The position numbers and the translations under genes were made by a program. The notes under the pieces were generated by a model. That model made no database searches. It was not told the origin of the DNA and saw nothing but the letters and a program-made list of their open reading frames with translations. Below are positions 1 through 64,000 of a stretch of DNA of 64,000 nucleotides, in pieces. The stretch lies in the NCBI GenBank assembly GCA_049512075.1, contig JBEKXL010000001.1:32001-96000 (forward strand), in the 5' to 3' direction. Source of the stretch: Candidatus Bathyarchaeia archaeon (GTDB lineage: Archaea; Thermoproteota; Bathyarchaeia; Bathyarchaeales; Bathycorpusculaceae). Each line of letters starts with the position of its first letter. Position 1 is the stretch's first letter.

Positions 1-2
1 AA

Positions 3-620
3 CAGCTCAAAGTAGTAGCTGACAGCATATCCGGCAGAAATGACGTGTTTGTGCTTTCAGACGAAATCTACAGCAGAATAATCTACGAAGGCAAGCACGA
101 AAGCATAACGCAATTCCCGGGAATGAAGGACAAGACAATCCTTTTGGACGGGTTCTCAAAAACGTATGCCATGACCGGCTGGAGACTCGGCTACGGAGTT
201 ATGAGAAAGGACTTGGCTGAAAAAGTTGCCCAACTGATGACGAACTCAAACTCGTGCACCTGCGCTTTCACCCAATTAGCCGGGGTTGAAGCCTTAACAG
301 GACCGCAGAAAGAACCAGAAAGAATGGTTGAGGAATTCAGAAAGAGACGAGAAGTGATAGTTTCCGGCCTGAACAACATCGAGGGCATAACATGCAAAAA
401 GCCACATGGAGCTTTCTACGTGTTTCCGAACATCACGGGAACAGGCATGGACTCTCGCACGCTCCAAGACCACCTGCTCAACAACGCTGGCGTGGCAGTT
501 CTAGCAGGCACATCCTTCGGAAAATACGGTGAAGGCTACCTGCGCTCATCCTTCGCCAACTCCGTTGAAAACATAAAGAAAGCCTTAGACCGCATAGCAA
601 AGGCTGTTAAGAAAAAATAA
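3..620 (+). CDS. PLP-dependent class I/II (aspartate-type) aminotransferase, 5' part outside window
   Basis: SDEIY and GFSKTYAMTGWRLGY PLP-lysine motifs; frame is open from base 3. Confidence 0.9.
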   Translation, partial: QLKVVADSISGRNDVFVLSDEIYSRIIYEGKHESITQFPGMKDKTILLDGFSKTYAMTGWRLGYGVMRKDLAEKVAQLMTNSNSCTCAFTQLAGVEALTGPQKEPERMVEEFRKRREVIVSGLNNIEGITCKKPHGAFYVFPNITGTGMDSRTLQDHLLNNAGVAVLAGTSFGKYGEGYLRSSFANSVENIKKALDRIAKAVKKK

Positions 621-626
621 ACCTCT

Positions 627-1004
627 CTAATCTTCCACTTTTTCCTCGGTCAGAGTCTCAACTATGTCGGAGGCTAGACGCACTAGATCGTCGGCCTGTT
701 TCATGGCCTTCTCGCCGTCGACTTCTTCAATCTGGGTCAACTGCTGAAACATCGCCTCAATTTCAACCAGAAACCTCAAAATGGGATCCGTAATCGGAGC
801 CTGCGTCTTCTCAGCCGTTTCCCTCACAACTATCTCCACGAAGGCGGGCTCTCCCAGACTGTAGTAGATGGCGTTCCTAGCTTTTCTGATGGCCTCCAGA
901 ACCAAGCTTGGAGCCATGTAGGGCATTTTTCTTGCGGCCTGAAGCTCCGCCTTTGCTTCGCGCAAGTATCGCAATGCCCAGCTTCGTCTGTAATCATCCA
1001 TCAT
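627..1004 (-). CDS. Hypothetical helical protein, HEPN-like N-terminus
   Basis: W..RYLREAKAEL..A pattern resembles HEPN helix 1; no clear RxxxxH motif. Confidence 0.55.
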   Translation of the reverse strand: MMDDYRRSWALRYLREAKAELQAARKMPYMAPSLVLEAIRKARNAIYYSLGEPAFVEIVVRETAEKTQAPITDPILRFLVEIEAMFQQLTQIEEVDGEKAMKQADDLVRLASDIVETLTEEKVED

Positions 1005-1053
1005 TACTGTTCGCCCTTAATTCGACTGAAAGAACAGCCGAGTTTAAGCAAGG

Positions 1054-1320
1054 CTACGCGCCCTCTGGCGCTTCCTCCGTCGATTCCGCCCCTTCCGGCT
1101 CTACTCCCTCGGAGGTCTCCTCTTGCAGTTGCCTTTGTTCTGCCGCCACAAACCGAGTTATGTAGCCCGCGATCTGGTTCAGAACCTTGGGCGTTCCTCC
1201 CTGCACTAGACTGTTAACCAAATGCTTGTTGTTCTCAAAATCATTAGAGAATTTGTCAGGAAATCGTTTGATAAGCTCCTTAGCTGTTCGTTTGATTTGT
1301 TCTGTTCGCACGTTCCCCAA
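1054..1320 (-). CDS. rps17e: 30S ribosomal protein S17e
   Basis: MGNVRT..IKR.AKEL, DFENNK and NQIAGYIT motifs; acidic tail. Confidence 0.95.
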   Translation of the reverse strand: MGNVRTEQIKRTAKELIKRFPDKFSNDFENNKHLVNSLVQGGTPKVLNQIAGYITRFVAAEQRQLQEETSEGVEPEGAESTEEAPEGA

Positions 1321-1543
1321 ACTTCACGGTCCTCCGAATGCTCTTGACTTTCTACTCACTCCAACGCAAGTAAATTCTAGTTTGAACTGTCATAAACCAA
1401 CCATACTAATTTAAGCTTACCCCATAGCAATTGCAAAATGCCCTATCCAAGACACATCGGAACCATCCGTGCCAATCGCTTGCAGACAGAACCTCATCCC
1501 TTAAGCGCAAAGCAGACAAGACTGAAATCAAACAAGTTCATCT

Positions 1544-2323
1544 TCACTCCAGCTTCACATCAAAGAAATCTTGGAAATTCCTCAGTATCTGCTCCGCAAC
1601 TTCTTCTGCGCTCATGTTTTTTACCTCTGCGAAGGCCGCAATCACGTTGGGGATAAAAGCGGGTGTCGTTCTTTTTCCTTCAAAAGGTTTTTTGAAAAAG
1701 CGAACGGGCCCGTCAGTCTCTGTTAACAGATTGGTCAAGGGCACCATTTTGACCACGTCACGTATGCCGTCTGAATAGGCTGCCGGCGGCCCCTCAGTGA
1801 TATAGTAACCTCTTTCGACAGCCTTAACGAGCGCGCTGATGGGATTGCTGAACCAGTGCAGCAACACCTTCTTGAGCTTGTAGGAGGGAAGCATGTCGAC
1901 AATCTGGACAGTCGTGCCCCGTGAATGGATAATAGCGGGCAGACCAAGCTTCTCAGCCAAACGCAGCATCAAATCAAAAACTTTCACCTGTTTATCCCAT
2001 ATCTCCATATACTTGGAATCCAGCCCTATCTCGCCCAAAGCGACAAACGCCCTATTCCCCCTCTGCGCTGAAATCAACTGTAACACTTGATTAAGCTCAT
2101 CCTCCTTCAGACCCTTCACAGTCCAGGGATGGATACCCAACGCAGCATAGACCATCCCAGGATGTCGCTCTGTCACTTCTAAGGTTCCTTGGCAGGTTTT
2201 CAGGTCTATGGAGTTTGAAACCAAGGCCACCACACCTGAGTTCTTGGCTTCAGTCAGAACTTCACTGACAACTCCAGCATACTCCTCGTCTGAAAGATGA
2301 ATGTGCGCGTCAACAAACTTCAT
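1544..2323 (-). CDS. tatD: TatD family hydrolase/DNase
   Basis: DAHIH, GIHP, GEIGLD, IHSR, LHWF and ETDGP motifs; ATG at 2323. Confidence 0.92.
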
Positions 2324-2516
2324 TGACAACCACTTTGAACACCACTCATACAACATCTGCTTTTATAAATTCGCCTGGGAACAAGCTTTTAACAAGCTTT
2401 TTTCACTTATGTCTAAACCTCCAGTTTGTTTCCAAGATGCGCTGTTCTCAGTCGAACTCAAGAGTACGTGAGTTGTCCCTAGTAGCGCGCGCGGAACCGA
2501 TAAGCCTAAATACGGC

Positions 2517-2524
2517 TTTAAATA
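2517..2524 (+). promoter_or_regulatory. Putative TATA box of the histone gene
   Basis: TTTAAATA about 27 nt upstream of the GTG start. Confidence 0.4.
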
Positions 2525-2550
2525 GTAAAAGAGGCTACGGAGGACTCTTT

Positions 2551-2772
2551 GTGGTCGATTTAGAGTTGGCTGTAGCCCCAATGCATAGACTGTGCAAAAA
2601 GGCTGGAGCTGACAGAGTTAGCGAAGCAGCAGCGAAAGAGCTAGCAAAAGCCTTAGGGGAAATCGGCGTAAAAATCGCCAAAGAAGCTCTAGACTTCGCA
2701 ATGCACGCTGGAAGAAAAACTATAAAGTCTGAAGATATCGAAATCGCAGCCAGAAAAGTCATGGGCAAATAA
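2551..2772 (+). CDS. Archaeal histone (HMf family)
   Basis: [19 protein letters not shown] and [12 protein letters not shown] histone-fold motifs; GGAGGA SD before GTG. Confidence 0.95.
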
Positions 2773-2773
2773 A

Positions 2774-2803
2774 CCTTTTTTCCCAGTTTCTCCTTTCTTT
2801 TTA
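2774..2803 (+). terminator. Oligo-T/pyrimidine terminator after the histone gene
   Basis: T/C-rich run directly after the stop codon. Confidence 0.5.
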
Positions 2804-2898
2804 TCAAAATGGCGCAGACCGATACAATCGAATACCTGTCTTAATGTGGAAAACCCTTAAGAACTTCGAACAGACTTCAATATCAGAAGCTGATAAAC

Positions 2899-3222
2899 AT
2901 GGGTGGAAAGAAGAAGCTCAACCTGAAACAAATGGAACGAATGCAAGACAAGAAGGATGAGGAGGACAAAGAAAAGAAGAAGAAAGAGAAAGGCGGAGCA
3001 CCGAAAGAAAAGAGAGCTTCGGCAGTGGTCCCGCCAGACGCGAAAAACGACAAAATCATCGCTGAGCTTAAGAAAATGCACGTTTTAACCCCTTACGCCG
3101 TATCCACTCGATACAACATAAGAATTAGCGCCGCCAAGGATTTCTTGGAGGAGCTACAACAAAACGGCACGATTCAACTCGTTTCTGGAAGCCACAACAT
3201 CAAAATATACAAGGCAGACTGA
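2899..3222 (+). CDS. rps25e: 30S ribosomal protein S25e
   Basis: Basic N-terminus; VLTPYAVS..YNIRIS.AK..LEEL winged-helix pattern; ends IKIY. Confidence 0.9.
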   Translation: MGGKKKLNLKQMERMQDKKDEEDKEKKKKEKGGAPKEKRASAVVPPDAKNDKIIAELKKMHVLTPYAVSTRYNIRISAAKDFLEELQQNGTIQLVSGSHNIKIYKAD

Positions 3223-3292
3223 ACCCTTCCCACCTTAGCAACTCATTCGTCTACGCATGTGTCCGATCGACTGTTAGAAGGTTAGAACCTGT

Positions 3293-3772
3293 TTGGATTT
3301 TCCCAGGAGAATCTACACAGAAGAGGAAGTCAACAAGGCCAGAGAACTGGTTGAGAAGGGATACAAACACAGTTTGATATCTGAAGGCAGTCCAGCCTTC
3401 AAGCAGAAGGTAAAAAGAGCACTCGAACTGGTCAAAGCTGCGGGTTACTGCGATTTTTTGAGAACTTACATTCGTGCAATAAAGGAGATTGACGGCCTGA
3501 CCCAGCTCCGACAGGCTGACGCTGCAATATGGGCGAACATGTACGCCGTGGAGAATCCCGTTGACGCGGCCAGTCTTCTTGTGCAAAAGGCCAACTACAT
3601 GAAGGAATACCTGGAGGGCAAGCTCTACTATGGTGGAGCAGCGGAGAAACGTTCAGACGAAAAACGCATAGAATTTCTCAAAGTGTTAGAAACCAAGAGT
3701 CAGGAAAAGCAGGTTAGAGAAGAGTGTGAGAGAATCCTGAAGCTGTGGAGAGAGGGTTACTGGGTGTATTAG
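3293..3772 (+). CDS. Hypothetical protein
   Basis: 159-aa ORF with protein-like composition; stop overlaps the convergent gene. Confidence 0.7.
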   Translation: MDFPRRIYTEEEVNKARELVEKGYKHSLISEGSPAFKQKVKRALELVKAAGYCDFLRTYIRAIKEIDGLTQLRQADAAIWANMYAVENPVDAASLLVQKANYMKEYLEGKLYYGGAAEKRSDEKRIEFLKVLETKSQEKQVREECERILKLWREGYWVY

Positions 3773-4152
3773 ACGCTTTCAACCCTGATTTTTGTTCCGC
3801 TCTTCACCCTTTTGAATAGCTCAAGGTTCGCAGTGACTTTGCCCAAGATGCTCACAGGGCTGTAAGGCTGCGAGCTGCCATGGAAGATGCATATGGCGCT
3901 TCCCATCGGCCAAAACGCGATGGTGCCGACCTCGACGGTGCCCTTGGCCTTCTCTTCTCCCATCTTAATCGGCGTTCCGAAGTACACCTCTTCCTTCCAC
4001 ATTGCCACTCTGCCCTCTATGGGTAGTTTCCTCACTATCAGATCCACAGTCCTAGGCGCGAGAAAGCGAACCAGTTCTCCTTCTGCCTCGCCCAGACCCT
4101 CGACTATAAACTTTACTTTTACGCGGGATATCTCTGCTTTTTCTTCACTCAT
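3769..4152 (-). CDS. Cyclophilin-like fold protein (DUF369/TM1367-like)
   Basis: APRTV, W.EEVYF, G.IAFWP.G.AICIF.G and PV..LGKV motifs. Confidence 0.85.
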   Translation of the reverse strand: MSEEKAEISRVKVKFIVEGLGEAEGELVRFLAPRTVDLIVRKLPIEGRVAMWKEEVYFGTPIKMGEEKAKGTVEVGTIAFWPMGSAICIFHGSSQPYSPVSILGKVTANLELFKRVKSGTKIRVESV

Positions 4153-5483
4153 TTTTCTTTCCGTCTTCTTTGAATGAACTCGTCCAGTATCTGCTCGAGA
4201 GAAACTGGCCCCAAAACTTTGAGCTCATACTTCACTCTTACAGTGGGCTTGTTAATAGCTATGACTCTTCTGAGGTCGATGGGTGTCCCGATGACTACAA
4301 CGTCGCAGGGTGTCCGATCGATGGTCTCCTTTAGCTCCGCTATCTGTTTTTCACCGTAACCCAACGCAGGAAGAACGGCCCCCAAATGCGGGTACTTCCT
4401 GTACGTTTCCTTTATCGAGCCCACCGCGTAAGGTCTTGGATCAACCAGCTCAGACGCACCAAAATTCTTCGCGAACACCACGCCGGCTCCATAGGACATG
4501 CCACCGTGCGTTACCGTGGGTCCATCCTCAATCGCCAGGACTCTCTTTCCCCGGACAGCTTCTGGATTCTCAGCGGTTATGGGTGAAGCCGCTTCCAGCA
4601 CTGTAGCCTTTGGATTAACGGACTTTATGTTTTCTCTCACTTGTTTGACCTTCTGTGGATCAGCAGTGTCAACCTTGTTTATTATAATGACATTCGCCAT
4701 TCGCAGGTTGGTTTCACCGGGGTAGTATGTCAACTCGTTTCCTGCCCTGTGAGGGTCGGCCACGACGATGTTTAGATCAGGTCTGTAGAACGACATGTCG
4801 TTGTTGCCTCCGTCCCACACTATCACGTCGGCTTCTGTCTCGGCTTCTCTCAGAATCTCTTGATAGTCAACTCCTGCGTAGACGATTATTCCGTTGTCGA
4901 TGTGCGGCTCGTACTCTTCTCTTTCCTCAATCGTGCACTCATACCTGTCCAAATCCGCGTAAGAAGCGAAGCGCTCGCACACCTGTTTTCTCAAATCTCC
5001 ATAGGGCATCGGATGTCTAACAGCTGCAACGTTCAGACCTTTGCTCTTCAAGATCTTTGCAACCTGCCGGGAGGTTTGGCTCTTGCCTGATCCTGTTCTG
5101 ACTGCGCACACGGAGACAACGGGGACCTCAGCCTTCAGCATAGTTGTCTTGGGCCCCATCAGACGAAAGTCCGCACCGTTTGCCAAAACTAAGGAAGCCT
5201 TGTGCATAACATACTCATGGGAAACGTCGCTGTAAGCGAAAACAACCTGGTCAATATCATGCTCTCTTATCAGTCCGGGGAGCTCCTCCTCCGAGCATAT
5301 TGGTATCCCATCCGGGTACTTTGAGCCGGCAAGCTCGGTCGGATAGCGGCGTCCTTCTATTCCAGGTATCTGGGTGGCTGTAAAGGCCACGACGTCATAT
5401 GCGTCGTTGTCTCGGAAGTGAACGTTAAAGTTGTGGAAGTCTCTCCCGGCGGCGCCCATTATTATAACCTTGATTTTCTGCAT
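4149..5483 (-). CDS. arcE: ArcE-type arginine synthetase / cyclic 2,3-diphosphoglycerate synthetase-like P-loop protein
   Basis: GAAGRDFHNFN, RTGSGKSQTSR, RHPMPYG, TIEEREEYE, WDGGNND and EDGPT.THGGM motifs, recalled from Thermococcus ArcE. Confidence 0.8.
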   Translation of the reverse strand: MQKIKVIIMGAAGRDFHNFNVHFRDNDAYDVVAFTATQIPGIEGRRYPTELAGSKYPDGIPICSEEELPGLIREHDIDQVVFAYSDVSHEYVMHKASLVLANGADFRLMGPKTTMLKAEVPVVSVCAVRTGSGKSQTSRQVAKILKSKGLNVAAVRHPMPYGDLRKQVCERFASYADLDRYECTIEEREEYEPHIDNGIIVYAGVDYQEILREAETEADVIVWDGGNNDMSFYRPDLNIVVADPHRAGNELTYYPGETNLRMANVIIINKVDTADPQKVKQVRENIKSVNPKATVLEAASPITAENPEAVRGKRVLAIEDGPTVTHGGMSYGAGVVFAKNFGASELVDPRPYAVGSIKETYRKYPHLGAVLPALGYGEKQIAELKETIDRTPCDVVVIGTPIDLRRVIAINKPTVRVKYELKVLGPVSLEQILDEFIQRRRKEK

Positions 5484-5564
5484 GATGGAATCCTCCGTTA
5501 AAACCCCAAATCTGGGGGTTCAATACTAGCGCGCGCATTCCATATAAACCTTAACGTTGCGGCG

Positions 5565-6668
5565 CTATTTTAGTAATTGTAGGACACTGTCGCTTATGTA
5601 GTCTATTTGTTTCGCTGTGACTCCAGGATGGACTGGTAACGAGAACACCCGTTCTGAGGCTTTTTCTGTCTCTGGAAGTCTGTATCTGCCGAACTTGCGG
5701 TAGTAGGGCATGAGGTGTATTGGGTTCACGTAGCAGATGAACGCGTCTATTCCCTTCTGCTTCAGCTTCTCAACAACGTCGTCTCTCTTTTCCTTCTTTG
5801 CTTTTTTCAATCGGACAGTGTAGAGGTACCAGGAGCACTTGAAGCCCTCTGGTTCGCTTGGCAGTTGAAGACCCTTTGCCTTCTCGAGGTTTTCAGTGAG
5901 TCTTTTCGCGTTCTGGCGTCTTCTGGCCACAAACTTCGGCAGCTTTTTGAGTTGTTCGACACCTATGGCGGCTGCTATTTCCGGCATGTGGTAGTTGTGT
6001 CCAAGCATCAGAGATTGATACTTCTTTTTCTCTCCGTGACTGCGAATGTACCGTGGAATTTCCGCAATCTCGTCGCTGTTCGTTGTTATCATGCCGCCTT
6101 CGCCCGTTGTCATGTTCTTGCTTCCGTAGAAACTCCAGCACGCAGCGTCAGCAAAGGCTCCCGCAGGTTTTCCCTTGTACGTAGCTCCGTGAGCCTGAGC
6201 TGCATCCTCAATGATTTTGAGCCCATGCTTGTTGGCAATCTCTCTTATCGGCTGCACGTCAGCGGGCATGCCATACAGGTCAACCGGCATTATCGCCTTG
6301 GTCTTCTTCGTCACAGCCTTCTCAACCGCCTTCGGAGAAACGGTGTACGTGTCCGAGTTTATGTCAACAAAGACTGGTTTTGCTCTGTTGAAGACTACGA
6401 CCTCGGCTGTAGCCACAAACGTGAAGCTTGGCAAAATGACCTCGTCACCCGTCTTGACGCCAGCCGCTGCAAGAGCCGAATGAAGCGCAGCCGTTCCAGA
6501 GTTCATGGCTATTCCGTGCCTTGCCCTTACAAATCTGGCAAAGGCCTTCTCGAACTCTGTGACCTTCGGGCCTGCACCCAGGCCGGATGTGAGCACACCG
6601 CTCTTCAGGACTTTGACAACAGCTTCAATCTCTTCCTCGCCAATCTGCGGAGCATTAATCGATATCAT
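5565..6668 (-). CDS. DegT/DnrJ/EryC1/StrS sugar aminotransferase
   Basis: NSGTAALH, FTFVATA, EDAAQAHGA and SFYGSKNMTTGEGG motifs. Confidence 0.93.
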   Translation of the reverse strand: MISINAPQIGEEEIEAVVKVLKSGVLTSGLGAGPKVTEFEKAFARFVRARHGIAMNSGTAALHSALAAAGVKTGDEVILPSFTFVATAEVVVFNRAKPVFVDINSDTYTVSPKAVEKAVTKKTKAIMPVDLYGMPADVQPIREIANKHGLKIIEDAAQAHGATYKGKPAGAFADAACWSFYGSKNMTTGEGGMITTNSDEIAEIPRYIRSHGEKKKYQSLMLGHNYHMPEIAAAIGVEQLKKLPKFVARRRQNAKRLTENLEKAKGLQLPSEPEGFKCSWYLYTVRLKKAKKEKRDDVVEKLKQKGIDAFICYVNPIHLMPYYRKFGRYRLPETEKASERVFSLPVHPGVTAKQIDYISDSVLQLLK

Positions 6669-6746
6669 CCCGACGCCTTCCAGTTACTATGTCGGTCTTA
6701 TGTTAATAACTTCCGCCTTTCGACTCAAGTTTGCAGGTCGAAGAGA

Positions 6747-7394
6747 TTATAAGAACCGATTGGCCAAGCCTTTCACTCTGTTGAGAAACTCTTCCTTTTC
6801 TCTTTCGACCTCTTCCATTCTTTTCGACAGAAACTCGAGTTCCTCGGATATTTCCTCGAGCCACTGTTCCATCGCCAAGCTGCACTCTTTGTCGGTCATT
6901 TTTGAGAGGTATTTTGAGACATCTTGGGCCGCATTCTTCTCTAGCGAGTGTAGGGGATAGTTGATTTCCTGAAACTTTGAGAATGGAAAGAAGTGCCTAG
7001 TTGAGCGTGGTTCCATGAGGTGGCCACTCATCCCAGCTGAAATAACTTGTTCGATGGTTATTTCCTTGTCCACGCCTTCTGTGTATCGGTGTATTCTCCT
7101 TTTTCCAACGTGTATCTTCTGGTTCTTGAAGACATCGACGAGAATGACTGGTATCAGCTCGTAGCCAAGGCTCTTCAGTGCGAGCCAGCGGTGCATCCCG
7201 TCCAAGATGACATGGGTCTGTTCATCGGCTATTATCGGATGCTTAAGCACATTATCCTTGAGGATTTCTTTTCTCAAGAGCTCAAGGTACAGCGGGGAAC
7301 CTTTTTCATGCGGCTTGAGCTGGTCAACTCGCAGCAAGGTCACTCTTGCATCGGTGTTGTCGACCTTCAAAACTGTGGATGTCGCATGATTCAC
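6747..7394 (-). CDS. ParB/Srx-fold protein, SerK/SbnI-like (possible free serine kinase)
   Basis: LKPHE, ILDGMHRW and C-terminal EPRSTRHFFPF resembling SerK PKTTRHVLPF; 3 nt downstream of trpB2. Confidence 0.65.
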   Translation of the reverse strand: MNHATSTVLKVDNTDARVTLLRVDQLKPHEKGSPLYLELLRKEILKDNVLKHPIIADEQTHVILDGMHRWLALKSLGYELIPVILVDVFKNQKIHVGKRRIHRYTEGVDKEITIEQVISAGMSGHLMEPRSTRHFFPFSKFQEINYPLHSLEKNAAQDVSKYLSKMTDKECSLAMEQWLEEISEELEFLSKRMEEVEREKEEFLNRVKGLANRFL

Positions 7395-7397
7395 CTT

Positions 7398-8759
7398 TTA
7401 GTGGCTGAACGTCGGAACTTCGATTTTTTCGGGCTCGTACTCTACGAGTTTGCCCGAGAGGTATTGTTCGTAGGCTGATAGATCGAGGAGGCCGTGTCCG
7501 CTGTAGTTCATGGCGATGACTTTTTTTTCGCCTGTCTTTCTGCATTTCAAAGCCTCGTCCATCACGAACTTCAGGCTGTGGGCGGTTTCGGGAGCCGCTA
7601 TCATACCCTCCGTTTGAGCTAGAAGTTCGGCAGCCTCGAAGACCTCGGTTTGGTTGTAAGCCACTGAACGGGCGTACCCTTTATGAATCAGGTAGGAAAT
7701 GAGCGGTGACATACCGTGGTACCTTAGGCCCCCCGCATGGACTGGTGGACAGGCGTAGTCGTGCCCTATCGTCAGCATTTTGATGAGCGGAGTCATCTTG
7801 GCGGTGTCTCCATAATCGTAGGTGTAGACCCCTCGGGTTGTGTGTGGAACGGCTTTGGATTCACAAGCAACAAATTCTGTGTTCGTTTTTCCTTTGAGCT
7901 TGTCCACCATGAAAGGGAAACAGAAACCGCCGTAGTTGGAGCCGCCTCCTATGCAGCCGCAGACGACATCCGGGGCCACGTCTATGTGTTCAAACTGTTT
8001 CTTTGCTTCCAACCCAATTATGGTCTGGTGCATCAGAACATGGTTTAGGACAGAGCCCAGAGAATAACGGGTGCCTTCGTGTGTAAGCGTGTCTTCGATG
8101 GCTTCGCTTATGGCGATGCCGAGTGTTCCAGGATGATTTGGATTCTCTTTCAGCAGCTTCCTGCCAAAAACTGTTTGATCGCTTGGTGACGGAAACATTT
8201 CGGCTCCGTACAACTGAGCCATCGTCCTTCTCCCAGGCTTGTTCTGATAACTCACGCGAACCATGTATATCCGACATTTGAGTCCGAAGAGCGAGGTTGC
8301 CAAAGCCAAGGCTGTGCCCCATTGCCCAGCCCCCGTCTCAGTCGCCAGCCTCTTGATTCCCTGCTTCATGTTGTAGTATGCCTGTGCAATGGCTGTGTTG
8401 GTTTTGTGGCTGCCTGCTGGGCTGAAGTTTTCACATTTGAAATAGATGTGGGCGGACGTCTTGAGGGATCTCTCGAATCTTCTGGCGCGGTAGAGTGGTG
8501 TTGGACGGGGCAGTCTCAGATACGCGTCAAGCACGTCGTCGGGTATCCTCACGAACCGTTCTGTTGACATTTCTTGTGCTACGAGTTCCTTTGCGAATAT
8601 TCTTTCAAGAACGTTAGGGCTTATCGGCTTTAGTGTTGTTGGGTCCAGTGGAGGGGGCAGAGGCTCTGGAAGATCCGCTTGGATGTTATACCAAGACGCG
8701 GGTATTTCATCAGGCTCTAACTGTGTTACACATTCTCTATTCTTGCTCATAGTTGTCAT
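7398..8759 (-). CDS. trpB2: Tryptophan synthase beta chain, type 2
   Basis: WYNI.ADLP, GSHKTNTA, TETGAGQWG, LGSVLNHV, HAGGLRYHG and SGHGLLDL motifs; AGGAGA SD before ATG 8759. Confidence 0.95.
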   Translation of the reverse strand: MTTMSKNRECVTQLEPDEIPASWYNIQADLPEPLPPPLDPTTLKPISPNVLERIFAKELVAQEMSTERFVRIPDDVLDAYLRLPRPTPLYRARRFERSLKTSAHIYFKCENFSPAGSHKTNTAIAQAYYNMKQGIKRLATETGAGQWGTALALATSLFGLKCRIYMVRVSYQNKPGRRTMAQLYGAEMFPSPSDQTVFGRKLLKENPNHPGTLGIAISEAIEDTLTHEGTRYSLGSVLNHVLMHQTIIGLEAKKQFEHIDVAPDVVCGCIGGGSNYGGFCFPFMVDKLKGKTNTEFVACESKAVPHTTRGVYTYDYGDTAKMTPLIKMLTIGHDYACPPVHAGGLRYHGMSPLISYLIHKGYARSVAYNQTEVFEAAELLAQTEGMIAAPETAHSLKFVMDEALKCRKTGEKKVIAMNYSGHGLLDLSAYEQYLSGKLVEYEPEKIEVPTFSH

Positions 8760-8773
8760 TTCGGCTTCTCCTA

Positions 8774-8857
8774 TGTACATTTGTGTTCGTTTGTGTATGT
8801 TAATGGTCTAACTAGTATACAGGAACATATTTATACTTTATTGCACGGAAATGTACA
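8774..8857. promoter_or_regulatory. TRP boxes (TGTACA) in the trpB2-trpY divergent promoter
   Basis: Perfect TGTACA at 8774-8779 and 8852-8857, near match TATACA at 8816-8821; TGTACA is the known TrpY operator consensus. Confidence 0.7.
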
Positions 8858-8873
8858 TTAAGGAAACCGTAAC

Positions 8874-9377
8874 ATGTGGAACAACGCTAAAAGATATTTT
8901 GAGGGTCATCCAGAAAGGCTTAAGGTAGCTCGTGTACTGATAGAAAGCGGGCTGGCCGTGAGAAACAGGAAAATCTATCTTAACGAAATTGAAATTCCGC
9001 CTGTCCGAGTTGCACGGGCTGCCGGAGTGGATAGGCGAACAGTCGTAGAGACGTTGAAGGCCATTGGATCTGACCGTGAACTTCGATCGATATTTGAAGA
9101 CATAAGGCCCGCTGGGCATTCGCTAAGGGAAATTGCCAAGCATCTGAACCTCGGTGTGGTTGAAATAACACCCGTGGACGCCAAGACCCCGGGCATATTA
9201 GCAGGGTCTGCCATGATTTTGGCAAAGAATGGCCTGAGCATTAGACAGGCAATCGTTGACGACCCGGAACTTTCACCGGAACCCAAACTCACGTTGATTG
9301 TTGAGAAAAAAATCCCTGGAGAACTCATTCCAGAACTACTGAACGTAAAAGGAGTGGCCAAGGTTTCAATCTACTAG
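8874..9377 (+). CDS. trpY: TrpY-type HTH-ACT tryptophan-responsive regulator (COG2150)
   Basis: VARAAGVDRRTV HTH, PGILA..A..LA..GLSIRQA..DDPEL ACT domain, ends VSIY; divergent from trpB2. Confidence 0.85.
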   Translation: MWNNAKRYFEGHPERLKVARVLIESGLAVRNRKIYLNEIEIPPVRVARAAGVDRRTVVETLKAIGSDRELRSIFEDIRPAGHSLREIAKHLNLGVVEITPVDAKTPGILAGSAMILAKNGLSIRQAIVDDPELSPEPKLTLIVEKKIPGELIPELLNVKGVAKVSIY

Positions 9378-9536
9378 ATGGCCAACAGTGATACCCTCAA
9401 AGTTACGGATTTGAGCACACTTCGCGTTGCCAAGCTTTCGCAGGGTCTAGACATCAAAAACGTACGTTCTTGACAGAAAGGATAATAGAGAACTTCAAGC
9501 GCAGTTTATTCATTCATAGTCACGGACGGCTGACTG

Positions 9537-11537
9537 ATGACCAGAATTGGCGTGTACGTTTGCCACTGCGGCCTGAACATCGCCGGAGTCGTTGACGTGG
9601 AAAAGGTTGCCGAATACGCCAAAACCTTGCCAGACGTCGTCGTATCCGAGCATTATACTTACATGTGTTCTGAACCTGGACAACGCATGATTCAGGAGGG
9701 TATAAGGAACAAAAAGCTTGACAGGATCGTCATCGCAACGTGCTCGCCTCGAATGCACGAAGAAACGTTCCGGAGAGCAGTTGCGGAAGCTGGACTTAAC
9801 CCATATCTGACGGAAATAGTCAACCTGCGAGAGCAAGTTTCTTGGGCGCACACTCATGAACCTGAAAAGGCGACGGAAAAAGCTAAAGCGCTTGTTAGGA
9901 TGGGAGTGGCCCGCTCTCGACTCTTAGAACCGCTTGAAAAACGCAGAGTGAGCGTTGAGAAAAGCGTCTTGGTTGTGGGCGGAGGAATCGCGGGCATACA
10001 GGCCTCGTTGGACCTCGCTAACGCAGGGTTTCCTGTCTACCTTGTAGAGAAAGCCCCAAGCATCGGCGGACGCATGGCACAGCTGGACAAAACCTTCCCA
10101 ACTCTCGATTGCAGCGCGTGCATACTGACGCCTAAAATGGTTGATGTAGCCAAAAATCCGAACATCACAATGCTGACAAACGCTGAGGTCACCGACGTGA
10201 AGGGCTTTGTCGGCAACTACGAAGCTACAATCCTCAAGAAGCCGAGATACGTGGACGAAAAAAGATGCGTGGGCTGTGAACTGTGCGCGCAAGTGTGTCC
10301 AGTCAAAGTTCCAGACAGGTTTAACGAAAACTTGACACAAAAACGTGCCATATCCATCTACTCGCCGCATGCCGTGCCTAATATCGCCATAATCAACCCG
10401 GGCTACTGCCTCAGACTGAAGTATAACAAGGGCGTTTGCGGCAAGTGCCAAGAGGCATGCGAAGCTAAGGCCATAAACTTCGAGCAGCAACCTGAAACGA
10501 TCCAGGTAAAAGTGGGCGGCGTGGTCCTGGCTGTAGGTTCCGAGGTTTTCAACGCCTTGCAAATGACGGAACTCGGTTATGGACGCTTCAAGAACGTGAT
10601 TTCGAACATCGAGTTTGAAAGGATTTCAGACGCGTCTGGACCGACAGGAGGCAAAATCCTCTCTCCGAAGAACGGTAAGACACCCAAGACAGTTGTTTTC
10701 ATCCAGTGTGTGGGCTCTCGAGACAAGCGTTTCCACGAGTACTGTTGCCGAGTCGGCTGCATGGTAACCCTGAAACAAGCGATTCTGGCGAGAGAGAAAA
10801 TCCATGAAAACGTGAAGATATACGTCTGTTACATCGACATGCGAGCCTTCGGCAAGGGCTACGACGAGTTCTACAGACGCGCAAGGGACATGGACATAGA
10901 CTTTATCGCGGGCTTACCCTCTGAGATCCACGAGTCGCCAGACGGTTCACTCTACTTCGACGTCTACGACAAGGGAACAAACAAGCTCTTGCAGATACGC
11001 ACAGACCTGGTTGTTCTTGGAACAGGACTTGTCCCGAACGAAGATCTAGCAGACATCAGCGCACTGCTCCACGCTTCAAGGAGCGCAGACGGTTTTCTGT
11101 TGGAGGCACATCCGAAACTGAAACCACTCGAAAGCGCCGTGGCAGGCGTCTTTCTGGCAGGCGCATGTCAGGGACCCAAGGACATACCGGACACGGTGGC
11201 ACAGGCAAGCGGAGCCGCGGCGAAAGCCTTGGACCTGCTCTCACACGGTGAGATTGAGCTTGAACCCTTGAAAGCCATAGTCGACGAAGACCTGTGCAGC
11301 GGATGCAAAATTTGTACGTCAATTTGCCCATTCCTGGCAATAGAAATGAAAACTGATATCATCGAAGGAAAAGAGAGGGCCAGAGCGGAGGTTATCGAAG
11401 CCGTGTGCCAGGGTTGCGGTCTTTGCAGTTCAGCGTGCCCGACCGGCGCCATAAAAATACAGCAATACAACAACAAACAAGTAATGACCCAAGTTGAGGC
11501 AGCCTTGGCTGAGACCTGCGCTGAAGGGGGAAAATGA
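9537..11537 (+). CDS. hdrA: Heterodisulfide reductase subunit A
   Basis: GVYVCHCGLNI, CSPRMHE, GGGIAG, DKTFPTLDCSACIL, QCVGSRD, CQGPKDI motifs and ferredoxin repeats. Confidence 0.97.
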   Translation: MTRIGVYVCHCGLNIAGVVDVEKVAEYAKTLPDVVVSEHYTYMCSEPGQRMIQEGIRNKKLDRIVIATCSPRMHEETFRRAVAEAGLNPYLTEIVNLREQVSWAHTHEPEKATEKAKALVRMGVARSRLLEPLEKRRVSVEKSVLVVGGGIAGIQASLDLANAGFPVYLVEKAPSIGGRMAQLDKTFPTLDCSACILTPKMVDVAKNPNITMLTNAEVTDVKGFVGNYEATILKKPRYVDEKRCVGCELCAQVCPVKVPDRFNENLTQKRAISIYSPHAVPNIAIINPGYCLRLKYNKGVCGKCQEACEAKAINFEQQPETIQVKVGGVVLAVGSEVFNALQMTELGYGRFKNVISNIEFERISDASGPTGGKILSPKNGKTPKTVVFIQCVGSRDKRFHEYCCRVGCMVTLKQAILAREKIHENVKIYVCYIDMRAFGKGYDEFYRRARDMDIDFIAGLPSEIHESPDGSLYFDVYDKGTNKLLQIRTDLVVLGTGLVPNEDLADISALLHASRSADGFLLEAHPKLKPLESAVAGVFLAGACQGPKDIPDTVAQASGAAAKALDLLSHGEIELEPLKAIVDEDLCSGCKICTSICPFLAIEMKTDIIEGKERARAEVIEAVCQGCGLCSSACPTGAIKIQQYNNKQVMTQVEAALAETCAEGGK

Positions 11538-11538
11538 A

Positions 11539-12054
11539 TTGGGCCTCTCCGATTTGATGTCGATGGCTAAACCCAACATCGAAGCACGAGACAAAATCCT
11601 GGCCAGGATCGGCGGGAAAGAACTCGTGAACTGTTTTCAGTGTATAAAATGCACGAGCGGATGCACCGCTTTGAAGCTTCTGGAACTGAAGCCACATGAA
11701 ATAATAAAACTCGTGAACCTGGGCTTCGTGGACGAACTACCTTCTTCGGACATAATCTGGACGTGCGTAACCTGCCTGAAATGTGTACAGAGATGCCCCC
11801 AGAAAGCCTCGCCCTACCACGTGATAATAGCTCTGAGAAACCTTGCTGTTGAAAAGGAAGCAAAGGTGCCAGAGGGGTATTTGAAGGCAGTTTCACAGAT
11901 ACTGGAAACCGGACAAGTGGACACCTACCAGAAAATCGTGACTAGGAAGATGGAGACTGTTGACCGCGAATGCCTGAAACTTCCCAAGATATGCCCGCCG
12001 AAAGAAAGCTTTCAGGTTGTCTTCATGAAGGCAATGGAGGAAAAGACAACTTGA
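11539..12054 (+). CDS. hdrC: Heterodisulfide reductase subunit C
   Basis: CFQCIKCTSGC and WTCVTCLKCVQRCP clusters; start is 11539 or 11557. Confidence 0.9.
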   Translation: MGLSDLMSMAKPNIEARDKILARIGGKELVNCFQCIKCTSGCTALKLLELKPHEIIKLVNLGFVDELPSSDIIWTCVTCLKCVQRCPQKASPYHVIIALRNLAVEKEAKVPEGYLKAVSQILETGQVDTYQKIVTRKMETVDRECLKLPKICPPKESFQVVFMKAMEEKTT

Positions 12055-12926
12055 AGACGGCGGTTTTCTGGGGTTGCTGCATACTAACAAGCCAGTACGC
12101 CTATGAGATGTCGCTCCGTCAAGTTCTACCCAAGTTTGACATCGAACTGGTTGATCTTCCTGAGGCCATCTGCTGCGGCGATCCTATCAAAAGCGTCAAC
12201 GACTTCTCGGCCAACTATCTTGCAGCAAGGGCCCTATCCTTGGCAAACTTGACGGGATTAGAAAACCTGCTCGTTCCGTGCAACCGCTGCCACTTCACAA
12301 TCTCTGAAGCAAAGAAAACAATACAGAACAACACCAAGATAGGTCAAAAGATCGTGGGTTTGCTGAAGGAGGAAGGCTTGGAGTATAACCCGAACATCAA
12401 GATGTGGCACACTATCGATCTTTTGCACGATTATGTTGGACTCAAAAGAATCAAAAAAGCCGTGATCAAACCTCTTAAAGGTTTGAAAGTGGCGAGCCAC
12501 GTCGGCTGCCAGATCATCCGGTACACTGACCTCGGAAGGGTTGACGATGCTGAAAACCCGAAGAAACTGGACGAGTTGATAAGTGCTTTGGGCGCGGAGG
12601 CCGTCGACTACCCTGAGAAACTCGACTGTTGCGGGGCAGCTCTGACACGAAGCCACCCTGACTCTGCACTTTCGCTTGCAGGCTCGAAACTGAAAGCCGT
12701 GCAGAATCTCCCAGCGGACGGAATGGTCGTCTCCTGCCCAGAATGTCAGCTAATGTTCGATGCGAAGCAGAAGGACGCGGGAACAACTGTCGGAGCAAAG
12801 CTCAACGTTCCAGTGGTCTATTACACACAGCTGCTCGGTCTGGCCCTAGGTATCGACGAGAAGAAGCTTGGCTTGGAATTGAACCAAAGCCCCGTGGACC
12901 AACTTCAGGCCAAGATTTGCGTCTAG
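12051..12926 (+). CDS. hdrB: Heterodisulfide reductase subunit B
   Basis: Two CCG domains (CCGD/PCNRC and CCGA/SCPECQ), HVGCQ, PVVYYTQLLGLA. Confidence 0.93.
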   Translation: MKTAVFWGCCILTSQYAYEMSLRQVLPKFDIELVDLPEAICCGDPIKSVNDFSANYLAARALSLANLTGLENLLVPCNRCHFTISEAKKTIQNNTKIGQKIVGLLKEEGLEYNPNIKMWHTIDLLHDYVGLKRIKKAVIKPLKGLKVASHVGCQIIRYTDLGRVDDAENPKKLDELISALGAEAVDYPEKLDCCGAALTRSHPDSALSLAGSKLKAVQNLPADGMVVSCPECQLMFDAKQKDAGTTVGAKLNVPVVYYTQLLGLALGIDEKKLGLELNQSPVDQLQAKICV

Positions 12927-12983
12927 AGGCCCAAACAACTTTTATGCCAGTAGCTCCAAACTCCTTTCTAAAAGGTGGACAAT

Positions 12984-14201
12984 ATGGTAGATTTCAGTTT
13001 CACAGAGGAACAGGAGCTTTTCCGTAAGGCCGTGCGTGAATGGTGCGAGAAGAACCTGCCGATGGAAAAAATCAGGGAAATGGATACTCAGGGCCGGATT
13101 CCGCAGGAACTGCTTCGAAGCATGGGTGAAATGGGACTGCTCATCATGACCGCCCCACAGGAACACGGTGGAACTGGCGCAGACTGGGTTACGGCTTGCA
13201 TTGCCGCGGAGGAACTGGGCTACGCGGACGTAAGCATCGCGTTGCCTGTGCTTTGGCTTGTAGAGTCATCGTGGGGCTACGTCGTTGACAGATACGCCAG
13301 CGAACAAGTGCGTGAAGCGGTAATTCGGAAGGCGATAAGAGGCGACGCATTCATAGGAATAGGCTCGACAGAAGCAGGAGGAGGCTCAGACGTTGCAGGC
13401 TTCAAATCAACGGCGAAAAAACAGGGAAACGACTGGATTCTCAACGGCGAAAAGACTTACATCAGCGGCACTGAAGAAGCAAAGACGCTGGGCGGAGGCT
13501 ACTTCGTCATTGCACGAAGCTCACCCGCACCTCCAGAAGCTTCACACCGTGGAATGACCGGCTTCTACGTTCCGATGAACGCGCCGGGAGTTGAAATCAA
13601 CAAACGGTACGAAGACATGGGCAGAATGGCAATCTCAACCGGCGGCTTCTTGATGAAAAACGTTAAGGTGCCAGACTCGTACAGGCTGGGAGAAGTGGAC
13701 AAGGGTTTCTACTTAACGATGGAAGGTTTCGACACTGCGCGCATATTGATATCAGCCGTGTGCACGGGTGCAGCGAGACGTGCCCTGGACATAGGAACAG
13801 AGTACGTGAAAGCAAGGAAAGCCTTCGGAAGGCCTATCGGCAAATTCCAAGGCATACAGTTTGAGATGGCAGACGACTGGGCGCATCTGGAAGCTTTAAG
13901 GTCATTGACTTTCCGCACTGCATGGATGATGGACATGCGCTACAAAGAGAACAAGTTCACGCCGCTCGAAGTGACTAAGTTGATCGCTGCCTGCAAACTC
14001 CTCGCCCCACATCTAGCTTTTGACATCTACAAGCACGCGATGATTTGGCTCGGAGCCTACGGATACACTAAAGAGTGCCCGTTAGAGATGGGTCTGCGAG
14101 GCGTAATGTCCTACTGCGTGGGCGCTGAGGGAGCGACCAACATTCAAAGAACAGTCATAGCCAGAGAACTACTCGGCAAAGACTTCATAGCCTACAAGTA
14201 G
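12984..14201 (+). CDS. Acyl-CoA dehydrogenase
   Basis: STEAGGGSD, LNGEKTYIS, RKAFGRPIGKFQGIQ, GAYGY and EGATNIQR motifs. Confidence 0.95.
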   Translation: MVDFSFTEEQELFRKAVREWCEKNLPMEKIREMDTQGRIPQELLRSMGEMGLLIMTAPQEHGGTGADWVTACIAAEELGYADVSIALPVLWLVESSWGYVVDRYASEQVREAVIRKAIRGDAFIGIGSTEAGGGSDVAGFKSTAKKQGNDWILNGEKTYISGTEEAKTLGGGYFVIARSSPAPPEASHRGMTGFYVPMNAPGVEINKRYEDMGRMAISTGGFLMKNVKVPDSYRLGEVDKGFYLTMEGFDTARILISAVCTGAARRALDIGTEYVKARKAFGRPIGKFQGIQFEMADDWAHLEALRSLTFRTAWMMDMRYKENKFTPLEVTKLIAACKLLAPHLAFDIYKHAMIWLGAYGYTKECPLEMGLRGVMSYCVGAEGATNIQRTVIARELLGKDFIAYK

Positions 14202-14245
14202 GCTAACTTCCCGCCTTTATTCACTCTATGCCAAGCAAGAAAGAA

Positions 14246-15220
14246 CTATTGGAGATGTTTTTTCAGGGCTTCCTTCAGCGCCGGTAGAACTTCGTACATG
14301 TTGCCAACGACTCCGTAGTCCGCTATTTCGAATATTGGTGCTTCGGGATCTTTGTTGATGGCCACTATTACTTTGGCATCGCGTATTCCAGCCACGTGCT
14401 GGATGACCCCTGAAACTCCTGAGGCTATGTATAGTTTGGGTTTGACCTTGTGTCCTGAAAGCCCGATCCATTCTGAGAACCACTTCCTGTCTTCTACCAA
14501 TGGTCTTGAGCAGCCCACTTGGCCGCCCAGAACCTCTGCCAACTCCTTCAACAATGTAATGTCATCTTTTTTTTCTAAACCTCTTCCACAGCTGACTATC
14601 ACTTCAGCTTCTTCAACCCTTTCACTGGAAGTTTCAAGCGGTTTTCTCTCGACAACCTCAACTTTCGGCAGTTCAATCTTGACGTCTACTTCCACAACTT
14701 CCCCTTTGCGCTCTTGTGGGGTTGCCTTTTCAAATGCCCTTGCTGGTACGGTCACTATCTGCGGCTTTGACTTGAAAGCCACCTTTGCCACGGCGTTTCC
14801 GCCGTAGGTTATCCTTTCGCCGATCAGCCTTCTGTCTTCGTCAACGCTAAGCTTGATGCAGTCAGGGACGCATCCGGCGTCAAGACGCGTCGCCAGTCTG
14901 GCAGCGAGAGGCTTTCCGTTTCTGGTCGATCCAACCATCAGGATTTCAGGGCGATATCGTACTGCCAGATTGTGCAAAACGCTCAGGTAGGGTTCGGTTT
15001 GGAAACGCTCCAAGGCAGGGTTGTCAACAAGAAAAACCTTATCTGCCCCGTATTTTATCAGATCGTTTGCTTTCTTCTGCGCGTTATTTCCAAACTGTAC
15101 AGCTGCAAGCTCCGTCTGCAATTTGTCTGCTAGCTCTCTGGCTCTTCCAAGCATTTCAAGGGTAAGGTCGTAGGCTTCTGAAAAGACGCAGATTCCACTG
15201 TGTTCGCTCACGATGCTCAC
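14246..15220 (-). CDS. etfA: Electron transfer flavoprotein alpha subunit
   Basis: GRG, GCSRP, IGLSG..VKPKLY, GVSGVIQHVAG and AINKDPEAPIF motifs. Confidence 0.95.
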   Translation of the reverse strand: MSIVSEHSGICVFSEAYDLTLEMLGRARELADKLQTELAAVQFGNNAQKKANDLIKYGADKVFLVDNPALERFQTEPYLSVLHNLAVRYRPEILMVGSTRNGKPLAARLATRLDAGCVPDCIKLSVDEDRRLIGERITYGGNAVAKVAFKSKPQIVTVPARAFEKATPQERKGEVVEVDVKIELPKVEVVERKPLETSSERVEEAEVIVSCGRGLEKKDDITLLKELAEVLGGQVGCSRPLVEDRKWFSEWIGLSGHKVKPKLYIASGVSGVIQHVAGIRDAKVIVAINKDPEAPIFEIADYGVVGNMYEVLPALKEALKKHLQ

Positions 15221-16014
15221 CTTCCGACAACTCCTTCTTGAATTAACGCCTTAGCCAGTTTTTCTGCTATTTCCTGCATTGTTTCACCCTTGATGATTAT
15301 CTTTTTCCTCTCCATTTTGGGCGCCAAGACTTCCAGCACTTCAATCTTCGAGGTGATTTTCTCCTTCTGCACACCAATGTCTGTCAGTGCCCACTTGACT
15401 ATTTCTTTCTTAGAGGCCTTCATTATCATCATAAGAGAAGGAATTCTCGGCTGATTTATCTCCCTCGTCACGGTTACGACGGCAGGCATTTTCGCCTTCA
15501 CAGTCTCGCTTGAGTCTTCAAGCGCTCTCTCCGCAACGATGGTGTCGCCTTCCACCGAAAGCTTCCTGACCGAGCTCATCTGGGGCAAACCTAGAAGTTC
15601 GGTCAACCTCGAACCTACGAGTCCAGAAAAACTGTCCAGAGAGGCATCACCGCCGAGAATCAGGTCAAATTCTCCGATTTTCCTCACTGCTTGAGCTAGA
15701 ATGTAAGCAGTGCCCGATGTGTCCACTGCCTGAACTGCAGGATCATTGACAAAGTAAGCCTTGTCGGCTCCCATTGCTAGAGCTTCGCGCAGAACTGCCT
15801 TAGCATCCTCTGAGTCGACAGTCAAAGTGAATATTTCGGTCCCGCCGAGTTTCTCCTTGATCTTTATCGCCTCTTCCAAGGCGTTTTTGTCAAAGTCGCT
15901 GATTTTTCTGGGCGCACCAGCGGTGATTAACTGTCTCGTCGCAGGATCAATTTTCAGTTGTGAGACATCGACTGCCTGTTTTAGGCAGACAATTATGCGT
16001 TTCAAATCATCCAA
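15217..16014 (-). CDS. etfB: Electron transfer flavoprotein beta subunit
   Basis: VCLKQ, DKNALEEA, ALAMGAD and INQPRIPS motifs. Confidence 0.95.
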   Translation of the reverse strand: MDDLKRIIVCLKQAVDVSQLKIDPATRQLITAGAPRKISDFDKNALEEAIKIKEKLGGTEIFTLTVDSEDAKAVLREALAMGADKAYFVNDPAVQAVDTSGTAYILAQAVRKIGEFDLILGGDASLDSFSGLVGSRLTELLGLPQMSSVRKLSVEGDTIVAERALEDSSETVKAKMPAVVTVTREINQPRIPSLMMIMKASKKEIVKWALTDIGVQKEKITSKIEVLEVLAPKMERKKIIIKGETMQEIAEKLAKALIQEGVVGR

Positions 16015-16255
16015 CCTCTCGCAGTTAGCCTGAATCGGAGACTAGAAACTTGACATTTGAAATAAAAAAGTTTCGCCTCACGAGTCACAATTTGGCGCGA
16101 GCCGCCACTCAACAGGAAAAACGCATTTTACTCAAGCCTTCGTGGCTAATTTCGCTCTAGCGCCACACAGGCACAATGCGGGGAAAAGCTTGGATTTCAA
16201 TCTGCTGATCGCCGTCCGGCCTATTTCCAATTTGGCACTATTAAAACGAAAATAG

Positions 16256-17407
16256 TTAGAGGGAAACAAGTTTGTCTTGAGCTGCTGCCAACCCTGCTCC
16301 AAGGCTGAACTTGTAAGCAAGATGTGTTAACGCTTGTTCTATGGCTCCTATGGTTGAAAGTATATCGTTTTCGCTCACGTTTCCCATGTGACCGACTCTA
16401 AACCCTTTGCCCTTTATTGGCCCGATCGTGGCGGCGACTACTACTCCGTGCTTTCGCATTTCACTCCTGAATGCTGTATCCTCGACGTTCTCAGGGTAGA
16501 AAGCTGCTGTCAGAGTGTCTGCTGCACATTCCCTTTCTGCTACGAGTCTGACATTAAGAGCATCTAGTGCAGCTCGAAAAGCTTCGGCTATGATGTGATG
16601 CCTCATGAATCTCTGTTCCAGCCCTTCAGCAAGAATTGCTTTCAAAGATTCAGAGAGAGCATATGTCATGTTAACGGCCGGTGTGGCAAAATACTTAGAT
16701 GGGTCTCTCATCACAGGTAACCAGTTCTTGAGGTCGCCGTACCAAAATCCTACAGGGGTCTTTCTGTTTTCCAGAAGGTTGAGGACTCTGTCGTTTGTAG
16801 AAAGCAGGGCCAAGCCTGGCGGAACCCCTATGCATTTTTGAGAACCGCTGACGCAAGCGTCTATATTCCAGTCGTCAACTCGGACCTCAATTCCGCCTAA
16901 GGAGCAAACCGTGTCAACAATGTAGAAGGCGTCGCTGTTTTTCTTCACAATCTGGCCAATTTCCTTAATCGAATTAATTACTCCTGTAGAAGTATCCACA
17001 TGCGTAACTGTGACCGCTTTGTAATCATCTTCCTCTAGAGCTTCTTTGACTTGGTTCGGTTTCACACATTTACCCCACGGCGCCTCCAGAACCTTGGTTG
17101 CAGCTCCATGAGCTTTTGACATTCTTGCAAAGTAGTCTCCAAAATACCCTACCACGATGTTCAGGATTTTGTCTCCAGGCTCTACGATGTTTGCAATGCC
17201 AATTTCTAATGCCAAGGTTCCTGATCCGGCAATGACGAAAACTTCGTGTTTGGTCATGAACACCTTTTTCAAGTTCTCGAGTGCTTCTTTGAAGGTTTCA
17301 ACAAACTGTGGATCCGTGTGCGCGAGGGTTGGCTTGCTTAACGCGCGCAGAACCAGGGGATCCACATTTGTCGGACCTGGAATCATGAGAAGTTTTCTTT
17401 CACTCAT
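16256..17407 (-). CDS. Class V aminotransferase (alanine-glyoxylate/serine-pyruvate type)
   Basis: LMIPGPT, HVDTSTGV, DTVCSLGG, SGSQKCIGVPPG and RVGHMG motifs. Confidence 0.93.
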   Translation of the reverse strand: MSERKLLMIPGPTNVDPLVLRALSKPTLAHTDPQFVETFKEALENLKKVFMTKHEVFVIAGSGTLALEIGIANIVEPGDKILNIVVGYFGDYFARMSKAHGAATKVLEAPWGKCVKPNQVKEALEEDDYKAVTVTHVDTSTGVINSIKEIGQIVKKNSDAFYIVDTVCSLGGIEVRVDDWNIDACVSGSQKCIGVPPGLALLSTNDRVLNLLENRKTPVGFWYGDLKNWLPVMRDPSKYFATPAVNMTYALSESLKAILAEGLEQRFMRHHIIAEAFRAALDALNVRLVAERECAADTLTAAFYPENVEDTAFRSEMRKHGVVVAATIGPIKGKGFRVGHMGNVSENDILSTIGAIEQALTHLAYKFSLGAGLAAAQDKLVSL

Positions 17408-17615
17408 GAATATTCACAGCCCAGTTACCATATGGACAGAAATATCCTTTTATCTTCTTAATAATGATTATGTAGTTAGCTGAGTTGGTGTGCTGACACA
17501 CGCTACCTCCGGTCCACGATATGATCCAAAAAATAGGATTCGCCAAAATGTGCGATCTCTCTCAAATCGCCATGATAGTTCTGTGGTGACTGTTGACCCG
17601 GCAATTCGAAAATGG

Positions 17616-18716
17616 CTAGACGACTACTAGCTCTTTCGATATGTGACTCAGCATTCTTCGGTTAGTTTGTGAAACAGCTATGTTGTCTTCGATCCTGACC
17701 CCGAATTTACCGAAGAAGTATATTCCGGGCTCGATAGTGAACGCCATGCCAGGCTTCAGTATCATTTCGTTGCCTTGAGCGATATATGGCTCTTCATGCA
17801 CTTCCAAGCCTAAGCCGTGACCTGTTCGATGAGTAAAGTAGTCGCTGTACCCAGCATTCTCTATGACGTTTCTGGCGGCAGCGTCAACTTCTTCAGCTTT
17901 GACACCTGGCTTCACACTTCTTACGGCTGCTTCATGAGCCTCAGCCACAAGGTCGTAGATTTCTCTTTCCTTTTTTGTCACTTCTCCAACGAAGACTGTT
18001 CGGGTTAGGTCACCATAATACCCTTCACAGACTGCGCCCACATCCATCAGCACCACATCCTTTTCACCTACCATCCTGTTTGATGTTTCTCCGTGAGGAA
18101 GAGCTGAATTTTCCCCTGATAGGACCAGACAGAAAGGAATGCTTTCGCCGCCACTTTCTTTTATCACCTGCTCTATTCGGCAGGAAATCGCCAATTCCGT
18201 GACTCCAGGTTTTATGAACTCTATCCCCGCCTTTATCCCCTCAGCAACGACACCTGCAGCTTGTTCTATTAGCCCCAGTTCTTGGTCAGATTTCACGCAC
18301 CTGAGCTGACTGAAGAGGGCCGAAGCGTCTTCTGCCCTTATTTTTGACGATGCGGCAGCCAGCATTCTGTAGAATCTGAACGGCAGAGTGCCTTCAACCC
18401 CGAAAGCAGCTTTCTCCAGTTTTAGCTCTTTTACTGCCTTGTTAAGCAGAAGGGCCGGACTCTCTGAATCGGAATAGGTCGTGATTTCTTTGAACGCGGA
18501 CTTTTCTTTTGCCTTTGTCTTCTCGAGCTCTGGGACTATCACTATCGGAACACCCGTTTCTACTGGAACGACTATTCCCGCGAACCTTTCTATCGCTAGG
18601 GTTGAAAAGCCTGCTAGATATCGCATGTTCTTTTCGGAGACAATAAGAAAAGCATCGATTCCAGCCTTCCTGCCGTTCCTCTTTAACGCTTCTATTCTTT
18701 CCTCGAACACTGTCAT
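17616..18716 (-). CDS. pepQ: Xaa-Pro dipeptidase/aminopeptidase (M24)
   Basis: SALPHG, DLTRT, HRTGHGLGLEVHE, TIEPGIY and GVRIED motifs. Confidence 0.92.
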   Translation of the reverse strand: MTVFEERIEALKRNGRKAGIDAFLIVSEKNMRYLAGFSTLAIERFAGIVVPVETGVPIVIVPELEKTKAKEKSAFKEITTYSDSESPALLLNKAVKELKLEKAAFGVEGTLPFRFYRMLAAASSKIRAEDASALFSQLRCVKSDQELGLIEQAAGVVAEGIKAGIEFIKPGVTELAISCRIEQVIKESGGESIPFCLVLSGENSALPHGETSNRMVGEKDVVLMDVGAVCEGYYGDLTRTVFVGEVTKKEREIYDLVAEAHEAAVRSVKPGVKAEEVDAAARNVIENAGYSDYFTHRTGHGLGLEVHEEPYIAQGNEMILKPGMAFTIEPGIYFFGKFGVRIEDNIAVSQTNRRMLSHISKELVVV

Positions 18717-18846
18717 AATTCTCAGCCTGATTACTTCTACGTAGTCTAATAACTTCGTCAGGAATATATTAGTGCGCTGCAAGTTGATGACAAAACATCA
18801 ACTATAAATAAGGTTTGGAAACAACGGAAGCTTTGGAGATCGCAGG

Positions 18847-19446
18847 TTGAAGACGATAAGAAACGAGAATGTGTGGATACGATTAGGCAGCATGTGGATC
18901 GTGGGCTTTGCGATTCTGCTTTTGACCTGGATCTTCAGCTACAGAGCCCTTCCGGAAGGGGTTGTCAGCGGAAGTTCAGGCGTCTACTATGCCCCAATAA
19001 AGGCCGAGGATGTCACAGTGACTTTCCTCCGAATCTTTCTATGGAACCTCTGCGTGGGCTGCATCCCCGTAGCGATAGGCAACTTCGTTCGCGTGAAGGG
19101 CATTCCCTTGGGATACCTACTGGCCTTTTATCACTGGGGGATGTACGGTGTTCTGCTTGGAACCAACTCGTTTGTGATTCCGGGTCCAAGCAAATTTCTC
19201 CCCTCGCTCACAACACTATTCTATGGAAGCGGAATCTACGAGATTTCGTCTTACACTATACTTTCCTCAGCGACCTTCAGCCTCTACAGCCAGTATGGAG
19301 ATTCTGGGGGCGATTGGGATTCGACCAGAAAACACAAGTGGAGTATCCTCAGATTGTCAAAAACCGAGTATGCCGCCATGGCGTTTGCTATTCTGATATT
19401 GGCGGTTTCCAACTACTATGAAGCTTGGTATATTTTCCACATATAG
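18847..19446 (+). CDS. Hypothetical multi-pass membrane protein
   Basis: Several hydrophobic segments; loosely SpoIIM-like (IF.WN, YE..Y, C-terminal EA). Confidence 0.65.
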   Translation: MKTIRNENVWIRLGSMWIVGFAILLLTWIFSYRALPEGVVSGSSGVYYAPIKAEDVTVTFLRIFLWNLCVGCIPVAIGNFVRVKGIPLGYLLAFYHWGMYGVLLGTNSFVIPGPSKFLPSLTTLFYGSGIYEISSYTILSSATFSLYSQYGDSGGDWDSTRKHKWSILRLSKTEYAAMAFAILILAVSNYYEAWYIFHI

Positions 19447-19470
19447 AAAGAAATGCGACAGTGAGGATCT

Positions 19471-20598
19471 CTATCTTTTCTTAGTCTCCCCCACAATATC
19501 TTCGATTGGCCTGTAACCTATGTCAAAACCAAAGTGTCTCGGGGAGAACAACTCTATTCCTTTTTTGGTCCTCCATATCATGTAGGCTCTTCTTCCAAAA
19601 ACCACAACTTCTCTATTCTTCCCGAATTCCTGACCCCAAACGGACAGTCCTTCACCCGTTTTTGCGTCGACAACGCAGATAGTGTCTGGACAGGTGACGT
19701 ATGGCCTTTCGTTCAGCCATGTAATCATGTACTCGTTCTTGAACCAAATCGTGAGTACTTCTTTTCGAAAACCTTCATTGCCTGAAATACTAATGTTGCC
19801 CCACATGAAACCTGCTTCTTCTTTTCTCTCGAAAGAGTTCACATTGCCACGGAACAGCAGGTATCCATCACAAGTCTTGATCAAAGCCTGCACGGGATCT
19901 TCTCCGCGTTCCCTAGCTTGTCTGACACTTCTTCCCACTCCTATGGTCGCAGAAATCGAATTAGGAACAACCGCATCCCTGACGTCCCTTCCAGTTGTAG
20001 CGCATCTCGCGACTCCGCACTTTCCACCAGACGCAACTGCCATGTATCTGCAGATGTCTTCAGCCCTAGCGTCATCGACAACATTCTCGACAATCATCGT
20101 TTCTCCGAATGGAGTGACAATCGCCAAAGGAAAAGCATTAAGGCCTACCACATTCGTGGTGGACAGAGAAATCTCAGGTTTGGCTCTTCCTCCCCCTGCA
20201 TTACAGTCGACACAGCAGGTGTCCATCATTGCAGCAATGTACGTCGGTATCGCAGTGTTGAAAGGCCCAATTTCACTGGGGAAGAAAGCGTAGGGTTCTT
20301 TTCCAAGATATTCAGCGAGCGCTTTTTCAGCTGCAAATTCAGGTTTCTTCTCAATTCTTGGCAAATTGCTAACTTTTTTTCTAGCTTCTCCGGAAACACC
20401 GCCTCCGACAATTCCGACTATCATCACGATTTCATCGTCTGGAATCTCTTCAATATCCATAAGCCTAAATTATTTCTTCTCTGCGTAAACCTCTTCTATC
20501 AAAGGCCTAGCTGATTCTATCTCTCCACCTCCGCCAACACCCAAGATCTTGGCCCCCACCAACAGGTCCTCAATATCCAGTCTGGGGAGGGTTTTCAA
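19471..20598 (-). pseudogene. DUF917 family gene with an in-frame TAA at codon 43
   Basis: TTG 20598 gives DIEDLLVGAKILGVGGGG; TAA at 20472-20470; the same frame resumes with EIG..N, GRAKPE, WFKNE and PD.I.VVD. Confidence 0.8.
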
Positions 20599-20834
20599 AA
20601 GATTTTATCTCCAGAGGCAACGAATATTGGAAAGATTGGAAAAGTTGATTTAAAAGTTTTGCGCGAGTCAGCGCACGCGCCGACTTATCGTGAATCTCTC
20701 GCGCCACAAACTATTGATAATGGCCCGGAGATTAGCACCCTCCAAAGCCTTTGCTGCCTATTTGGTCTACTTTTTGTCTGAAATGGCGCCTGCGATGTGA
20801 CTAAGGTAAAACATGAGACCGACCATGAGTCTTA

Positions 20835-21107
20835 ATGAGGGCATACATTTGGCCCACGATTGAAGTCACAGTGAAGGATGTTAAGGGAAGGTGTGCGTTC
20901 GCATACAAAGTGGGCGACAAAATAACCTTTGATGGTAGAACGGTGAAAGGCGATATGTGCTATAGTGTTTTGACAGTTTACTTCCAAGCTATTTGCAATG
21001 CTTTATGGGGCAAAGTCTCCATGGACTCAAAACAAGGATATAGTGCCCAATTCTTTCCCGATGCTCAGAATCCAGCGGTACTAGAAATCCGGCGAATTAG
21101 AAAATAA
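20835..21107 (+). pseudogene. Degenerate TIGR04076-family small Cys protein
   Basis: VKG.C...YKVGD N-terminus; the family-like middle KLFAMLYGAKSPW is in another frame; CPD motif reads FPD. Confidence 0.6.
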
Positions 21108-21228
21108 CGGCGCGCGCATGGTGGAAGCAAGTTCTCTCTTCTTTCTAATGAGATACACTTCATCCAAAGCAATCCGCGCGGCTGAAGATTTATTAGACTA
21201 GGAATGCAGAACAGCAACGAGTGAAATC

Positions 21229-22152
21229 ATGTTTGACGAGCGAATTTTCAAGAGAGTTCTACTTGCTGTGGATGGTTCACTTCCGTCTATCACCGCTGAA
21301 GAACTAACAGTCTTTATGGCCAAGAAACTTGATTCACATGTGACAGTTCTCAACGTGATATCTCATGAATTCATGGACTCGCGGCTTGGCAGTTACATTC
21401 CAATCTTGTACAAGGATACTCCCTTGGGTACTGGAGGTCGTCCTGAAGAGCGTGTTTCTGAACTGCCGGCTTCAGGCACCGGTGAAGCTCTTTCAAAGGA
21501 AATCACAGCGTCATATCTAGGACGCAGCACAGAAATAGTTGAAGAAGCTGCAGCACTTTTTGAAGAGCAAGGCATACGAGTAGATCGGAAGATTCTAGAG
21601 CATGCTGATCCAGCCGAAATTATCACAAGAGAGGCTGAAAAGGGAAACCACGACTTGATAGTTGTTGGGTACAGCGGACAGGATGATAAGGAACCGCATC
21701 TGGGAAGCATTGCCAAGAAAACTGCCCTGTACGCTAAAACTTCCGTTCTTGTTGCAAGAGAGAAAAGTCAAATATCGAAAATGATGGTTCCAGTGGACGG
21801 CTCTGAGCATTCAAAAAAAGTGGTCCGATACGCTGCAGTTCTGGCCTCCAAATTGGGGGCTAATGTTTTACTTCTTAATGTTCAAGAACCTGATTTACCT
21901 CCCAAAATCATGAAGGAAATGGGGATACGAATACTATCCGAGGCAGTGGGCCAATTTAGAGGGACGAAGCTAGATCAGAAGCTGGTATCGGGCGATCCTG
22001 CCAAAACAATTATTCAAACGGCAAGGGAGGAGGACTGCGACCTGATACTCCTGGGACACAAAGGGCATTCCGCGGTCATCCGATTTCTACTGGGCAGCGT
22101 GAGCGACCACGTAGTCCAATACGCAGACCGCTCAGTACTCCTGATAAGATGA
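21229..22152 (+). CDS. Tandem-domain universal stress protein
   Basis: Two VDGS..S motifs, GDPA..I, LLGSVSDHVV..A..SVL. Confidence 0.92.
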   Translation: MFDERIFKRVLLAVDGSLPSITAEELTVFMAKKLDSHVTVLNVISHEFMDSRLGSYIPILYKDTPLGTGGRPEERVSELPASGTGEALSKEITASYLGRSTEIVEEAAALFEEQGIRVDRKILEHADPAEIITREAEKGNHDLIVVGYSGQDDKEPHLGSIAKKTALYAKTSVLVAREKSQISKMMVPVDGSEHSKKVVRYAAVLASKLGANVLLLNVQEPDLPPKIMKEMGIRILSEAVGQFRGTKLDQKLVSGDPAKTIIQTAREEDCDLILLGHKGHSAVIRFLLGSVSDHVVQYADRSVLLIR

Positions 22153-22339
22153 AATGTCGTCATCTCGTAATACTTTGGAAGAGTTTGTTGCGCACTCGGG
22201 CAAATCTTCTAGGCGTTGTTGGATAACATTGCGTTACTCGAGCTCTGGCATCTAAAAAGTGGCGTGTTTTGGCAGTCTATTTGTTTTCCAAAAGCAATAA
22301 ATAACATGTGGAATCTGAGATTGAATGAATGTGGTACAT

Positions 22340-22789
22340 ATGTCTAAACCTGAGAAGAACGTGGCCATCATAATCTGTGATCGCTACCACACTTGTGCTG
22401 GCGGAAAATGTTTCAGAGCCTTGAGGAATAGAGAAGGGGCTTTCAGTTTATACAAGGATGAAGATGTGAAGTTAGTAGGTTACACTACTTGCGGAGGATG
22501 CCCAGGTGGAAATGTCGAGTACTGTGTCGAGGAGATGAAGAAAAACGGTGCTGACGTGGTACATTTTGCAACTGGCATGGTCGTCGGCTACCCGCCCTGT
22601 CCCTATATTGACAGTCTTCAAAAATTCGTTAAGGAAAAATACAACATAGATGTTATTGTCGGTACACATCCGATTCCACAGAAGTATTACTTAACCCATC
22701 AGGCTTTAGGAACTTGGGATTCGCCTGAATGGAAAGATAAGATCAAGCTCATATTGACAGATGAGCAAACGAGATTAAAATACAATTGA
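22340..22789 (+). CDS. CGGC domain protein
   Basis: CAGGKC, TCGGCPG, PPCP and GTH motifs. Confidence 0.9.
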   Translation: MSKPEKNVAIIICDRYHTCAGGKCFRALRNREGAFSLYKDEDVKLVGYTTCGGCPGGNVEYCVEEMKKNGADVVHFATGMVVGYPPCPYIDSLQKFVKEKYNIDVIVGTHPIPQKYYLTHQALGTWDSPEWKDKIKLILTDEQTRLKYN

Positions 22790-22889
22790 TTCGAATTTCC
22801 TTCGTTTTCTTGTAGGATACACTGTATTTAGCATACGGTTTATGGCAAGATTTTTATTGATATAGATGTACTTTCGAAGAGGTGAAAAA

Positions 22890-23930
22890 ATGTCTTGGTA
22901 CATGGAATTAGGAAAAGCTGCAGATACCTTGGTGAACTATGTTCTAAGAGTGAAAAAGAATGAGGATGTTCTAATCTATGGAGACGATATCGTTGATTTC
23001 GAAGTGTTGAAAGCGACAGCAGCTGCTGCGAAAACCGCTGGAGCAACGCCTACCATAGTTATTCACGAGACGCGTGAAATTTCCTTCACTGAACCACCCA
23101 AACCTCTCGCCGCAGCAATGATGGATTCAGATGTCACAGTGGAATTCTCAGCCAGAGCTATACTCTACACAACAGGTCAGACAAACGCCTTAAAGAGAAA
23201 CAGGGCTTACATTTGTCTAACATCTCTTGACCGTGAAGCGATGGTCAGAACCTTAGGCTGGGTAAACTATCCGAAAATGATTGAGCTAGGAGACAAACTC
23301 GCAGAAATGACAACCAAAGCTAAAGAGATTAAGGTAACCAGCCCATCTGGAACGAACTTTACTGCCCAGATTGGCGGACGGAAGTTTGAGAACTTCGGTA
23401 GCACGGCAGACAAAAGGAAGGTCATAATGCTAGGCGGTCAGACTGGTGGTGCTCCGATTGAGGAGACGGAAAATGGTGTCCTTGCTTTTGACGGAAACGT
23501 TTGGCCTCCAGACGAGATCAAAGCAAACATAAGAACCCCCATAAAATGCAAAGTTGAAAAAGGCGTCATCACAGAAATTTCCGGCGGCGTAGAGGCTGAC
23601 ATACTCCGAAGATACATGGCTAGCCTTAAGGACAAGAATCTCTACAGAATCGCACATGTCTGCTATGGATATCATCCTAAAGCAAGAGTAACCGGCGACA
23701 TATCAGAGGTTGAAAGGGTTTGGGGCTGCTTCCAAGTCGGATGGGGCTCGCAAGGGCCGCTTCTGAGACCAGACCTCAAGGGCGCTTTCGGATGGAGAGC
23801 TGCATCTCACGATGATGGCATCATTCTGAAAGCATCGATATACCTTGACGGTGAACCAGTGCAGAAAGATGGAAAATTCGTCCATCCAGACTTGTTGCCT
23901 ATCATAAAAGAGATGGGTGTTGAACAATAG
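22890..23930 (+). CDS. M29/AmpS-fold metalloenzyme, NicX-like His variant
   Basis: TSPSGT, NG..AFDG, IAHVCYG.HP.A, ERVWG and SHDDG motifs; GAGGTGA SD. Confidence 0.8.
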   Translation: MSWYMELGKAADTLVNYVLRVKKNEDVLIYGDDIVDFEVLKATAAAAKTAGATPTIVIHETREISFTEPPKPLAAAMMDSDVTVEFSARAILYTTGQTNALKRNRAYICLTSLDREAMVRTLGWVNYPKMIELGDKLAEMTTKAKEIKVTSPSGTNFTAQIGGRKFENFGSTADKRKVIMLGGQTGGAPIEETENGVLAFDGNVWPPDEIKANIRTPIKCKVEKGVITEISGGVEADILRRYMASLKDKNLYRIAHVCYGYHPKARVTGDISEVERVWGCFQVGWGSQGPLLRPDLKGAFGWRAASHDDGIILKASIYLDGEPVQKDGKFVHPDLLPIIKEMGVEQ

Positions 23931-24204
23931 GAGCGCAAATCCTTTTTTCTTCTGCCTTTTTTTGTTTTATGAGCTCAACTCCCAGATGAGCAGATGGCAG
24001 ACATCTCCTTATTGCTGTCTGACGGAGAGCCAGGCATAGCATTTGTTCAATTAGGTTCCCATCAGCTGTAGATACCGAGAAGCAAGCGAACATGGCATAA
24101 TAGAAAGCAGAGATATGTTGAACATTAACAATTGGACTTGCATGTTTTTAATATGAAGAAATCATTCCTGAGAGTTGGAAAAAGGCAGCAAAAAAAGAAA
24201 GGGG

Positions 24205-24330
24205 CTATCGTACTACTCCCATTTCCTTGACAATCTTAGCTAGCTGCGGGTGGACGTATTTCCCGTCCTTTTCTATGATTTCGCCATCTAAGTATACTGT
24301 TGGGTTCAGCATTTTGCCGTCACAGTAAGC
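24205..24330 (-). pseudogene. C-terminal remnant of another M29/NicX-like paralog
   Basis: Translates AYCDGKMLNPTVYLDGEIIEKDGKYVHPQLAKIVKEMGVVR*, matching the C-terminus of 22890-23930; retains its own T-rich terminator. Confidence 0.8.
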
Positions 24331-24448
24331 CGCGCGCGCAGATGCGACAGTCCCGTGTATAGGTCGGGAGATTTAGCTTTGCTACGGAGACATTTTCTAA
24401 AAATCTCCAAAGTCGGAAATTTAAAAAGGAGGAAAAATGGGTTTTTAT

Positions 24449-25489
24449 CTACGCTAAGAGTTTTCCGTCTTTCATCACTGGTTTTCCGTCGAGTGTCCAT
24501 GTTGGTTTTGGAATGACGAAGTCTTGATGCAGGTCTGTCGATACTTTTCCACCCATGTGGAAGTTGTCTCCTATTGCTAAGTGGACTGTTCCCCTTATCT
24601 TCTCACATTCAAGAAGATTGTCTGGCCGCTTCGCGTTTGGGTTTGTTCCTATCCCCAGCTCAGCGAGGTTTCTCCTCGAAAGGTATGGCTCTTCTTTTTT
24701 GCTGAAATCTAGCAATGCTCGGAATTCGTCGCCGATCTTTCCTCCGCCGATTATTTCAGTGACGTTTCCATTCTTGAAGACTAGCGTCATTTTCTCTTTC
24801 AGGTCTGCACACATATTTGGCTCCACTACAAGTTTGCCGTTGGCGGTTCCTTCTACGGGTGTGGTGTAGGCTTCTCCAGCTGGGAGGTTGCCCCAAGAGC
24901 CCTTCTCAGTGAAGATTCCCCCGTCCACCATGCCTTTTCTGTCTTTCACGCTGAAGCTGATGTCTGTGCCTCCGGGGGATGTGACTTTGACATCATTGGC
25001 CTTCGTTATCCACTCTGCGATCTTGCTTGTCTCCTTTTCTATCACTCGATAGTCAGCAGCCATCGGTCCGCCCTTGGAGAACATTTCGGCCAAAAAGTTC
25101 GGCATGCTTACAACTCTTCTGCCGGCCTTGCATGCGTTGAGGCGCGCATCTGTGTGGGTAAGTGAGTAAGTGGTTATTGCAATGGTAACGTCTGCGCTCT
25201 TCATTTTCTCTTCAACTTCCTTTCCAGGATAGGTTCCGTGTTTGCCAACTGATGGGTACGTGAAGAACTCGACAGTGTTTTTGGGGAATTTTTCGGCTGC
25301 AATTTCGCTTACCAGCTTGGCCAGTATTGACCTTTCCACTGCTTCCGTCAGTTTTTCGCTAGTCTTGGTTTTCCACTCATCGGCTGTTGGTACGTCTGTG
25401 ACAACAAGCACTTTCTCGCCGTCTTTTAGACCCATGTTAACTTTTAACATATTGATGACGCCATTGACGATTTTTTCCTTGTCAATCAT
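24449..25489 (-). CDS. M29 aminopeptidase (AmpS/T-type), canonical ligands
   Basis: GNLPAGE, AELGIGTNP, ECEK.RGTVHLAIG and LHQD motifs. Confidence 0.88.
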   Translation of the reverse strand: MIDKEKIVNGVINMLKVNMGLKDGEKVLVVTDVPTADEWKTKTSEKLTEAVERSILAKLVSEIAAEKFPKNTVEFFTYPSVGKHGTYPGKEVEEKMKSADVTIAITTYSLTHTDARLNACKAGRRVVSMPNFLAEMFSKGGPMAADYRVIEKETSKIAEWITKANDVKVTSPGGTDISFSVKDRKGMVDGGIFTEKGSWGNLPAGEAYTTPVEGTANGKLVVEPNMCADLKEKMTLVFKNGNVTEIIGGGKIGDEFRALLDFSKKEEPYLSRRNLAELGIGTNPNAKRPDNLLECEKIRGTVHLAIGDNFHMGGKVSTDLHQDFVIPKPTWTLDGKPVMKDGKLLA

Positions 25490-25603
25490 ACAGGTCACCG
25501 CAGTTTGGATTGTTTGAACGTTCGTAACTAGCTGTGTTCAAAAAGCTTATAAGATTTCTGTTTTGTCGTTCTAGGCAGTGGAAAGCTTTAGAAGGGTTCA
25601 ATC

Positions 25604-26104
25604 GTGAAGGACGAGTCTTTAATTGAGGCTATCAAGGGACGGAGGAGCGTGCGGAGGTACAAGAAGGAACCTTTTCCGATGGGGATACTTGCCTCGTTTG
25701 TGGAGGCAGCCCGCTGGGCTCCTTCAGCAGGAAATTCCCAGCCTTGGGAGTTTTTGTTGATAAACGATGAGCGCATGGTGAGGGCCTTAAAATCAGTGTC
25801 TCCCGGGTGGCTGAGAGATGCTCCCGCATTGATAGTGATGTGTATCAACAAAGAAAGGGAGACAAATTGGAGTTACGTGGACGTCGGAGCGGCGATGCAG
25901 AACATGCTCTTGTATGCCCATTCAATGGGTTACGGATGCTGCCCGATCGGCAGTTTCGTGGTTGATGCCGTCAAGGGACTCTTGGAATTGTCGCCTGAGC
26001 TTGAGCCCGTGTTGTTAGTGACCGTCGGCTATCCCGACGAGGAGCCGCCGGCCATAACTCGCTTGTCATTGGAGGAGCTTGTTTTCAAGAGGGTTGGAAA
26101 TTGA
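25604..26104 (+). CDS. Nitroreductase family protein
   Basis: RRSVRRY, APSAGNSQPW, DVGAAMQN and VGYP motifs. Confidence 0.93.
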   Translation: MKDESLIEAIKGRRSVRRYKKEPFPMGILASFVEAARWAPSAGNSQPWEFLLINDERMVRALKSVSPGWLRDAPALIVMCINKERETNWSYVDVGAAMQNMLLYAHSMGYGCCPIGSFVVDAVKGLLELSPELEPVLLVTVGYPDEEPPAITRLSLEELVFKRVGN

Positions 26105-26406
26105 TGGAAAAAAAGGCAGGTGATTATCTTTTTGAGATAACTTGCTTTGTGATTTCCAGTGCCGAGAGAGTTCTTGGACCCGAGCGTGGATATGGAGCCT
26201 GTCGTCTTGTGCAGGCGCTTTACATGCTCTCTTTCCTCCCAGAATGCGCTAACTTGAGTGGAAACGAGTTGTTGATGAAAGTCAGAGCCTACGTGGACGC
26301 GGATCCTCAGAATTTCTGGCGTGAACCGCAGCTCAAACAGTTTCTCGGCGAGCTTAGCCGACAACTTGCGAAAGAGATAAAGAAAAGACAAAACCTTGAA
26401 AGATAG
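26104..26406 (+). CDS. DUF6092-like small helical protein
   Basis: YLFE..CF..SSA....GP..YG..RL pattern; paralog of 43488-43814. Confidence 0.7.
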   Translation: MEKKAGDYLFEITCFVISSAERVLGPERGYGACRLVQALYMLSFLPECANLSGNELLMKVRAYVDADPQNFWREPQLKQFLGELSRQLAKEIKKRQNLER

Positions 26407-26462
26407 TGGCAAGGTCAAATTTTAAATACTTCTCATATATCAGAAACGCGTTGTGAATCGAT

Positions 26463-27176
26463 TTGCTTAAAATACTGTTCATAAATCCGCTAGGCACTGA
26501 TGTTTACGACAAGCACATGTTGGACGCCATAAATGAGGTTAAGAGAAGTGACGTAAGAGCCAAAGTCGTTCATCTGCGCAAGGGTCCAGTTCATGTGGAG
26601 TATCACTACTACGAGCATTTGAACCTCGGTGAAACTCTAGATTGGGTGAGGTGGGCTGAAAAGGAAGGATACGATGCAGTTGTCGTGGGTTGCTTCTACG
26701 ACCTAGGAATCAGAGAAGCGAGGGAGCTCGTTTCGATACCTGTGATTTTTCCTGCAGAGGCTACGATGCATGTGGCTGCGACTCTTGGGCACAAGTTTTC
26801 CATAATTGTGGGCAGGCGAAAGTCGATTCCACGGATGGAGAGCAATGTGTATATCTATGGGCTTGAGAGGAAACTCGCCTCTTTCAGAACGATAGATTTT
26901 ACAGTTCCGAGGATGTTCTCTGAACCTGAGAAGCTTAAGAAGGCCATCTTGACTGAGGCCAGGAAGGCAGTGGAGGAAGACGGCGCTGAAGTCATAGTCT
27001 TAGGATGTACTATGCAGTCTGGATTCATGAAAGATTTAACGAAAAAGTTGAAAGTGCCCGTTCTCGACGCCGTTGTAACCTCGTGGAAGTATGCTGAAAT
27101 GATGGCTGATTTATACCGCAAAGTGGGCTTGATGCACTCAAAGCTTTATGGGTACGAGGCTCCTCCCGACGCGTAG
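26463..27176 (+). CDS. Asp/Glu/hydantoin racemase family protein
   Basis: INP, GCFYD, REAREL, GAEVIVLGCT; two catalytic Cys. Confidence 0.88.
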   Translation: MLKILFINPLGTDVYDKHMLDAINEVKRSDVRAKVVHLRKGPVHVEYHYYEHLNLGETLDWVRWAEKEGYDAVVVGCFYDLGIREARELVSIPVIFPAEATMHVAATLGHKFSIIVGRRKSIPRMESNVYIYGLERKLASFRTIDFTVPRMFSEPEKLKKAILTEARKAVEEDGAEVIVLGCTMQSGFMKDLTKKLKVPVLDAVVTSWKYAEMMADLYRKVGLMHSKLYGYEAPPDA

Positions 27177-27356
27177 ACCACTCCAAAGGCTCTGCTGTCC
27201 CGCGTTTAGATAGCTTTCTCCAGTACGGGTCAATTGAAACTCTTTTGCGAACAGTAGACGTGCACCCAAAAGATTACAGATTAATCACGTGTCATCCTCT
27301 GCGGAGTCTTGGACTTAACGTGCAGAGGTGTCCGCATTAAAAAAATGAGGAGTGTG

Positions 27357-28067
27357 TTATGGCGTTCTCTTCTTTTTGTAGGGGTCCATAAAGGCCTTTT
27401 TGCTGTGCGAGAGGTTGAGCTTTACTAGATCTTCGGCAATTTTCAATGCTACTAAGCCAGGATCGATGACGGGCACTTTGAGCTTCTTCTGCAATATTTC
27501 GGCGATGTTGAGAAGGCTTCCGCAGCCCATGACCAGGACTTCAGCCCCGTCCTCGTTGATGGCTTTCTTGCCCGCTTCCAGTAACTCCTTGCAAAGCGCA
27601 TCGAAATCCTTCTTTATGTCAAGAACCTTTGTTTCGATTATTCTCGCTGACGCTAGCTTGTGCTGTAGTCCATAAATTGTTATTTTGTCTGCGAATAGAC
27701 TAGCGGCTCCACAACCGCCAACGCCTATCACTGAGAATTTTCTCCCCAGGATTGACGCTAGGTGGACGGCTGGTTCGTTTATGCCAACTACGGGTATGTG
27801 CAACGCTTCTTTTATCGCTTCTAGTGCTGGATCGCCGAAACAGTAGTCTATGACGGCGTCGTATCCTTCTTTTTCAGCTTTTTCTGCCTCAAGCAATGTG
27901 GGTAGGGCTGCCCAAGCCTCGTCGTAGAGTTGCTCAATCGAGTCTGGACCTTTTTTCAGGTTTATTACGGTTATCTCTGTGTCAGGGTCTTTGTATTTCT
28001 CGTATGCTTCTCTGATCATTTCAGTCCAAAGGTTCGTTGTCACTGGTACGATGACTTTTATTCGCAT
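27357..28067 (-). CDS. Asp/Glu/hydantoin racemase family protein (second paralog)
   Basis: GP.SIE, YCFGDP, PVVGI, GAEVLVMGCG and PVIDP motifs. Confidence 0.9.
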   Translation of the reverse strand: MRIKVIVPVTTNLWTEMIREAYEKYKDPDTEITVINLKKGPDSIEQLYDEAWAALPTLLEAEKAEKEGYDAVIDYCFGDPALEAIKEALHIPVVGINEPAVHLASILGRKFSVIGVGGCGAASLFADKITIYGLQHKLASARIIETKVLDIKKDFDALCKELLEAGKKAINEDGAEVLVMGCGSLLNIAEILQKKLKVPVIDPGLVALKIAEDLVKLNLSHSKKAFMDPYKKKRTP

Positions 28068-28260
28068 GTTGAAACCTCGGGTTAGTGTAGACCTATGTGG
28101 TGATTTAAGTCTTTCGAGCTTAAACTAAGTCACGTATGGGAGCCGGCTCTGTGCGGATGCCAATTGATGTATTTGATGCGGCTATCCAGTCCTAGCGACG
28201 TTCCGAAAGGAAAATTCTTTTAAACTATGCAACATAAATGAACGGACAGTATGATGCTCT

Positions 28261-29306
28261 ATGACCGAGTATTACGAGTATGAGTTGGGCAAAGCTGCGA
28301 AGATTCTGATTAATGAACTTGTAAAAGTCAAGCCAGGAGAAGTTGTGGCGATAACCGCTGACACCGGATCTGACAGAAGGGTCGTGAGTGCAACGGCTGC
28401 TGCGGCTTTTGCTGCCGGCGGGCTGCCCTTGGTTATGACGATAGCGTCCCCTTTGGGAGTTGGGAAAGAATCTGACGCGATGACCCCTGTGAAGGCTCTG
28501 GGAGCGGCTTTGAGAGAAGCAGACGTTTGGATAGAGTACAACCAACAATGGCTGCAGTACTCAACGACTTATGAGATTGCGACCAAGGGAAACAAGAAAT
28601 TGAGATACTTGTGTTATGTCACGATGAATGCCGACATGATGACGAGGGTAATAGGCCGAATCGATTATGCCACGCAGAAGGCTTTTCAGATAAAGCTTCA
28701 CGACTTGACTTCGGCTTCTAGGCACATGAGGATTACAACGCCGCGGGCACGGATGTTGAGTTCGACAATCCATCCAAGGTGTGCATGACGAACTCGTACG
28801 GCTACGCCGAGGTTCCTGGTCAACACCTGTTAGCAGGACAAATAGGCTGGAGACCTGTGGTGGAGTCTATCAACGGGATGATAGTCTTTGACGGATCTAT
28901 AGTTCCGCCAATCGGCGTGGTCAAAACCCCCGTCAAACTTCATGTTAAGCATGGAAAAGTTGTGAGGTTTGAAGGCGGTGATGAGGCTTTGAAGTATGAA
29001 TCGTGGCTTAAGAGCTTCAAAGATCCGCTTATGTTGACGTTGGCTCACGCGTGCTATGGTGTCAACCCAGGAGCTAATCTGACTGGAAACATCCTTGAGG
29101 ACGAAAGGGTGTGGGCGTGCACCGAATGGGGATTGGGTTACGTGGGTCCGTTCTTTGCTCCACCCAACGGCATTCCCGCATCAACCCACACGGATGGAAT
29201 ATGCCTCAACTCTTCTGTGTGGCTAGATGGGGAACAGATTCTGGACAGGGGAAGGTTCATACACCCCGAGTTGGCGAAGTTGGCAAAGAAACTGGGCAAG
29301 AAATAG
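28261..29306 (+). pseudogene. M29/NicX-like metalloenzyme with a 1-nt deletion frameshift near 28744
   Basis: Frame 1 ends ITTP; the shifted frame continues GTDVEFDN, colinear with paralog 41781-42827 (TTPSGTDVEFDN). Confidence 0.85.
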
Positions 29307-29352
29307 CGACCTCGACGGAATGTTCCAGTCTTGCAAGACAGTGACAGACCTG

Positions 29353-30324
29353 TCATTTGGTTATCAGGTGGCAGGCGACTTGATGTTCGGGTTCCACTGT
29401 CACGAAGGTTGGTTGTTTACTTCTGCACGTTTCTGTTGCGAATGAGCATCTAGTATGGAAGCGGCAGCCTGGTGGCGGATTGATGGCGCTTGGAACTTCG
29501 CCCCTTGATATTATCTCTTTGGGCTTAAGCTTCTCCTCCTTGTCCGTTAACACAGGTATAGAGGAGAGCAACATCTGGGTGTAGGGATGCACAGGGTTTC
29601 GGAAGAAAGTTGCGGTAGGAGCAAACTCGACGATTTGGGCTAGATACATTATGGCAACCCTTGAAGACACGTTTCTCATAAGGCTTAGATCGTGAGTTAT
29701 GAATAAGTATGACAGGTTGAGTTCACGTTGCAGCCTCATGAGCACCTTCATGATTTTTGCCTGGATTGAAACATCCAGGGCTGATGTGGGTTCATCAAGC
29801 ACTATGAAAGAAGGGTTTGTAGCTATGGCCCTGGCGATAGCGACCGCCTGCCTTTCCCCTCCACCCAAGTCTTTCGGCCGCCTCTCTTTGAAATCTTCAG
29901 GAGGCAGCTCGACAGCATCAAGCAGCTCAGATACTCTTTTGTCATATTCTTCATGGCTTTTTGCCAGTCCCTGAATTTTCAACGGTTGTCCTACCACGTC
30001 TTTGACTGTCTTTGTAGGATTCAAGGAAGAAGCGGGATCTTGGAAGACGATTGCAAGATTCTTCTTCAAGTATTTTGGACGTTTCTTGGCGTGCATTGAG
30101 ATGTCGTTGCCTTTGAAGAGTATTCTTCCTGAAGTGGGCGTGTAGATACCCATAACTACGTAGCCAGTGGTGCTCTTGCCAGAACCTGATTCGCCCACTA
30201 AGCCGAAGGTTTCGCCTGCTTTCACCGTGAAGTTTATTTCATCTATTGCCCTGACTACTCCGAAACTGGTTTTGAAATGTTTTGTCAGATTTTCTACTAC
30301 CAGTAAATCCTCGTTCTTGTCCAT
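29353..30324 (-). CDS. oppF: Oligopeptide ABC transporter ATPase
   Basis: GESGSGKST, DEPTSALD, HPYT and GCRFHTRC motifs. Confidence 0.93.
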   Translation of the reverse strand: MDKNEDLLVVENLTKHFKTSFGVVRAIDEINFTVKAGETFGLVGESGSGKSTTGYVVMGIYTPTSGRILFKGNDISMHAKKRPKYLKKNLAIVFQDPASSLNPTKTVKDVVGQPLKIQGLAKSHEEYDKRVSELLDAVELPPEDFKERRPKDLGGGERQAVAIARAIATNPSFIVLDEPTSALDVSIQAKIMKVLMRLQRELNLSYLFITHDLSLMRNVSSRVAIMYLAQIVEFAPTATFFRNPVHPYTQMLLSSIPVLTDKEEKLKPKEIISRGEVPSAINPPPGCRFHTRCSFATETCRSKQPTFVTVEPEHQVACHLITK

Positions 30325-30330
30325 TACCGC

Positions 30331-31314
30331 TCATCTCTTATTGTACAACCAGCAGGCAACCTTGTGGTTGTCGGCATCGACTTCCAGAAGCCGGGGCCTT
30401 TCCTTTCTGCATATCTCCATTGCATATTTGCAACGTGGATTGAACCTGCAACCGGGTGGAGGGTTAACGTAGTCTGGAATTCTTCCTGGGATACCTTCTG
30501 AAAATCCTTCCCCAGTCAACTTGGGAACAGATTTCAGGAGCCCTTGCGTGTAAGGATGCAGAGGGTTCGAGAACAATTTTCCTGTTTCTGAAGACTCTAT
30601 CATGTTTCCAGCGTACATGACATAAACAGTGTCGACCGTGTTTCTTATAGTCCCAAGTGCGTGGGATATCAGGATTATTGACAGGTTCTTCCTATTTACC
30701 AGGTCCTTCATAAGACGCAAAACTTGGTCTTGAATTGTTACGTCAAGGCTGGTGGTCGGCTCGTCAGCAATCAGAAGATCCTTTGCGGTGGCCAGCGACA
30801 TTGCTATGCAAACTCTCTGACGCATGCCGCCACTTAACTGAAAGGGGTAACTGTCAAGCACTCTTTCAGGATCCGGAAGTGAAACCTCCTTGAGAGCGTC
30901 TATGGATTTTTCACGAAGCAGTTTTTTTGTGGCTTTTTCGTGGTCAAAATTGCCTGAGTACTTTATCACGTCTCCGAGTATTTCTCCTACCTTGAATACC
31001 GGATTGAGGGCGGCAGTGGGATCTTGAAATATCATAGTAAGGTTTTTTCTTCTTATTTGGTTCAATTGTTTTTTGCCGATTTTCAGCATCTCGTGTCCTT
31101 GAAAACTTATTTCTCCGCCATCGATTACGGCGTTAGACGCCAGAATCCCAAGTATAGCCTTCATCGTGGTAGTCTTGCCGCAACCAGATTCGCCAATGAT
31201 CCCAACTTTCTCGCTCTTACGTAGGGCGAAGTCCACCCCGTTCAAGACATTCAGCTTGCCCAAGTACGTCTTGAAGCCTATGAAAAGGTTTCTCACTTCC
31301 AAGAAAGGCTCCGT
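30331..31314 (-). CDS. oppD: Oligopeptide ABC transporter ATPase; probable ACG start at 31314 (next canonical start TTG 31302)
   Basis: GESGCGKT, LSGGMRQR, DEPTT motifs; ACG-EPFLEVRNL lies 8 nt after GAGGAGG. Confidence 0.93.
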   Translation of the reverse strand, partial: TEPFLEVRNLFIGFKTYLGKLNVLNGVDFALRKSEKVGIIGESGCGKTTTMKAILGILASNAVIDGGEISFQGHEMLKIGKKQLNQIRRKNLTMIFQDPTAALNPVFKVGEILGDVIKYSGNFDHEKATKKLLREKSIDALKEVSLPDPERVLDSYPFQLSGGMRQRVCIAMSLATAKDLLIADEPTTSLDVTIQDQVLRLMKDLVNRKNLSIILISHALGTIRNTVDTVYVMYAGNMIESSETGKLFSNPLHPYTQGLLKSVPKLTGEGFSEGIPGRIPDYVNPPPGCRFNPRCKYAMEICRKERPRLLEVDADNHKVACWLYNKR

Positions 31315-32199
31315 CTATCTTGCCTCCTCAACGAAAATGTCTCGAATTCCATCTCCTAAAAGATTGAAGCCTAGAATTATGACGATGATTGCCACGGCGG
31401 GAAACATGCTTATCCACCACTGGCCAGGCAGAAAAATAGAACCCCCGGCGACCATTGTGCCGAGATCTGGTGTTGGAGGCTGAGCGCCCAAACCTACAAA
31501 GCTCAGTGCAGAGCCTAGGAGTATTACCCAGCCCACATCCAACGTTATCTTGGTCAGAATTGACCCGAGACAATTTGGAAGGATTTCGTTGAACATTATT
31601 CGGAAAGAATTTTCGCCCATGACTTCTGACGCTTGAACAAAGTATTCATTTCTCAAAGCTGATGCAGCGTTATATGTTAACCTTGTGTACCAAGGCCACC
31701 ACATCAGTGAGACAGCCATCATCGAGTTGAATGCGCTGGGGGTCAGCACGGAAGCTATTGACAAAGCCAGTATGAGTGGAGGGACGGCTATGAACACGTC
31801 TGATATTCTCATGACCAGCGTGTCGATCCATGAGCCCCTGTAGTATCCTGCGATTAAACCCAGTACTATCCCAGGCGGTACAACGAGTAGCAACACTACC
31901 CCAGCCATCATAAGCGAGTATTGAAACCCAAAGACAGTTCGGGTAAACACGTCCCTCCCCAGTTGATCAGTTCCAAACAGGTACTTCGAACTTGGAGGCA
32001 GGAACCTGTCCTGAAGATTCGTTTGCAAGCCAGCCTCGCGGGGGTAAGGGGTTATGTAAGGAGCTGCCAAGGCCAGAAATATGGCGGCTACAATTACAAC
32101 CAGCCCTACTAGAGACAATGGGCTCCTGGAGAATCTGAACCATTTTCTCTTAAGATCGTACCTTTTGGCTATTATCCTGATGCGTTCCACTATTTGCAC
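31315..32199 (-). CDS. oppC: Oligopeptide ABC transporter permease
   Basis: FGTDQLGRDV, LSFVGLG.QPP.PDLG and GFNLLGDG motifs. Confidence 0.93.
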   Translation of the reverse strand: MQIVERIRIIAKRYDLKRKWFRFSRSPLSLVGLVVIVAAIFLALAAPYITPYPREAGLQTNLQDRFLPPSSKYLFGTDQLGRDVFTRTVFGFQYSLMMAGVVLLLVVPPGIVLGLIAGYYRGSWIDTLVMRISDVFIAVPPLILALSIASVLTPSAFNSMMAVSLMWWPWYTRLTYNAASALRNEYFVQASEVMGENSFRIMFNEILPNCLGSILTKITLDVGWVILLGSALSFVGLGAQPPTPDLGTMVAGGSIFLPGQWWISMFPAVAIIVIILGFNLLGDGIRDIFVEEAR

Positions 32200-33224
32200 T
32201 ATTGGCCTCTCTCCATGAGCCTTATTCTCGGATCCAGATATGCGACGATAACGTCGACAACTATGTTTGCAACAGCGTACATGATCCCTATAATCAAAAC
32301 AAGCGCGACTATGCCATTGAGATCTTTGTTTAACATAAACGTGAGACCAAGGTTGGCGAAGCCTGGCCAGTTAAAAACCTGTTCCACAAGAAAAGCGTTG
32401 GCCATCAGCGCTGCTATGTCCAATCCCATAACCGTTACTGCCGGAATCAGGGACGGTTTAAGCAGGTATTTAAGTGTCACAGTTCTGTCAGGCAAGCCTT
32501 GAGATTTTGCCATCGATATGTAGTCCTTATCTTTGTTTTCAACCATTCCAGATCTTATTATTCTGGCATCTTGGCACATAGCACCCATGCATAATGCCAA
32601 GGCTGGCAAGACCATGTGCCACAAAGCGTTTGCGAGCACGTCAAACTTTCCAGCGATAAGGGAGTCAACCGTGACGGATCCAGTTATTGCGGGCGGACCA
32701 GCGATTCCGGCAGAAAGCTCTCCAGTGGTCGGAAATAGTTTGAAGTACCAAGAGAACACAAGCTGAAGTATTATGGCCAAAACAAAGGCTGGAATCGATA
32801 TGCCAATGTAGGAAACCACTCTAACCAAGTTATCAGGTGCCTTGTAGGAATATCTGCCGGCTATAATGCCTAGTATAAAGGACCCAGCTATTTGAAACAT
32901 GGCTGCTAGGACAATCAGTTCGAGGCTCGCTGGAAGATACTGTATCACATCAGCAGTTATGTCGCGTTTGGTTGTAAGCGAATAGCCCAAGTCGCCATGT
33001 AGAACGTTGTCTAGCCATACAAAATACTGTGTGTACAAAGGCTTGTCCAATCCTAACTGTCTTCTGAGCTGATCTACGGCCCATTGGGGTGCATTGTTTC
33101 CCGCCGCGGCTCGCGCAGGGTCTCCCGGTAACACTCGGGCCAGGACGAAAACTAGTATTGACAGTCCGACCAAAGAGAAAACGATAAGACCCGTTCTTCT
33201 GAGTATGAATGTCGAAAGCCTCAT
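32199..33224 (-). CDS. oppB: Oligopeptide ABC transporter permease
   Basis: PGDPA, GLDKPL..QY, GDLGYS, VFNWPG and YLDPRI motifs. Confidence 0.93.
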   Translation of the reverse strand: MRLSTFILRRTGLIVFSLVGLSILVFVLARVLPGDPARAAAGNNAPQWAVDQLRRQLGLDKPLYTQYFVWLDNVLHGDLGYSLTTKRDITADVIQYLPASLELIVLAAMFQIAGSFILGIIAGRYSYKAPDNLVRVVSYIGISIPAFVLAIILQLVFSWYFKLFPTTGELSAGIAGPPAITGSVTVDSLIAGKFDVLANALWHMVLPALALCMGAMCQDARIIRSGMVENKDKDYISMAKSQGLPDRTVTLKYLLKPSLIPAVTVMGLDIAALMANAFLVEQVFNWPGFANLGLTFMLNKDLNGIVALVLIIGIMYAVANIVVDVIVAYLDPRIRLMERGQ

Positions 33225-33493
33225 TGTCTGTCGGCACACCTCGCTGTTAATACATGCTGCAAAAGACTTTAAAAAGGCTTATTGTATCGGATGAAACTTT
33301 CATTTATCTAACTCCGCGACTTTCATCCCCCTGAACATGCATGGATTGCAAAATCCTTTGCACAGAACCATAGACTGATGATTCTGCTGATGATTCTTTT
33401 CTGTGATACCAGTAGCGCAAGGAGAACAAGCTTTTAATAGTACATAGGAAAAAACAGTGTGAAAGAGTAAACATAAAACCGGAGGAAAAAAGT

Positions 33494-35224
33494 TTGAAGA
33501 TTTTCTTTGAAAGATCTGCAATTACAAAGATGCAAGCTGCAATCGTAGCAATCATCGTAATCGTTGCCGCTGTTATTGGCGCAGTCTACTACGTAACGCT
33601 TCCCGGCCCGAGCCCGTCGCCTTCCGCGTCGACTTCCCCATCCCCCTCGGCTTCCGCAAACGTCACTACCACAAGACTAGTGAGAAGAGGAGAATCATTT
33701 CCCTGTTACATTGACCCAGCGGTTGGTGCAGACTTCTGTAGCCAAGATGGCCAAACCAATCTTTACGACCCTCTTGTGTGGCCAGTTCCAGGAGGAGGCG
33801 TTATCCCGTGGATCGCTACCAGTTGGGCTGTCAGCACTGACAATCTGAATTACACGTTCACCATTAGGCAAGGCGTAACATTTCACGACGGCGGAACCTT
33901 GACGGCGAATGATGTCGCGTTCAGCATGCAAAGACTACTAACGGTAGGTCAAGGCTATTCGTGGATTTACACGGATTACATAAGCAACGTCACAGGCATT
34001 ACTGTGATCGATACGAACACGGTAATGTTCCATCTCAACAAGCCAGAAGGAGCTTTCCTCGATTCACTCGTTAGGCTGTACATAGTTGAAAAGGCAACTG
34101 TATTGGCAAACATCGTTACTCCTGGAACGTACGGCACTCTTGGAGATTATGGCACAACTTGGCTAGCAACACACGACGCAGGCTCTGGACCCTACAAGCT
34201 CAAAGCAATAAGCGTGAGTTCATACGTTTACATGACGCAGTTTTCTGGTTACTGGAACCCGCAAAGCGTTGACCCTCTAGCTCCTACCGAGGTAGATTTG
34301 GTGGCCACGGCGGCAAGTTCTGCAACAGAAAAGACTCTGATGCTGAACAAGCAGTTAGAAGTATCAGATGAGTGGCAGGGTGACTCATTCTTGACGCCAT
34401 TGAACACAACAGGCTATATCACGGCAGAGTCTCACGCAGATGCGGGCGAATACTACTACATGATGAACACTCAGAAAAAACCAACAGACGACGTCTACGT
34501 CAGGAAAGCTCTCGCGTACGCCTTTGACTATGTGACAACGATGACCATGATATATTCAAGGTTCCAACAGTCAGCATCATGTCTACCTATGGCCTTGCCA
34601 GGAGCTGTAAACGTCACCCCATATTATTACAACTTGACCCTAGCTGGAGAGATGCTTAAGCAATCTAAGTACTATCCGGACATCATCAATAACCCGCAAA
34701 ACTATCCGATTACGTTCCAGGTGATGAATGAGGTCCCAGAGAGAATGAGTGACGCATTGCACTTCGCTGAGACAGCCGCCATAATCGGGTTGAACGTCCA
34801 AGTAACCAGCATTCCTTGGGGTGAAATGGTTGGGGAAGTGGGTAATTACACCACAAGTCCCAACCTCCTGCCAATCGTTGTTGACCCTCTGTTCCTTGAC
34901 GCAGGCTCAATGCTCGCAGAGAGATATTCTATAGCATCTCAAGGATCGTTCGATAATTGTGTTTGGCTGAATAATGCGACGCTGGACGCAGAGATAGCGA
35001 ATGCTCAGGGAACCAACGACACAAGTTCAAGGCGCGTACAATACGGACACATTCAACAAGAAATAATGAATATATGCCCTGACATATGGGTCTATGACTT
35101 CAAGGTTGCAGAGGCAGTCCAAACCTACGTTTGGATACCACAAATGCATAACGCATCTTCGGTCATCGGCATCCAAGGCTACAACTGCAATTTCAAAACT
35201 TGGCAAGTCAGCCCCGCTACCTGA
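33494..35224 (+). CDS. oppA: Family 5 (peptide/nickel) ABC substrate-binding protein
   Basis: F.IRQGVTFHDG..LTA.DVAFS, GSGPYKL and VRKALAYAFD motifs; N-terminal hydrophobic anchor and PS/T-rich linker. Confidence 0.9.
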   Translation: MKIFFERSAITKMQAAIVAIIVIVAAVIGAVYYVTLPGPSPSPSASTSPSPSASANVTTTRLVRRGESFPCYIDPAVGADFCSQDGQTNLYDPLVWPVPGGGVIPWIATSWAVSTDNLNYTFTIRQGVTFHDGGTLTANDVAFSMQRLLTVGQGYSWIYTDYISNVTGITVIDTNTVMFHLNKPEGAFLDSLVRLYIVEKATVLANIVTPGTYGTLGDYGTTWLATHDAGSGPYKLKAISVSSYVYMTQFSGYWNPQSVDPLAPTEVDLVATAASSATEKTLMLNKQLEVSDEWQGDSFLTPLNTTGYITAESHADAGEYYYMMNTQKKPTDDVYVRKALAYAFDYVTTMTMIYSRFQQSASCLPMALPGAVNVTPYYYNLTLAGEMLKQSKYYPDIINNPQNYPITFQVMNEVPERMSDALHFAETAAIIGLNVQVTSIPWGEMVGEVGNYTTSPNLLPIVVDPLFLDAGSMLAERYSIASQGSFDNCVWLNNATLDAEIANAQGTNDTSSRRVQYGHIQQEIMNICPDIWVYDFKVAEAVQTYVWIPQMHNASSVIGIQGYNCNFKTWQVSPAT

Positions 35225-35385
35225 TACGCCCGAAACAACTCCCTTCCTTTTTTTGTAAAACAGCTTCATTCCTACTCTGCACACGTTATGAAATTGTATC
35301 CGCAGGCTTTCCGTCTTGCAAACGCAGAGAAATTTCAAAACACTTTTATTTCAAACAAATCTGTTTAAGATTCGAGGGAGAAACC

Positions 35386-36678
35386 ATAGATTTTTCTTTT
35401 CCTAGAGGCGACATTAGAGTCGTGCTTTATGTCCTGCTTTCTTCACTGGCTGCAAGAATCCTCCTATTTCCGGTACAGGGGTGTCTAGGCGACCTAGCAG
35501 CATTTGCATCGTGGTTCAACGCGGCTGCGGCACACGGACCACTCGTCTTCTATCAAGTTGTATACTGTGATTATCCCCCCTTCAACGTCTACATTTTTTG
35601 GCTTTTCGGCTCTTTCGCCAAACTGTTTTCGGTTTCTGCCTCACCAGCCCTAGTCTACATATTGAAGCTGCCTTCAACCCTTTTTGACACTGCAACAGCA
35701 GGTTTGATATTCGTCTTTCTTAGAAAAAGACTCAGCTTTAACTCCTCACTCTTGGCGACTTCCTTCTATGCGTTCAATCCTGCAATAATCTTCAACGGGT
35801 CAATCTGGGGGCAGTTCGACGCGATATACACGTTTTTTCTTGTAGCCTCACTCATACTCATTATCGACTCAAAACCAACGCTGTCAGCAGCGGCCTTCAC
35901 TGCCGCAGTACTGACCAAGCCGCAAAGTATCGCCTTGGCACCCTTGATAGTCTTTCTGTTAATAAAAAAGAAAAGCTGGAAGACTGTGGCGGCTTCTGTT
36001 GTTACATCAATAGCACTGATTTTCATGGTCTCGGTTCCCGTGAGCCTGAATAACCCAGCGAATTTCCTCGTGAGCATCTACCTTAAGGGCTACACGAGCT
36101 ATAGCGTCACTTCGGCGAACGCTTTCAACCTCTGGGCATTAGTCGGCCTTTGGAAGCCAGACGCCCAGACCTTTCTGTCGTTGGATCTTTTCAAGATAGG
36201 CTGGATCATGTTCGGTGCGCTGACGGTTTTTTCCTTGTTTTGCTTGTACAAGGCGTCTCACCGCGTGGAGAGGATTGGTCATACTTTTGAAGTCTCGGTG
36301 CTCTTCACTGCTTTTGTCCTCTTGTTCGGCTTCTTCATGCTTCCAACCAGGATTCATGAAAGATATTTATTCCCAGTCTTCAGCGTCCTAGCAATGATGC
36401 TACCCTTCGTAAAAGAGGCGAGACCACTCTACGGGATTTTGACTTTCACCTATTTTGCCAATTTGGCATATGTTCTTCCATTCCTCAATGCAGGCAACAG
36501 CCGCATACCTGACGGGGATCCTTTCATCTATGCCATAACTGCGATTAATCTGGCCGCTTTTGTTTACACGCTAACAGTAATCATCAGGAAGCCAAAGATA
36601 GTGAGCCCTCCGATTTCTAGCCAGGCATTCGAGAACGCAAAGCAATCAGTTGCGGGAGAATGTGGACCGCGATGCTGA
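35386..36678 (+). CDS. GT-C membrane glycosyltransferase (mannosyltransferase-like); start ATA 35386 or GTG 35422
   Basis: D...F..W, DYPP, FNPA.I..GSIWGQFD, KPQ, NAFNLW and HERYL motifs; many TM helices. Confidence 0.8.
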   Translation: MDFSFPRGDIRVVLYVLLSSLAARILLFPVQGCLGDLAAFASWFNAAAAHGPLVFYQVVYCDYPPFNVYIFWLFGSFAKLFSVSASPALVYILKLPSTLFDTATAGLIFVFLRKRLSFNSSLLATSFYAFNPAIIFNGSIWGQFDAIYTFFLVASLILIIDSKPTLSAAAFTAAVLTKPQSIALAPLIVFLLIKKKSWKTVAASVVTSIALIFMVSVPVSLNNPANFLVSIYLKGYTSYSVTSANAFNLWALVGLWKPDAQTFLSLDLFKIGWIMFGALTVFSLFCLYKASHRVERIGHTFEVSVLFTAFVLLFGFFMLPTRIHERYLFPVFSVLAMMLPFVKEARPLYGILTFTYFANLAYVLPFLNAGNSRIPDGDPFIYAITAINLAAFVYTLTVIIRKPKIVSPPISSQAFENAKQSVAGECGPRC

Positions 36679-38336
36679 TTGCCAAGCGCGACGTGGTCAC
36701 AATCGTCATGCTGACTCTTGCCTTCCTTGTGATAGCGACATGGGCTCTAGGTATGAATAATGTCCCAACCAGCACTTGGCAGTCTTACGGCATAGAAACC
36801 TTCTACGTCGATTTGGGAGAGGTGAAGAATGTGAGTTCGATATACCTCTTGCTAAAGCAGGGAAGCGTCAGCTTCGCGGTCTACACTGGCCAACCAGGAA
36901 ACTGGAAACTGAGGGCACAAACTTCGATGGAAAATTACTACTACCAGTGGGGACAGGTTCGCTTAGACGAGGAAACCCAATTCATAAGGTTCGCTTTCCA
37001 ACCTTCGGACGGCGAGATTGCAGAAATATCAGCCCTGGATGGAAACAACCAAAAAATCACTATCAAAGCGATACAGGGTGAAAACACTGACGACCTAGGA
37101 TTGGCAAAACTCATAGATGAGCAGGATAAGGTTGAATGCCCCCCGACGTATCAATCGGAAACCTTTTTCGACGAGATCTATTACGTGAGAACTGCTGAGG
37201 ACTACCTCAACTTCAGAGAACCCTATGAGTGGACGCAGCCTCCTCTTGGGAAGTTGATACTTGCGGCCGGTATCTCTTTCTTCGGCTACAGCCCTTTTGG
37301 CTGGCGGATCACGGGAGTCCTGTTCGCTGCGCTGATGATACCCATAATGTATATGCTTGGCAAGAAGATGTTTGGAACATGGATCGGCGCGTTCGCTCCG
37401 GCCTTTCTTCTTCTGTTTGACTTCATGCACTTCACTATGGCAAGAATCGCTACGATTGATACTTACCTGGTTTTCTTTTCACTGTTGTCGCAGCTTTTCT
37501 TCTTCATCTACGTCAAGAACGTGCTCAGCCAGGGATGGAAAACGTCAGTTTGGCCCCTCCTACTGTCAACCATCTTCTTCGCGCTCGCATTCTCAACAAA
37601 GTGGTACGCTTTGCCCGGGTTCTTGGGTCAAATGTTTATCCTCCTTTTTCTCAGACTTCGCGAACTCCCTGGGTCTAGAGGATTTGTTCAGAAAACTAGA
37701 GCCTTCTTCGGCCGCCCCTTTTTCATCTGCTTAGGCTTCTTGGCGATTGGAGTGATGGTATACGTACTCACCTACGTACCTTACATGATGGTCGGGCACA
37801 CGCTAGCGGACGTCTATCGAATGCAATGGTCTATGTACGATTATCACACGCAGCTTACGGCTACGCATCCATTTTCTTCTCCATGGTGGAGTTGGCCTTT
37901 GATAACAAGACCCGTCTGGCTCTACGTCGCAAACCTGCCTAGTGGCAACGTTTCAACGATTGCGGCGATGGGTAACCCGGCCGTGTGGTGGATCGGTTTT
38001 ACTTCAGTTATTTTGGCTGCTTGGGAAGGGCTTCGAACAAAAAACTATCTTTGCCTATTTGTTGTTACCATATTCCTCTTCCAGTGGATACCGTACGCCT
38101 TTATCTCCAGAGTTCTTTTCCTCTATGCCTTTTACTCCAACGTTCCCATCATGATTTTGGGGACTACTTATTTCATCAACAAGTCCTGGCGCACCCGACA
38201 GGGGAAGGTTTTCGTGCTGACTTATCTGATTGTCGTGGCAACTCTGTTTGCGATTTTCTACCCTGTCATTTCCGGAGTGCCAGCGCCAGATTACTGGAGA
38301 GAGGGGCTTAAGTGGTTGAGAAGCTGGGTGTTTTAA
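36672..38336 (+). CDS. Dolichyl-phosphate-mannose:protein O-mannosyltransferase (GT39/PMT family)
   Basis: FFDEIYY catalytic DE, PPLGK, FGWR, RIATID, KW, HPFSSPWWSWP..RP and GNP motifs. Confidence 0.85.
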   Translation: MLIAKRDVVTIVMLTLAFLVIATWALGMNNVPTSTWQSYGIETFYVDLGEVKNVSSIYLLLKQGSVSFAVYTGQPGNWKLRAQTSMENYYYQWGQVRLDEETQFIRFAFQPSDGEIAEISALDGNNQKITIKAIQGENTDDLGLAKLIDEQDKVECPPTYQSETFFDEIYYVRTAEDYLNFREPYEWTQPPLGKLILAAGISFFGYSPFGWRITGVLFAALMIPIMYMLGKKMFGTWIGAFAPAFLLLFDFMHFTMARIATIDTYLVFFSLLSQLFFFIYVKNVLSQGWKTSVWPLLLSTIFFALAFSTKWYALPGFLGQMFILLFLRLRELPGSRGFVQKTRAFFGRPFFICLGFLAIGVMVYVLTYVPYMMVGHTLADVYRMQWSMYDYHTQLTATHPFSSPWWSWPLITRPVWLYVANLPSGNVSTIAAMGNPAVWWIGFTSVILAAWEGLRTKNYLCLFVVTIFLFQWIPYAFISRVLFLYAFYSNVPIMILGTTYFINKSWRTRQGKVFVLTYLIVVATLFAIFYPVISGVPAPDYWREGLKWLRSWVF

Positions 38337-38339
38337 GAG

Positions 38340-39077
38340 ATGAAAACAAAGATGGAAGACAAAATCGAAGTTGAAGTCACATTAGTTTTCCCCGCTTACA
38401 ACGAGAGAAAAAACCTAAAGAATGCCGTTAGAAAAACAACTCGAGCTCTGGAAGAGATCACTAACTCGTATGAGATAATAATTGCCGAAGATGGAAGCAC
38501 TGACGGAACCGACAGAATCGCAGGCAGGCTTTCAAGTGAATACCAGTTCATAAGACACATTCACAGGGACAAGCGCCTGGGAAGAGGGCTGGCACTGAAG
38601 AACGCTTTTGCCGAATCTAACGGGAGAATCCTAGTTTACATGGATGTAGACTTGGCAACCAGCATTGAGCATTTGAGTGCACTAATAGAATCTGTCAGGG
38701 GCGGCTACGACTTTGCGACGGGTTCAAGGATGCTTCCTGAAAGCAAAGTGAAAAGAAGTCTGTCTAGGCAGGTTGCTTCGAAGTCTTACAACTCCTTGGT
38801 GAGATTGTTTCTGGGTTCTGGAATTTCAGATCACCAGTGCGGGTTCAAGGCGGCTAGAAGAGAGGCACTTCTAGAAATACTCGACGAGGTTAAAGCGACA
38901 CACTGGTTCTGGGATACTGAACTTCTAGTAAGGGCCTCGCGCAGAGGTTACAGAGTGAAAGAGATCCCCGTCGAGTGGACCCACGAGGGTGGGACGAAAG
39001 TAAGACTAATAAAAGACACCGTCCAGATGTGGGGCCAAGTGCTTAACCTCTGGTGGCAGCTGAGGAGTAGACAATAG
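38340..39077 (+). CDS. GT2 polyprenol/dolichol-phosphate hexose synthase (DPM/DPG-like)
   Basis: PAYNE, EDGSTDGT, MDVDL, GSR, DHQCGFKA and WFWDTE motifs. Confidence 0.9.
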   Translation: MKTKMEDKIEVEVTLVFPAYNERKNLKNAVRKTTRALEEITNSYEIIIAEDGSTDGTDRIAGRLSSEYQFIRHIHRDKRLGRGLALKNAFAESNGRILVYMDVDLATSIEHLSALIESVRGGYDFATGSRMLPESKVKRSLSRQVASKSYNSLVRLFLGSGISDHQCGFKAARREALLEILDEVKATHWFWDTELLVRASRRGYRVKEIPVEWTHEGGTKVRLIKDTVQMWGQVLNLWWQLRSRQ

Positions 39078-39218
39078 CAAAGGCCGTTTGATTCCGTGAG
39101 TTGTAAGGCGTGTAACCTCCTATTTTTGTGATAAGTTCTACAGAAGTATCATGCGGTGGCGGAAGCTTCTCTTCCAGGATTCTGAATACTCTTGATAGGC
39201 AAAGCCTATGAACCTTGG

Positions 39219-40412
39219 TTATGAGCCGGTTTCTTTTAGCATCAAGCCGCAGACTGCTTCGACACCAGTAAAGATAGTGCACATGATGATGACTGGCGTG
39301 AAGGATCCCGTCGCCACGGACAAATAGCCCCCCAACCAAGGAGCTATCATGGCTCCTGCGTATCCTCCAACGAGTGTTAATCCGCCGGCCGTCGCCGAGT
39401 ATGACGCGCCCATGAGTTCAACCGGCATCGCCAGGATTATAGGCGCCATGCTTCCGATGAGAAATCCATAGACAATCGCTGAAATCCAAAGTGGAAGGCC
39501 TACGGTCGTTCCGGTGAAATACAAAGCGACTGCGGCAAGGATGGACGTTCCCCATATGAAGGGTTTCCTTATGCCAATGCGTGCAGATACCAGGGGTACG
39601 ATGAAACTGCCTGGAATCATAAACAACGTAATCATCGATGTTACCAGCCCCGCGGTGGTCAAATCCATTCCTTTCTGTGTTAGTATTGTTTGGAGAAATC
39701 CGAACAAGCCAATTTGGGGTGCGAGAAGAAATAGGCATGTAATCATTACCATCCACATTTGCTTGCTTCTAAGCACGACTGAAAGAGATTTCTTGAAAGG
39801 AACCCCCTGCCCCTCGCCAGAAGGCACATTCTTATCTGTCTTCAAGACAGGTCTTTCTCTTGCTAGCGATATCCACACCAGAGTCATCGCCAAAGCAAGA
39901 ATGCCAACTGTGATGAAAACGCCTTGAGAAGATCCAGTGAGGGGCAGCAGCACGGCTGGAGTCAGTATGAACGAGGATGCCATGCCGACCTCCATACCCG
40001 TGAACATGACCCCGCTGGCCAATGCGTATTGTTTGTACGGGAACCATAAACCTGTTACCTTGGGCATGTTGGGGTAGGCAACAGCGTAGCCTGCTCCGCA
40101 CAAGAACATTGTGGTAGCTAGCATAGGGAAATTCGTTGCAAACCCCCTCAAAAGCCCAAAGACACCCATGATTAGTCCTCCTACTAGGACTGTTCGCCTA
40201 ACGCCGAATCGGTCTGCAAAAAGGCCTCCTGGAATGCAGAGTATTACCAAGGCTAATGGGACTAGCGCTACCAGAAACCCGAATTCTGCATAGGTTATGC
40301 CTAGCTTTGCCTCCATTGGCGTCACGCAGAACCAGGACAATCCGAGAGAGAACATCATCAGCCACGTTACGGCAACCATGACCCAACGATAGGACGAAGC
40401 TTCTTCATTCAC
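39219..40412 (-). CDS. MFS transporter (CynX-like)
   Basis: YRW start, G.FADRFGVRR motif A, about 12 TM helices; GGAGG SD before GTG 40412. Confidence 0.88.
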   Translation of the reverse strand: MNEEASSYRWVMVAVTWLMMFSLGLSWFCVTPMEAKLGITYAEFGFLVALVPLALVILCIPGGLFADRFGVRRTVLVGGLIMGVFGLLRGFATNFPMLATTMFLCGAGYAVAYPNMPKVTGLWFPYKQYALASGVMFTGMEVGMASSFILTPAVLLPLTGSSQGVFITVGILALAMTLVWISLARERPVLKTDKNVPSGEGQGVPFKKSLSVVLRSKQMWMVMITCLFLLAPQIGLFGFLQTILTQKGMDLTTAGLVTSMITLFMIPGSFIVPLVSARIGIRKPFIWGTSILAAVALYFTGTTVGLPLWISAIVYGFLIGSMAPIILAMPVELMGASYSATAGGLTLVGGYAGAMIAPWLGGYLSVATGSFTPVIIMCTIFTGVEAVCGLMLKETGS

Positions 40413-40665
40413 GTTGTAGCCTCCTGTATGCATCATCATGCGTGTCCCATAATAGTTTTTGCTTTGATACATTATTTCGTCTCACGCTGAACATTAGAGC
40501 AGACATTGCACATAAGCTGTCTTTTTGAAACATGGCTCTACACAAGGCGCAAACCTGATAAATCTCTGCAGAGTCCTGCAGTGATCGCTGTACATACGCT
40601 TCGCAATTCCTTTATATAGGGAGAACCCACGAAAATAGTTCAAAGAATTCGCTGGGTTGTTGCGT

Positions 40666-41613
40666 ATGGTTAAGTTTGGCATACATTTGCCCCAGATAGG
40701 TGTCGATTATGGCACCTTCAAAAATGTCGCTTTGACGTGTGAACGTGTCGGGTTTCAAACTGTTTGGGTGACCGATCATCTCCTGCCTATCGAAGGCTCC
40801 GCGCAAGAGTCTTATTTTGAGTGTTGGACAACTCTTTCGGCGTTGGCAGAAGCAACCAACACTGTGAGGATTGGCACCATGGTTCTCTGCAACCTGTATC
40901 GGTATCCTCCGATTTTGGCCAAAATGGCTTCGACCTTGGACGTGATAAGCCATGGCAGGCTTGATTTCGGTTTAGGAGCGGGCTGGTTCAAACCTGAGTC
41001 CGACGCCTTTGGCGTGCCATTTCCAAAAGCTTCTGTCCGGATAGAGATGCTCAATGAAGCCTTGGAAGTGCTTGAAAAGATGTGGACAGAGAACAAACCA
41101 GTGTTCAAGGGCAAGTACTACGGCATAAACGAGGCGTTGTGTAACCCAAAGCCAGTCCAGAAGCCTCATCCGCCAATCTGGATAGGCACGCAAACAGGAG
41201 GCAAACTCATGTACCGGACCGTCGCGAAACACGCTGACGGATGGGCTGTCGGAGCGTGGTATTTGCCGTCAGTCGATGAGTACAAACAGATGGCGAACCA
41301 AGTTAAACTCTACTTTTCAGAGGTCGGCAGAGATTTTGGACGTTTAGAGAAGGGTTTGGGAGTGGTGTGCATCTTAGCTGAGAACAAAACGGTTCTTGAT
41401 GAAAAGATCAAGAAGTATAGACCTGCGGAAAGCCCCCTCGATGAGTACGGTGCAACGAAAATGCAAATACGCGGAACACCAGACGTTTGCGTAGATATCT
41501 TAAAAACGTACGTCGATGCAGGGATAGATCATTTCATGATGGTATTTCCAGACGGAACAGACCTTAAAACGATACGGCTCTTTGGGGAACAAGTCATACC
41601 ATTTGTCAAATAG
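40666..41613 (+). CDS. LLM-class (probably F420-dependent) oxidoreductase
   Basis: W..DH, ECWTTLSALA, RYP.ILAKMASTLD.IS.GR..FGLGAGW and PKPVQKPHPPIWIG motifs. Confidence 0.9.
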   Translation: MVKFGIHLPQIGVDYGTFKNVALTCERVGFQTVWVTDHLLPIEGSAQESYFECWTTLSALAEATNTVRIGTMVLCNLYRYPPILAKMASTLDVISHGRLDFGLGAGWFKPESDAFGVPFPKASVRIEMLNEALEVLEKMWTENKPVFKGKYYGINEALCNPKPVQKPHPPIWIGTQTGGKLMYRTVAKHADGWAVGAWYLPSVDEYKQMANQVKLYFSEVGRDFGRLEKGLGVVCILAENKTVLDEKIKKYRPAESPLDEYGATKMQIRGTPDVCVDILKTYVDAGIDHFMMVFPDGTDLKTIRLFGEQVIPFVK

Positions 41614-41780
41614 CCTGCGTTAGATTCAAGCTTTGATCAGAAAGAGCGTACTCTAAAGTCATAAGTCAAGATTTGCTTTGCGCCGAGAGGCAGGTAAGTA
41701 GTTTGGAAAAGTACACAGAAAGAAAAAGGGTGGAAAGGATTCTTGAATTTTGGCAATCTCTTTTTTGAGCCATTGGCTGT

Positions 41781-42827
41781 CTAGGATTTGCCGAGTTTCT
41801 TTGCTAGCTTAGCAAGCTCAGGGACTGTCTGCTCACCTTTGTCCCATACCTGTTTTCCGTCGAGCCACACAGACGTGTTCATGCAGATTCCGTCGGTGTG
41901 TGAAGGTGCCGAGATTGGTTTTCCGCCCGTCAGTATCTGGCCTACATAGCCGATTCCCCATTCGCTGACTCCCCAGACTCTCTCGTCCTCTAAGACGTTT
42001 CCCGTGAGTTTAGCGCCTGGATTGCAGCCGTAGCAAACGTGAGCCATGCTGCGCATCAGTGGATGGTTGAAACTCTTGAGCCAAGCATCGAAAACCATGG
42101 CATCTTGGCCACCGTCGATTTTATGTATCTTTCCTTCTTTGACGTGCAGCTTCACTGGTGACTTGCACAAGCCTAGCGGCGGGTTTATTGAACCATCGAA
42201 AACAATCGTGCCGTTTATCGACTCGAAAACGGGCGACCAGCCTATCTGACCTCCAAGCATGTGGGAACCAGGAGTATCAGCGTACCCTGTCTCAAGTGTT
42301 ATCGGTCTCCTGCGGTCGTTGTCGAATTCAACATCGGTTCCTGATGGCGTCGTCATTTTGACGTGTTTAGCAGCTTTAGTCATTTCCACCAGTTTTTCTT
42401 CATAGGCGGCTAGGGTTTTTACATCGACTCTGGCGATTGTTCTAACCATCATGTCCACGTTCATTCCGACGTAGCATGCATGTCTGAGCTTCTTGTTTGC
42501 TTCCATGGCGTTTGCGTATGGCGTTGAGTAGAAAATCCACTCATTGTTGAATTCGCACCAAGCGTCAGCGCACTTCAGAACTGCTTCAATCGCTTCTGCG
42601 GGCAAATCGGCGTCTGCGGCTTTGCCAACTCCTCGGGGTGAGGCGTTCCAAATTACTAGAGGCTTCGCTCCGATGGTAAAGGCAGCTGCAGCTGTGGCGT
42701 CGACGACGCGAGGATCGGATTCTGTGTCTGCAGAAACGACGAAAGTCTCTCCTGGTTTCAGTTTGAACCATTCTGAAACGAGCCTGTGTGCGGCTTTAGC
42801 TAACTCGTATTCGTAGTATTGAGGCAT
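41781..42827 (-). CDS. M29/AmpS-fold metalloenzyme, NicX-like His variant
   Basis: TPSGTD, NGTIVFDG, MAHVCYGCNPGA, EDERVWG and SHTDG motifs. Confidence 0.82.
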   Translation of the reverse strand: MPQYYEYELAKAAHRLVSEWFKLKPGETFVVSADTESDPRVVDATAAAAFTIGAKPLVIWNASPRGVGKAADADLPAEAIEAVLKCADAWCEFNNEWIFYSTPYANAMEANKKLRHACYVGMNVDMMVRTIARVDVKTLAAYEEKLVEMTKAAKHVKMTTPSGTDVEFDNDRRRPITLETGYADTPGSHMLGGQIGWSPVFESINGTIVFDGSINPPLGLCKSPVKLHVKEGKIHKIDGGQDAMVFDAWLKSFNHPLMRSMAHVCYGCNPGAKLTGNVLEDERVWGVSEWGIGYVGQILTGGKPISAPSHTDGICMNTSVWLDGKQVWDKGEQTVPELAKLAKKLGKS

Positions 42828-42942
42828 TCTTGTCACTTCCAGAAAAAAGCTATCTTTGTCGTTCAGCTTATAAAACTTCTCAAAAACCTTTTAGGCGCGC
42901 AAGCGACTCATCCTATCGCTATCTCTGAAAAAGAGGAATAAT

Positions 42943-43485
42943 ATGGATGTCTTTGAGACTATAAAGGGACGCAGAAGCGTCAGGAAATTCAAGTCGAAGG
43001 CAGTTGAGAGAGAGTTGACTGAGAAATTGCTGACCGCAGCTTGTTGGGCACCTTCAGGCGGGAATATTCAACCGTGGAAATTCATAGTGGTGGAAGATCG
43101 TACGACTCTTGAGATGGTTCGCAAGATCTCTCCGGGATATTTCGGCGAGACTCCTCTAGCGATACTTGTTTGCGCTGACAAGATGAGGGCATACAAAGTT
43201 GGCGGCGCGATGGGACGGGATTACCTTTCAATCGCGGATTGCGCAATGGCTACTGAAAACATTGTCCTGGCAGCGTACGCGCTGGGATTAGGAACATGCA
43301 TTGTCAAATCTTTCTCGCATGCGGCAATGAAGGAAATTCTTGAAATTCCGGAAGGCATCGAACCGGAGCTTCTGGTTGTGGTCGGATACCCTGACGCGCC
43401 TCCAGCTCCTCCACGTCGAATTCCTCTGAAAGAGAATACGTATCTCAACAAGTTCGGTCAGAGTTTTCAGCCTGCGGGGGCATAG
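42943..43485 (+). CDS. Nitroreductase family protein
   Basis: RRSVRKF, APSGGNIQPW, GLGTC and VGYP motifs. Confidence 0.93.
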   Translation: MDVFETIKGRRSVRKFKSKAVERELTEKLLTAACWAPSGGNIQPWKFIVVEDRTTLEMVRKISPGYFGETPLAILVCADKMRAYKVGGAMGRDYLSIADCAMATENIVLAAYALGLGTCIVKSFSHAAMKEILEIPEGIEPELLVVVGYPDAPPAPPRRIPLKENTYLNKFGQSFQPAGA

Positions 43486-43487
43486 AT

Positions 43488-43814
43488 GTGACTAAGGCTA
43501 GAAACACGGGTAACGAATATCTTTTTGAACTCGCACTCTTTCTGGCTACGAGTGCACGGAACTGTATTGACGAACCGCCGCTTTATGGGCCTTTCCGGCT
43601 GCTGGACGCAATTAGCAGACTCGCAGACCTTCCAGAGCATGCCGAGGGTTTGGATGAGGATCCATTTCTCAAAGAGGCCAAGGCCTTCGTGGATGAGAAG
43701 AAGTTTCTTGTAACGACCGACGTGGGAGGGTTTACACGGGCTGCCGACGAACTGGTGGAGAGGTTTGCAAAAGAGCTCAAAAGAAGATCCGCAGAGAACA
43801 GAAGCAAGGAATAG
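43488..43814 (+). CDS. DUF6092 family protein
   Basis: ELALFLATSAR...EP.LYGPFRLLDA.SRL pattern. Confidence 0.78.
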   Translation: MTKARNTGNEYLFELALFLATSARNCIDEPPLYGPFRLLDAISRLADLPEHAEGLDEDPFLKEAKAFVDEKKFLVTTDVGGFTRAADELVERFAKELKRRSAENRSKE

Positions 43815-43903
43815 ACAGGCTCTACGCACACGGAATTGTTCAGCGTGGCATTTGGCCCGATTTGTGCTTGGCGCACGCACGTTGATTCTCGAGGTTGGTT
43901 CCG

Positions 43904-44920
43904 ATGAAGCTTTCTAACCTCCTTACAATCGTTGACCTCCACACAGCAGGTGAGCCGTTCAGAATAGTGACAAGCGGATTTCCTACAATTCGTGGCAAAA
44001 CAATGAAGGAAAAAAACGCCTATGCAGAAAAGAACCTTGAAGATATGCGAAGAATGGTTCTCTATGAACCCCGAGGACGCAGTACAATGTGCGGAGCGTT
44101 CCTCTTGGAGCCTACAGTTGCAGAGGCGGATGCGGGGGTCATATTCATGGAACCAATAGGCCTCGTCCCGATGTGCGGACACGGATCGATTGCGATAGCC
44201 AAATACTTGGTTGAAACTGGACGAGTGAAAGTAACGGAACCCGTAACCAAAATCAAACTAGACACTCATGCAGGACTGGTCAGCCTATCAGTGAGCGTCA
44301 AAGATGGAAAGGTCGGAGAGATAACACTGAGAAATGTCGAATCTTTCTCCTACCTTCGCGACGCCATGGTCCGCACTGAAAGATTCGGAAAAGTCAAGGT
44401 TGACATTGCCTACGGTGGCAGCTTATACGCGATAGTTTCAGCCAAAGATGTCGGACTTGAGATTGTTCCTGATGAAGCTGGAAAACTGCTTGAATACGGT
44501 GAAATCCTCAGGAAATCGATACAAGAACAGATAGAGATGAAGCATCCCAAGGACGCCAGTCTAGTGAAGGTTCTGTACGTTCAGTTCACTGGGCCTCCGA
44601 CGCATCCGAAAGCGGACATGAAGAATGTCGTTGTCGTGGCACCTACAGGCCTAGATCGTTCGCCATGCGGCACCGGAACGTCTGCAAGAATGGCAGACCT
44701 CTTCGCCAAGGGAAAGATGAAAGTTGGAGATGAGCTCGTGCATGAAAGCCTCATCGGCACGTTGTTTCGAGGCAGAATAGTCGGCGAAACCAGCGTGGGG
44801 GAATACCCCGCGATAATTCCAGAAGTCGCGGGCAACGCATACATAACAGGTTTTCAACAACTCGTGGCCGAGCCGGACGATCCTTTGAAAAAAGGCTTCT
44901 TACTATCGGAAACTTCGTAG
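43904..44920 (+). CDS. Proline racemase / hydroxyproline 2-epimerase (two-Cys type)
   Basis: DLHTAGEP.R, EPRG, MCGH and DRSPCGTGTSA motifs. Confidence 0.92.
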   Translation: MKLSNLLTIVDLHTAGEPFRIVTSGFPTIRGKTMKEKNAYAEKNLEDMRRMVLYEPRGRSTMCGAFLLEPTVAEADAGVIFMEPIGLVPMCGHGSIAIAKYLVETGRVKVTEPVTKIKLDTHAGLVSLSVSVKDGKVGEITLRNVESFSYLRDAMVRTERFGKVKVDIAYGGSLYAIVSAKDVGLEIVPDEAGKLLEYGEILRKSIQEQIEMKHPKDASLVKVLYVQFTGPPTHPKADMKNVVVVAPTGLDRSPCGTGTSARMADLFAKGKMKVGDELVHESLIGTLFRGRIVGETSVGEYPAIIPEVAGNAYITGFQQLVAEPDDPLKKGFLLSETS

Positions 44921-45011
44921 CCTTGAACATTCTGATTCCCAGGATCGACACCGACCAAGGTTAAGTAGTGCCGATGGCTAGATTAATGTGAGTCTACGAG
45001 GTTGAGGGAAC

Positions 45012-46241
45012 ACGTTTCTTACGCGTGAGGAAGAGGCGATGCTTGATGGCGAGTATGGAGAAGGGTACGAAATCGCCATGTCCGTTCTGGTCAAACTTGG
45101 AGACATCTATGGCGCTGACAGGATGCTGAAGGTCGAAAACGTCCATATTGACGGTGCCGCCTACGGCTGGATCAATGATTCTGGCTTGGAGCTGATTGGG
45201 AAATTGGCCAGCTCAGGAGCGCGTTTTCGGGTTCCAGCGACGCTGAACCCTTCTTCAATCGACTTTGACATGTGGCAAGAGCTAAAGATACCTTCTCACG
45301 TTGCAAGGAAACAGTTGAGGCTGGCCAAGGCCCTGAAGAGAATGGGCGGAACACCAACATGGACTTGTGCTCCGTATCAATACGGTGCAGATCTCAGGTT
45401 TGGCCAGAAGGTGGCTTGGGGAGAATCCAACGCCGTCGGTTTTGCAAACACTGTCGTCGGCGCAAGAACTGAGAGATTGGGAGATCTTGCTGACGTCTGT
45501 GCTGCGGTTGCCGGAGAGTACCCAAATTTTGGGCTGTACCTGGACGAGAACAGGCGAGGACAGGTACTCTTCGAGCCTGACAGACTTGACGTGGATGCCT
45601 TCGATTCTACAGACTATGGCGTCCTAGGTTTCTTCGTTGGATCCATCGCTAAAGCAAGGGTTCCAGTGGTTTCAGGAATGCCAGAAAAAGCGACAACCGA
45701 CCAGTTGAAGTCGTTTTGTGCAGCTGCCGCAGTTGGCGGTTCAGTGGCTCTGTGTCACCTGTGCGGGATCACGCCTTGGGCAAAGACAGTGGCAGAGGCG
45801 TTTCGCGGTTCGAAACCTGAAGAAAAAATAATCATCGAGGCTGGCGAGCTTGATCAAGCAAGACAGAAGCTAAGCACTGCCAATGAGGAGCCGCCTGAAG
45901 TTATCTGCATCGGATGTCCGCACTGCTCAGTTCAGGAACTCGTGAAGGTCGCGCGCCTTATTAAGGGCAGGAGAGTGGAAGACAGCGTGAGGTTCCTGGT
46001 TTTCACGAGCAGAGCGGCAAAGACGTTAGCAAGTGAAATGGGGGCGGTTGAGACAATCGAGTCGTCTGGGGGTAGAGTGATTGCTGACACATGCTGGAAC
46101 TTCATTCCCTCTAAAGCTGAGACCTTGATGACTGACTCTGTGAAAATGGCCTGGACGTCGCTGGGCAAATTCACAAACGTTGCACTTGGCAGTATAGAAA
46201 AGTGCGTCGATGTTGCGGCCGGAACAATGCCTAGAGGATGA
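45012..46241 (+). CDS. Aconitase X large subunit (DUF521), probable cis-3-hydroxy-L-proline dehydratase; probable ACG start
   Basis: (M)FLTREEEAMLDG, HIDG, TLNP, TCAPY, WGESNAV.FAN, GCPH and DTC motifs. Confidence 0.88.
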   Translation, partial: TFLTREEEAMLDGEYGEGYEIAMSVLVKLGDIYGADRMLKVENVHIDGAAYGWINDSGLELIGKLASSGARFRVPATLNPSSIDFDMWQELKIPSHVARKQLRLAKALKRMGGTPTWTCAPYQYGADLRFGQKVAWGESNAVGFANTVVGARTERLGDLADVCAAVAGEYPNFGLYLDENRRGQVLFEPDRLDVDAFDSTDYGVLGFFVGSIAKARVPVVSGMPEKATTDQLKSFCAAAAVGGSVALCHLCGITPWAKTVAEAFRGSKPEEKIIIEAGELDQARQKLSTANEEPPEVICIGCPHCSVQELVKVARLIKGRRVEDSVRFLVFTSRAAKTLASEMGAVETIESSGGRVIADTCWNFIPSKAETLMTDSVKMAWTSLGKFTNVALGSIEKCVDVAAGTMPRG

Positions 46242-46711
46242 TCCGCGTGGGAAAAATCGTGATAAGATGCGTCCCGGTGTCGAAAGGCGTTTCAGAAGGA
46301 GAAGCTCTGGTAACGAGCCAGCCGATGTGTTTGTACGACTCGTTGGATCCTAAGTCTGGCCGCATCGTGAACAAGAGACATGAGCTGTATGGAGAATGTG
46401 TTTCTGGGAGAATTCTCTTCTTTCCCTACGGAATCGGCTCAAGCACGAGCGCCGCCACGATTCTTGAGGCCTCAAGATGTAAAAAAGCTCCAAACGCTAT
46501 AGTTAACCTAGAAACCGAGCCGATAATAGCTGTTGGCGCATTGTTGGCCGAGAGGCTTTATGGAAGGATAATTCCGATTGTTCACAGGCCAGAAATAGAC
46601 CCGGCAGAAGTGATTAAGCATCATTCTGTGAGAGTTAACGCCGACGTGGGCCTGATTGAAGTATTAGGACATGGTCGAGATGCAGCGCACGTTAAAGCGA
46701 ATAATGCATGA
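46238..46711 (+). CDS. Aconitase X swivel small subunit (DUF126)
   Basis: GEALV, DP.SG.I...HEL.G, G.GSS, AP.AI and E.IIAVGA motifs. Confidence 0.88.
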   Translation: MIRVGKIVIRCVPVSKGVSEGEALVTSQPMCLYDSLDPKSGRIVNKRHELYGECVSGRILFFPYGIGSSTSAATILEASRCKKAPNAIVNLETEPIIAVGALLAERLYGRIIPIVHRPEIDPAEVIKHHSVRVNADVGLIEVLGHGRDAAHVKANNA

Positions 46712-46783
46712 AATTGCAAAATCGGCGCACAACGTTTTTAAGAACTCTCGAGCTAGGTTTAATTAACAGGCGTTCTGGAAAAG

Positions 46784-47701
46784 GTGGAAAAGACCATCCA
46801 AAAAGGCATTGTTTTTGAAGTAAAAAGGTATGCCACGGACGATGGACCAGGCATACGTACGACCGTATTCTTCAAGGGATGCCCTCTGCGTTGCTGGTGG
46901 TGCCACAACCCCGAGGGCAAAAATTCGAAACCCGAGTTGATGTACAAACGGAACAGATGCAAAGGCTCGGGCGAATGTGTAAAAAACTGTCCAAAGAATG
47001 CAATCTCGAAAGGCGCTCAGTACGTGTCCATCAACAGAAAACTCTGCAACTTATGTGGAAAGTGTGCCCTAGCCTGTCCAAGCGATGCTCTAGTGCTAGT
47101 CGGCAGAGCAGCAAGAGCGGATGAGATGCTGAAGGAGATAGAAAAGGACGTGACCTTTTATGATGAGTCCGGCGGAGGCGTCACGTTCTCTGGTGGGGAA
47201 CCCCTCATGCAACCCGATTTCTTGGAAGCTCTACTTGAAGGTTGTAAGGAGAGAAACATTCGCACAGCCTTGGACACGTGTGGATATGCACCATGCGAAA
47301 CGGTGGATAGAATAAAGGACAAAGTTGATCTCTTTTTGTATGACATCAAGAGCATGGACGACCGGACGCATAGAAAGTACACGGGAGTGTCAAACAAACT
47401 CATCATTCAGAATTTCAAGAGATTAGCAGAGAATGGAAGCAGCATTTCGGTTCGCTTCCCCGTCATTCCGGGCGTCAACGACAACGCGGAAAACGTCACC
47501 AGGACAGGCGAGTTTGCACTTTCACTTGGCGTGAAGCAGGTGTGTCTTCTTCCTTATCACAGAGCAGGGATTGAAAAGTACAGAAGCCTGGACAAGACTT
47601 ACAGACTCGAGCATCTTCAATCTCCCTCAGACGAAAAAATGCAAATGATCAAGGAAAAACTTATCACACTCGGGTTAGACGTGAGAATAGGAGGAGGGTA
47701 A
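46784..47701 (+). CDS. Glycyl-radical enzyme activating enzyme (radical SAM with ferredoxin insert)
   Basis: DGPGIRT.VFFKGCPLRCWWCHNPEG, GGVTFSGGEP and LPYH motifs. Confidence 0.95.
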   Translation: MEKTIQKGIVFEVKRYATDDGPGIRTTVFFKGCPLRCWWCHNPEGKNSKPELMYKRNRCKGSGECVKNCPKNAISKGAQYVSINRKLCNLCGKCALACPSDALVLVGRAARADEMLKEIEKDVTFYDESGGGVTFSGGEPLMQPDFLEALLEGCKERNIRTALDTCGYAPCETVDRIKDKVDLFLYDIKSMDDRTHRKYTGVSNKLIIQNFKRLAENGSSISVRFPVIPGVNDNAENVTRTGEFALSLGVKQVCLLPYHRAGIEKYRSLDKTYRLEHLQSPSDEKMQMIKEKLITLGLDVRIGGG

Positions 47702-47702
47702 G

Positions 47703-50069
47703 ATGAAAGACAGGATTAGAAAGCTGAGAGAACGCAGCGTCAGCACTAAACCGTACATCACGCCGGAAAGGGCCGTTCTAATAACGGAGTTTTGCGCTGG
47801 CGAAGGGGCTAGTCAGTCAGCATCTACACCCGTGAAAAGAGCCCTTGCCCTGAAGTACTTGCTTGAACACAAGCAGATATTCATCGATGACGGTGAGCTC
47901 ATCGTTGGCGAGAGAGGACCTGCTCCGAAGGCCGTTCCCACTTACCCGGAGATATGTTGCCACAGCCTTCAAGATCTTGAAATTCTTAATTCGAGGAAGA
48001 AAACACCCTTTGCGGTGGATAAAGAAACGAGGAAAATATACGAAGACAATATCATACCTTTCTGGAAGGGTAAATCAATAAGGGAAATGATTTTTGGTCA
48101 AATGTCCAAAGAGTGGAAGCTCGCCTACGAAGCAGGAGTGTTCACAGAGTTTCTGGAGCAGAGAGCCCCAGGTCACACGGTTCTCGACGACAAAATCTAC
48201 CGGAAAGGCATGCTTGACTTCAAAAAGGACATTAAGAAGAGCATGCGAAGCCTCGATTTTCTGAATGATCCTGAAGCACTCAAGAAGATGGAAGAACTCA
48301 AGGCCATGGAAATCGCTGCAGACGCCTTGATCCGCTACGCCGAGCGACACGCCGGGAAGGCCAGAGAGATGGCAAAGAAGGAGAAAGACCCGACGAGAAG
48401 AAAAGAGCTTGAAAAGATAGCGGATGTCTGCTCTCACGTTCCGGCTAACGCGCCTCGCGACTTCTGGGAGGCTCTGCAGTACTATTGGTTTGTTCATCTA
48501 GGAGTCATATCGGAACTCAACCCGTGGGATTCATTCAACCCTGGCAGGCTTGATCAGCACCTGTATCCGTTCTACAAACGGGGCTTGGAGCAAGGCACGT
48601 TAACGAAAGAAGAAGCCAAAGAGCTTCTGGAATTGTTCTGGATAAAATTCAACAATCAACCGGCGCCGCCCAAGGTCGGCGTTACAGCGGAGGAGAGCAG
48701 CACCTACAATGATTTTGCTCTGATAAACGCGGGCGGCGTGAAAGCCGACGGCTCGGACGGCGTGAACGAGCTCTCGTACCTGATACTGGACGTTGTGGAG
48801 GAAATGAGGCTGATCCAGCCTGGCTCCATGGTTCAGATCAGCAAGAAAACTCCTGACAGTTTTGTGAAGAAGGCCGTGGAGGTCATAAGAGAAGGCTTCG
48901 GACAGCCCTCAGTCTTCAACACGGACGCAATAATTCAAGAACTCCTGCGGCAGGGAAAATCGATAGAGGACGCGAGAAACGGAGGAGCGAGCGGATGTGT
49001 GGAGGCGGGGGCTTTTGGAAAAGAAAGCTACATCCTCACTGGATACTTCAACCTCACTAAAATCTTAGAGATCGTCTTGAACAACGGTGTAGACCCAAGG
49101 ACGAAAAGAAAGATTGGCCTTGAAACCGGGGACCCTTCAGACTTCAGTTCTTTCGATGAACTCATCAACGCGTATGAGAAGCAACTAAACTACTTTGTCG
49201 ACGTCAAAATCAAGGGTAACAACATAATTGAGAGGCTGTACGCCGAGCATCTTCCAACGCCCTTCCTGTCACTCCTAATAAGCGATTGCGTGCAGAAAGG
49301 AAAAGACTACAGCGATGGCGGCGCCAGGTATAACACCAACTACATCCAGGGCGTAGGACTCGGAACGATAACTGATTCTTTGACAGCGATTAAACACAAG
49401 GTCTTTGACGAGAAAAACGTTAGGATGAAAGAGCTAGTCAATGCATTGCATGCCAACTTTGATGCGAACGAGAACCTTCGCCAAGTGCTTTTGAATAAGA
49501 CGCCTAAGTACGGCAACGACGACGATTATGCGGATGACATCATGAGAACTGTCTTTGAGATTTACTATCGTGCAGTGGATGGGAGGCCGAACACCAAGGG
49601 AGGCTATCACAGGATAAATCTTCTGCCGACCACGGTTCACGTTTACTTCGGGAAAGTGTTAGGCGCAACACCTGATGGGAGAAAAGCAGGTGAACCCGTT
49701 TCTGAGGGTGTGTCACCCGTCCAAGGAGCAGACAGGAAAGGTCCCACGGCAGTGATAAAGTCGGTTTCTAAGATAGATCATGTCAGAACAGGCGGGACTC
49801 TTCTCAACCAGAAATTTGCGCCAGAGCTGTTGGAAGACGAGCAGGGTATGGACAAGCTGGGCCACCTTATACGCACGTACTTCAAGCTTGACGGTCACCA
49901 CATCCAGTTTAACGTCATAAACGCGGAGACCTTGCGAGACGCACAGAAACATCCCGAGAAATACACGGATCTCCTAGTGAGAGTTGCAGGGTACAGCGAC
50001 TACTTCGTTGATTTGAGCACTGAACTTCAGAATGAGATTATTAAGAGAACGGAGCACAAATCGTTCTGA
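47703..50069 (+). CDS. hypD: trans-4-hydroxy-L-proline dehydratase (glycyl radical enzyme)
   Basis: EQRAPGHT, NPWDSF, EESSTYNDF, SGCVE, GYFN, LPTTVH and RVAGYS match the HypD active-site set. Confidence 0.92.
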   Translation: MKDRIRKLRERSVSTKPYITPERAVLITEFCAGEGASQSASTPVKRALALKYLLEHKQIFIDDGELIVGERGPAPKAVPTYPEICCHSLQDLEILNSRKKTPFAVDKETRKIYEDNIIPFWKGKSIREMIFGQMSKEWKLAYEAGVFTEFLEQRAPGHTVLDDKIYRKGMLDFKKDIKKSMRSLDFLNDPEALKKMEELKAMEIAADALIRYAERHAGKAREMAKKEKDPTRRKELEKIADVCSHVPANAPRDFWEALQYYWFVHLGVISELNPWDSFNPGRLDQHLYPFYKRGLEQGTLTKEEAKELLELFWIKFNNQPAPPKVGVTAEESSTYNDFALINAGGVKADGSDGVNELSYLILDVVEEMRLIQPGSMVQISKKTPDSFVKKAVEVIREGFGQPSVFNTDAIIQELLRQGKSIEDARNGGASGCVEAGAFGKESYILTGYFNLTKILEIVLNNGVDPRTKRKIGLETGDPSDFSSFDELINAYEKQLNYFVDVKIKGNNIIERLYAEHLPTPFLSLLISDCVQKGKDYSDGGARYNTNYIQGVGLGTITDSLTAIKHKVFDEKNVRMKELVNALHANFDANENLRQVLLNKTPKYGNDDDYADDIMRTVFEIYYRAVDGRPNTKGGYHRINLLPTTVHVYFGKVLGATPDGRKAGEPVSEGVSPVQGADRKGPTAVIKSVSKIDHVRTGGTLLNQKFAPELLEDEQGMDKLGHLIRTYFKLDGHHIQFNVINAETLRDAQKHPEKYTDLLVRVAGYSDYFVDLSTELQNEIIKRTEHKSF

Positions 50070-50109
50070 ACGGCAAGCCCAGAACGGCGCTAGCTAGATT
50101 GACAAGCGG

Positions 50110-51093
50110 CTAAATCTCGATTTCTTTTCCGATTCCTTCTTTCTTTGCTTTATCATATGCCAGTTTTGCTACGGCGGCATCTTCGAGGGCTAAGCCCACG
50201 GCTTTCCAACACGTTATTTCGGAGTCAGACATTCTTCCAGGTTTTTCGCCGCCGACTATTTCTTGAAGTTCAGCGTAGATATCATCCTGTGAAATTATTC
50301 CCTTCTTTATTGGGACAATAAGGTCTCCAGTTTCAGCAAGTGCGCCCTCTTTGGTGTCGACGACGATTTTTGCTTTCTTGACGGTTTTATCGTCCAGTTC
50401 TCCTCCCTCAGGTCCGACTACTCCGATGGAGTTTATGTGCGCACCCATCTTTATCCAATCTCCGTCCAACACTGCAACCTTCGACGTTGTGGCTAAAACT
50501 ATTACATCGGAGTTTTCAACGCACTGTTTGCTGGTTTGCACAGGCTTAACTGTTAGGCTCAGTTCTCGTGAGACACTTTCGGCAAATTCCTCCGCCCTCT
50601 TAGGTAAAATGTCGTACACCTTTATTCTTTGAATGTTTTCAAGAACCTCGCACAGCCCCCGAACCTGAGCTCTTGCCTGACCGCCAGTACCTATGACACC
50701 GATTAAGCTGGAGTCTTTTCGTGCAAGGTACTTGGTGGCAACCGCGCTTGCGGCACCCGTCCTAGTGGCGGTAATATACGCTCCATCCATCAGAGAAAGC
50801 AGTTTGCCGTTTTCTGGATGGTTCAAGAGAATTGAGGCTAGTATCGTTGGTAAACCATGCTTCAGGTTCCCCTCGTACTGAGTGACTATCTTGATTGCTA
50901 AGGATCCCGTGCGACTGAGGTATGCGGGCATATAATAAACGAAGCCTTCATGTTTGTCGACGCTGATGATCACGCGCTTCGGAACTACCGCCTTTCCTTC
51001 GTACAACTCGAGGAAGGCTTTCTCTACCACTTGGATAGCTTCCCTCATGCTGACCAAGGATTCAACATCGCTTCTGCTAAGAAACAGGACCAT
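50110..51093 (-). CDS. Ornithine cyclodeaminase/mu-crystallin family (probable pyrroline-2-carboxylate reductase or archaeal AlaDH)
   Basis: MPAY, IT..RTGAASAVA..YLAR, GTGGQA, HINSIG and GLALEDAA motifs. Confidence 0.88.
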   Translation of the reverse strand: MVLFLSRSDVESLVSMREAIQVVEKAFLELYEGKAVVPKRVIISVDKHEGFVYYMPAYLSRTGSLAIKIVTQYEGNLKHGLPTILASILLNHPENGKLLSLMDGAYITATRTGAASAVATKYLARKDSSLIGVIGTGGQARAQVRGLCEVLENIQRIKVYDILPKRAEEFAESVSRELSLTVKPVQTSKQCVENSDVIVLATTSKVAVLDGDWIKMGAHINSIGVVGPEGGELDDKTVKKAKIVVDTKEGALAETGDLIVPIKKGIISQDDIYAELQEIVGGEKPGRMSDSEITCWKAVGLALEDAAVAKLAYDKAKKEGIGKEIEI

Positions 51094-51212
51094 TTTACTT
51101 GCCTCAAACCTAAGGCATAACCTCCTCACTTAACTTTTCTCTCTTCCTCAAAGCTAGAAAAACAAACGCATTGGCGTCTAGAGCTTAAATCGCGCCGTGG
51201 AAAACATGGGCA

Positions 51213-52094
51213 TTAAGCGGATTGTGGGCTGGGGCAGGAGCGGTTTGTAGCAAGATTGGTTAAGTATACGCCTCCAAGGGTGAGCCCTGAGCCCAGAAGT
51301 AATTCGAGGTTGAAGGGCTCTTTGAGAAATATCCATCCGAATAGGAGGGCGACTGCGGGAACGAGCAGGGCGGAGCTTGAAAGAGTTGTTGCTTCTTCAT
51401 CTCTTAGCAGATGAAGCCAGAGTATGTTGCCGATACCCAACGCGCCCGCAGCTGAAAAGAGAATTAGTGCAGCGTACTGCGGACTCATAGGAAACGCAAG
51501 ACTGTTCATACCTAAACTTAGAGTGATGAAGAGAACTGAACCGATGGCCAATTGCAGGAAGACTCCTATGAAAGGATCTGCGTGACATAGAAACTTCTTA
51601 TAGTAGACAACCGAGATTCCCCAGAAGAGAGCAGATAAGATCAGGATTAGAGTTGACCCGAGAGTGAAAGAGCCTGTTTTGTTGAGGAAGAGGATGGCGA
51701 CTCCGGTGAACCCTATGGCAGCTCCTAGTATCTTGCTGGCTGTGATTTTCTCTTTTAGGAATGGTGCTGCTAGGCACAGGACGAAGAGTGGTTGAGTGTA
51801 AAGGATTACCGCACTGATGCCTGAGCTCCCGCCAGCAAGCCCGAAGATCTGTCCTGCGTTTACCGCGGTATAGATGAGACCGTAGACTGTCAGTCCGCCC
51901 AGAGTTCCCAGATCTCGGGGCAATCTCTTGCGGAGTATGAGAAAAACTGGAAGGAGAACAGCAACGGAAATCACGAATCGGTGCAGAAGCAGCGTTGAAG
52001 GCGAAACGGAATTCAAAGCTATCTTCATCACAGAATAGTTCGATCCCCAAAGAACGACTAAAGCTATGAAAAGCGGCACGTTATGCAACTTCAG
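51213..52094 (-). CDS. EamA/DMT family transporter (start CTG 52094 or TTG 52088)
   Basis: LWGSN, P..L..HRF, TQP.F and LKE motifs; about 10 TM helices. Confidence 0.88.
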   Translation of the reverse strand: MKLHNVPLFIALVVLWGSNYSVMKIALNSVSPSTLLLHRFVISVAVLLPVFLILRKRLPRDLGTLGGLTVYGLIYTAVNAGQIFGLAGGSSGISAVILYTQPLFVLCLAAPFLKEKITASKILGAAIGFTGVAILFLNKTGSFTLGSTLILILSALFWGISVVYYKKFLCHADPFIGVFLQLAIGSVLFITLSLGMNSLAFPMSPQYAALILFSAAGALGIGNILWLHLLRDEEATTLSSSALLVPAVALLFGWIFLKEPFNLELLLGSGLTLGGVYLTNLATNRSCPSPQSA

Positions 52095-52316
52095 ACAGCC
52101 TTGCCTCCCAGCACGGATGTCTTCTAAAATGCACTGTAATATAAAAATCACATGGCAAAGTCCATCGTGGCACAATTCTGGATTCAGCGCGTTACAAAGA
52201 TATTGACGCGCAGTTACAAGCTCAGGTCTGAACTGATTCTTCTCAATTGGAGAAGGATGTGATTACGAGTTCAAATTCCGATGAAATCGTTATTTGTGCG
52301 ACAGAAGAGGGCACTC

Positions 52317-52682
52317 TCAGTCCGTTCTCTTTTGTTTCTTTTTGTAGCGTCTTCGTATTTTTTCTGCAAGCTTGCCGTCCTCCACTATTAAGGCACCCTG
52401 ATAGCCACAGTTAAGGCATTTCCAGATGGAAGGGCGATAGAAGATGAGAAAGTTGATGTTGGTGGAACCGCATTTTGGACAGAACTTTATTCTGCTCATG
52501 ATTTCTTCTTGTTCTTTTAATTTAACTACAGACTTTTTGAGGCTCCACTTCTCTTTCAATATGTTGCCGAACTCGGTGAAATTTAACCCTTTAGCTTCCT
52601 CCCCACACAGCGGACAATGCTGCCCCCGCTCGAGCTGCTTATCATACACACACTTAGGATTTGGGCAAGTCCATGATGGCAT
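52317..52682 (-). CDS. Small protein with two Zn-ribbon modules
   Basis: CPNPKC..CPLCG and FCPKCGS..WKCLNCGY motifs. Confidence 0.75.
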   Translation of the reverse strand: MPSWTCPNPKCVYDKQLERGQHCPLCGEEAKGLNFTEFGNILKEKWSLKKSVVKLKEQEEIMSRIKFCPKCGSTNINFLIFYRPSIWKCLNCGYQGALIVEDGKLAEKIRRRYKKKQKRTD

Positions 52683-52728
52683 GCTAGCGCCTCATCAAAG
52701 ACAGACCGATCATGAAAGATAAAACTTT

Positions 52729-53085
52729 TTATGGGATCAACGCACGCGCTTTCCGACAGAACAAGCCGAGCGCTGTCATCAATGCTTTACCTGTGTCTCG
52801 TTTGGCGTAGTGCGTGAAAGTGAATTTGAGTTCTTCCAAGACCTGCTGGTCAGTCCACTGTTCGAAGAAGCGTCGGCTGAAACATGTGTCATATTTCCAG
52901 CCGTGTTTGGCGTTCGCCTGCAATTTCGTCATTCTGAGCATCAACCTGCTCAGGCGACAGTTGCAGCACGTGTCGGCCCACCAAAGCTCGCCGCCGAGTA
53001 AGTGTTTTGCTGTCCATGTGGTGTGGTAGAGGAAGTCGTTGACAACTTCGAGAAACTCGTCCTGCGTCGGCGCGCACGATAATCG
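52729..53085 (-). pseudogene. Degenerate C-terminal fragment of an aminoglycoside 6-adenylyltransferase (AadK-like) family gene
   Basis: PTQDEF..VVNDF.YH..WTAK.L..GELWWA, YDT.F.RRFFEQW and F.HY motifs; N-terminal nucleotidyltransferase domain absent. Confidence 0.6.
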
Positions 53086-53149
53086 CGTGGGCTCGGACAA
53101 AAGCTTTATAGACTCTTGATTGGCGTTGGAGTCACCGCCGGGAAAAGCA

Positions 53150-54442
53150 ATGGCTGAGTATGATGTTGTCATCGTGGGGAGTGGAATTCTTGGCTTGTCG
53201 ACCGCTTACCACATAAAGAATGCGCATCCTAAAGCGGAGATCTTGGTTATAGACAAGTTGAGGTCTGCTGGTCAGGGCAACACAGCTCGGAGCGCGGCTG
53301 CTTTCCGCTGCATATTCTCGTCACGAACAAACTATGCTCTTGCTGATTCCTCCGTCGAATTCTACAGGCATTTGCAGGAAGATTTGAGCGTGGATCTCAA
53401 GCTGCAATGGCTGGGTTATCTTTGGCTCATGACCGAAGAAGACTACAGGGAGATTCCTCCAATTTTCAGGGATTTGGCCATCAAGCGCGATCTGAAATAC
53501 ATTGAGTACGAAGGCAAAGAACTGGCCCAGAGATTGTGCGTGCGGATAGACCTGAAAAAAGACGAAGAAGCACAGTCGATGGGTTTGGAGAATATTTTCG
53601 GAGGCATCCTAATCCCCAAAGCGGGCGTCATAAACGATGTCAGCTCCTTGGCCAACTTCTATGAAACCGAGTTCTTAAGACTCGGCGGGAAAATCCAGTA
53701 CGGAGTAGAGGCCAAGAGCTTGGTCGCTGAACCTCGCCAACCTTTGGGCATTCCGGGTGAACCCTATTTTTGGCAGACCGCAAGGGTCGCAGGGGTAAGC
53801 ACTGATAAAGGTGTTATCAGGGCAAAAAAGACCATTTGGGCGGCTGGCGCTTGGGCATCACATATCTTGGATCGCGTGGGGATTGAGTGTTACATTAAGC
53901 CGAAGAAAAGACAGTTCTTCGCCATATCGGCCAAGAGCGGTGGCCTGCAAGAACTGTTGTTCACTAAGGGGTTTAATCTAGTTGGCTGTTTGCCCTTCAC
54001 CATTCTGCCAAGGCTCAGAGTGTACATTCGGCCATTTTCCAAAGAAGGAACCTATTGGGTTGGCTACGCTGACGATTTCCCGAGAGCCTTCAAACTTGAG
54101 GAAGACCCGCAGCCTGAAAAAAGTTTCTATGAATATGGCATTTATCAAGTCCTGACGAAATACTTTCCACAGTTTAAGAATGTCCGTGCATCTTCTGCTT
54201 TTGCAGGCTTGTACGAAGTCAACACCCTTGACGGCCACCCAGTGATTTTTGAAGAGAATGATTTGATGGTGGTGGGCGGCGCCAGTGGAAGCGGAATCAC
54301 AAAAGCAGACGCTATAGGAAGAATCGCTGAAGCCTTATACAGTTACAAAGAGTATGCATGTTTTTACGGTGACAAGAAGTTCAAAGTCAGTGACCTAGGC
54401 CTCGAAAAAAGATATGTGGAGCCCGAGAAACTAGTACTCTAG
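53150..54442 (+). CDS. FAD-dependent oxidoreductase, DAO/sarcosine oxidase-proline dehydrogenase beta family
   Basis: IVGSGILG...AY, GNT.RSAA, AAGAW, AGLY and GASGSGI motifs. Confidence 0.88.
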   Translation: MAEYDVVIVGSGILGLSTAYHIKNAHPKAEILVIDKLRSAGQGNTARSAAAFRCIFSSRTNYALADSSVEFYRHLQEDLSVDLKLQWLGYLWLMTEEDYREIPPIFRDLAIKRDLKYIEYEGKELAQRLCVRIDLKKDEEAQSMGLENIFGGILIPKAGVINDVSSLANFYETEFLRLGGKIQYGVEAKSLVAEPRQPLGIPGEPYFWQTARVAGVSTDKGVIRAKKTIWAAGAWASHILDRVGIECYIKPKKRQFFAISAKSGGLQELLFTKGFNLVGCLPFTILPRLRVYIRPFSKEGTYWVGYADDFPRAFKLEEDPQPEKSFYEYGIYQVLTKYFPQFKNVRASSAFAGLYEVNTLDGHPVIFEENDLMVVGGASGSGITKADAIGRIAEALYSYKEYACFYGDKKFKVSDLGLEKRYVEPEKLVL

Positions 54443-54494
54443 CGCGAGAGTGCGCTTCATGCAACACGAACAAGGATGGAAAAAAGGGAAAAAG

Positions 54495-55631
54495 ATGAAA
54501 ACAAACAAACCAACCACTTATTTTTGGTCAGGAAACGAGGCTTGCGTTGAGGCGGCGATAATTGCCGGATGCCGATTCTTCGCGGGTTACCCGATATCGC
54601 CTTCGAACGAGATACCCGAAGGCCTTTCAGAACGCTTGCCAAAAGTTGATGGAATATTCATGCAGATGGAAGACGAGCTGGCTTCCATAGGCGCGGTTAT
54701 GGGTGCAAGCTGGGCGGGAAAAAAGGCCATGACCGCTACTTCGGGGCCCGGTTTCAGCCTCATGCAGGAAACCATAGGCTGGGGATTCATGACTGAAACA
54801 CCCTGCGTAATAGTTGACGTTCAAAGAGTGGGACCGGGCACGGGACAAGCAACCAAATGTGCACAGGGAGACGTTATGCAGGCACGCTGGGGAACGCACG
54901 GCGACTACGCGGCCGTTGCACTGTCGCCGAACTCGGTTCAGGAAATGTTTGAGCTCACGATAAGAGCCTTCAACCTAGCTGAAAAGTATCGCACGCCGGT
55001 CATTCTTCTGGCAGACGAGACCATAGCCCACGTCAGAGAACAGATAATGGTTCCGCTACTGAAGAGCATAGATATTGTCAATCGCAAAAAACCAGAGATA
55101 GGAGAAACAGAGTTCTTCGGTCTGGAGGAAGTCGCACCGATGCCAGCCGTGGGCGAAGGCTTCAACGTGGCCGTGACGGCTTCAACGCACGACGAACGTG
55201 GAGTCCGATTCACCCAGGACGCCGCGGTGCATAGAAGGATGCTGGAGAGCCTTAACGCAAAGATAGACAATCACGCGGACGACATTGTGGAGGTGGAGAG
55301 CCACAATGTTGACGACTGCAGGGTAGGCATAGTCTCCTTCGGCTGCACGTCCCGTGCGGTCTACGAGGCTGTTGAAAGGGCAGAAGCGTTGGGAATCAAA
55401 ACGGGCTACGTCCGCCTGAAAACGCTGTGGCCTTTCCCAGACAAAGCCGTCCGAAGGCTAGCCAAATCTGCTGAGAGAATTATCGTTCCAGAAATGAACC
55501 TGGGACAAGTTGCCAGAGAAGTTCAGAGAGTAGCAGGCAAAACGGAAATTGTGAAGTTGAACAAGATCGGAGGGGGCGAGCTTATCACGCCTGAGGAAGT
55601 ATTTGACAAAATCGTTGGAGGAGGAAAATGA
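54495..55631 (+). CDS. korA: 2-oxoacid:ferredoxin oxidoreductase alpha subunit
   Basis: GYPISP, QMEDE, TATSGPG, QRVGP.TG and PEMNLGQ motifs. Confidence 0.92.
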   Translation: MKTNKPTTYFWSGNEACVEAAIIAGCRFFAGYPISPSNEIPEGLSERLPKVDGIFMQMEDELASIGAVMGASWAGKKAMTATSGPGFSLMQETIGWGFMTETPCVIVDVQRVGPGTGQATKCAQGDVMQARWGTHGDYAAVALSPNSVQEMFELTIRAFNLAEKYRTPVILLADETIAHVREQIMVPLLKSIDIVNRKKPEIGETEFFGLEEVAPMPAVGEGFNVAVTASTHDERGVRFTQDAAVHRRMLESLNAKIDNHADDIVEVESHNVDDCRVGIVSFGCTSRAVYEAVERAEALGIKTGYVRLKTLWPFPDKAVRRLAKSAERIIVPEMNLGQVAREVQRVAGKTEIVKLNKIGGGELITPEEVFDKIVGGGK

Positions 55632-55632
55632 A

Positions 55633-56466
55633 ATGTCTGGGGTGTTCTCGTCTCGCAAGTACATGAGGGATTTGAAGCTGCCGTTCTGTCCGGGCTGCGG
55701 GTTGTTTTCGCTCGGCGACGCTTTCCTGAGGGCTGTGCATGAGCTGGGCCATGAAGACTTGAGCGGGTTTTGTTTCGCCAGTGGAATAGGCTGTTCTTCT
55801 TGGATTCCTTCGCCGTATTTTCTCGCAGATTCAGTTCACACCCTTCACGGCAGAAGTATACCAGTTGCGACAAGCATCAAGCTCGTGCGTCCGGACCTAA
55901 GCGTAGTCGTGTTCGGCGGGGACGGAGACATCGTGGGCATCGGATTGAGCCACTTTGTACACGCTGCGAGACGCAACACGGACATACTCGTCATAATGGG
56001 CAACAACATGGTTTACGGCATGACAGGCGGGCAAGTAGCGCCTACAACACCGTTCAAGACTAGGACAACAACCACTCCCTACGGAAGCTTTGAACACCCA
56101 TTGGATGCTGCAAGACTCGCAGTCGGCGCTGGAGCAGCATATTCTGCGCGTTGGACTACTGCACACTTGAAAGAATTGAAAGAATCAATCAAGAGCGCGC
56201 TCCAGATGCCGGGCTTCAAGTTCATCGAGGTTGTAACTCACTGTTATACAGCGTACGGCAGAAGAGCCGGCTTCAAGGACACAGGAGAGATGCTAAAGTA
56301 CTACAGAGAAAACGCTGTCGCAGCACAGCAGGCTGAGAAAATGAGCGAAGAAGAGCTTGAGGGGAAAATAGTTATCGGAGAATTCGTGCGGAGAAAGCGT
56401 CCGACACTCGTGGAGACGGTTTACGCCATGATTGAGGGGGCAAAGGCAAGTGGCGAACAAGACTGA
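55633..56466 (+). CDS. korB: 2-oxoacid:ferredoxin oxidoreductase beta subunit
   Basis: FCPGCG, SGIGCS, HTLHGR, GGDGD and YGMTGGQ.APTT motifs. Confidence 0.93.
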   Translation: MSGVFSSRKYMRDLKLPFCPGCGLFSLGDAFLRAVHELGHEDLSGFCFASGIGCSSWIPSPYFLADSVHTLHGRSIPVATSIKLVRPDLSVVVFGGDGDIVGIGLSHFVHAARRNTDILVIMGNNMVYGMTGGQVAPTTPFKTRTTTTPYGSFEHPLDAARLAVGAGAAYSARWTTAHLKELKESIKSALQMPGFKFIEVVTHCYTAYGRRAGFKDTGEMLKYYRENAVAAQQAEKMSEEELEGKIVIGEFVRRKRPTLVETVYAMIEGAKASGEQD

Positions 56467-56983
56467 AATAAGATTCGGGGGCAGCGGCGGACAGGGCGTT
56501 GTGTTAGCCGCGCAGATCCTTGGAAAAGCCGCGGTTCTGGATGGAAGGAACGCTTTGCAAACACAAGCCTACGGAGCCGAGTCCAGAGGAAGCATGGCCA
56601 GGAGCGAAGTCATCATATCAGACGGCAAAATAGGCTTCCCAGCCGTTAGAAAATGCGACATACTCGTAGCCATGAACCAAGAATCTCTCAACGCGCTAAT
56701 CAAGGATGTGAAAGAAAACGGAATGCTCATGGTGGACAGCACTAACGTAACAGACATACCTCAAACAAAAGTTCAAGTCCACAGGATTGCAATCACGGAA
56801 ACTGCCAAGAAAGCATTTGGGGAAGCATTCTATGCAAACATGATTATGCTTGGAGCCTTCACAAAAATAGCCAACCTCGTGAGCAGAGAAGCGATGGAAA
56901 AGACAATCAGAGAAAACGTTTCGAATAAAACCATTGAAAACAACATCAAAGCCTTCCAGAAAGGCCTAGAACTAAACCATTAA
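56450..56983 (+). CDS. korC: 2-oxoacid:ferredoxin oxidoreductase gamma subunit
   Basis: GSGGQG, YGAESRG and NMIMLGA motifs. Confidence 0.92.
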   Translation: MANKTEIRFGGSGGQGVVLAAQILGKAAVLDGRNALQTQAYGAESRGSMARSEVIISDGKIGFPAVRKCDILVAMNQESLNALIKDVKENGMLMVDSTNVTDIPQTKVQVHRIAITETAKKAFGEAFYANMIMLGAFTKIANLVSREAMEKTIRENVSNKTIENNIKAFQKGLELNH

Positions 56984-57072
56984 AGATCGAAGACTCCTCG
57001 CAGAAGAATTGAGACACATAAAGAAAACTCGCTACACCGTGGCATCTGCGCGCGCCTTGCAAGAAGCGCGTT

Positions 57073-57252
57073 CTAGATTCTCAGAAACGCAGTTTTCCAT
57101 GTTGCCGATGACGTGAGCAGGCGGCGCGCGCGCTTTTCCGGCGACAGTTTTTTAGGCCCAAAATATGCGTCGACGATGCTGATCCCCGTGACTTTCTTCG
57201 TGAAATTGCCGATTTGCATGAGCAGTTTCAAGTAATCTTCGCCCAAAGCCAT
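57073..57252 (-). pseudogene. Probable truncated gene (59-aa N-terminal fragment)
   Basis: MALGEDYLKLLMQIG...IVDAYFGP, degrading at a (GC)5 run. Confidence 0.4.
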
Positions 57253-57353
57253 GACGTTGCCTCAAGCAGGTCGATTGCCTAGGTGAATATAAAACAGTTT
57301 AGCGGACTCGCACAATGTTTTTATCCTTCCAAAAAAGTAGTAACGCGAGGTTT

Positions 57354-58352
57354 ATGTCAGACATAATCACTGTCAACAACCTTGTCATGGTGTACTCCGA
57401 CGGGACAAAGGCTGTTGACAATATTTCCTTCAACGTTAAGGAAGGCGAATTCTTCGGGTTTCTGGGTCCCAACGGAGCCGGAAAAAGCACAACGATCAAG
57501 ATTCTTACAACGCTCCTGAGAAAAACATCCGGTTCGGCCATCGTGGCAGGCCATGACCTTGACAAGGAGTCCGAGGAGATTCGAAAGCTCATCGGCGTGC
57601 AGAGCCAAGACACAGCTGTCGACGGAGACCTCACCGGCAGGGAGAATCTAATGCTTCAAGGTCATTTTCAACAGTTGCCCAGCCCCGAACTTAAGCAACG
57701 CGTGAACGAACTCTTGAAACTCGTGGAACTCGAAGACGCCGCGGACAAGCGTGCAAGAAACTATTCAGGCGGCATGAAGAAGAGGCTTGACCTCGCTACG
57801 GCCCTCGTCCACAGGCCGAGGTTGCTCTTCCTGGATGAGCCGACGACGGGCCTAGATCCTCAATCGCGCGCCGCGATATGGGCTTACCTTGAGAAGCTAA
57901 ACAAGAAAGAAGGCACCACCATATTTTTGACGACACAATACATGGAAGAGGCCGATAAACTCTGTCGGCAACTATCGATAATCGATTTCGGAAAGATAGT
58001 CGCCAGCGGGTCTCCAGCTGAGCTTAAACGCCAGGTCGGAGCCGACTCCATTAAACTATCACTTGAGAATTGTGCTAGGGATAAACCGAGCGCAAAGGAT
58101 ATCGTTAGCAGCCTTGAAGGCGTGACAAACGTGATCGATTCTGATGAGTGCTTGACCGTGTACGCGAAGAACGCGGGACTCATCATCGCCGACATCGTTA
58201 GAGCGTTTGACAGCAGAGGCATTCGGCTATCATCGGTCAGCTTTTCGTCGCCGACTCTTGATGACATCTTTCTGCAACACACGGGAAGGAGAATAAGGGC
58301 TGAGGAGCTTGTCAAGACCCCAAGCGCCATGCTTGGCGGAAGGAGGCGATAG
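57354..58352 (+). CDS. DrrA-like ABC exporter ATPase
   Basis: GPNGAGKST, YSGGMKKRL, DEPTTGLDP and PTLDDIFL motifs. Confidence 0.93.
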   Translation: MSDIITVNNLVMVYSDGTKAVDNISFNVKEGEFFGFLGPNGAGKSTTIKILTTLLRKTSGSAIVAGHDLDKESEEIRKLIGVQSQDTAVDGDLTGRENLMLQGHFQQLPSPELKQRVNELLKLVELEDAADKRARNYSGGMKKRLDLATALVHRPRLLFLDEPTTGLDPQSRAAIWAYLEKLNKKEGTTIFLTTQYMEEADKLCRQLSIIDFGKIVASGSPAELKRQVGADSIKLSLENCARDKPSAKDIVSSLEGVTNVIDSDECLTVYAKNAGLIIADIVRAFDSRGIRLSSVSFSSPTLDDIFLQHTGRRIRAEELVKTPSAMLGGRRR

Positions 58353-58355
58353 AAT

Positions 58356-59135
58356 ACGACTCTTTTCTCTGACACCAGATACCTCTTCGTTAGGTACTTG
58401 AAGAAACTCGTCAGAAACCCCATTCTGCTCTTCTTCTCGCTCTTTCAACCCATAATATTCCTGCTCCTTTTCACGCAGTTGTTCTCGAAGTTCTCTTCCT
58501 TGCCGGGGTTTCTCCAAGCCACTGGCGCCAGCAGCTATCTTGAGTTCGCCACTGCCGGCATCCTCCTCCAAAACGCTTTCGGCAGTGCCTTGCAATCGGG
58601 AACATCAATAGTGCTTGATCTGGATACGGGATATTTGCAGAAAATGCTCGTGACGCCAGTCAGCAGATATGCGATATTGCTGGGAAGATTGACTAGTGAC
58701 GCTTTCAGAGTCGTGGTTCAGTCGACAATCATCCTGGTGCTTGCCTATGCCTTGGGCGCCACAGTATCAACAGGGATTGTGGGAATACTGCTCATGCTTT
58801 TCACTGTAGCCTTCTTCGGCCTCGCTTGGTCTGGAATTTCCCTGGCCATAGGGTTGAAGACAAGATCCTCTGAGACAGTGTTTGCGATAGGCGGATTCAT
58901 TACTTTTCCGTTGCTGTTCTTGAGCACGGCTCTGACTCCGAGGGTCTTTATGCCCGATTGGATATTGGACGTCTCGAACTTCAACCCCATAAGCTACACC
59001 GTGGACGCGGCCCGGGCGCTCATGGTCACTGGATACGATTGGGGCACGGTGCTCAAAGCGTTCGGCGTGATTGGGCTTATCGCAGCTGTCACTTTAGGAG
59101 CGACGCTGTACCAGTTCAGGAAGGTAGTTAGCTAG
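58356..59135 (+). CDS. ABC-2 type permease (DrrB-like); probable ACG start
   Basis: (M)TLFSDTRYLFVRYLKKLVRNP, D..TG...K.LVTP and NPISY.VDA.R motifs; AGGAGG 9 nt before ACG. Confidence 0.9.
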   Translation, partial: TTLFSDTRYLFVRYLKKLVRNPILLFFSLFQPIIFLLLFTQLFSKFSSLPGFLQATGASSYLEFATAGILLQNAFGSALQSGTSIVLDLDTGYLQKMLVTPVSRYAILLGRLTSDAFRVVVQSTIILVLAYALGATVSTGIVGILLMLFTVAFFGLAWSGISLAIGLKTRSSETVFAIGGFITFPLLFLSTALTPRVFMPDWILDVSNFNPISYTVDAARALMVTGYDWGTVLKAFGVIGLIAAVTLGATLYQFRKVVS

Positions 59136-59454
59136 TTGAGAAGCGCGATTGAGATTTTTGGAATCTAACGGCGTGAAAATTTGGTTTTGCCCCGTGTGGT
59201 TTTCCCACATAGCTACTATGCGTAGAGAAAAACAGAGATGGATTACGCGTCCCCTGTGATCAGGAGCTGAAGTGAATTGGATTTGCTTGCCCGCGCAAGA
59301 CTTTGAGATATTCTATAGAGTTGAAGAAAACTGGTTCGGTACGCGAGGGGTTTTGAATACCATGAAACAGGATAAGTGCATGCTTGCAAATGCAAGTGAA
59401 CAAATTTGGCTGGCTTTAAATAGTTGAATCTCACTAAGTTAATTATGGGGAACA

Positions 59455-59661
59455 TTGTTGGAAATACAACATCGTTGCTTCAACGAGTTCCCACATCAAT
59501 GCACAGAATGTCCAAAATACAGCGAATCACTTGCCGATCCAACTTTGCAACTCGCCCTGCTGACAGGTATTGGCGGCCTACCATACCCACGGCAATACAG
59601 AAGAAGGGTTACCAAAGAATGCAAACTATATCACAAGCGCAAAGTCGAATATTCAGATTAA
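59455..59661 (+). CDS. Possible small Cys-containing protein
   Basis: 68-aa ORF with CTEC plus two more Cys, followed by a T-rich tract; no family recognised. Confidence 0.3.
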   Translation: MLEIQHRCFNEFPHQCTECPKYSESLADPTLQLALLTGIGGLPYPRQYRRRVTKECKLYHKRKVEYSD

Positions 59662-59937
59662 TGAAAAATCTCCCATAAACGACAATTGCGGGGAATCTGC
59701 GTTATTTCCCATTTTTGTCCGAGTGTTTTTTTTTCTTCTTTTTAACATTCTTCTTTTTCTCGATAGGGTGCGTATAGCGCGCGCAGGAGTGACAGAAATC
59801 GGGCCGAATAGCGGTAAGAAAAGCTCAGTTTGAGGTTTTCTGGAAACCGACGGAGTGGTCGAAGTGCTTTCAGCATTACCGCGTGCTATGACGTGTGTCG
59901 GATGAGTGGAAGCACTTGTTTGCAGAAGTGTAGGGTG

Positions 59938-60612
59938 TTAGTCTTCTGCTTTTAACCTGCCATCCTGCATGGTGTACACCTTGTCTGTGACGTCGATTAT
60001 TTTTTCGTCGTGTGTTGCGACGACCACCATGGTCTTCTCAATTTCGTTCACGTCCTGAAGTAGAATGATTATTTCCCTGGCCGTCCTCGAGTCTAGCTCT
60101 CCTGTAGGCTCGTCGGCGACTATTACCTCCGGGTTGTTTGCGAGAGCCCTCGCGATAGCCACCCGCTGCATCTCACCCATGCTCAACTGTTTCGGCCTGT
60201 GATCACGCCTGTTTGAAAGCCCTAGTCTCTCAAGAAGCTTCAGCGCCTTCTCCTCTTGCACTTCCTGAGACTTATTGGCCAGTGACATGGGCAGCTCAAC
60301 GTTCTCCAGTGCGGTCAGCGTGGGAAAAAGGTTGAAGGTTTGAAATATGAAGCCCATGCGCGTGTTACGGATCCTTCTGCGTTCGCGACCGGACAGCTGC
60401 GAAGCATCAGCATCGTCGACGAAGATGTTTCCCGAGGTCGGATAATCATTCAATCCCATCAGGTTGAGCAGTGTCGATTTGCCTGACCCTGAGGGGCCGA
60501 TGACAGCGAAGAGTTTTGGCTCTTTGAGCTCTAGGTTGACCGCTTTGACGGCTGCTATTTCTGATGAACCCACCCGGAACGTTCTTGTCAGGTTCACTGT
60601 TCGGATATTCAT
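59938..60612 (-). CDS. MacB/LolD-type ABC ATPase
   Basis: GPSGSGKST, GFIFQ.FNL, LS.GE.QRVAIARA and DEPTGELD motifs. Confidence 0.93.
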   Translation of the reverse strand: MNIRTVNLTRTFRVGSSEIAAVKAVNLELKEPKLFAVIGPSGSGKSTLLNLMGLNDYPTSGNIFVDDADASQLSGRERRRIRNTRMGFIFQTFNLFPTLTALENVELPMSLANKSQEVQEEKALKLLERLGLSNRRDHRPKQLSMGEMQRVAIARALANNPEVIVADEPTGELDSRTAREIIILLQDVNEIEKTMVVVATHDEKIIDVTDKVYTMQDGRLKAED

Positions 60613-61790
60613 CAGTATTCAGCTCTTAAGACTTCAGCTATGTGCATCCTCATAGCGTTTACCGCAGGGATTATTCCGCCGAGGCAGCAGATGCCCACGA
60701 TGGCCGTGAACATTTCCAGCATGTAGACTGGCGGAACGATTTCCAGCACGCTGGGAAAGAACAGGGTCACAGGAATGCTAGTGTAGAAACTTGCTAACAT
60801 GAGGGCTGTCAGCGAGCCGAAGGCTACCCCGATTATGCCGCCGAGGACACCTATGAGGAGGGTCTCGATGACTACTACTCTGAATATATAGCTCATCGGC
60901 GCTCCAATCGCGTCCAATGTTGCGAAGTCACGACGCCTCTCTGACACGCTCATGACAGTGACTGTCATGACGAGTATCAGGCTCATGACAAAGACTACCG
61001 CTTCAATGCCTAATGTCCAAGTCTGCACCTGATCTAGGACGGGTTGGACGATGTCGTTTCTTTCAGTTTCTGTCAAGGCGCTGACGTAGCCTATTCGCTG
61101 CTTTATGGCCGTGGTCAGGTTTTGCTGTGCTATGTTTTGAAGCGGTTTTACCGCGATTATGTTTACGCTCTGCGGATAATTGTAGATGGTCTGCGCCAGT
61201 GTGAGGGGCATGACTAGGCAGCGGTTCAGCAAGGCCATTTTCGTGTCGAAGACGCCTGAAACATGCAGGGTGTAGCCGTTTACTCGGATGTCTATGCCCA
61301 CGGTCCAGTTGTACTGGTCAGCGATAGAGGCGCCTGCAACGATTTCGTTGCTCGAATCATTTGCTGGAAAATGGCCACTCGGCCTCAGTGGTATGGGTCC
61401 GAGGACGAGCCCCCAATCGTCAACTGGTATGCCCATCGTGAAGTTCACTGGGACTGCCTGAACCATTCCCTGTGATCCGACAGACGTAACGAAGAGGACC
61501 GGAGTCACAGTGGCCACCCCTGAGATGTTCACTAGTTCTTTCACTGTGGAATCTTCAGGCAGCATACCCCCGCTGATAGGTATTGCCTGAACTACAATGG
61601 CGTCCTTGCTTACCACGGTTACTTGACCGTTGAAGAGCACGTTCATTTCCCGTATCACCGTTGCATACCGCATGGTGGTGGCGCCGACGGCGATGACGAA
61701 AGTTGCTGCGATTGCCACTCCCAGAATGCACAGGAATGTTCTGATTTTTCTGCGGAAAAGGTTTCTGAAGCAGAATGTCAGCAGTCGCGT
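60612..61790 (-). CDS. MacB/FtsX-type ABC permease; probable ACG start
   Basis: (M)RLLTFCFRNLFRRKIRTFL..LGVAI, SVSERRRDFATL.AIGA and PA..A.......LR.E motifs. Confidence 0.9.
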   Translation of the reverse strand, partial: TRLLTFCFRNLFRRKIRTFLCILGVAIAATFVIAVGATTMRYATVIREMNVLFNGQVTVVSKDAIVVQAIPISGGMLPEDSTVKELVNISGVATVTPVLFVTSVGSQGMVQAVPVNFTMGIPVDDWGLVLGPIPLRPSGHFPANDSSNEIVAGASIADQYNWTVGIDIRVNGYTLHVSGVFDTKMALLNRCLVMPLTLAQTIYNYPQSVNIIAVKPLQNIAQQNLTTAIKQRIGYVSALTETERNDIVQPVLDQVQTWTLGIEAVVFVMSLILVMTVTVMSVSERRRDFATLDAIGAPMSYIFRVVVIETLLIGVLGGIIGVAFGSLTALMLASFYTSIPVTLFFPSVLEIVPPVYMLEMFTAIVGICCLGGIIPAVNAMRMHIAEVLRAEY

Positions 61791-61888
61791 TCGCGATCCC
61801 TCTTGGCGCTTAGTCTTACGTGAAAACTATTTAAGCATTGGCAACCTATGATCATAAGGGCAGTGTCAATTCTTACGGAGAAAGGAAG

Positions 61889-64000
61889 ATGAAAACTACG
61901 AGACTTTTAAGTCTGTCCGTAGCATTTCTCCTGTTGGTTTCACCTTTCATGACTATGAGCAGACCCTACGTGACCGCTCAAACACCTGGAGCGACTTTGA
62001 CCGGCAACATTCTTGATCATGGTGCAGACGCCAACGGCAACGGCCTATACGATTATTTGGAAGTCGATGTGGAAGTCAATGTAACCGTCGCAGGAAACTT
62101 TATGTTATCAACCGGCACGCTTATGGATCAGTTCGGCAACATTATCCCTGTCTCTAACAATAGTCAAGGCTTCCTCAACGCGGGCATTCAATATTTGAAC
62201 GTATCCTTGTTCGGGCCTACGATTTTCAGCTATCAACTGAACCCTGAGAAAATCTATGAGATTTCTCTTTACACCGAAAACTACACATGGCAAGGCATTT
62301 ACAATGTGACCTTGTCGCGGATTTACAACTATACTGAATTTGATTCTCGTGCATTCTGGACTGGAAAGGTTTCGGATCGAGGTGTTGACACTGACGGTGA
62401 CGGGCTGTTCAACTATCTTGAAGTCGGAATAGAATTCAATGTCACAGAAGCGGGACAATATATGTTAGATGCCGCGGGGTTGATGGAGAAAAACGGATTC
62501 ATGATGAACTATTTGTATGAGTCCCACTATGAAACGAAAACCTTCAGCCCGGGCATTTACACGTTCGACATGAATTTCTCAGGTTCACAAATCGCTTCTG
62601 AACGTATCAACCCGACGCATGTAAATTACTTGAGCATATACGATCTGACAAACATTGTTGTGCTGAGTCAGCTTGATTCTGCCCCTCTTTCAAAGAGATA
62701 TGACTACACGCTTTTCAATGCGCCTTCAAGAGATATTCAAGTCAACTTCCAAGTCTACCCAAACGCCACGATTGCGGTGGCCGGGGCGCTCAATTATACA
62801 CACATGTATCCAGAGAACACTTACTATCCTGAAATGAATGCTTCAGTGGGTTTTTCAACAAATGGAAACATGACGACTGAGACTTCCAACGGCACTTTCT
62901 TCTTTCCCGAAGACACCTACAAAGGCTACAACACGATCGAAGCCCATTCACTCTTTACCTATAAGAACGGGTTTGAGAACAACACCATCACTGCTTCAGC
63001 AATATTGCCTCCGGAAGAAACACAGTTTTATCCGTACAATGCGACTGATGTAGGCCTCAACGCCTCATACGCCGGCGGCTTTTTCGACGTGGCCATCAAC
63101 GGGCAGACGGTAATACCCACGCCCGCCTACAGTGCTGCGTACAGCACTCTTTTTCCGTTTAACATGTCAGACGCCACCGTGCGCGCAGAATTCGACGGGA
63201 CGACATTGCAGGGAAACATCACATTCCACGTGATTCCAGGTTTCCCGCTCACCGACGTAACGGTTTACTTCAGCGGCAACAGAAGCAGCCTCAACCTAAT
63301 GGGTAACGTAAACGTCACGTACTCGAACTATGGCGACTTTCAGGTAAATCAAACAACGCTTGACCAGAAACTCGCTGACTTGAGTGCCAACTTCACTGGA
63401 GGGGGGCCAAGCTCGCTTTACAACGAGAGTGGGGGTTGCCTAGAATGCACTAATCTGAACGTCACGAAGACGCCATGGTCAGGGTCGACGTTGGGCGCAG
63501 ACGTCATGTACAGTGCCACGGTCGTCGGCAATTTCACAGGGGCCTTGGCTCGTATGATGTTTCCGGCGGGATCTCCGGATGATCAGGTGCAGCAGTTTGC
63601 ATACGCATCCTTGGAGTCGGCGGGTTCCTCGGTCAAAAACGCGTCCTTGGTACTCAGTTACTATCATGAAACAGGCTTAGCACAAATAGACTTGCATTTG
63701 ACCTGCGACGTGCAGGGCCTGTGCAGCAGCCTCCTCTTGCTGGCGCCGCCAGCGATACCATCTTACTGGTCCTCAGAGGAGAAGCAAATCGAAGCTTTGT
63801 TCAAGGTTGCAAACGCGACATCCTATGCGTTGACAGGCGCAGGCGTGAAAGCCTCATATTCGAGCGCTGAGAGAAAAACGACTCTTGACGCCTGGCTCAG
63901 GGGCAACGATAGACAGCTTAAGAACGACCTCATTCCAGTTCTGCCTGACTTAGTACCACCGAACATGCACGACCTCATCGCATCTTACTTCAACACTACC
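61889..64000 (+). CDS. Large secreted/cell-surface glycoprotein, runs off the window
   Basis: ATG 61889, signal peptide MKTTRLLSLSVAFLLLV, two D.G.D.[DN]G.GL..YLEV repeats, many N-x-S/T sequons; no stop seen. Confidence 0.8.
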   Translation, partial: MKTTRLLSLSVAFLLLVSPFMTMSRPYVTAQTPGATLTGNILDHGADANGNGLYDYLEVDVEVNVTVAGNFMLSTGTLMDQFGNIIPVSNNSQGFLNAGIQYLNVSLFGPTIFSYQLNPEKIYEISLYTENYTWQGIYNVTLSRIYNYTEFDSRAFWTGKVSDRGVDTDGDGLFNYLEVGIEFNVTEAGQYMLDAAGLMEKNGFMMNYLYESHYETKTFSPGIYTFDMNFSGSQIASERINPTHVNYLSIYDLTNIVVLSQLDSAPLSKRYDYTLFNAPSRDIQVNFQVYPNATIAVAGALNYTHMYPENTYYPEMNASVGFSTNGNMTTETSNGTFFFPEDTYKGYNTIEAHSLFTYKNGFENNTITASAILPPEETQFYPYNATDVGLNASYAGGFFDVAINGQTVIPTPAYSAAYSTLFPFNMSDATVRAEFDGTTLQGNITFHVIPGFPLTDVTVYFSGNRSSLNLMGNVNVTYSNYGDFQVNQTTLDQKLADLSANFTGGGPSSLYNESGGCLECTNLNVTKTPWSGSTLGADVMYSATVVGNFTGALARMMFPAGSPDDQVQQFAYASLESAGSSVKNASLVLSYYHETGLAQIDLHLTCDVQGLCSSLLLLAPPAIPSYWSSEEKQIEALFKVANATSYALTGAGVKASYSSAERKTTLDAWLRGNDRQLKNDLIPVLPDLVPPNMHDLIASYFNTT

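Follow-up and report, generated by a model that had tools for sequence, protein, structure and literature searches.

Introduction

Start codons other than AUG are known from several systems. Eukaryotic and viral mRNAs can start at the near-cognate codons ACG and CUG (e.g., AAV VP2 and Sendai virus C'); in plant chloroplasts and mitochondria, an AUG start is created from ACG by C-to-U RNA editing—which, in its plant form, requires a recognition element specific to each site; and the AUU autoregulation of infC represents a bacterial non-canonical start with a regulatory role. Translation table 11 of NCBI lists TTG, CTG, ATT, ATC, ATA, ATG and GTG as starts, but not ACG. In the review PMC4705826, archaeal starts are given as AUG, GUG and UUG only, and the archaeal factors aIF1 and aIF2 are described as homologues of eIF1 and eIF2. 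Our literature searches found no published description of ACG starts in archaea, in agreement with the first-pass annotation of the DNA analysed here, which knew of no description in this domain.

The genes described below share with the eukaryotic and viral cases a codon one base off AUG, which the usual initiator Met-tRNA presumably decodes, and the occurrence of both ACG and CUG. Unlike in those cases, however, the ribosome would be placed by a Shine-Dalgarno (SD) motif instead of scanning, and ACG apparently serves housekeeping genes (hflX, dnaG and rpoK) as their single start, not as an alternative upstream one, and is conserved across the order. As in plant organelle editing, a genomic ACG at the start position alternates with a genomic ATG between relatives, whereas the sites found here have only the SD motif in common. 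A weak start codon that selection seems to retain downstream of a good SD is reminiscent of infC-type bacterial starts. Like ordinary archaeal GUG and UUG starts, those described here are SD-led and often lie within operons, in a column that switches among ATG, GTG, TTG, CTG and ACG. However, ACG stands outside the AUG/GUG/UUG set, and aIF1 is reported (PMC4705826) to discriminate against AUU.

ACG codons in start position within the window

The window is a stretch of 64,000 nucleotides from the draft genome (86 contigs, estimated completeness 99.76%; G000 hereafter) of an uncultured Bathyarchaeia archaeon of soil and sediment, which we compared with a congener (G003) and with further genomes sampled across its order. 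The following features of the window are relevant:

30331 to 31314, minus strand: oppD-type ABC ATPase gene, start ACG at 31314-31312
35386 to 35388, plus strand: ATA start candidate of a membrane protein gene, behind GAGGGAG
45012 to 46241, plus strand: AcnX-type large subunit (predicted aconitase / hydroxyproline dehydratase family), start ACG at 45012-45014
52092 to 52094, minus strand: CTG start candidate of an EamA-like transporter gene, behind GGGAGG
58356 to 59135, plus strand: ABC-2 type permease, start ACG at 58356-58358
60612 to 61790, minus strand: MacB/FtsX-type permease, start ACG at 61790-61788

The first-pass annotation had placed four ACG codons behind SD motifs at these positions, with no ATG, GTG or TTG between the in-frame stop and the ACG; the former can be read directly in the sequence, and the latter is true at all four loci. 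In oppD, GAGGAGG (31329-31323, minus strand) lies 8 nt upstream of the ACG, the in-frame TAG stop of oppC (31317-31315, minus strand) abuts it, and the next canonical in-frame codon is a TTG 4 codons downstream, at codon 5. The AcnX gene combines GAGGT (44998-45002, plus strand) with an in-frame TGA at 45003-45005 and an ATG 9 codons downstream of the ACG. AGGAGG (58341-58346, plus strand) precedes the ABC-2 permease, where the ATPase gene on the 5' side ends at TAG (58350-58352) to give the context TAG-AAT-ACG, and a TTG follows 14 codons after the ACG. The MacB-like permease opens its transcription unit, with a divergent neighbour at 61838 (plus strand); it has an SD-like GAGGG at 61802-61798 (minus strand), an in-frame TAG 13 codons upstream of the ACG and a GTG 24 codons downstream.

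Allowing the table 11 starts leaves the beginning of the AcnX ORF at 45039. The protein collection contains AcnX as a 400-aa form cut at the codon-10 ATG, not as the 409-aa form, and a 409-aa cluster member begins with MFLTREEE.

Two weaker start candidates involve other codons. The ATA at 35386 and its GAGGGAG are both kept in G003; an in-frame TTG precedes this ATA at 35200, and a GTG follows 12 codons after it. The CTG at 52094 is followed by a TTG two codons downstream, and no orthologue of its gene was found in the fetched part of G003.

Exchange of ACG with canonical codons among relatives

The MacB-like permease has 10 ACG, 3 ATG and 1 GTG in the start column of 14 orthologues; in nine of the ten ACG loci the stretch from the upstream stop to the ACG contains no canonical codon, and the G003 gene carries a TTG two codons upstream of it, which counts against an ACG start. 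Among seven orthologues of the ABC-2 permease, three have ACG (G000, G002 and G021) and four ATG (G004, G040, G003 and G020), a stop always sitting one codon before the start; position 1 of the TIGR01247 profile corresponds to residue 13 of the ACG-started product. The AcnX ACG is also present in G003 (84% identity) and in G022, which belongs to another genus, with ATG in 12 of the 15 readable loci of one ortholog set and ATG in 14, TTG in 3 and ACG in 1 of the 18 members of a second. The oppD gene behaves differently: its ACG was seen in G000 only, the G003 orthologue (90% identity) has ATG at this column and the G004 orthologue (65% identity) has ATG near it. Residues 5-323 of the ACG-started product match positions 2-313 of the NCBIfam OppD profile (NF007010), and a start at the codon-5 TTG would still fit the family, so that either codon may be the one used. 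At all four genes, the ACG of the start column swaps only with ATG, GTG or TTG in independently assembled relatives; read from the sequences, this places the start at the conserved ACG column and indicates translation of the codons that follow, in line with the original proposal that this lineage starts translation at ACG.

The same exchange extends beyond the window to dnaG and rpoK, with hflX nearly fixed at ACG. In hflX, 28 of 30 loci and another 8 of 9 genomes from the order, 36/39 in total, have ACG at the column, with GGAGG 8-10 nt before it, and no canonical codon, ATG included, was found at the column in any of the 39. The remaining three carry ACA, ACC or ACT—codons unexplained by one-mismatch decoding; in two of these genomes an in-frame CTG or ATA directly precedes the column, and the third (G084) has neither. 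Between the upstream in-frame stop and the ACG, 27 of the 28 ACG loci lack a canonical codon, and in 20 of the 28 such stops lie 0-16 codons upstream. In the other orders and classes sampled, hflX starts with TTG, GTG, ATG or CTG.

The start column of dnaG (n=30) contains ACG in 23 loci and ATG in 7, and never ACA, ACC or ACT. Ordinary Thr columns of the same 30 loci serve as an internal control and, unlike the start column, vary freely: codon +5 is ACG in 12, ACC in 5, ACA in 4 and ACT in 1, and codon +7 is ACC in 17, ACG in 6, ACA in 3 and ACT in 3. A canonical in-frame codon occurs somewhere between the upstream stop and the ACG in 12 of the 23 ACG loci, three of which (L189, L191 and L193) have an ATG two codons upstream of the ACG; this speaks against an ACG start there. 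One distant orthologue (G006) carries an in-frame TAA. For RNA polymerase subunit K (rpoK), the column reads ACG in 27/30 and ATG in 1/30, most genomes showing a stop, one codon and then ACG. The gene for RNA polymerase subunit E' (rpoE') has a CTG start in 8/30, and in this genome too CTG serves as its start; this codon is among the table 11 starts.

Moreover, codons +1 to +8 after the ACG encode a conserved peptide with synonymous variation—KAIIVQRR in hflX—in a frame closed upstream. Family profiles reach into this region: position 5 of the HflX profile TIGR03156 corresponds to residue 6 of the ACG-started product, position 1 of the DnaG profile NF003108 to residue 10 (the next canonical codon being at residue 28), and position 3 of AAA_28 to residue 6 of an ACG-started AAA-ATPase, the next canonical codon of which lies behind the P-loop. 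Of ten SD+ACG candidates compared with family profiles, two (GcvPB and ThiD/ThiN) agreed better with a canonical start close by, and five fell to neither side.

Genome-wide excess of ACG behind SD motifs

In G000, where ACG makes up 27% of Thr codons, we examined the leaders of 2619 ORFs (non-overlapping, 100 codons or longer), a leader being the span from the upstream stop to the first ATG, GTG or TTG. A codon was scored when correctly spaced behind a match of at least 5 nt (or at least 6 nt) to the SD consensus AGGAGGTGATC, which may differ from the complement of this genome's own 16S rRNA. With matches of at least 5 nt, 21/359 ACG codons scored against 703/27103 for all codons (2.6%; binomial p=5.6e-4), and with at least 6 nt the counts were 10/359 and 168/27103 (p=1e-4). 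ACG was the codon most enriched behind SD motifs in these leaders, an excess over background that supports the genome-wide pattern suspected from the window, whereas ACA, ACC, ACT, ATA, ATT and ATC showed no SD excess in the same test.

Alternative explanations

A sequencing or assembly error, or the loss of starts in decaying genes, could draw on oppD, where ACG was seen only in G000 and the nearest orthologue has ATG. Contigs of two further runs (X4 and X5), however, span the AcnX ACG with 0 differences and are identical to G000 at the ABC-2 permease start; in all, these contigs match three of the ACG codons with 0 differences, and the C is confirmed. The same ACG also reappears in many genera, in genomes assembled separately and in intact and conserved reading frames, and the probability left to this reading is negligible. 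The first-pass annotation had entertained separate ATG>ACG changes within a region undergoing decay; this is contradicted by intact genes, by post-ACG codons conserved as protein with synonymous change and by the retention of ACG across the order. A pseudogene interpretation was considered separately and rejected: the matches of G000 are full-length and free of internal stops, as are those of close AcnX, hflX, ABC-2 and MacB-like orthologues. If translation began instead at the next downstream canonical codon, ACG and the codons behind it would form an untranslated leader and the proteins would be shorter in this lineage. This is what gene callers produce, as with the 400-aa AcnX, and oppD and the ABC-2 permease would lose little relative to family profiles (4 and 14 codons, each to a TTG). 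Yet the intervening codons are conserved as protein with synonymous change and match the HflX, DnaG and AAA_28 profiles, P-loop included; hflX orthologues differ widely in their distance to the next canonical codon (3 to 114 codons), and relatives put ATG precisely at the ACG column. A downstream start is, on these grounds, highly improbable.

Termination-reinitiation without a strict codon need, which would make the ACG incidental, draws on the position of oppD (TAG-ACG), the ABC-2 permease (TAG-AAT-ACG) and most rpoK genes 0 or 1 codon (0 or 3 nt) past an upstream stop. The MacB-like gene, by contrast, is first in its unit, and the AcnX ACG lies ~90 nt past the end of the preceding ORF (44920); besides, an irrelevant codon would drift, yet the column stays ACG or canonical over order-level divergence. 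We consider such reinitiation very unlikely, although coupling to the upstream gene may help without replacing codon recognition. Editing of the mRNA from C to U would turn ACG into AUG before translation, and the alternation of genomic ACG with genomic ATG is indeed the pattern of edited plant organelle starts. Against it, the sites share no upstream sequence but the SD, at odds with the site-specific elements of plant-type editing; at least eight genes of one genome would need it; and mRNA C-to-U editing is not known in archaea. Editing is an unlikely explanation. All of the 20 sequencing runs listed are DNA runs. A search for the DYW deaminase (PF14432) gave no match in G000, a negative that carries no weight because the control matched in 0/14 genomes. 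Finally, a dedicated initiator tRNA with anticodon CGU could be missing from a draft of 86 contigs, in which aragorn (introns allowed) called only 44 tRNAs. The estimated completeness of 99.76% speaks against such a gap. The sole initiator-type tRNA found in this draft has anticodon CAT; the only tRNA with anticodon CGT is elongator-like, with G1-C72 and without the three G-C pairs that mark an initiator's anticodon stem, and no second initiator-like sequence was found in the 86 contigs. Free interchange of ACG and ATG in close relatives is also simpler with one tRNA reading both, and a dedicated tRNA appears extremely unlikely.

Probable near-cognate decoding by the ordinary initiator tRNA

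The explanation that we regard as likely is that ACG is a genuine start codon in this archaeon as well as in the other members of its order sampled here, via near-cognate decoding by the ordinary initiator tRNA. The reading frames are closed upstream, the initiator tRNA is normal, and so is the aIF1 gene, which itself starts with ATG. Decoding by the CAU anticodon would be the most likely mechanism. In this scheme, pairing of a GGAGG(TG) leader with the 3' end of 16S rRNA would position the small ribosomal subunit, the codon 7-10 nt downstream would then occupy the P site, and the ordinary initiator Met-tRNA would accept ACG—different from AUG in the middle base only—through a single C-A mismatch at the middle position. 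The protein would start with Met, the predicted first residue of ACG-started proteins, where relatives encode ATG, and CTG would be used likewise in a few genes. Against this scheme, archaeal initiation is not generally lax, since aIF1 of Saccharolobus is reported to reject AUU (PMC4705826).

A lower initiation rate at ACG may set a low or regulated output, which would fit hflX because ACG is nearly fixed and ATG unseen there. A tentative and rather doubtful extension is that in this order ACG, and CUG less so, is under selection as a regulatory start signal, beyond being tolerated. If it is true, the retention of ACG by hflX (encoding a ribosome-splitting GTPase), dnaG and rpoK over order-level divergence, with ATG in 0/39 hflX genes, would imply that their output is tied to the stringency of start selection (aIF1 activity or stress).

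Implications

Gene finders restricted to ATG, GTG and TTG, or even given all table 11 starts, shorten these proteins. The public AcnX form lacks 9 residues, and the called forms of hflX, dnaG and the AAA-ATPase would lose 31, 27 and 17 residues, respectively, the last with its P-loop. Censuses, predicted structures and expression work on Bathyarchaeia proteins all take over these truncations. Among the genomes sampled, an ACG start of hflX occurs in one order only, which dates the change and provides a marker for the group. Under the regulatory reading, should it hold, these starts would be an archaeal counterpart of infC AUU and of eIF1 poor-context feedback loops, and the start repertoire of this archaeal lineage would be closer to the eukaryotic near-cognate hierarchy than to the bacterial one. 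The probable use of ACG as the one start of core genes, that of an RNA polymerase subunit among them, would indicate that a mismatch at the middle position is usable by an archaeal ribosome led by an SD, and the lineage would offer a natural system for how aIF1 and aIF2 set start-codon stringency.

Probable ACG start codons in the window and in orthologous genes

The draft genome holding the window (G000; window at C1:32001-96000) comprises 2.73 Mb in 86 contigs; its G+C content is 47.5%, and it is estimated to be 99.76% complete. The first-pass annotation had placed the family-typical first Met of four window genes at ACG codons behind Shine–Dalgarno (SD) motifs, and inspection of the sequence bore out the positions, the SD motifs 7-9 nt away, the in-frame upstream stops and, at all four sites, the lack of any canonical codon (ATG, GTG or TTG) between stop and ACG.

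31314-31312, minus strand: ACG of oppD; GAGGAGG at 8 nt spacing; abuts the TAG that ends the upstream permease gene
45012, plus strand: ACG of the AcnX large subunit gene; GAGGT at 9 nt spacing; in-frame TGA three codons upstream
58356, plus strand: ACG of the ABC-2 permease gene; AGGAGG at 9 nt spacing; context TAG-AAT-ACG
61790-61788, minus strand: ACG of the MacB-like permease gene; GAGGG at 7 nt spacing; in-frame TAG 13 codons upstream

The next canonical codon lies 4, 9, 14 and 24 codons downstream in oppD, AcnX, ABC-2 and the MacB-like gene, respectively. Contigs carrying the window stretch occur in public peat, wetland and sediment metagenomes; the 20 runs listed for it include no RNA run. 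Counting only contigs from two runs not flagged as possible sources (X4 and X5, with the divergent X7 and X9 excluded), there were 0 differences from the window over 44500-52560, 55989-58496 and 59464-62400—intervals that confirm the C at three of the four codons. Moreover, the same ACGs were found again in separately assembled genomes, and the ACG-start genes show no disruption in G000 or its close relatives; both observations argue against the suggestion, also made in the first pass, of independent ATG-to-ACG mutations in a decaying region.

Orthologues were sought in 40 related genomes (4 from the genus, 20 more from the family and 16 more from the order); the resulting start-column figures are counts rather than a test, and the relatives are not independent. 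At the start columns of all four window genes, ACG alternates with ATG, GTG or TTG. The MacB-like permease has ACG in 10 of 14 orthologues, ATG in three and GTG in one (a 15th locus, a 27% paralogue, is omitted). For the ABC-2 permease, 10 of 30 loci were inspected, the remaining 20 being distant paralogues; among seven orthologues, G000, G002 and G021 carry ACG and G004, G040, G003 and G020 carry ATG, with the stop of the upstream gene one codon before the start column in each. The AcnX gene starts with ACG in G000, in the 84%-identical orthologue of the congener G003 and, independently, in a homologue from another genus (G022), and with ATG in each of the remaining 12 loci of a first tally, which covered the 15 readable rows of 26; a second tally (n = 18) gave ATG 14, TTG 3 and ACG 1. 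A public protein collection holds AcnX as a 400-aa form beginning at the downstream ATG and lacks the 409-aa form, and the corresponding 90% cluster includes one 409-aa member starting MFLTREEE, which places a canonical start where G000 has ACG. In the congener G001, an AcnX paralogue (G001:C6:76682-77833) was matched in three pieces, two of which contain 3 and 2 in-frame TGA codons, and may represent a broken or a recoded gene. Finally, three of 30 oppD loci were orthologues (the others being paralogues of at most 43% identity); ACG was seen in G000 alone, and its 90%-identical counterpart in G003 carries ATG there. Since a start at the TTG four codons downstream would still match the OppD profile from position 2, either codon may serve as the oppD start.

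ACG at the start of hflX, dnaG and rpoK

The most uniform case lies outside the window. In hflX, ACG stands at the start in 28 of 30 loci and in eight of nine additional genomes from the order, GGAGG precedes it by 8-10 nt, and 27 of the 28 ACG loci have no canonical codon between the in-frame upstream stop and the ACG; the next one follows 3 to 114 codons downstream. Because ACG is near-fixed (36 of 39) and ATG was not seen, the alignment suggests that ACG is under selection in hflX, beyond mere tolerance. The three exceptions (L154, L162 and L280) read ACA with an in-frame CTG before it, ACC with ATA before it, and ACT, the last in G084, where the sequence TAG ACT AGG ACT AAG is devoid of start-like codons. 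Outside the order, five genomes from two other families of the class have TTG, CTG, CTG, ATG and ATG, and beyond the class but within the phylum, 12 of 26 loci have TTG, GTG or ATG, 14 could not be reliably aligned and ACG was found in none. In this sample, with few genomes from outside the order, the hflX ACG is a trait of one order. In two genomes from another order of the class (G042 and G153; L282 and L283), hflX carries CTG behind GGTGG, with GTG five codons downstream, and this CTG is a possible further near-cognate start beyond the order.

The dnaG gene carries ACG in 23 and ATG in seven of 30 loci, behind GGAGGTG; within the genus, ATG occurs in G003 and ACG in the others. This gene also offers an internal control. 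The start column holds ACG or ATG only, while true Thr columns drift among synonyms: across the 30 loci, codon +5 is ACG 12, ACC 5, ACA 4 and ACT 1 times, and codon +7 is ACC 17, ACG 6, ACA 3 and ACT 3 times. In G000, ACG makes up 27% of Thr codons. Codons after the ACG keep the encoded peptide through synonymous change (e.g., KAIIVQRR in hflX), and upstream of it, stops at variable distance close the frame. Taken together, the orthologue start columns, the contrast with Thr columns and the synonymous change downstream support the proposal that this lineage initiates at ACG, which we consider very likely.

A third core gene, rpoK for RNA polymerase subunit K (G000:C1:100043-100297, plus strand, 4 kb past the window end; L373-L402), starts with ACG. 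This codon is kept in 27 of the 30 genomes sampled from the order, in most cases with a single codon between it and the stop of the upstream gene; the remaining three comprise one ATG, one ACC with GTG three codons upstream and one with neither. At C5:124132 (minus strand, plus-strand position), the gene of a 393-residue protein (TYKTLEVLGPEHEF...) shares its ACG column between G000 and G012, a relative at family level, with an in-frame TAG 6-7 codons upstream in both and, in G000, no canonical codon for 15 codons. Two further genes of G000 remain candidates on the basis of an SD motif and domain logic, with no orthologue of either in the 40 relatives searched: an AAA_28 P-loop ATPase (C2:166029-166679, plus strand), whose P-loop is encoded before any canonical codon, and a secreted protein (C2:96468-98132, plus strand), in which the signal peptide starts from the ACG. 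By contrast, cofE (three paralogues), scpB, nadX and cdhD of G000 each offer a canonical codon at the expected start or close to it, and so do not count among the ACG-start genes of this genome.

Genome-wide excess of ACG behind SD motifs

We scanned the leaders of 2619 ORFs in G000 that span 100 codons or more and do not overlap, taking every in-frame codon from the upstream stop to the first ATG, GTG or TTG. ACG was the codon most often found behind a correctly spaced SD: 17 of 330 vs 503 of 25207 for all codons with simple motifs, 21 of 359 vs 703 of 27103 with matches of at least 5 nt to a general SD consensus (AGGAGGTGATC, not derived from the 16S of this genome; p = 5.6e-4) and 10 of 359 vs 168 of 27103 with matches of at least 6 nt (p = 1e-4). 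No SD-linked excess was found in these leaders for the other Thr codons or for ATA, ATT and ATC, and that of CTG was marginal (7 of 429 with a 6-mer SD, p = 0.019, uncorrected for 61 codons). The excess amounts to ~8-12 genes; as a comparable SD precedes only ~16% of first-ATG codons, this number is a floor only if ACG depends on the SD no more than ATG does.

Ten SD-preceded ACG candidates were compared with family profiles. Three back the ACG (HflX, DnaG and the AAA_28 ATPase), for two others a canonical start close by is the better match (GcvPB, ATG at residue 7; ThiD/ThiN, GTG at residue 7), and five favour neither; judged by these profiles, the candidates are not all real. Two pairwise comparisons proved uninformative as counts. 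A codon-pair tally between G000 and 800 kb of G003 gave noise (1 ACG/ATG pair each way); alignment ends do not mark starts because leaders are themselves conserved within the genus. A per-codon count against 1.2 Mb of G012 was dropped, being dominated by common conserved codons (AAA 52, ACG 16) and antisense shadow ORFs, and this comparison was used only for single cases: rpoK, the gene at C5:124132 and the two CTG genes described below.

Probable CTG start codons

In G000, rpoE' for RNA polymerase subunit E' (C2:4321-4935, plus strand; L403-L432) starts with CTG behind GGGAGG; position 1 of the family profile falls on this codon, and the next canonical codon lies 84 codons downstream. Across 30 genomes, the start column reads ATG 11, TTG 10, CTG 8 and GTG 1. 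The start column of a MinD/ParA-like ATPase (LKISVAGKGGVGKT...; contig C28 of G000, minus strand, plus-strand position 10462) reads CTG in G000 and G003 and GTG in G012; the next canonical codon in G000 comes ~43 codons past the CTG, behind the P-loop.

Initiation machinery and alternative explanations

The sole initiator-type tRNA found in G000 (C1:200381-200480, plus strand) has the normal anticodon CAT, pairs A1 with U72 and has an anticodon stem with three G-C pairs; its gene encodes the CCA end and is interrupted by a 21-nt intron immediately 3' of anticodon-loop position 37. With introns allowed, Aragorn predicted 44 tRNAs; otherwise it predicted 29, which did not include tRNA-Met. The CGT-anticodon tRNA is of the ordinary elongator type, and no second initiator-like sequence was found in the 86 contigs of the draft. 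The aIF1 gene is present and starts with ATG. The simplest reading is that the SD positions the ribosome and that Met-tRNAi would then decode ACG as a near-cognate codon.

Coupling to translation of the upstream gene may contribute in oppD, ABC-2 and rpoK, but it cannot explain all cases: the MacB-like gene is the first of its unit, and some 90 nt separate AcnX from the end of the preceding ORF. A fused product made by read-through of the upstream stop was rejected for the same three genes: upstream stops vary among TAG, TAA and TGA between genomes, and the gene upstream of rpoK ends in a different frame in G000, G002 and G003, which also counts against it. C-to-U editing of ACG to AUG before translation would yield the same comparative pattern, and we regard it as improbable. 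A search for DYW deaminases gave no match in G000, but the control likewise matched in no genome, which makes the search uninformative. An artefact of a methylation motif or sequence context was ruled out by eye, as the flanking bases differ among the ACGs. Initiation at ACG may lower output.

According to a review, archaea use AUG, GUG and UUG as starts and aIF1 rejects AUU (PMC4705826). Genetic code table 11, as implemented, accepts TTG, CTG, ATT, ATC, ATA, ATG and GTG as starts, with ACG not among them. In line with the first-pass statement that ACG starts are undescribed in archaea, a full-text literature search, not exhaustive, found no such description. Near-cognate initiation is already known as a kind; the version proposed for this lineage is SD-led, archaeal and conserved in core genes.

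Follow-up and report, generated by a model that had tools for sequence, protein, structure and literature searches.

Known routes of hydroxyproline dehydration

The glycyl-radical enzyme (GRE) HypD, represented here by the Clostridioides difficile protein (6vxc; work of Levin, Huang and Backman), has already been reported from archaea (Huang 2018, PMC6219649). Another archaeal arrangement is the Thermococcus litoralis cluster, with genes for the dehydratase TlLhpH, the delta1-pyrroline-2-carboxylate (Pyr2C) reductase TlLhpI, TlProR and L-ProDH (PMC4141209, PMC4364671), and putative PFL genes flanking archaeal Pyr2C-reductase clusters were noted in 2014 (PMC4141209). The cis-3-hydroxy-L-proline dehydratases used for comparison are AcnX enzymes of type I/IIa (AtAcnX, 7cnp; P. 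aeruginosa LhpI; A. brasilense), while archaea have been listed with the type IIb enzyme only (Watanabe 2021), the phosphomevalonate dehydratase typified by TkAcnX (7cnr) and ApAcnX. Bacterial HypD loci in our own set (L093, L118 and L136) carry an OCD homolog and often an M24 peptidase.

A gene cluster in a Bathyarchaeial genome

The window analyzed here is a 64,000-nucleotide stretch from a Candidatus Bathyarchaeia archaeon whose genome is 99.76% complete. A preliminary description of this DNA had named a ProR-family gene, a two-subunit AcnX, a GRE activase, HypD and a convergent OCD homolog in an archaeal host, and all of these genes are present (Table 1). The host is indeed archaeal, with an archaeal histone and ribosomal protein S25e in the window, aIF-2 and thermosome genes elsewhere in the genome, and a Candidatus Bathyarchaeia archaeon as the source of the closest HypD record (95% identity). 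The locus is real and coherent and is a variant of known systems; we infer all of its substrate assignments, and the route downstream of P5C, from the comparisons below. The genes are closely packed: the two AcnX genes share a 4-base overlap, and HypD starts one base past the end of the activase gene. The ProR-like reading frame opens at TTG 43895, with ATG 43904 as the probable start.

Table 1. Genes of the cluster and its surroundings, in window positions
Feature	Position	Strand	Basis
M24 prolidase-type peptidase (context), 25 kb upstream of cluster	17616..18782	-	Peptidase_M24 + Creatinase_N
Opp/Dpp-type oligopeptide ABC transporter (context)	29353..35224
MFS transporter	39219..40472	-	syntenic in G003
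F420-type luciferase-like (LLM) oxidoreductase	40657..41613	+	syntenic in G003
NicX/M29-like metalloprotein P0127, conserved neighbor	41781..42836	-	NicX profile match
Nitroreductase-family flavoprotein, conserved neighbor	42943..43485	+	PF00881, 106.7 bits
ProR-superfamily Cys/Cys racemase/epimerase	43904..44920	+	PF05544, 399 bits
AcnX large (catalytic) subunit, archaeal clade, not type IIb	45039..46241	+	PF04412, 441.7 bits
AcnX small (swivel) subunit	46238..46711	+	PF01989, 78.9 bits
HypD-AE, radical-SAM GRE activase	46784..47701	+	NF043069, TIGR02494, Cys motifs
HypD, trans-4-hydroxy-L-proline dehydratase (GRE)	47703..50069	+	NF043068, 6vxc match, active-site residues
OCD/mu-crystallin family enzyme, converges on HypD	50110..51093 (or 51129)	-	6t3e match
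Insert between OCD and DAO: EamA transporter, Zn-ribbon protein, truncated ANT(6)-like fragment	51213..53172	-
DAO-family FAD oxidoreductase, candidate proline or D-imino-acid dehydrogenase	53120..54442	+	PF01266, 152 bits
2-Oxoacid:ferredoxin oxidoreductase (OFOR) alpha, beta, gamma subunits	54450..56983	+	NF006412, TPP_enzyme_C, POR domains

HypD, its activase and the OCD homolog

Judged by its sequence, the window GRE is a true HypD, as had been proposed. It scores 1335.5 bits against NF043068, the NCBI curated HypD model (cut-off 1100), and 1092 bits against 6vxc, with the next-best GRE at 582, and it retains 15 of 15 HypD active-site residues (F150, R154, H158, W275, D276, K324, S332, D337, F338, C432, V433, E434, Y448, T643 and G763). 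A tree agrees: the protein joins a clade of Bathyarchaeial HypD sequences (SH-like support 0.99), far from GREs that are 35-45% identical. It is the sole GRE of the genome (a single PFL-like match). The activase falls slightly below the NF043069 cut-off (401 bits against 425), passes that of TIGR02494 (359.8 against 174), and carries CX3CX2C (residues 33-40) and, at residue 88, a ferredoxin-like CX2CX2CX3C.

The proposed assignment of the OCD homolog as a Pyr2C reductase also stands up well. Its best match, at 389.5 bits compared to 240 for archaeal AlaDH, is 6t3e, an entry deposited as delta1-pyrroline-2-carboxylate reductase whose chain we take to be TlLhpI. The R-K-R-D tetrad, the GxGxxA motif and the NAD Asp are retained, and the E-D-K triad of ornithine cyclisation reads Y-V-G in this protein and L-V-A in TlLhpI. 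The enzyme is probably an NADH-dependent delta1-pyrroline-2-carboxylate reductase. A second OCD-family gene of the genome lies on contig C33.

The ProR-like enzyme and the AcnX pair

The ProR-like enzyme, the lone member of its family in the genome, has the two catalytic cysteines, Cys94 of the MCGHG motif and Cys258 of DRSPCGTG, and misses every NCBIfam equivalog cut-off that was compared: ProR (392 bits against 556), T3LHyp dehydratase (340 against 540) and 4-Hyp epimerase (312 against 376). Its specificity sites 1/4/5 are Cys66/Tyr228/Val248, a set that fits neither the ProR pattern (Phe/Leu/Phe) nor that of HypE (Ser or Val/His/Cys or Tyr).

The AcnX pair is one of three in the genome. Its residues and phylogeny place it in the cis-3-hydroxyproline-dehydratase lineage, within a clade of archaeal sequences. 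Its large subunit scores 305 bits against NF051439, the two paralogs reaching 244 and 248. The pair keeps At-AcnX Ser70, Thr72, Asp203, Glu292, Ser293 and Lys530, which comprise the base, both substrate-nitrogen contacts and cluster-side residues; Ser68-Ser69-Thr70 and Tyr33 of the small subunit align with At Ser70-Cys71-Thr72 and Trp35. The Asp and the E-S-N motif occur together in 101 of the 102 homologs with at least 43% identity (119 aligned), the sole exception being P0065, which has Asp with E-S-S. In a quick maximum-likelihood tree the window AcnX clade (support 100) is nested within the Asp clade (95), and the other paralogs of the genome fall outside it on long branches.

The pair nevertheless departs from the standard bacterial cis-3-hydroxyproline dehydratase that the preliminary description had in mind. 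Three pocket residues differ (Trp35 to Tyr, Ile206 to Ala and Tyr534 to Thr; an alanine mutant of AtAcnX Tyr534 has almost no activity), as does the third cluster ligand (Cys510 to Asn), and Cys71 is Ser. Three cysteines serve as cluster ligands, and the enzyme probably holds a [4Fe-4S] cluster. Because of the departures at Trp35, Ile206, Tyr534 and Cys510, the substrate may not be cis-3-L-hydroxyproline, or any hydroxyproline. The mevalonate-5-phosphate set of TkAcnX (Leu, Ser-Thr-Val, Gly-Val-Ser) is carried by another pair, the paralog L002, whose small subunit passes the PRK03955 cut-off of 163 with 184.6, compared to 101 for the window subunit. The window pair stands apart from the phosphomevalonate dehydratases, and the genome has further copies. 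Of 401 genomes of the class, 345 have some AcnX, whereas the window type (at least 49% identity) turned up in just 4 of the 400 other genomes. Relatives of another family, about 50% identical, adjoin a prolidase, DAO/Fer2_4/Pyr_redox_2 genes and an MR/MLE enolase.

Conserved gene order and two separable modules

A metagenome survey recovered 23 loci with window-clade AcnX, 15 of them assessable upstream and 17 downstream, though metagenome contigs and close-kin genomes do not count as independent observations. ProR lies upstream of AcnX in 12/15; downstream are the activase (8/17), OCD (10/17) or either (14/17). In contigs whose AcnX is 64-91% identical, the activase/HypD insert returns to exactly the same place, between AcnX and OCD. 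These contigs and the same-genus genome G003, which has the order too, show that the genes did not come together by chance.

The cluster consists of two separable modules, ProR-like/AcnX/OCD and activase/HypD. Window-type AcnX and OCD occur together in G000, G003, G300 and G241, with ProR also in the first three, and the ProR-AcnX-OCD module is found without HypD in G300 and loci L174-L177. Conversely, activase-HypD is found without window-type AcnX in G002, G021 and G039; G002 has no ProR, window-type AcnX or OCD, and a search for window-type AcnX and OCD found neither in G001 or G004. AcnX lay beside HypD in none of the 79 HypD loci outside this lineage. The description of the HypD-AcnX pairing as unusual therefore holds for the pairing itself and not for archaeal HypD as such, which was already published.

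Several neighboring genes travel with the cluster to different degrees. Where a window-clade AcnX contig extends at least 3.3 kb upstream, the nitroreductase gene (also in G003 and G300) and P0127 are each found in 8 of 9 loci. P0127 had no match in Pfam and NCBIfam scans; a profile built from 11 of its homologs hits NicX (7cn3, E 4.5e-23), and an Atlas feature search returned NicX/Peptidase_M29 clusters at 0.98. At a 45% identity cut-off, the MFS gene is found in 8/23 loci and the LLM gene in 3/23. Downstream, the EamA/Zn-ribbon/ANT(6)-like insert is missing in G003 and present in locus L166. The DAO gene directly adjoins OCD in G003, L165 and L167, and is not beside it in G300 or L174-L177; NCBIfam and Atlas searches gave its product no specific name, and its best PDB matches (272 bits) are 3axb/3vqr, titled "putative oxidoreductase" and presumably a proline dehydrogenase. 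The OFOR passes NF006412 (525.8 bits, cut-off 411). In G002 an M24 peptidase lies directly upstream of activase-HypD.

The fate of P5C and the proposed pathway

The preliminary description found no proC in the window, and a search of the whole 99.76% complete genome with PF14748 was also empty (the control search was positive in 12 of 14 reference genomes). The best PF03807 match is an aspartate dehydrogenase. PF01619 found no PutA-type proline dehydrogenase in the genome. Proline is therefore unlikely as a common end product, and the suggestion that everything, the HypD branch included, flows toward proline is unsupported; the branches more likely converge on P5C/glutamate semialdehyde, followed by glutamate. 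The genome has one Aldedh gene and two glutamate dehydrogenase genes. The aldehyde dehydrogenase gene is unlinked (contig C23) and its product is below all equivalog cut-offs, the best NCBIfam match being alpha-ketoglutaric semialdehyde dehydrogenase (514 bits, cut-off 770).

We favor, with moderate confidence, the view that the cluster is a conserved Bathyarchaeial two-module unit for oxygen-free hydroxyproline use, feeding a P5C/glutamate route rather than proline. HypD with its activase would convert trans-4-hydroxy-L-proline to P5C by glycyl-radical dehydration, and AcnX would dehydrate a 3-hydroxyproline isomer to pyrroline-2-carboxylate, which the OCD-family reductase would reduce to L-proline. 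The ProR-like enzyme would epimerise C2, bringing otherwise unusable isomers to either dehydratase. The DAO-family flavoprotein may re-oxidise proline to P5C/glutamate semialdehyde; the only aldehyde dehydrogenase could then turn P5C into glutamate, from which one of the two glutamate dehydrogenases would make 2-oxoglutarate and the neighboring OFOR, in turn, succinyl-CoA. Such a pathway suggests hydroxyproline-rich proteins (collagen, plant cell-wall proteins) as food of these sediment archaea.

Alternative readings

One could instead propose, in line with the preliminary description, that all 3- and 4-hydroxyproline isomers, including D-epimers, end as L-proline, with P5C reduced by an unidentified reductase. 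The cluster does encode HypD, AcnX, OCD and a Cys/Cys epimerase, HypD is coupled to a P5C reductase in Clostridia (PMC6219649), proline salvage might be useful where the glutamate route to proline is apparently absent (one Aldedh, no ProC), and the nearby LLM oxidoreductase and nitroreductase-family protein could in principle reduce imines. We regard this as unlikely, given the empty PF14748 search with its working control, the aspartate dehydrogenase identity of the PF03807 match, the scarcity of the LLM gene among window-clade loci, and the catabolic DAO and OFOR genes that adjoin the cluster. Distinctly unlikely, too, is action of the ProR-like/AcnX/OCD module on some other imino acid (3,4-dihydroxyproline, 3-hydroxypipecolate/pipecolate or D-proline), with the adjacency to HypD reflecting shared transport or regulation. 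The three AcnX pocket changes reduce the bulk of the C4-C5 side or make it more polar, TlLhpI also accepts pipecolate and 4-Hyp isomers (PMC4141209), Watanabe 2021 gives the functions of AcnX subclasses IIc-IIf as unknown, and the module does occur without HypD; but the nitrogen contacts and catalytic Ser/Glu/Lys are retained, AcnX relatives adjoin prolidase or proline-type genes in the loci examined for neighbors, and the activase/HypD insert keeps its exact position between AcnX and OCD.

A classical epimerase route beside HypD would run from trans-4-L-Hyp through cis-4-D-Hyp, pyrroline-4-hydroxy-2-carboxylate and 2-oxoglutarate semialdehyde to 2-oxoglutarate, using the Cys/Cys enzyme and DAO. 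A deaminase-type family is an expected part of that route, and a Pfam scan recognised none among the 63 window ORFs. The adjoining OFOR, the DAO gene beside OCD in three loci and the best match of the only aldehyde dehydrogenase would fit; that match is below its cut-off, however, D-amino-acid and D-proline dehydrogenase models match only the FAD-binding N-terminus of DAO (30-33 bits), and DAO is not consistently kept with the cluster, which makes the route very improbable. It is extremely improbable that the OCD homolog makes proline as a genuine ornithine cyclodeaminase, in a proline/ornithine interconversion unit: the lack of ProC and the statement that many archaea form proline through OCD (PMC4141209) are set against Tyr-Val-Gly at the proposed cyclisation triad (E56-D228-K232) and the other OCD-family gene. 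Finally, the AcnX pair might serve the archaeal mevalonate pathway as phosphomevalonate dehydratase, unrelated to hydroxyproline. The best PDB match of its large subunit is TkAcnX (221 bits versus 194 for AtAcnX) and 3/3 TkAcnX cysteine ligands are kept, but phosphate-binding or TkAcnX-specific sites are changed in the large subunit (Ala47 to Asp, Val49 to Ala, Ser50 to Ala, Asn53 to Trp) and the small one (Leu27 to Tyr, Val64 to Thr), L002 keeps those sites and alone passes PRK03955, and the window type is far rarer than AcnX at large, so that this idea is hardly credible.

Comparison with known systems

The two-module hydroxyproline unit that we favor resembles the C. difficile HypD/HypD-AE system in the 6vxc score, the 15 retained active-site, Cys-loop and Gly-loop residues and an activase directly upstream. 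It differs in its archaeal host, in having no adjacent or genomic proC, and in the position of HypD between AcnX and OCD; P5C is likely oxidised here rather than reduced in Stickland fashion. The T. litoralis cluster is likewise archaeal and combines an OCD-type Pyr2C reductase with a Cys/Cys ProR-like enzyme, whereas the window has an AcnX pair in place of the Cys/Thr trans-3-Hyp dehydratase, a single-copy ProR family, and Cys/Tyr/Val at the sites that are Phe/Leu/Trp in TlProR.

With type I/IIa AcnX the window pair shares its lineage (Asp203, E-S-N), the catalytic Ser, Thr72, Asp203, Glu292, Ser293 and Lys530, and the genomic link to a Pyr2C reductase, in an archaeal rather than bacterial setting. 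Its three Cys ligands are those of TkAcnX (Cys110/Cys283/Cys342), not the Cys510 [2Fe-2S] set or the two-Cys set of type IIa; it is also like type IIb in its two subunits and archaeal host, and unlike it in lacking the substrate-specific residues, a role that L002 fills by signature. The bacterial loci L093, L118 and L136 likewise join 4-Hyp and 3-Hyp routes in one anoxic locus, using a single-enzyme Cys/Thr trans-3-Hyp dehydratase and no AcnX. HypD and ProR/OCD clusters have both been published from archaea before. What seems novel is the archaeal AcnX clade, together with its repeated association with HypD.

Gene content and host

All of the genes named in the preliminary description, from the ProR-family gene to the convergent OCD/mu-crystallin gene, were recovered where it had placed them. 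The host is indeed an archaeon, judging from the archaeal histone and ribosomal protein S25e encoded in the window and the aIF-2 and thermosome genes in the genome (G000; 2.73 Mb, 86 contigs, completeness 99.76, contamination 4.19). The idea of a compositional island was rejected, GC content being even throughout the window at 0.45-0.52. The closest HypD among the matches listed, at 95% identity, lies on a contig of G002, a Candidatus Bathyarchaeia archaeon record of the same genus.

Genes of the cluster, with positions in the window, from the ORF list and Pfam and NCBIfam scans
Feature	Position	Strand	Remarks
ProR-family gene	43895/43904-44920	+	
AcnX large subunit	45039-46241	+	
AcnX small subunit	46238-46711	+	4-base overlap with large-subunit gene
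GRE activase	46784-47701	+	
GRE (HypD)	47703-50069	+	starts 1 base past activase
OCD/mu-crystallin gene	50110-51093	-	convergent

Upstream of the cluster, positions 9537-28067 hold an amino-acid/peptide catabolism neighbourhood, with genes for an HdrA-like flavoprotein and CCG-domain partners, an acyl-CoA dehydrogenase with ETF alpha and beta, a class V aminotransferase, an M29-like peptidase and two Asp/Glu/hydantoin racemases (26463-27176 and 27357-28067). On the other side, between the OCD and DAO genes, lies an insert (51213-53172) encoding an EamA transporter, a 121-residue Zn-ribbon protein with weak matches to IS1595/TnpB-type zinc ribbons, and a 147-residue fragment, C-terminal only, of an ANT(6)-like nucleotidyltransferase. 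The insert looks like a mobile-element remnant; it is present in metagenome locus L166 and absent from loci L165 and L167 and from the same-genus genome G003, where DAO and 2-oxoacid:ferredoxin oxidoreductase (OFOR) genes directly follow the OCD gene.

HypD and its activase

The glycyl radical enzyme (GRE) scored 1335.5 bits on the HypD equivalog NF043068, against a cut-off of 1100 and a score of 713.7 for the next family, TIGR01774; it scored 1092 bits against the C. difficile HypD structure 6vxc versus 582 against glycerol dehydratase. The glycyl radical loop (RVxG) is present as RVAGYS with Gly763, and the CXE motif of the Cys loop as Cys432-Val433-Glu434. Among the residues described in the available part of Backman 2020 (PMC7077986), the HypD-specific set His160, Asp278, Ser334, Asp339, Phe340, Tyr450 and Thr645 is conserved in the 6vxc alignment as H158, D276, S332, D337, F338, Y448 and T643, and the further residues Phe152, Arg156, Trp277 and Lys326 appear as F150, R154, W275 and K324, so that, counting C432, V433, E434 and G763, 15 of 15 residues mapped from that part are kept. 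The adjoining radical-SAM activase has the CX3CX2C motif; its score on NF043069, 401 bits, is just below the cut-off of 425, and the subfamily model TIGR02494 was passed. HypD is the sole PFL-like gene of the genome.

A FastTree phylogeny was built from 83 sequences, including 78 of the best 80 HypD loci, the window HypD and those of the comparison genomes G003, G021 and G039, with two GREs of 42% and 35% identity as outgroup. The Bathyarchaeial HypDs (G000, G002, G003, G021 and loci L079 and L081) form one clade with SH-like support of 0.99, placed among bacterial HypDs, and three further archaeal HypDs (a Nanoarchaeota record, an Atabeyarchaeum record and G039) branch elsewhere. HypD is known from several archaeal genomes, and archaeal HypDs are described as a clade of their own in the available part of Huang 2018 (PMC6219649). 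Position inside the HypD clade, the curated cut-off and the full residue set together uphold the original naming of the GRE as HypD, and the enzyme is predicted to be a trans-4-L-Hyp dehydratase that makes P5C.

At G241:C13:18933-23593 a different GRE and an OCD-family gene, the latter sharing 41% identity with that of the window, lie 1.3 kb apart. At 44% identity to HypD this GRE is not a HypD, and the locus could be another pairing of a GRE with an imine reductase.

The OCD homolog and the ProR-like enzyme

The best solved relative of the OCD homolog is 6t3e, named delta1-pyrroline-2-carboxylate reductase by its depositors (389.5 bits, versus 240 for archaeal alanine dehydrogenase). The features reported for TlLhpI (Watanabe 2014, PMC4141209), namely an Arg-Lys-Arg-Asp tetrad, a GxGxxA motif and an NAD-specific Asp, are all conserved in the alignment to 6t3e, the GxGxxA being the Rossmann motif. 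An ornithine cyclodeaminase was rejected as very unlikely on the positions proposed for the cyclisation triad E-D-K, which are Tyr-Val-Gly here and Leu-Val-Ala in TlLhpI. The bacterial Pyr2C reductase models of NCBIfam were not passed (248 against 322). The closest structure and the TlLhpI features agree with the role first proposed for this gene, and the protein is predicted to be a TlLhpI-type Pyr2C reductase giving L-proline. Contig C33 carries another member of the OCD family, more distant than this one.

The ProR-like enzyme, sole member of its family in the genome, falls below every NCBIfam equivalog cut-off. Its catalytic pair is Cys/Cys (Cys94 in MCGHG, Cys258 in DRSPCGTG), which marks it as a racemase or epimerase rather than a Cys/Thr trans-3-Hyp dehydratase. 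According to the available part of Watanabe 2015 (PMC4364671), three ligand sites distinguish proline from hydroxyproline in the superfamily: at sites 1, 4 and 5, ProR has Phe/Leu/Phe and TlProR has Phe/Leu/Trp, and HypE has Ser or Val at the first, His at the second and Cys or Tyr at the third. When the window protein is aligned to AsProR and 6j7c, the latter taken as TlProR because it has the site-5 Trp, Cys66, Tyr228 and Val248 occupy these sites. A proline racemase proper would have Phe where Cys66 and Val248 stand, at sites 1 and 5, and the score on NF010576 is 392 against 556. Compared with bacterial HypE, the 4-Hyp 2-epimerase, the enzyme does have small residues at sites 1 and 5; site 4 holds Tyr228 and not His, the NF010578 score is 312 against 376, and HypE structures are matched at only about 150 bits. 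The loss of both Phe and the gain of a polar Tyr suggest a hydroxylated substrate. Of the name "2-Cys proline racemase" given in the preliminary description, the two cysteines stand, and the proline-specific sites and model score do not.

The AcnX pair

The AcnX pair had been read as a bacterial-type cis-3-L-Hyp dehydratase. Landmark residues given in the available part of Watanabe 2021 (PMC8184944) were mapped through phmmer alignments to AtAcnX, the type I cis-3-Hyp dehydratase, and TkAcnX, the type IIb phosphomevalonate dehydratase, and through alignments of the paralogs. The catalytic Ser70, Glu292/Ser293 and Lys530 of AtAcnX are kept in the window pair as Ser68(S), Glu129/Ser130 and Lys369 (S and L denoting the subunits), and the substrate-nitrogen contacts Thr72 and Asp203 as Thr70(S) and Asp38(L); these landmarks comprise the base, the two substrate-nitrogen contacts and the residues on the cluster side. 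The ring contacts Trp35 and Ile206, together with Tyr534, are changed to Tyr33(S), Ala41 and Thr373, and Cys71 is Ser69 in the small subunit. Tyr534 is kept in relatives at 47-59% identity, except P0057 (Cys) and P0056 (Phe), and Trp35 in G315 and G165, the two relatives with small subunits examined. The cluster ligands described there are Cys273, Cys508 and Cys510 in type I and the first two only in type IIa. The window protein does not fit that type I/IIa pattern, having Cys110 and Cys352 with Asn354 at the Cys510 position; its third cysteine, Cys293, is at the TkAcnX Cys283 position, and it possesses the three-Cys ligand set of TkAcnX (Cys110, Cys283, Cys342) as Cys110, Cys293 and Cys352. 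The subunits score 305 (large) and 77 (small) on NF051439, whose cut-off of 700 bits is unfair to a split AcnX since the model was built on the single-chain fused enzyme. The catalytic and nitrogen contacts agree with the original reading, and the ring residues and cluster ligands differ.

The shared ligand set does not make the window pair a phosphomevalonate dehydratase. At the type IIb positions mapped from that source (in TkAcnX, Gly48-Val49-Ser50, Asn53, Ala47, Thr63(S), Val64(S), Leu27(S) and Tyr365) the window pair has Gly39-Ala40-Ala41, Trp44, Asp38, Ser69(S), Thr70(S), Tyr33(S) and Thr373. A second pair in the genome, at locus L002, has Gly-Val-Ser, Thr, Ser, Thr, Val, Leu and Tyr in the same order, and with Leu27(S), Ser-Thr-Val(S) and Gly-Val-Ser it has the set for mevalonate-5-phosphate; of the small subunits, only that of L002 exceeds the PRK03955 cut-off (184.6 bits against 163). 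Phosphomevalonate dehydratase was rejected for the window pair, since the substrate-specific residues are changed and the L002 pair carries that signature. The genome has three AcnX pairs. The third, at L003 (G000:C4:26670-30848), has Ala-Ala-Ser-Ser, E-S-S and Ser-Ser-Val, a combination with neither the cis-3-Hyp nor the phosphomevalonate signature, and adjoins genes for a D-2-hydroxyacid dehydrogenase and a class I/II aminotransferase.

In a protein search, AcnX relatives at 42-91% identity came from Bathyarchaeia, Korarchaeota, Thorarchaeota, Chloroflexota and Acidobacteria records. The window protein was aligned with 119 homologs (112 matches of that search, 380-469 residues long, and 7 locus translations) and its own two paralogs. 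Asp and E-S-N are both at the AtAcnX positions in 101 of 102 homologs of at least 43% identity, the exception being P0065 (Asp with E-S-S); both own paralogs have neither. A quick maximum-likelihood tree of 54 rows (SH-aLRT only, midpoint rooted, its two long outgroup branches joining each other) gives the window clade a support of 100, nested within an Asp clade (95) and next to groups in which Tyr534 is retained; the own paralogs form the long-branch outgroups. By this placement apart from the paralogs, and with three pairs in the genome, the window AcnX neither groups with phosphomevalonate dehydratases nor is the only genomic copy. For archaea, the available part of Watanabe 2021 (PMC8184944) lists only type IIb, and the archaeal window clade is outside what is given there for archaea.

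AcnX pairs about 50% identical to that of the window, with Trp35 and Tyr534 kept, occur at L052 (in G315) and L053 (in G165). These belong to another family, with a prolidase and an MR/MLE enolase as neighbours, and also either a Pro_dh fragment or a DAO/Fer2_4/Pyr_redox_2 trio. For the enolase, the NCBIfam model ranked second is that of the enolase-type cis-3-Hyp dehydratase, with 170 bits where the cut-off is 500. The two loci appear to represent another kind of (hydroxy)proline cluster in archaea.

Two modules in related loci

In G003 the full run is present: MFS, LLM, NicX-like, nitroreductase, ProR, AcnXL, AcnXS, AE (activase), HypD and OCD. In G300, from another genus, nitroreductase, ProR (86%), AcnXL (74%) and AcnXS are followed by a convergent OCD (63%) with no AE or HypD between, and the only GRE, 45% identical, is on a different contig. 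In G002 a 90-residue AcnXS remnant (97% identical) precedes AE and HypD and directly follows an M24 prolidase gene that in the window lies about 27 kb off; past HypD come a DUF7347 HTH regulator and an Opp transporter, in place of OCD and DAO, and then OFOR. Relative to window positions 18800-46400, this G002 locus (L013/L060) is without the roughly 27 kb between the prolidase gene and mid-AcnXS.

A metagenome scan yielded 79 loci, of which 23, besides the window's own record, have an AcnX of the window clade (60% identity or above). Upstream sequence of at least 1.1 kb is available for 15, and ProR is found there in 12 of them; the NicX-like and nitroreductase genes are each found in 8 of 9 with at least 3.3 kb. 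Downstream, 17 loci offer at least 1 kb; AE occurs in 8 of these, OCD in 10 and at least one of the two in 14, and AE-bearing loci also have HypD where the contig extends far enough; these counts overstate independence, since there are close kin among the contigs and genomes. The arrangements that recur are ProR-AcnX-AE-HypD-OCD and ProR-AcnX-OCD without HypD.

The window type of AcnX is rare in the class. Some AcnX is present in 345 of 401 sampled genomes, and just 4 others are at least 49% identical to the window copy; G001, G002 and G004 have nothing closer than AcnX paralogs of 34-37% and OCD homologs of 34-38% identity. A ProR-family gene is present in 90 of the same 401, with a close one in G300 only. 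Many ProR-family matches from genomes of family f24 in this survey were flagged with one in-frame TAA/TAG, probably from a match running beyond the gene end. An AlphaFold2 model of the NicX-like neighbour (11-row alignment) was of low quality, with a mean pLDDT of 57.5 and a C-terminal half below 50, so the profile match to NicX was relied on instead.

The surroundings of HypD were surveyed in the best 80 (loci L060-L139) of at least 570 relatives in species-representative genomes; for the 79 loci besides that of G002, at least 3 kb was available upstream in 62, downstream in 64 and on both sides in 53. Archaeal records account for 5 of the 80. The flanks contain an activase in 65, an M24 prolidase-like peptidase gene within 10 kb in 29, a ProR-family gene in 8 and an OCD-family gene in 5. 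An AcnX large subunit was found in none of the best 80, which agrees with the earlier remark that pairing HypD with AcnX in an archaeon is unusual. Seven of the eight ProR-family genes are of the Cys/Thr trans-3-Hyp dehydratase type, and three of those seven loci (L093, L118, L136) also have an OCD homolog, so that bacteria already join 4-Hyp and 3-Hyp routes in one locus. Beside the HypD of G021, an Ldh_2 protein was rejected as Pyr2C reductase and a DAO protein as D-imino-acid dehydrogenase; their best NCBIfam matches are sulfolactate dehydrogenase and L-2-hydroxyglutarate oxidase.

Proposed fate of P5C

The preliminary description had the whole locus funnel 3- and 4-Hyp isomers toward proline, and for the P5C branch this found no support. 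The genome has no match to PF14748 (P5C reductase), in a search whose control matched 12 of 14 reference genomes, and none to PF01619; its best PF03807 match is an aspartate dehydrogenase. The F420-type LLM oxidoreductase was rejected as the missing P5C reductase, being in only 3 of the 23 window-clade loci. The single aldehyde dehydrogenase of the genome, on contig C23, best matches 2-oxoglutarate semialdehyde dehydrogenase (514 bits, cut-off 770) and also glutamate semialdehyde dehydrogenase (431, cut-off 648). In its open frame of 492 codons (L017, G000:C23:12935-14317, minus strand) the Pfam match opens about 64 codons before the first ATG/GTG/TTG, which may reflect an unusual start codon or a sequence error. 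Two glutamate dehydrogenase genes are present.

The DAO-family gene, which adjoins OCD in G003, has 3axb/3vqr as its best PDB match (272 bits), which we take to be the Aeropyrum pernix dye-linked L-proline dehydrogenase; an Atlas feature search returned only generic names for the protein. OFOR genes follow it. This context is more consistent with P5C and glutamate as the meeting point than with proline, with the steps past P5C inferred.

Implications and comparison with known systems

One joint reading, which we consider unlikely, is that the Bathyarchaeial AcnX is a new [4Fe-4S]-type Hyp dehydratase acting on a substrate supplied by the adjacent Cys/Cys epimerase. That epimerase would convert the collagen isomer trans-3-L-Hyp to cis-3-D-Hyp, and AcnX would dehydrate this mirror-image cis isomer by anti-elimination; the two would stand in for the Cys/Thr trans-3-Hyp dehydratase that bacteria put beside HypD, and the conserved NicX-like and nitroreductase-like neighbours would provide additional steps. 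If this is true, the loci with HypD inserted would specify a full anaerobic pathway for the two hydroxyprolines of collagen, with glutamate rather than proline as the end point.

Bathyarchaeia are among the most abundant archaea of anoxic sediments and soils, and their diet is mostly inferred. A conserved HypD plus 3-Hyp-type module would point to hydroxyproline-rich proteins as a substrate class, with collagen and plant and algal cell-wall glycoproteins as candidates, and the cluster supplies five to seven defined proteins open to expression and assay.

Already in print are archaeal ProR/OCD clusters flanked by unrecognised 'PFL' genes (PMC4141209) and, in the available part of Watanabe 2021 (PMC8184944), bacterial AcnX as cis-3-Hyp dehydratase. 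Among the matches listed in a literature text search, no paper combined AcnX with GRE or HypD terms, and a search for hydroxyproline with Bathyarchaeia found none. Three elements appear to be new: an archaeal, non-type IIb AcnX clade with mixed landmarks; its conserved partnership with Cys/Cys ProR-like, OCD-type reductase, NicX-like and nitroreductase-like proteins; and the repeated presence of AE-HypD as an insert separating AcnX from OCD.

Compared with bacterial HypD loci, the Bathyarchaeial cluster has a Cys/Cys enzyme and AcnX in place of a single Cys/Thr dehydratase. Judged by the landmarks in the available part of Watanabe 2021, its AcnX has the substrate-nitrogen contacts in common with the [2Fe-2S] cis-3-Hyp dehydratases and the three-cysteine ligand set in common with the [4Fe-4S] phosphomevalonate dehydratases, and such a mixture is the sort of intermediate sought there in discussing the divergence of the two functions.
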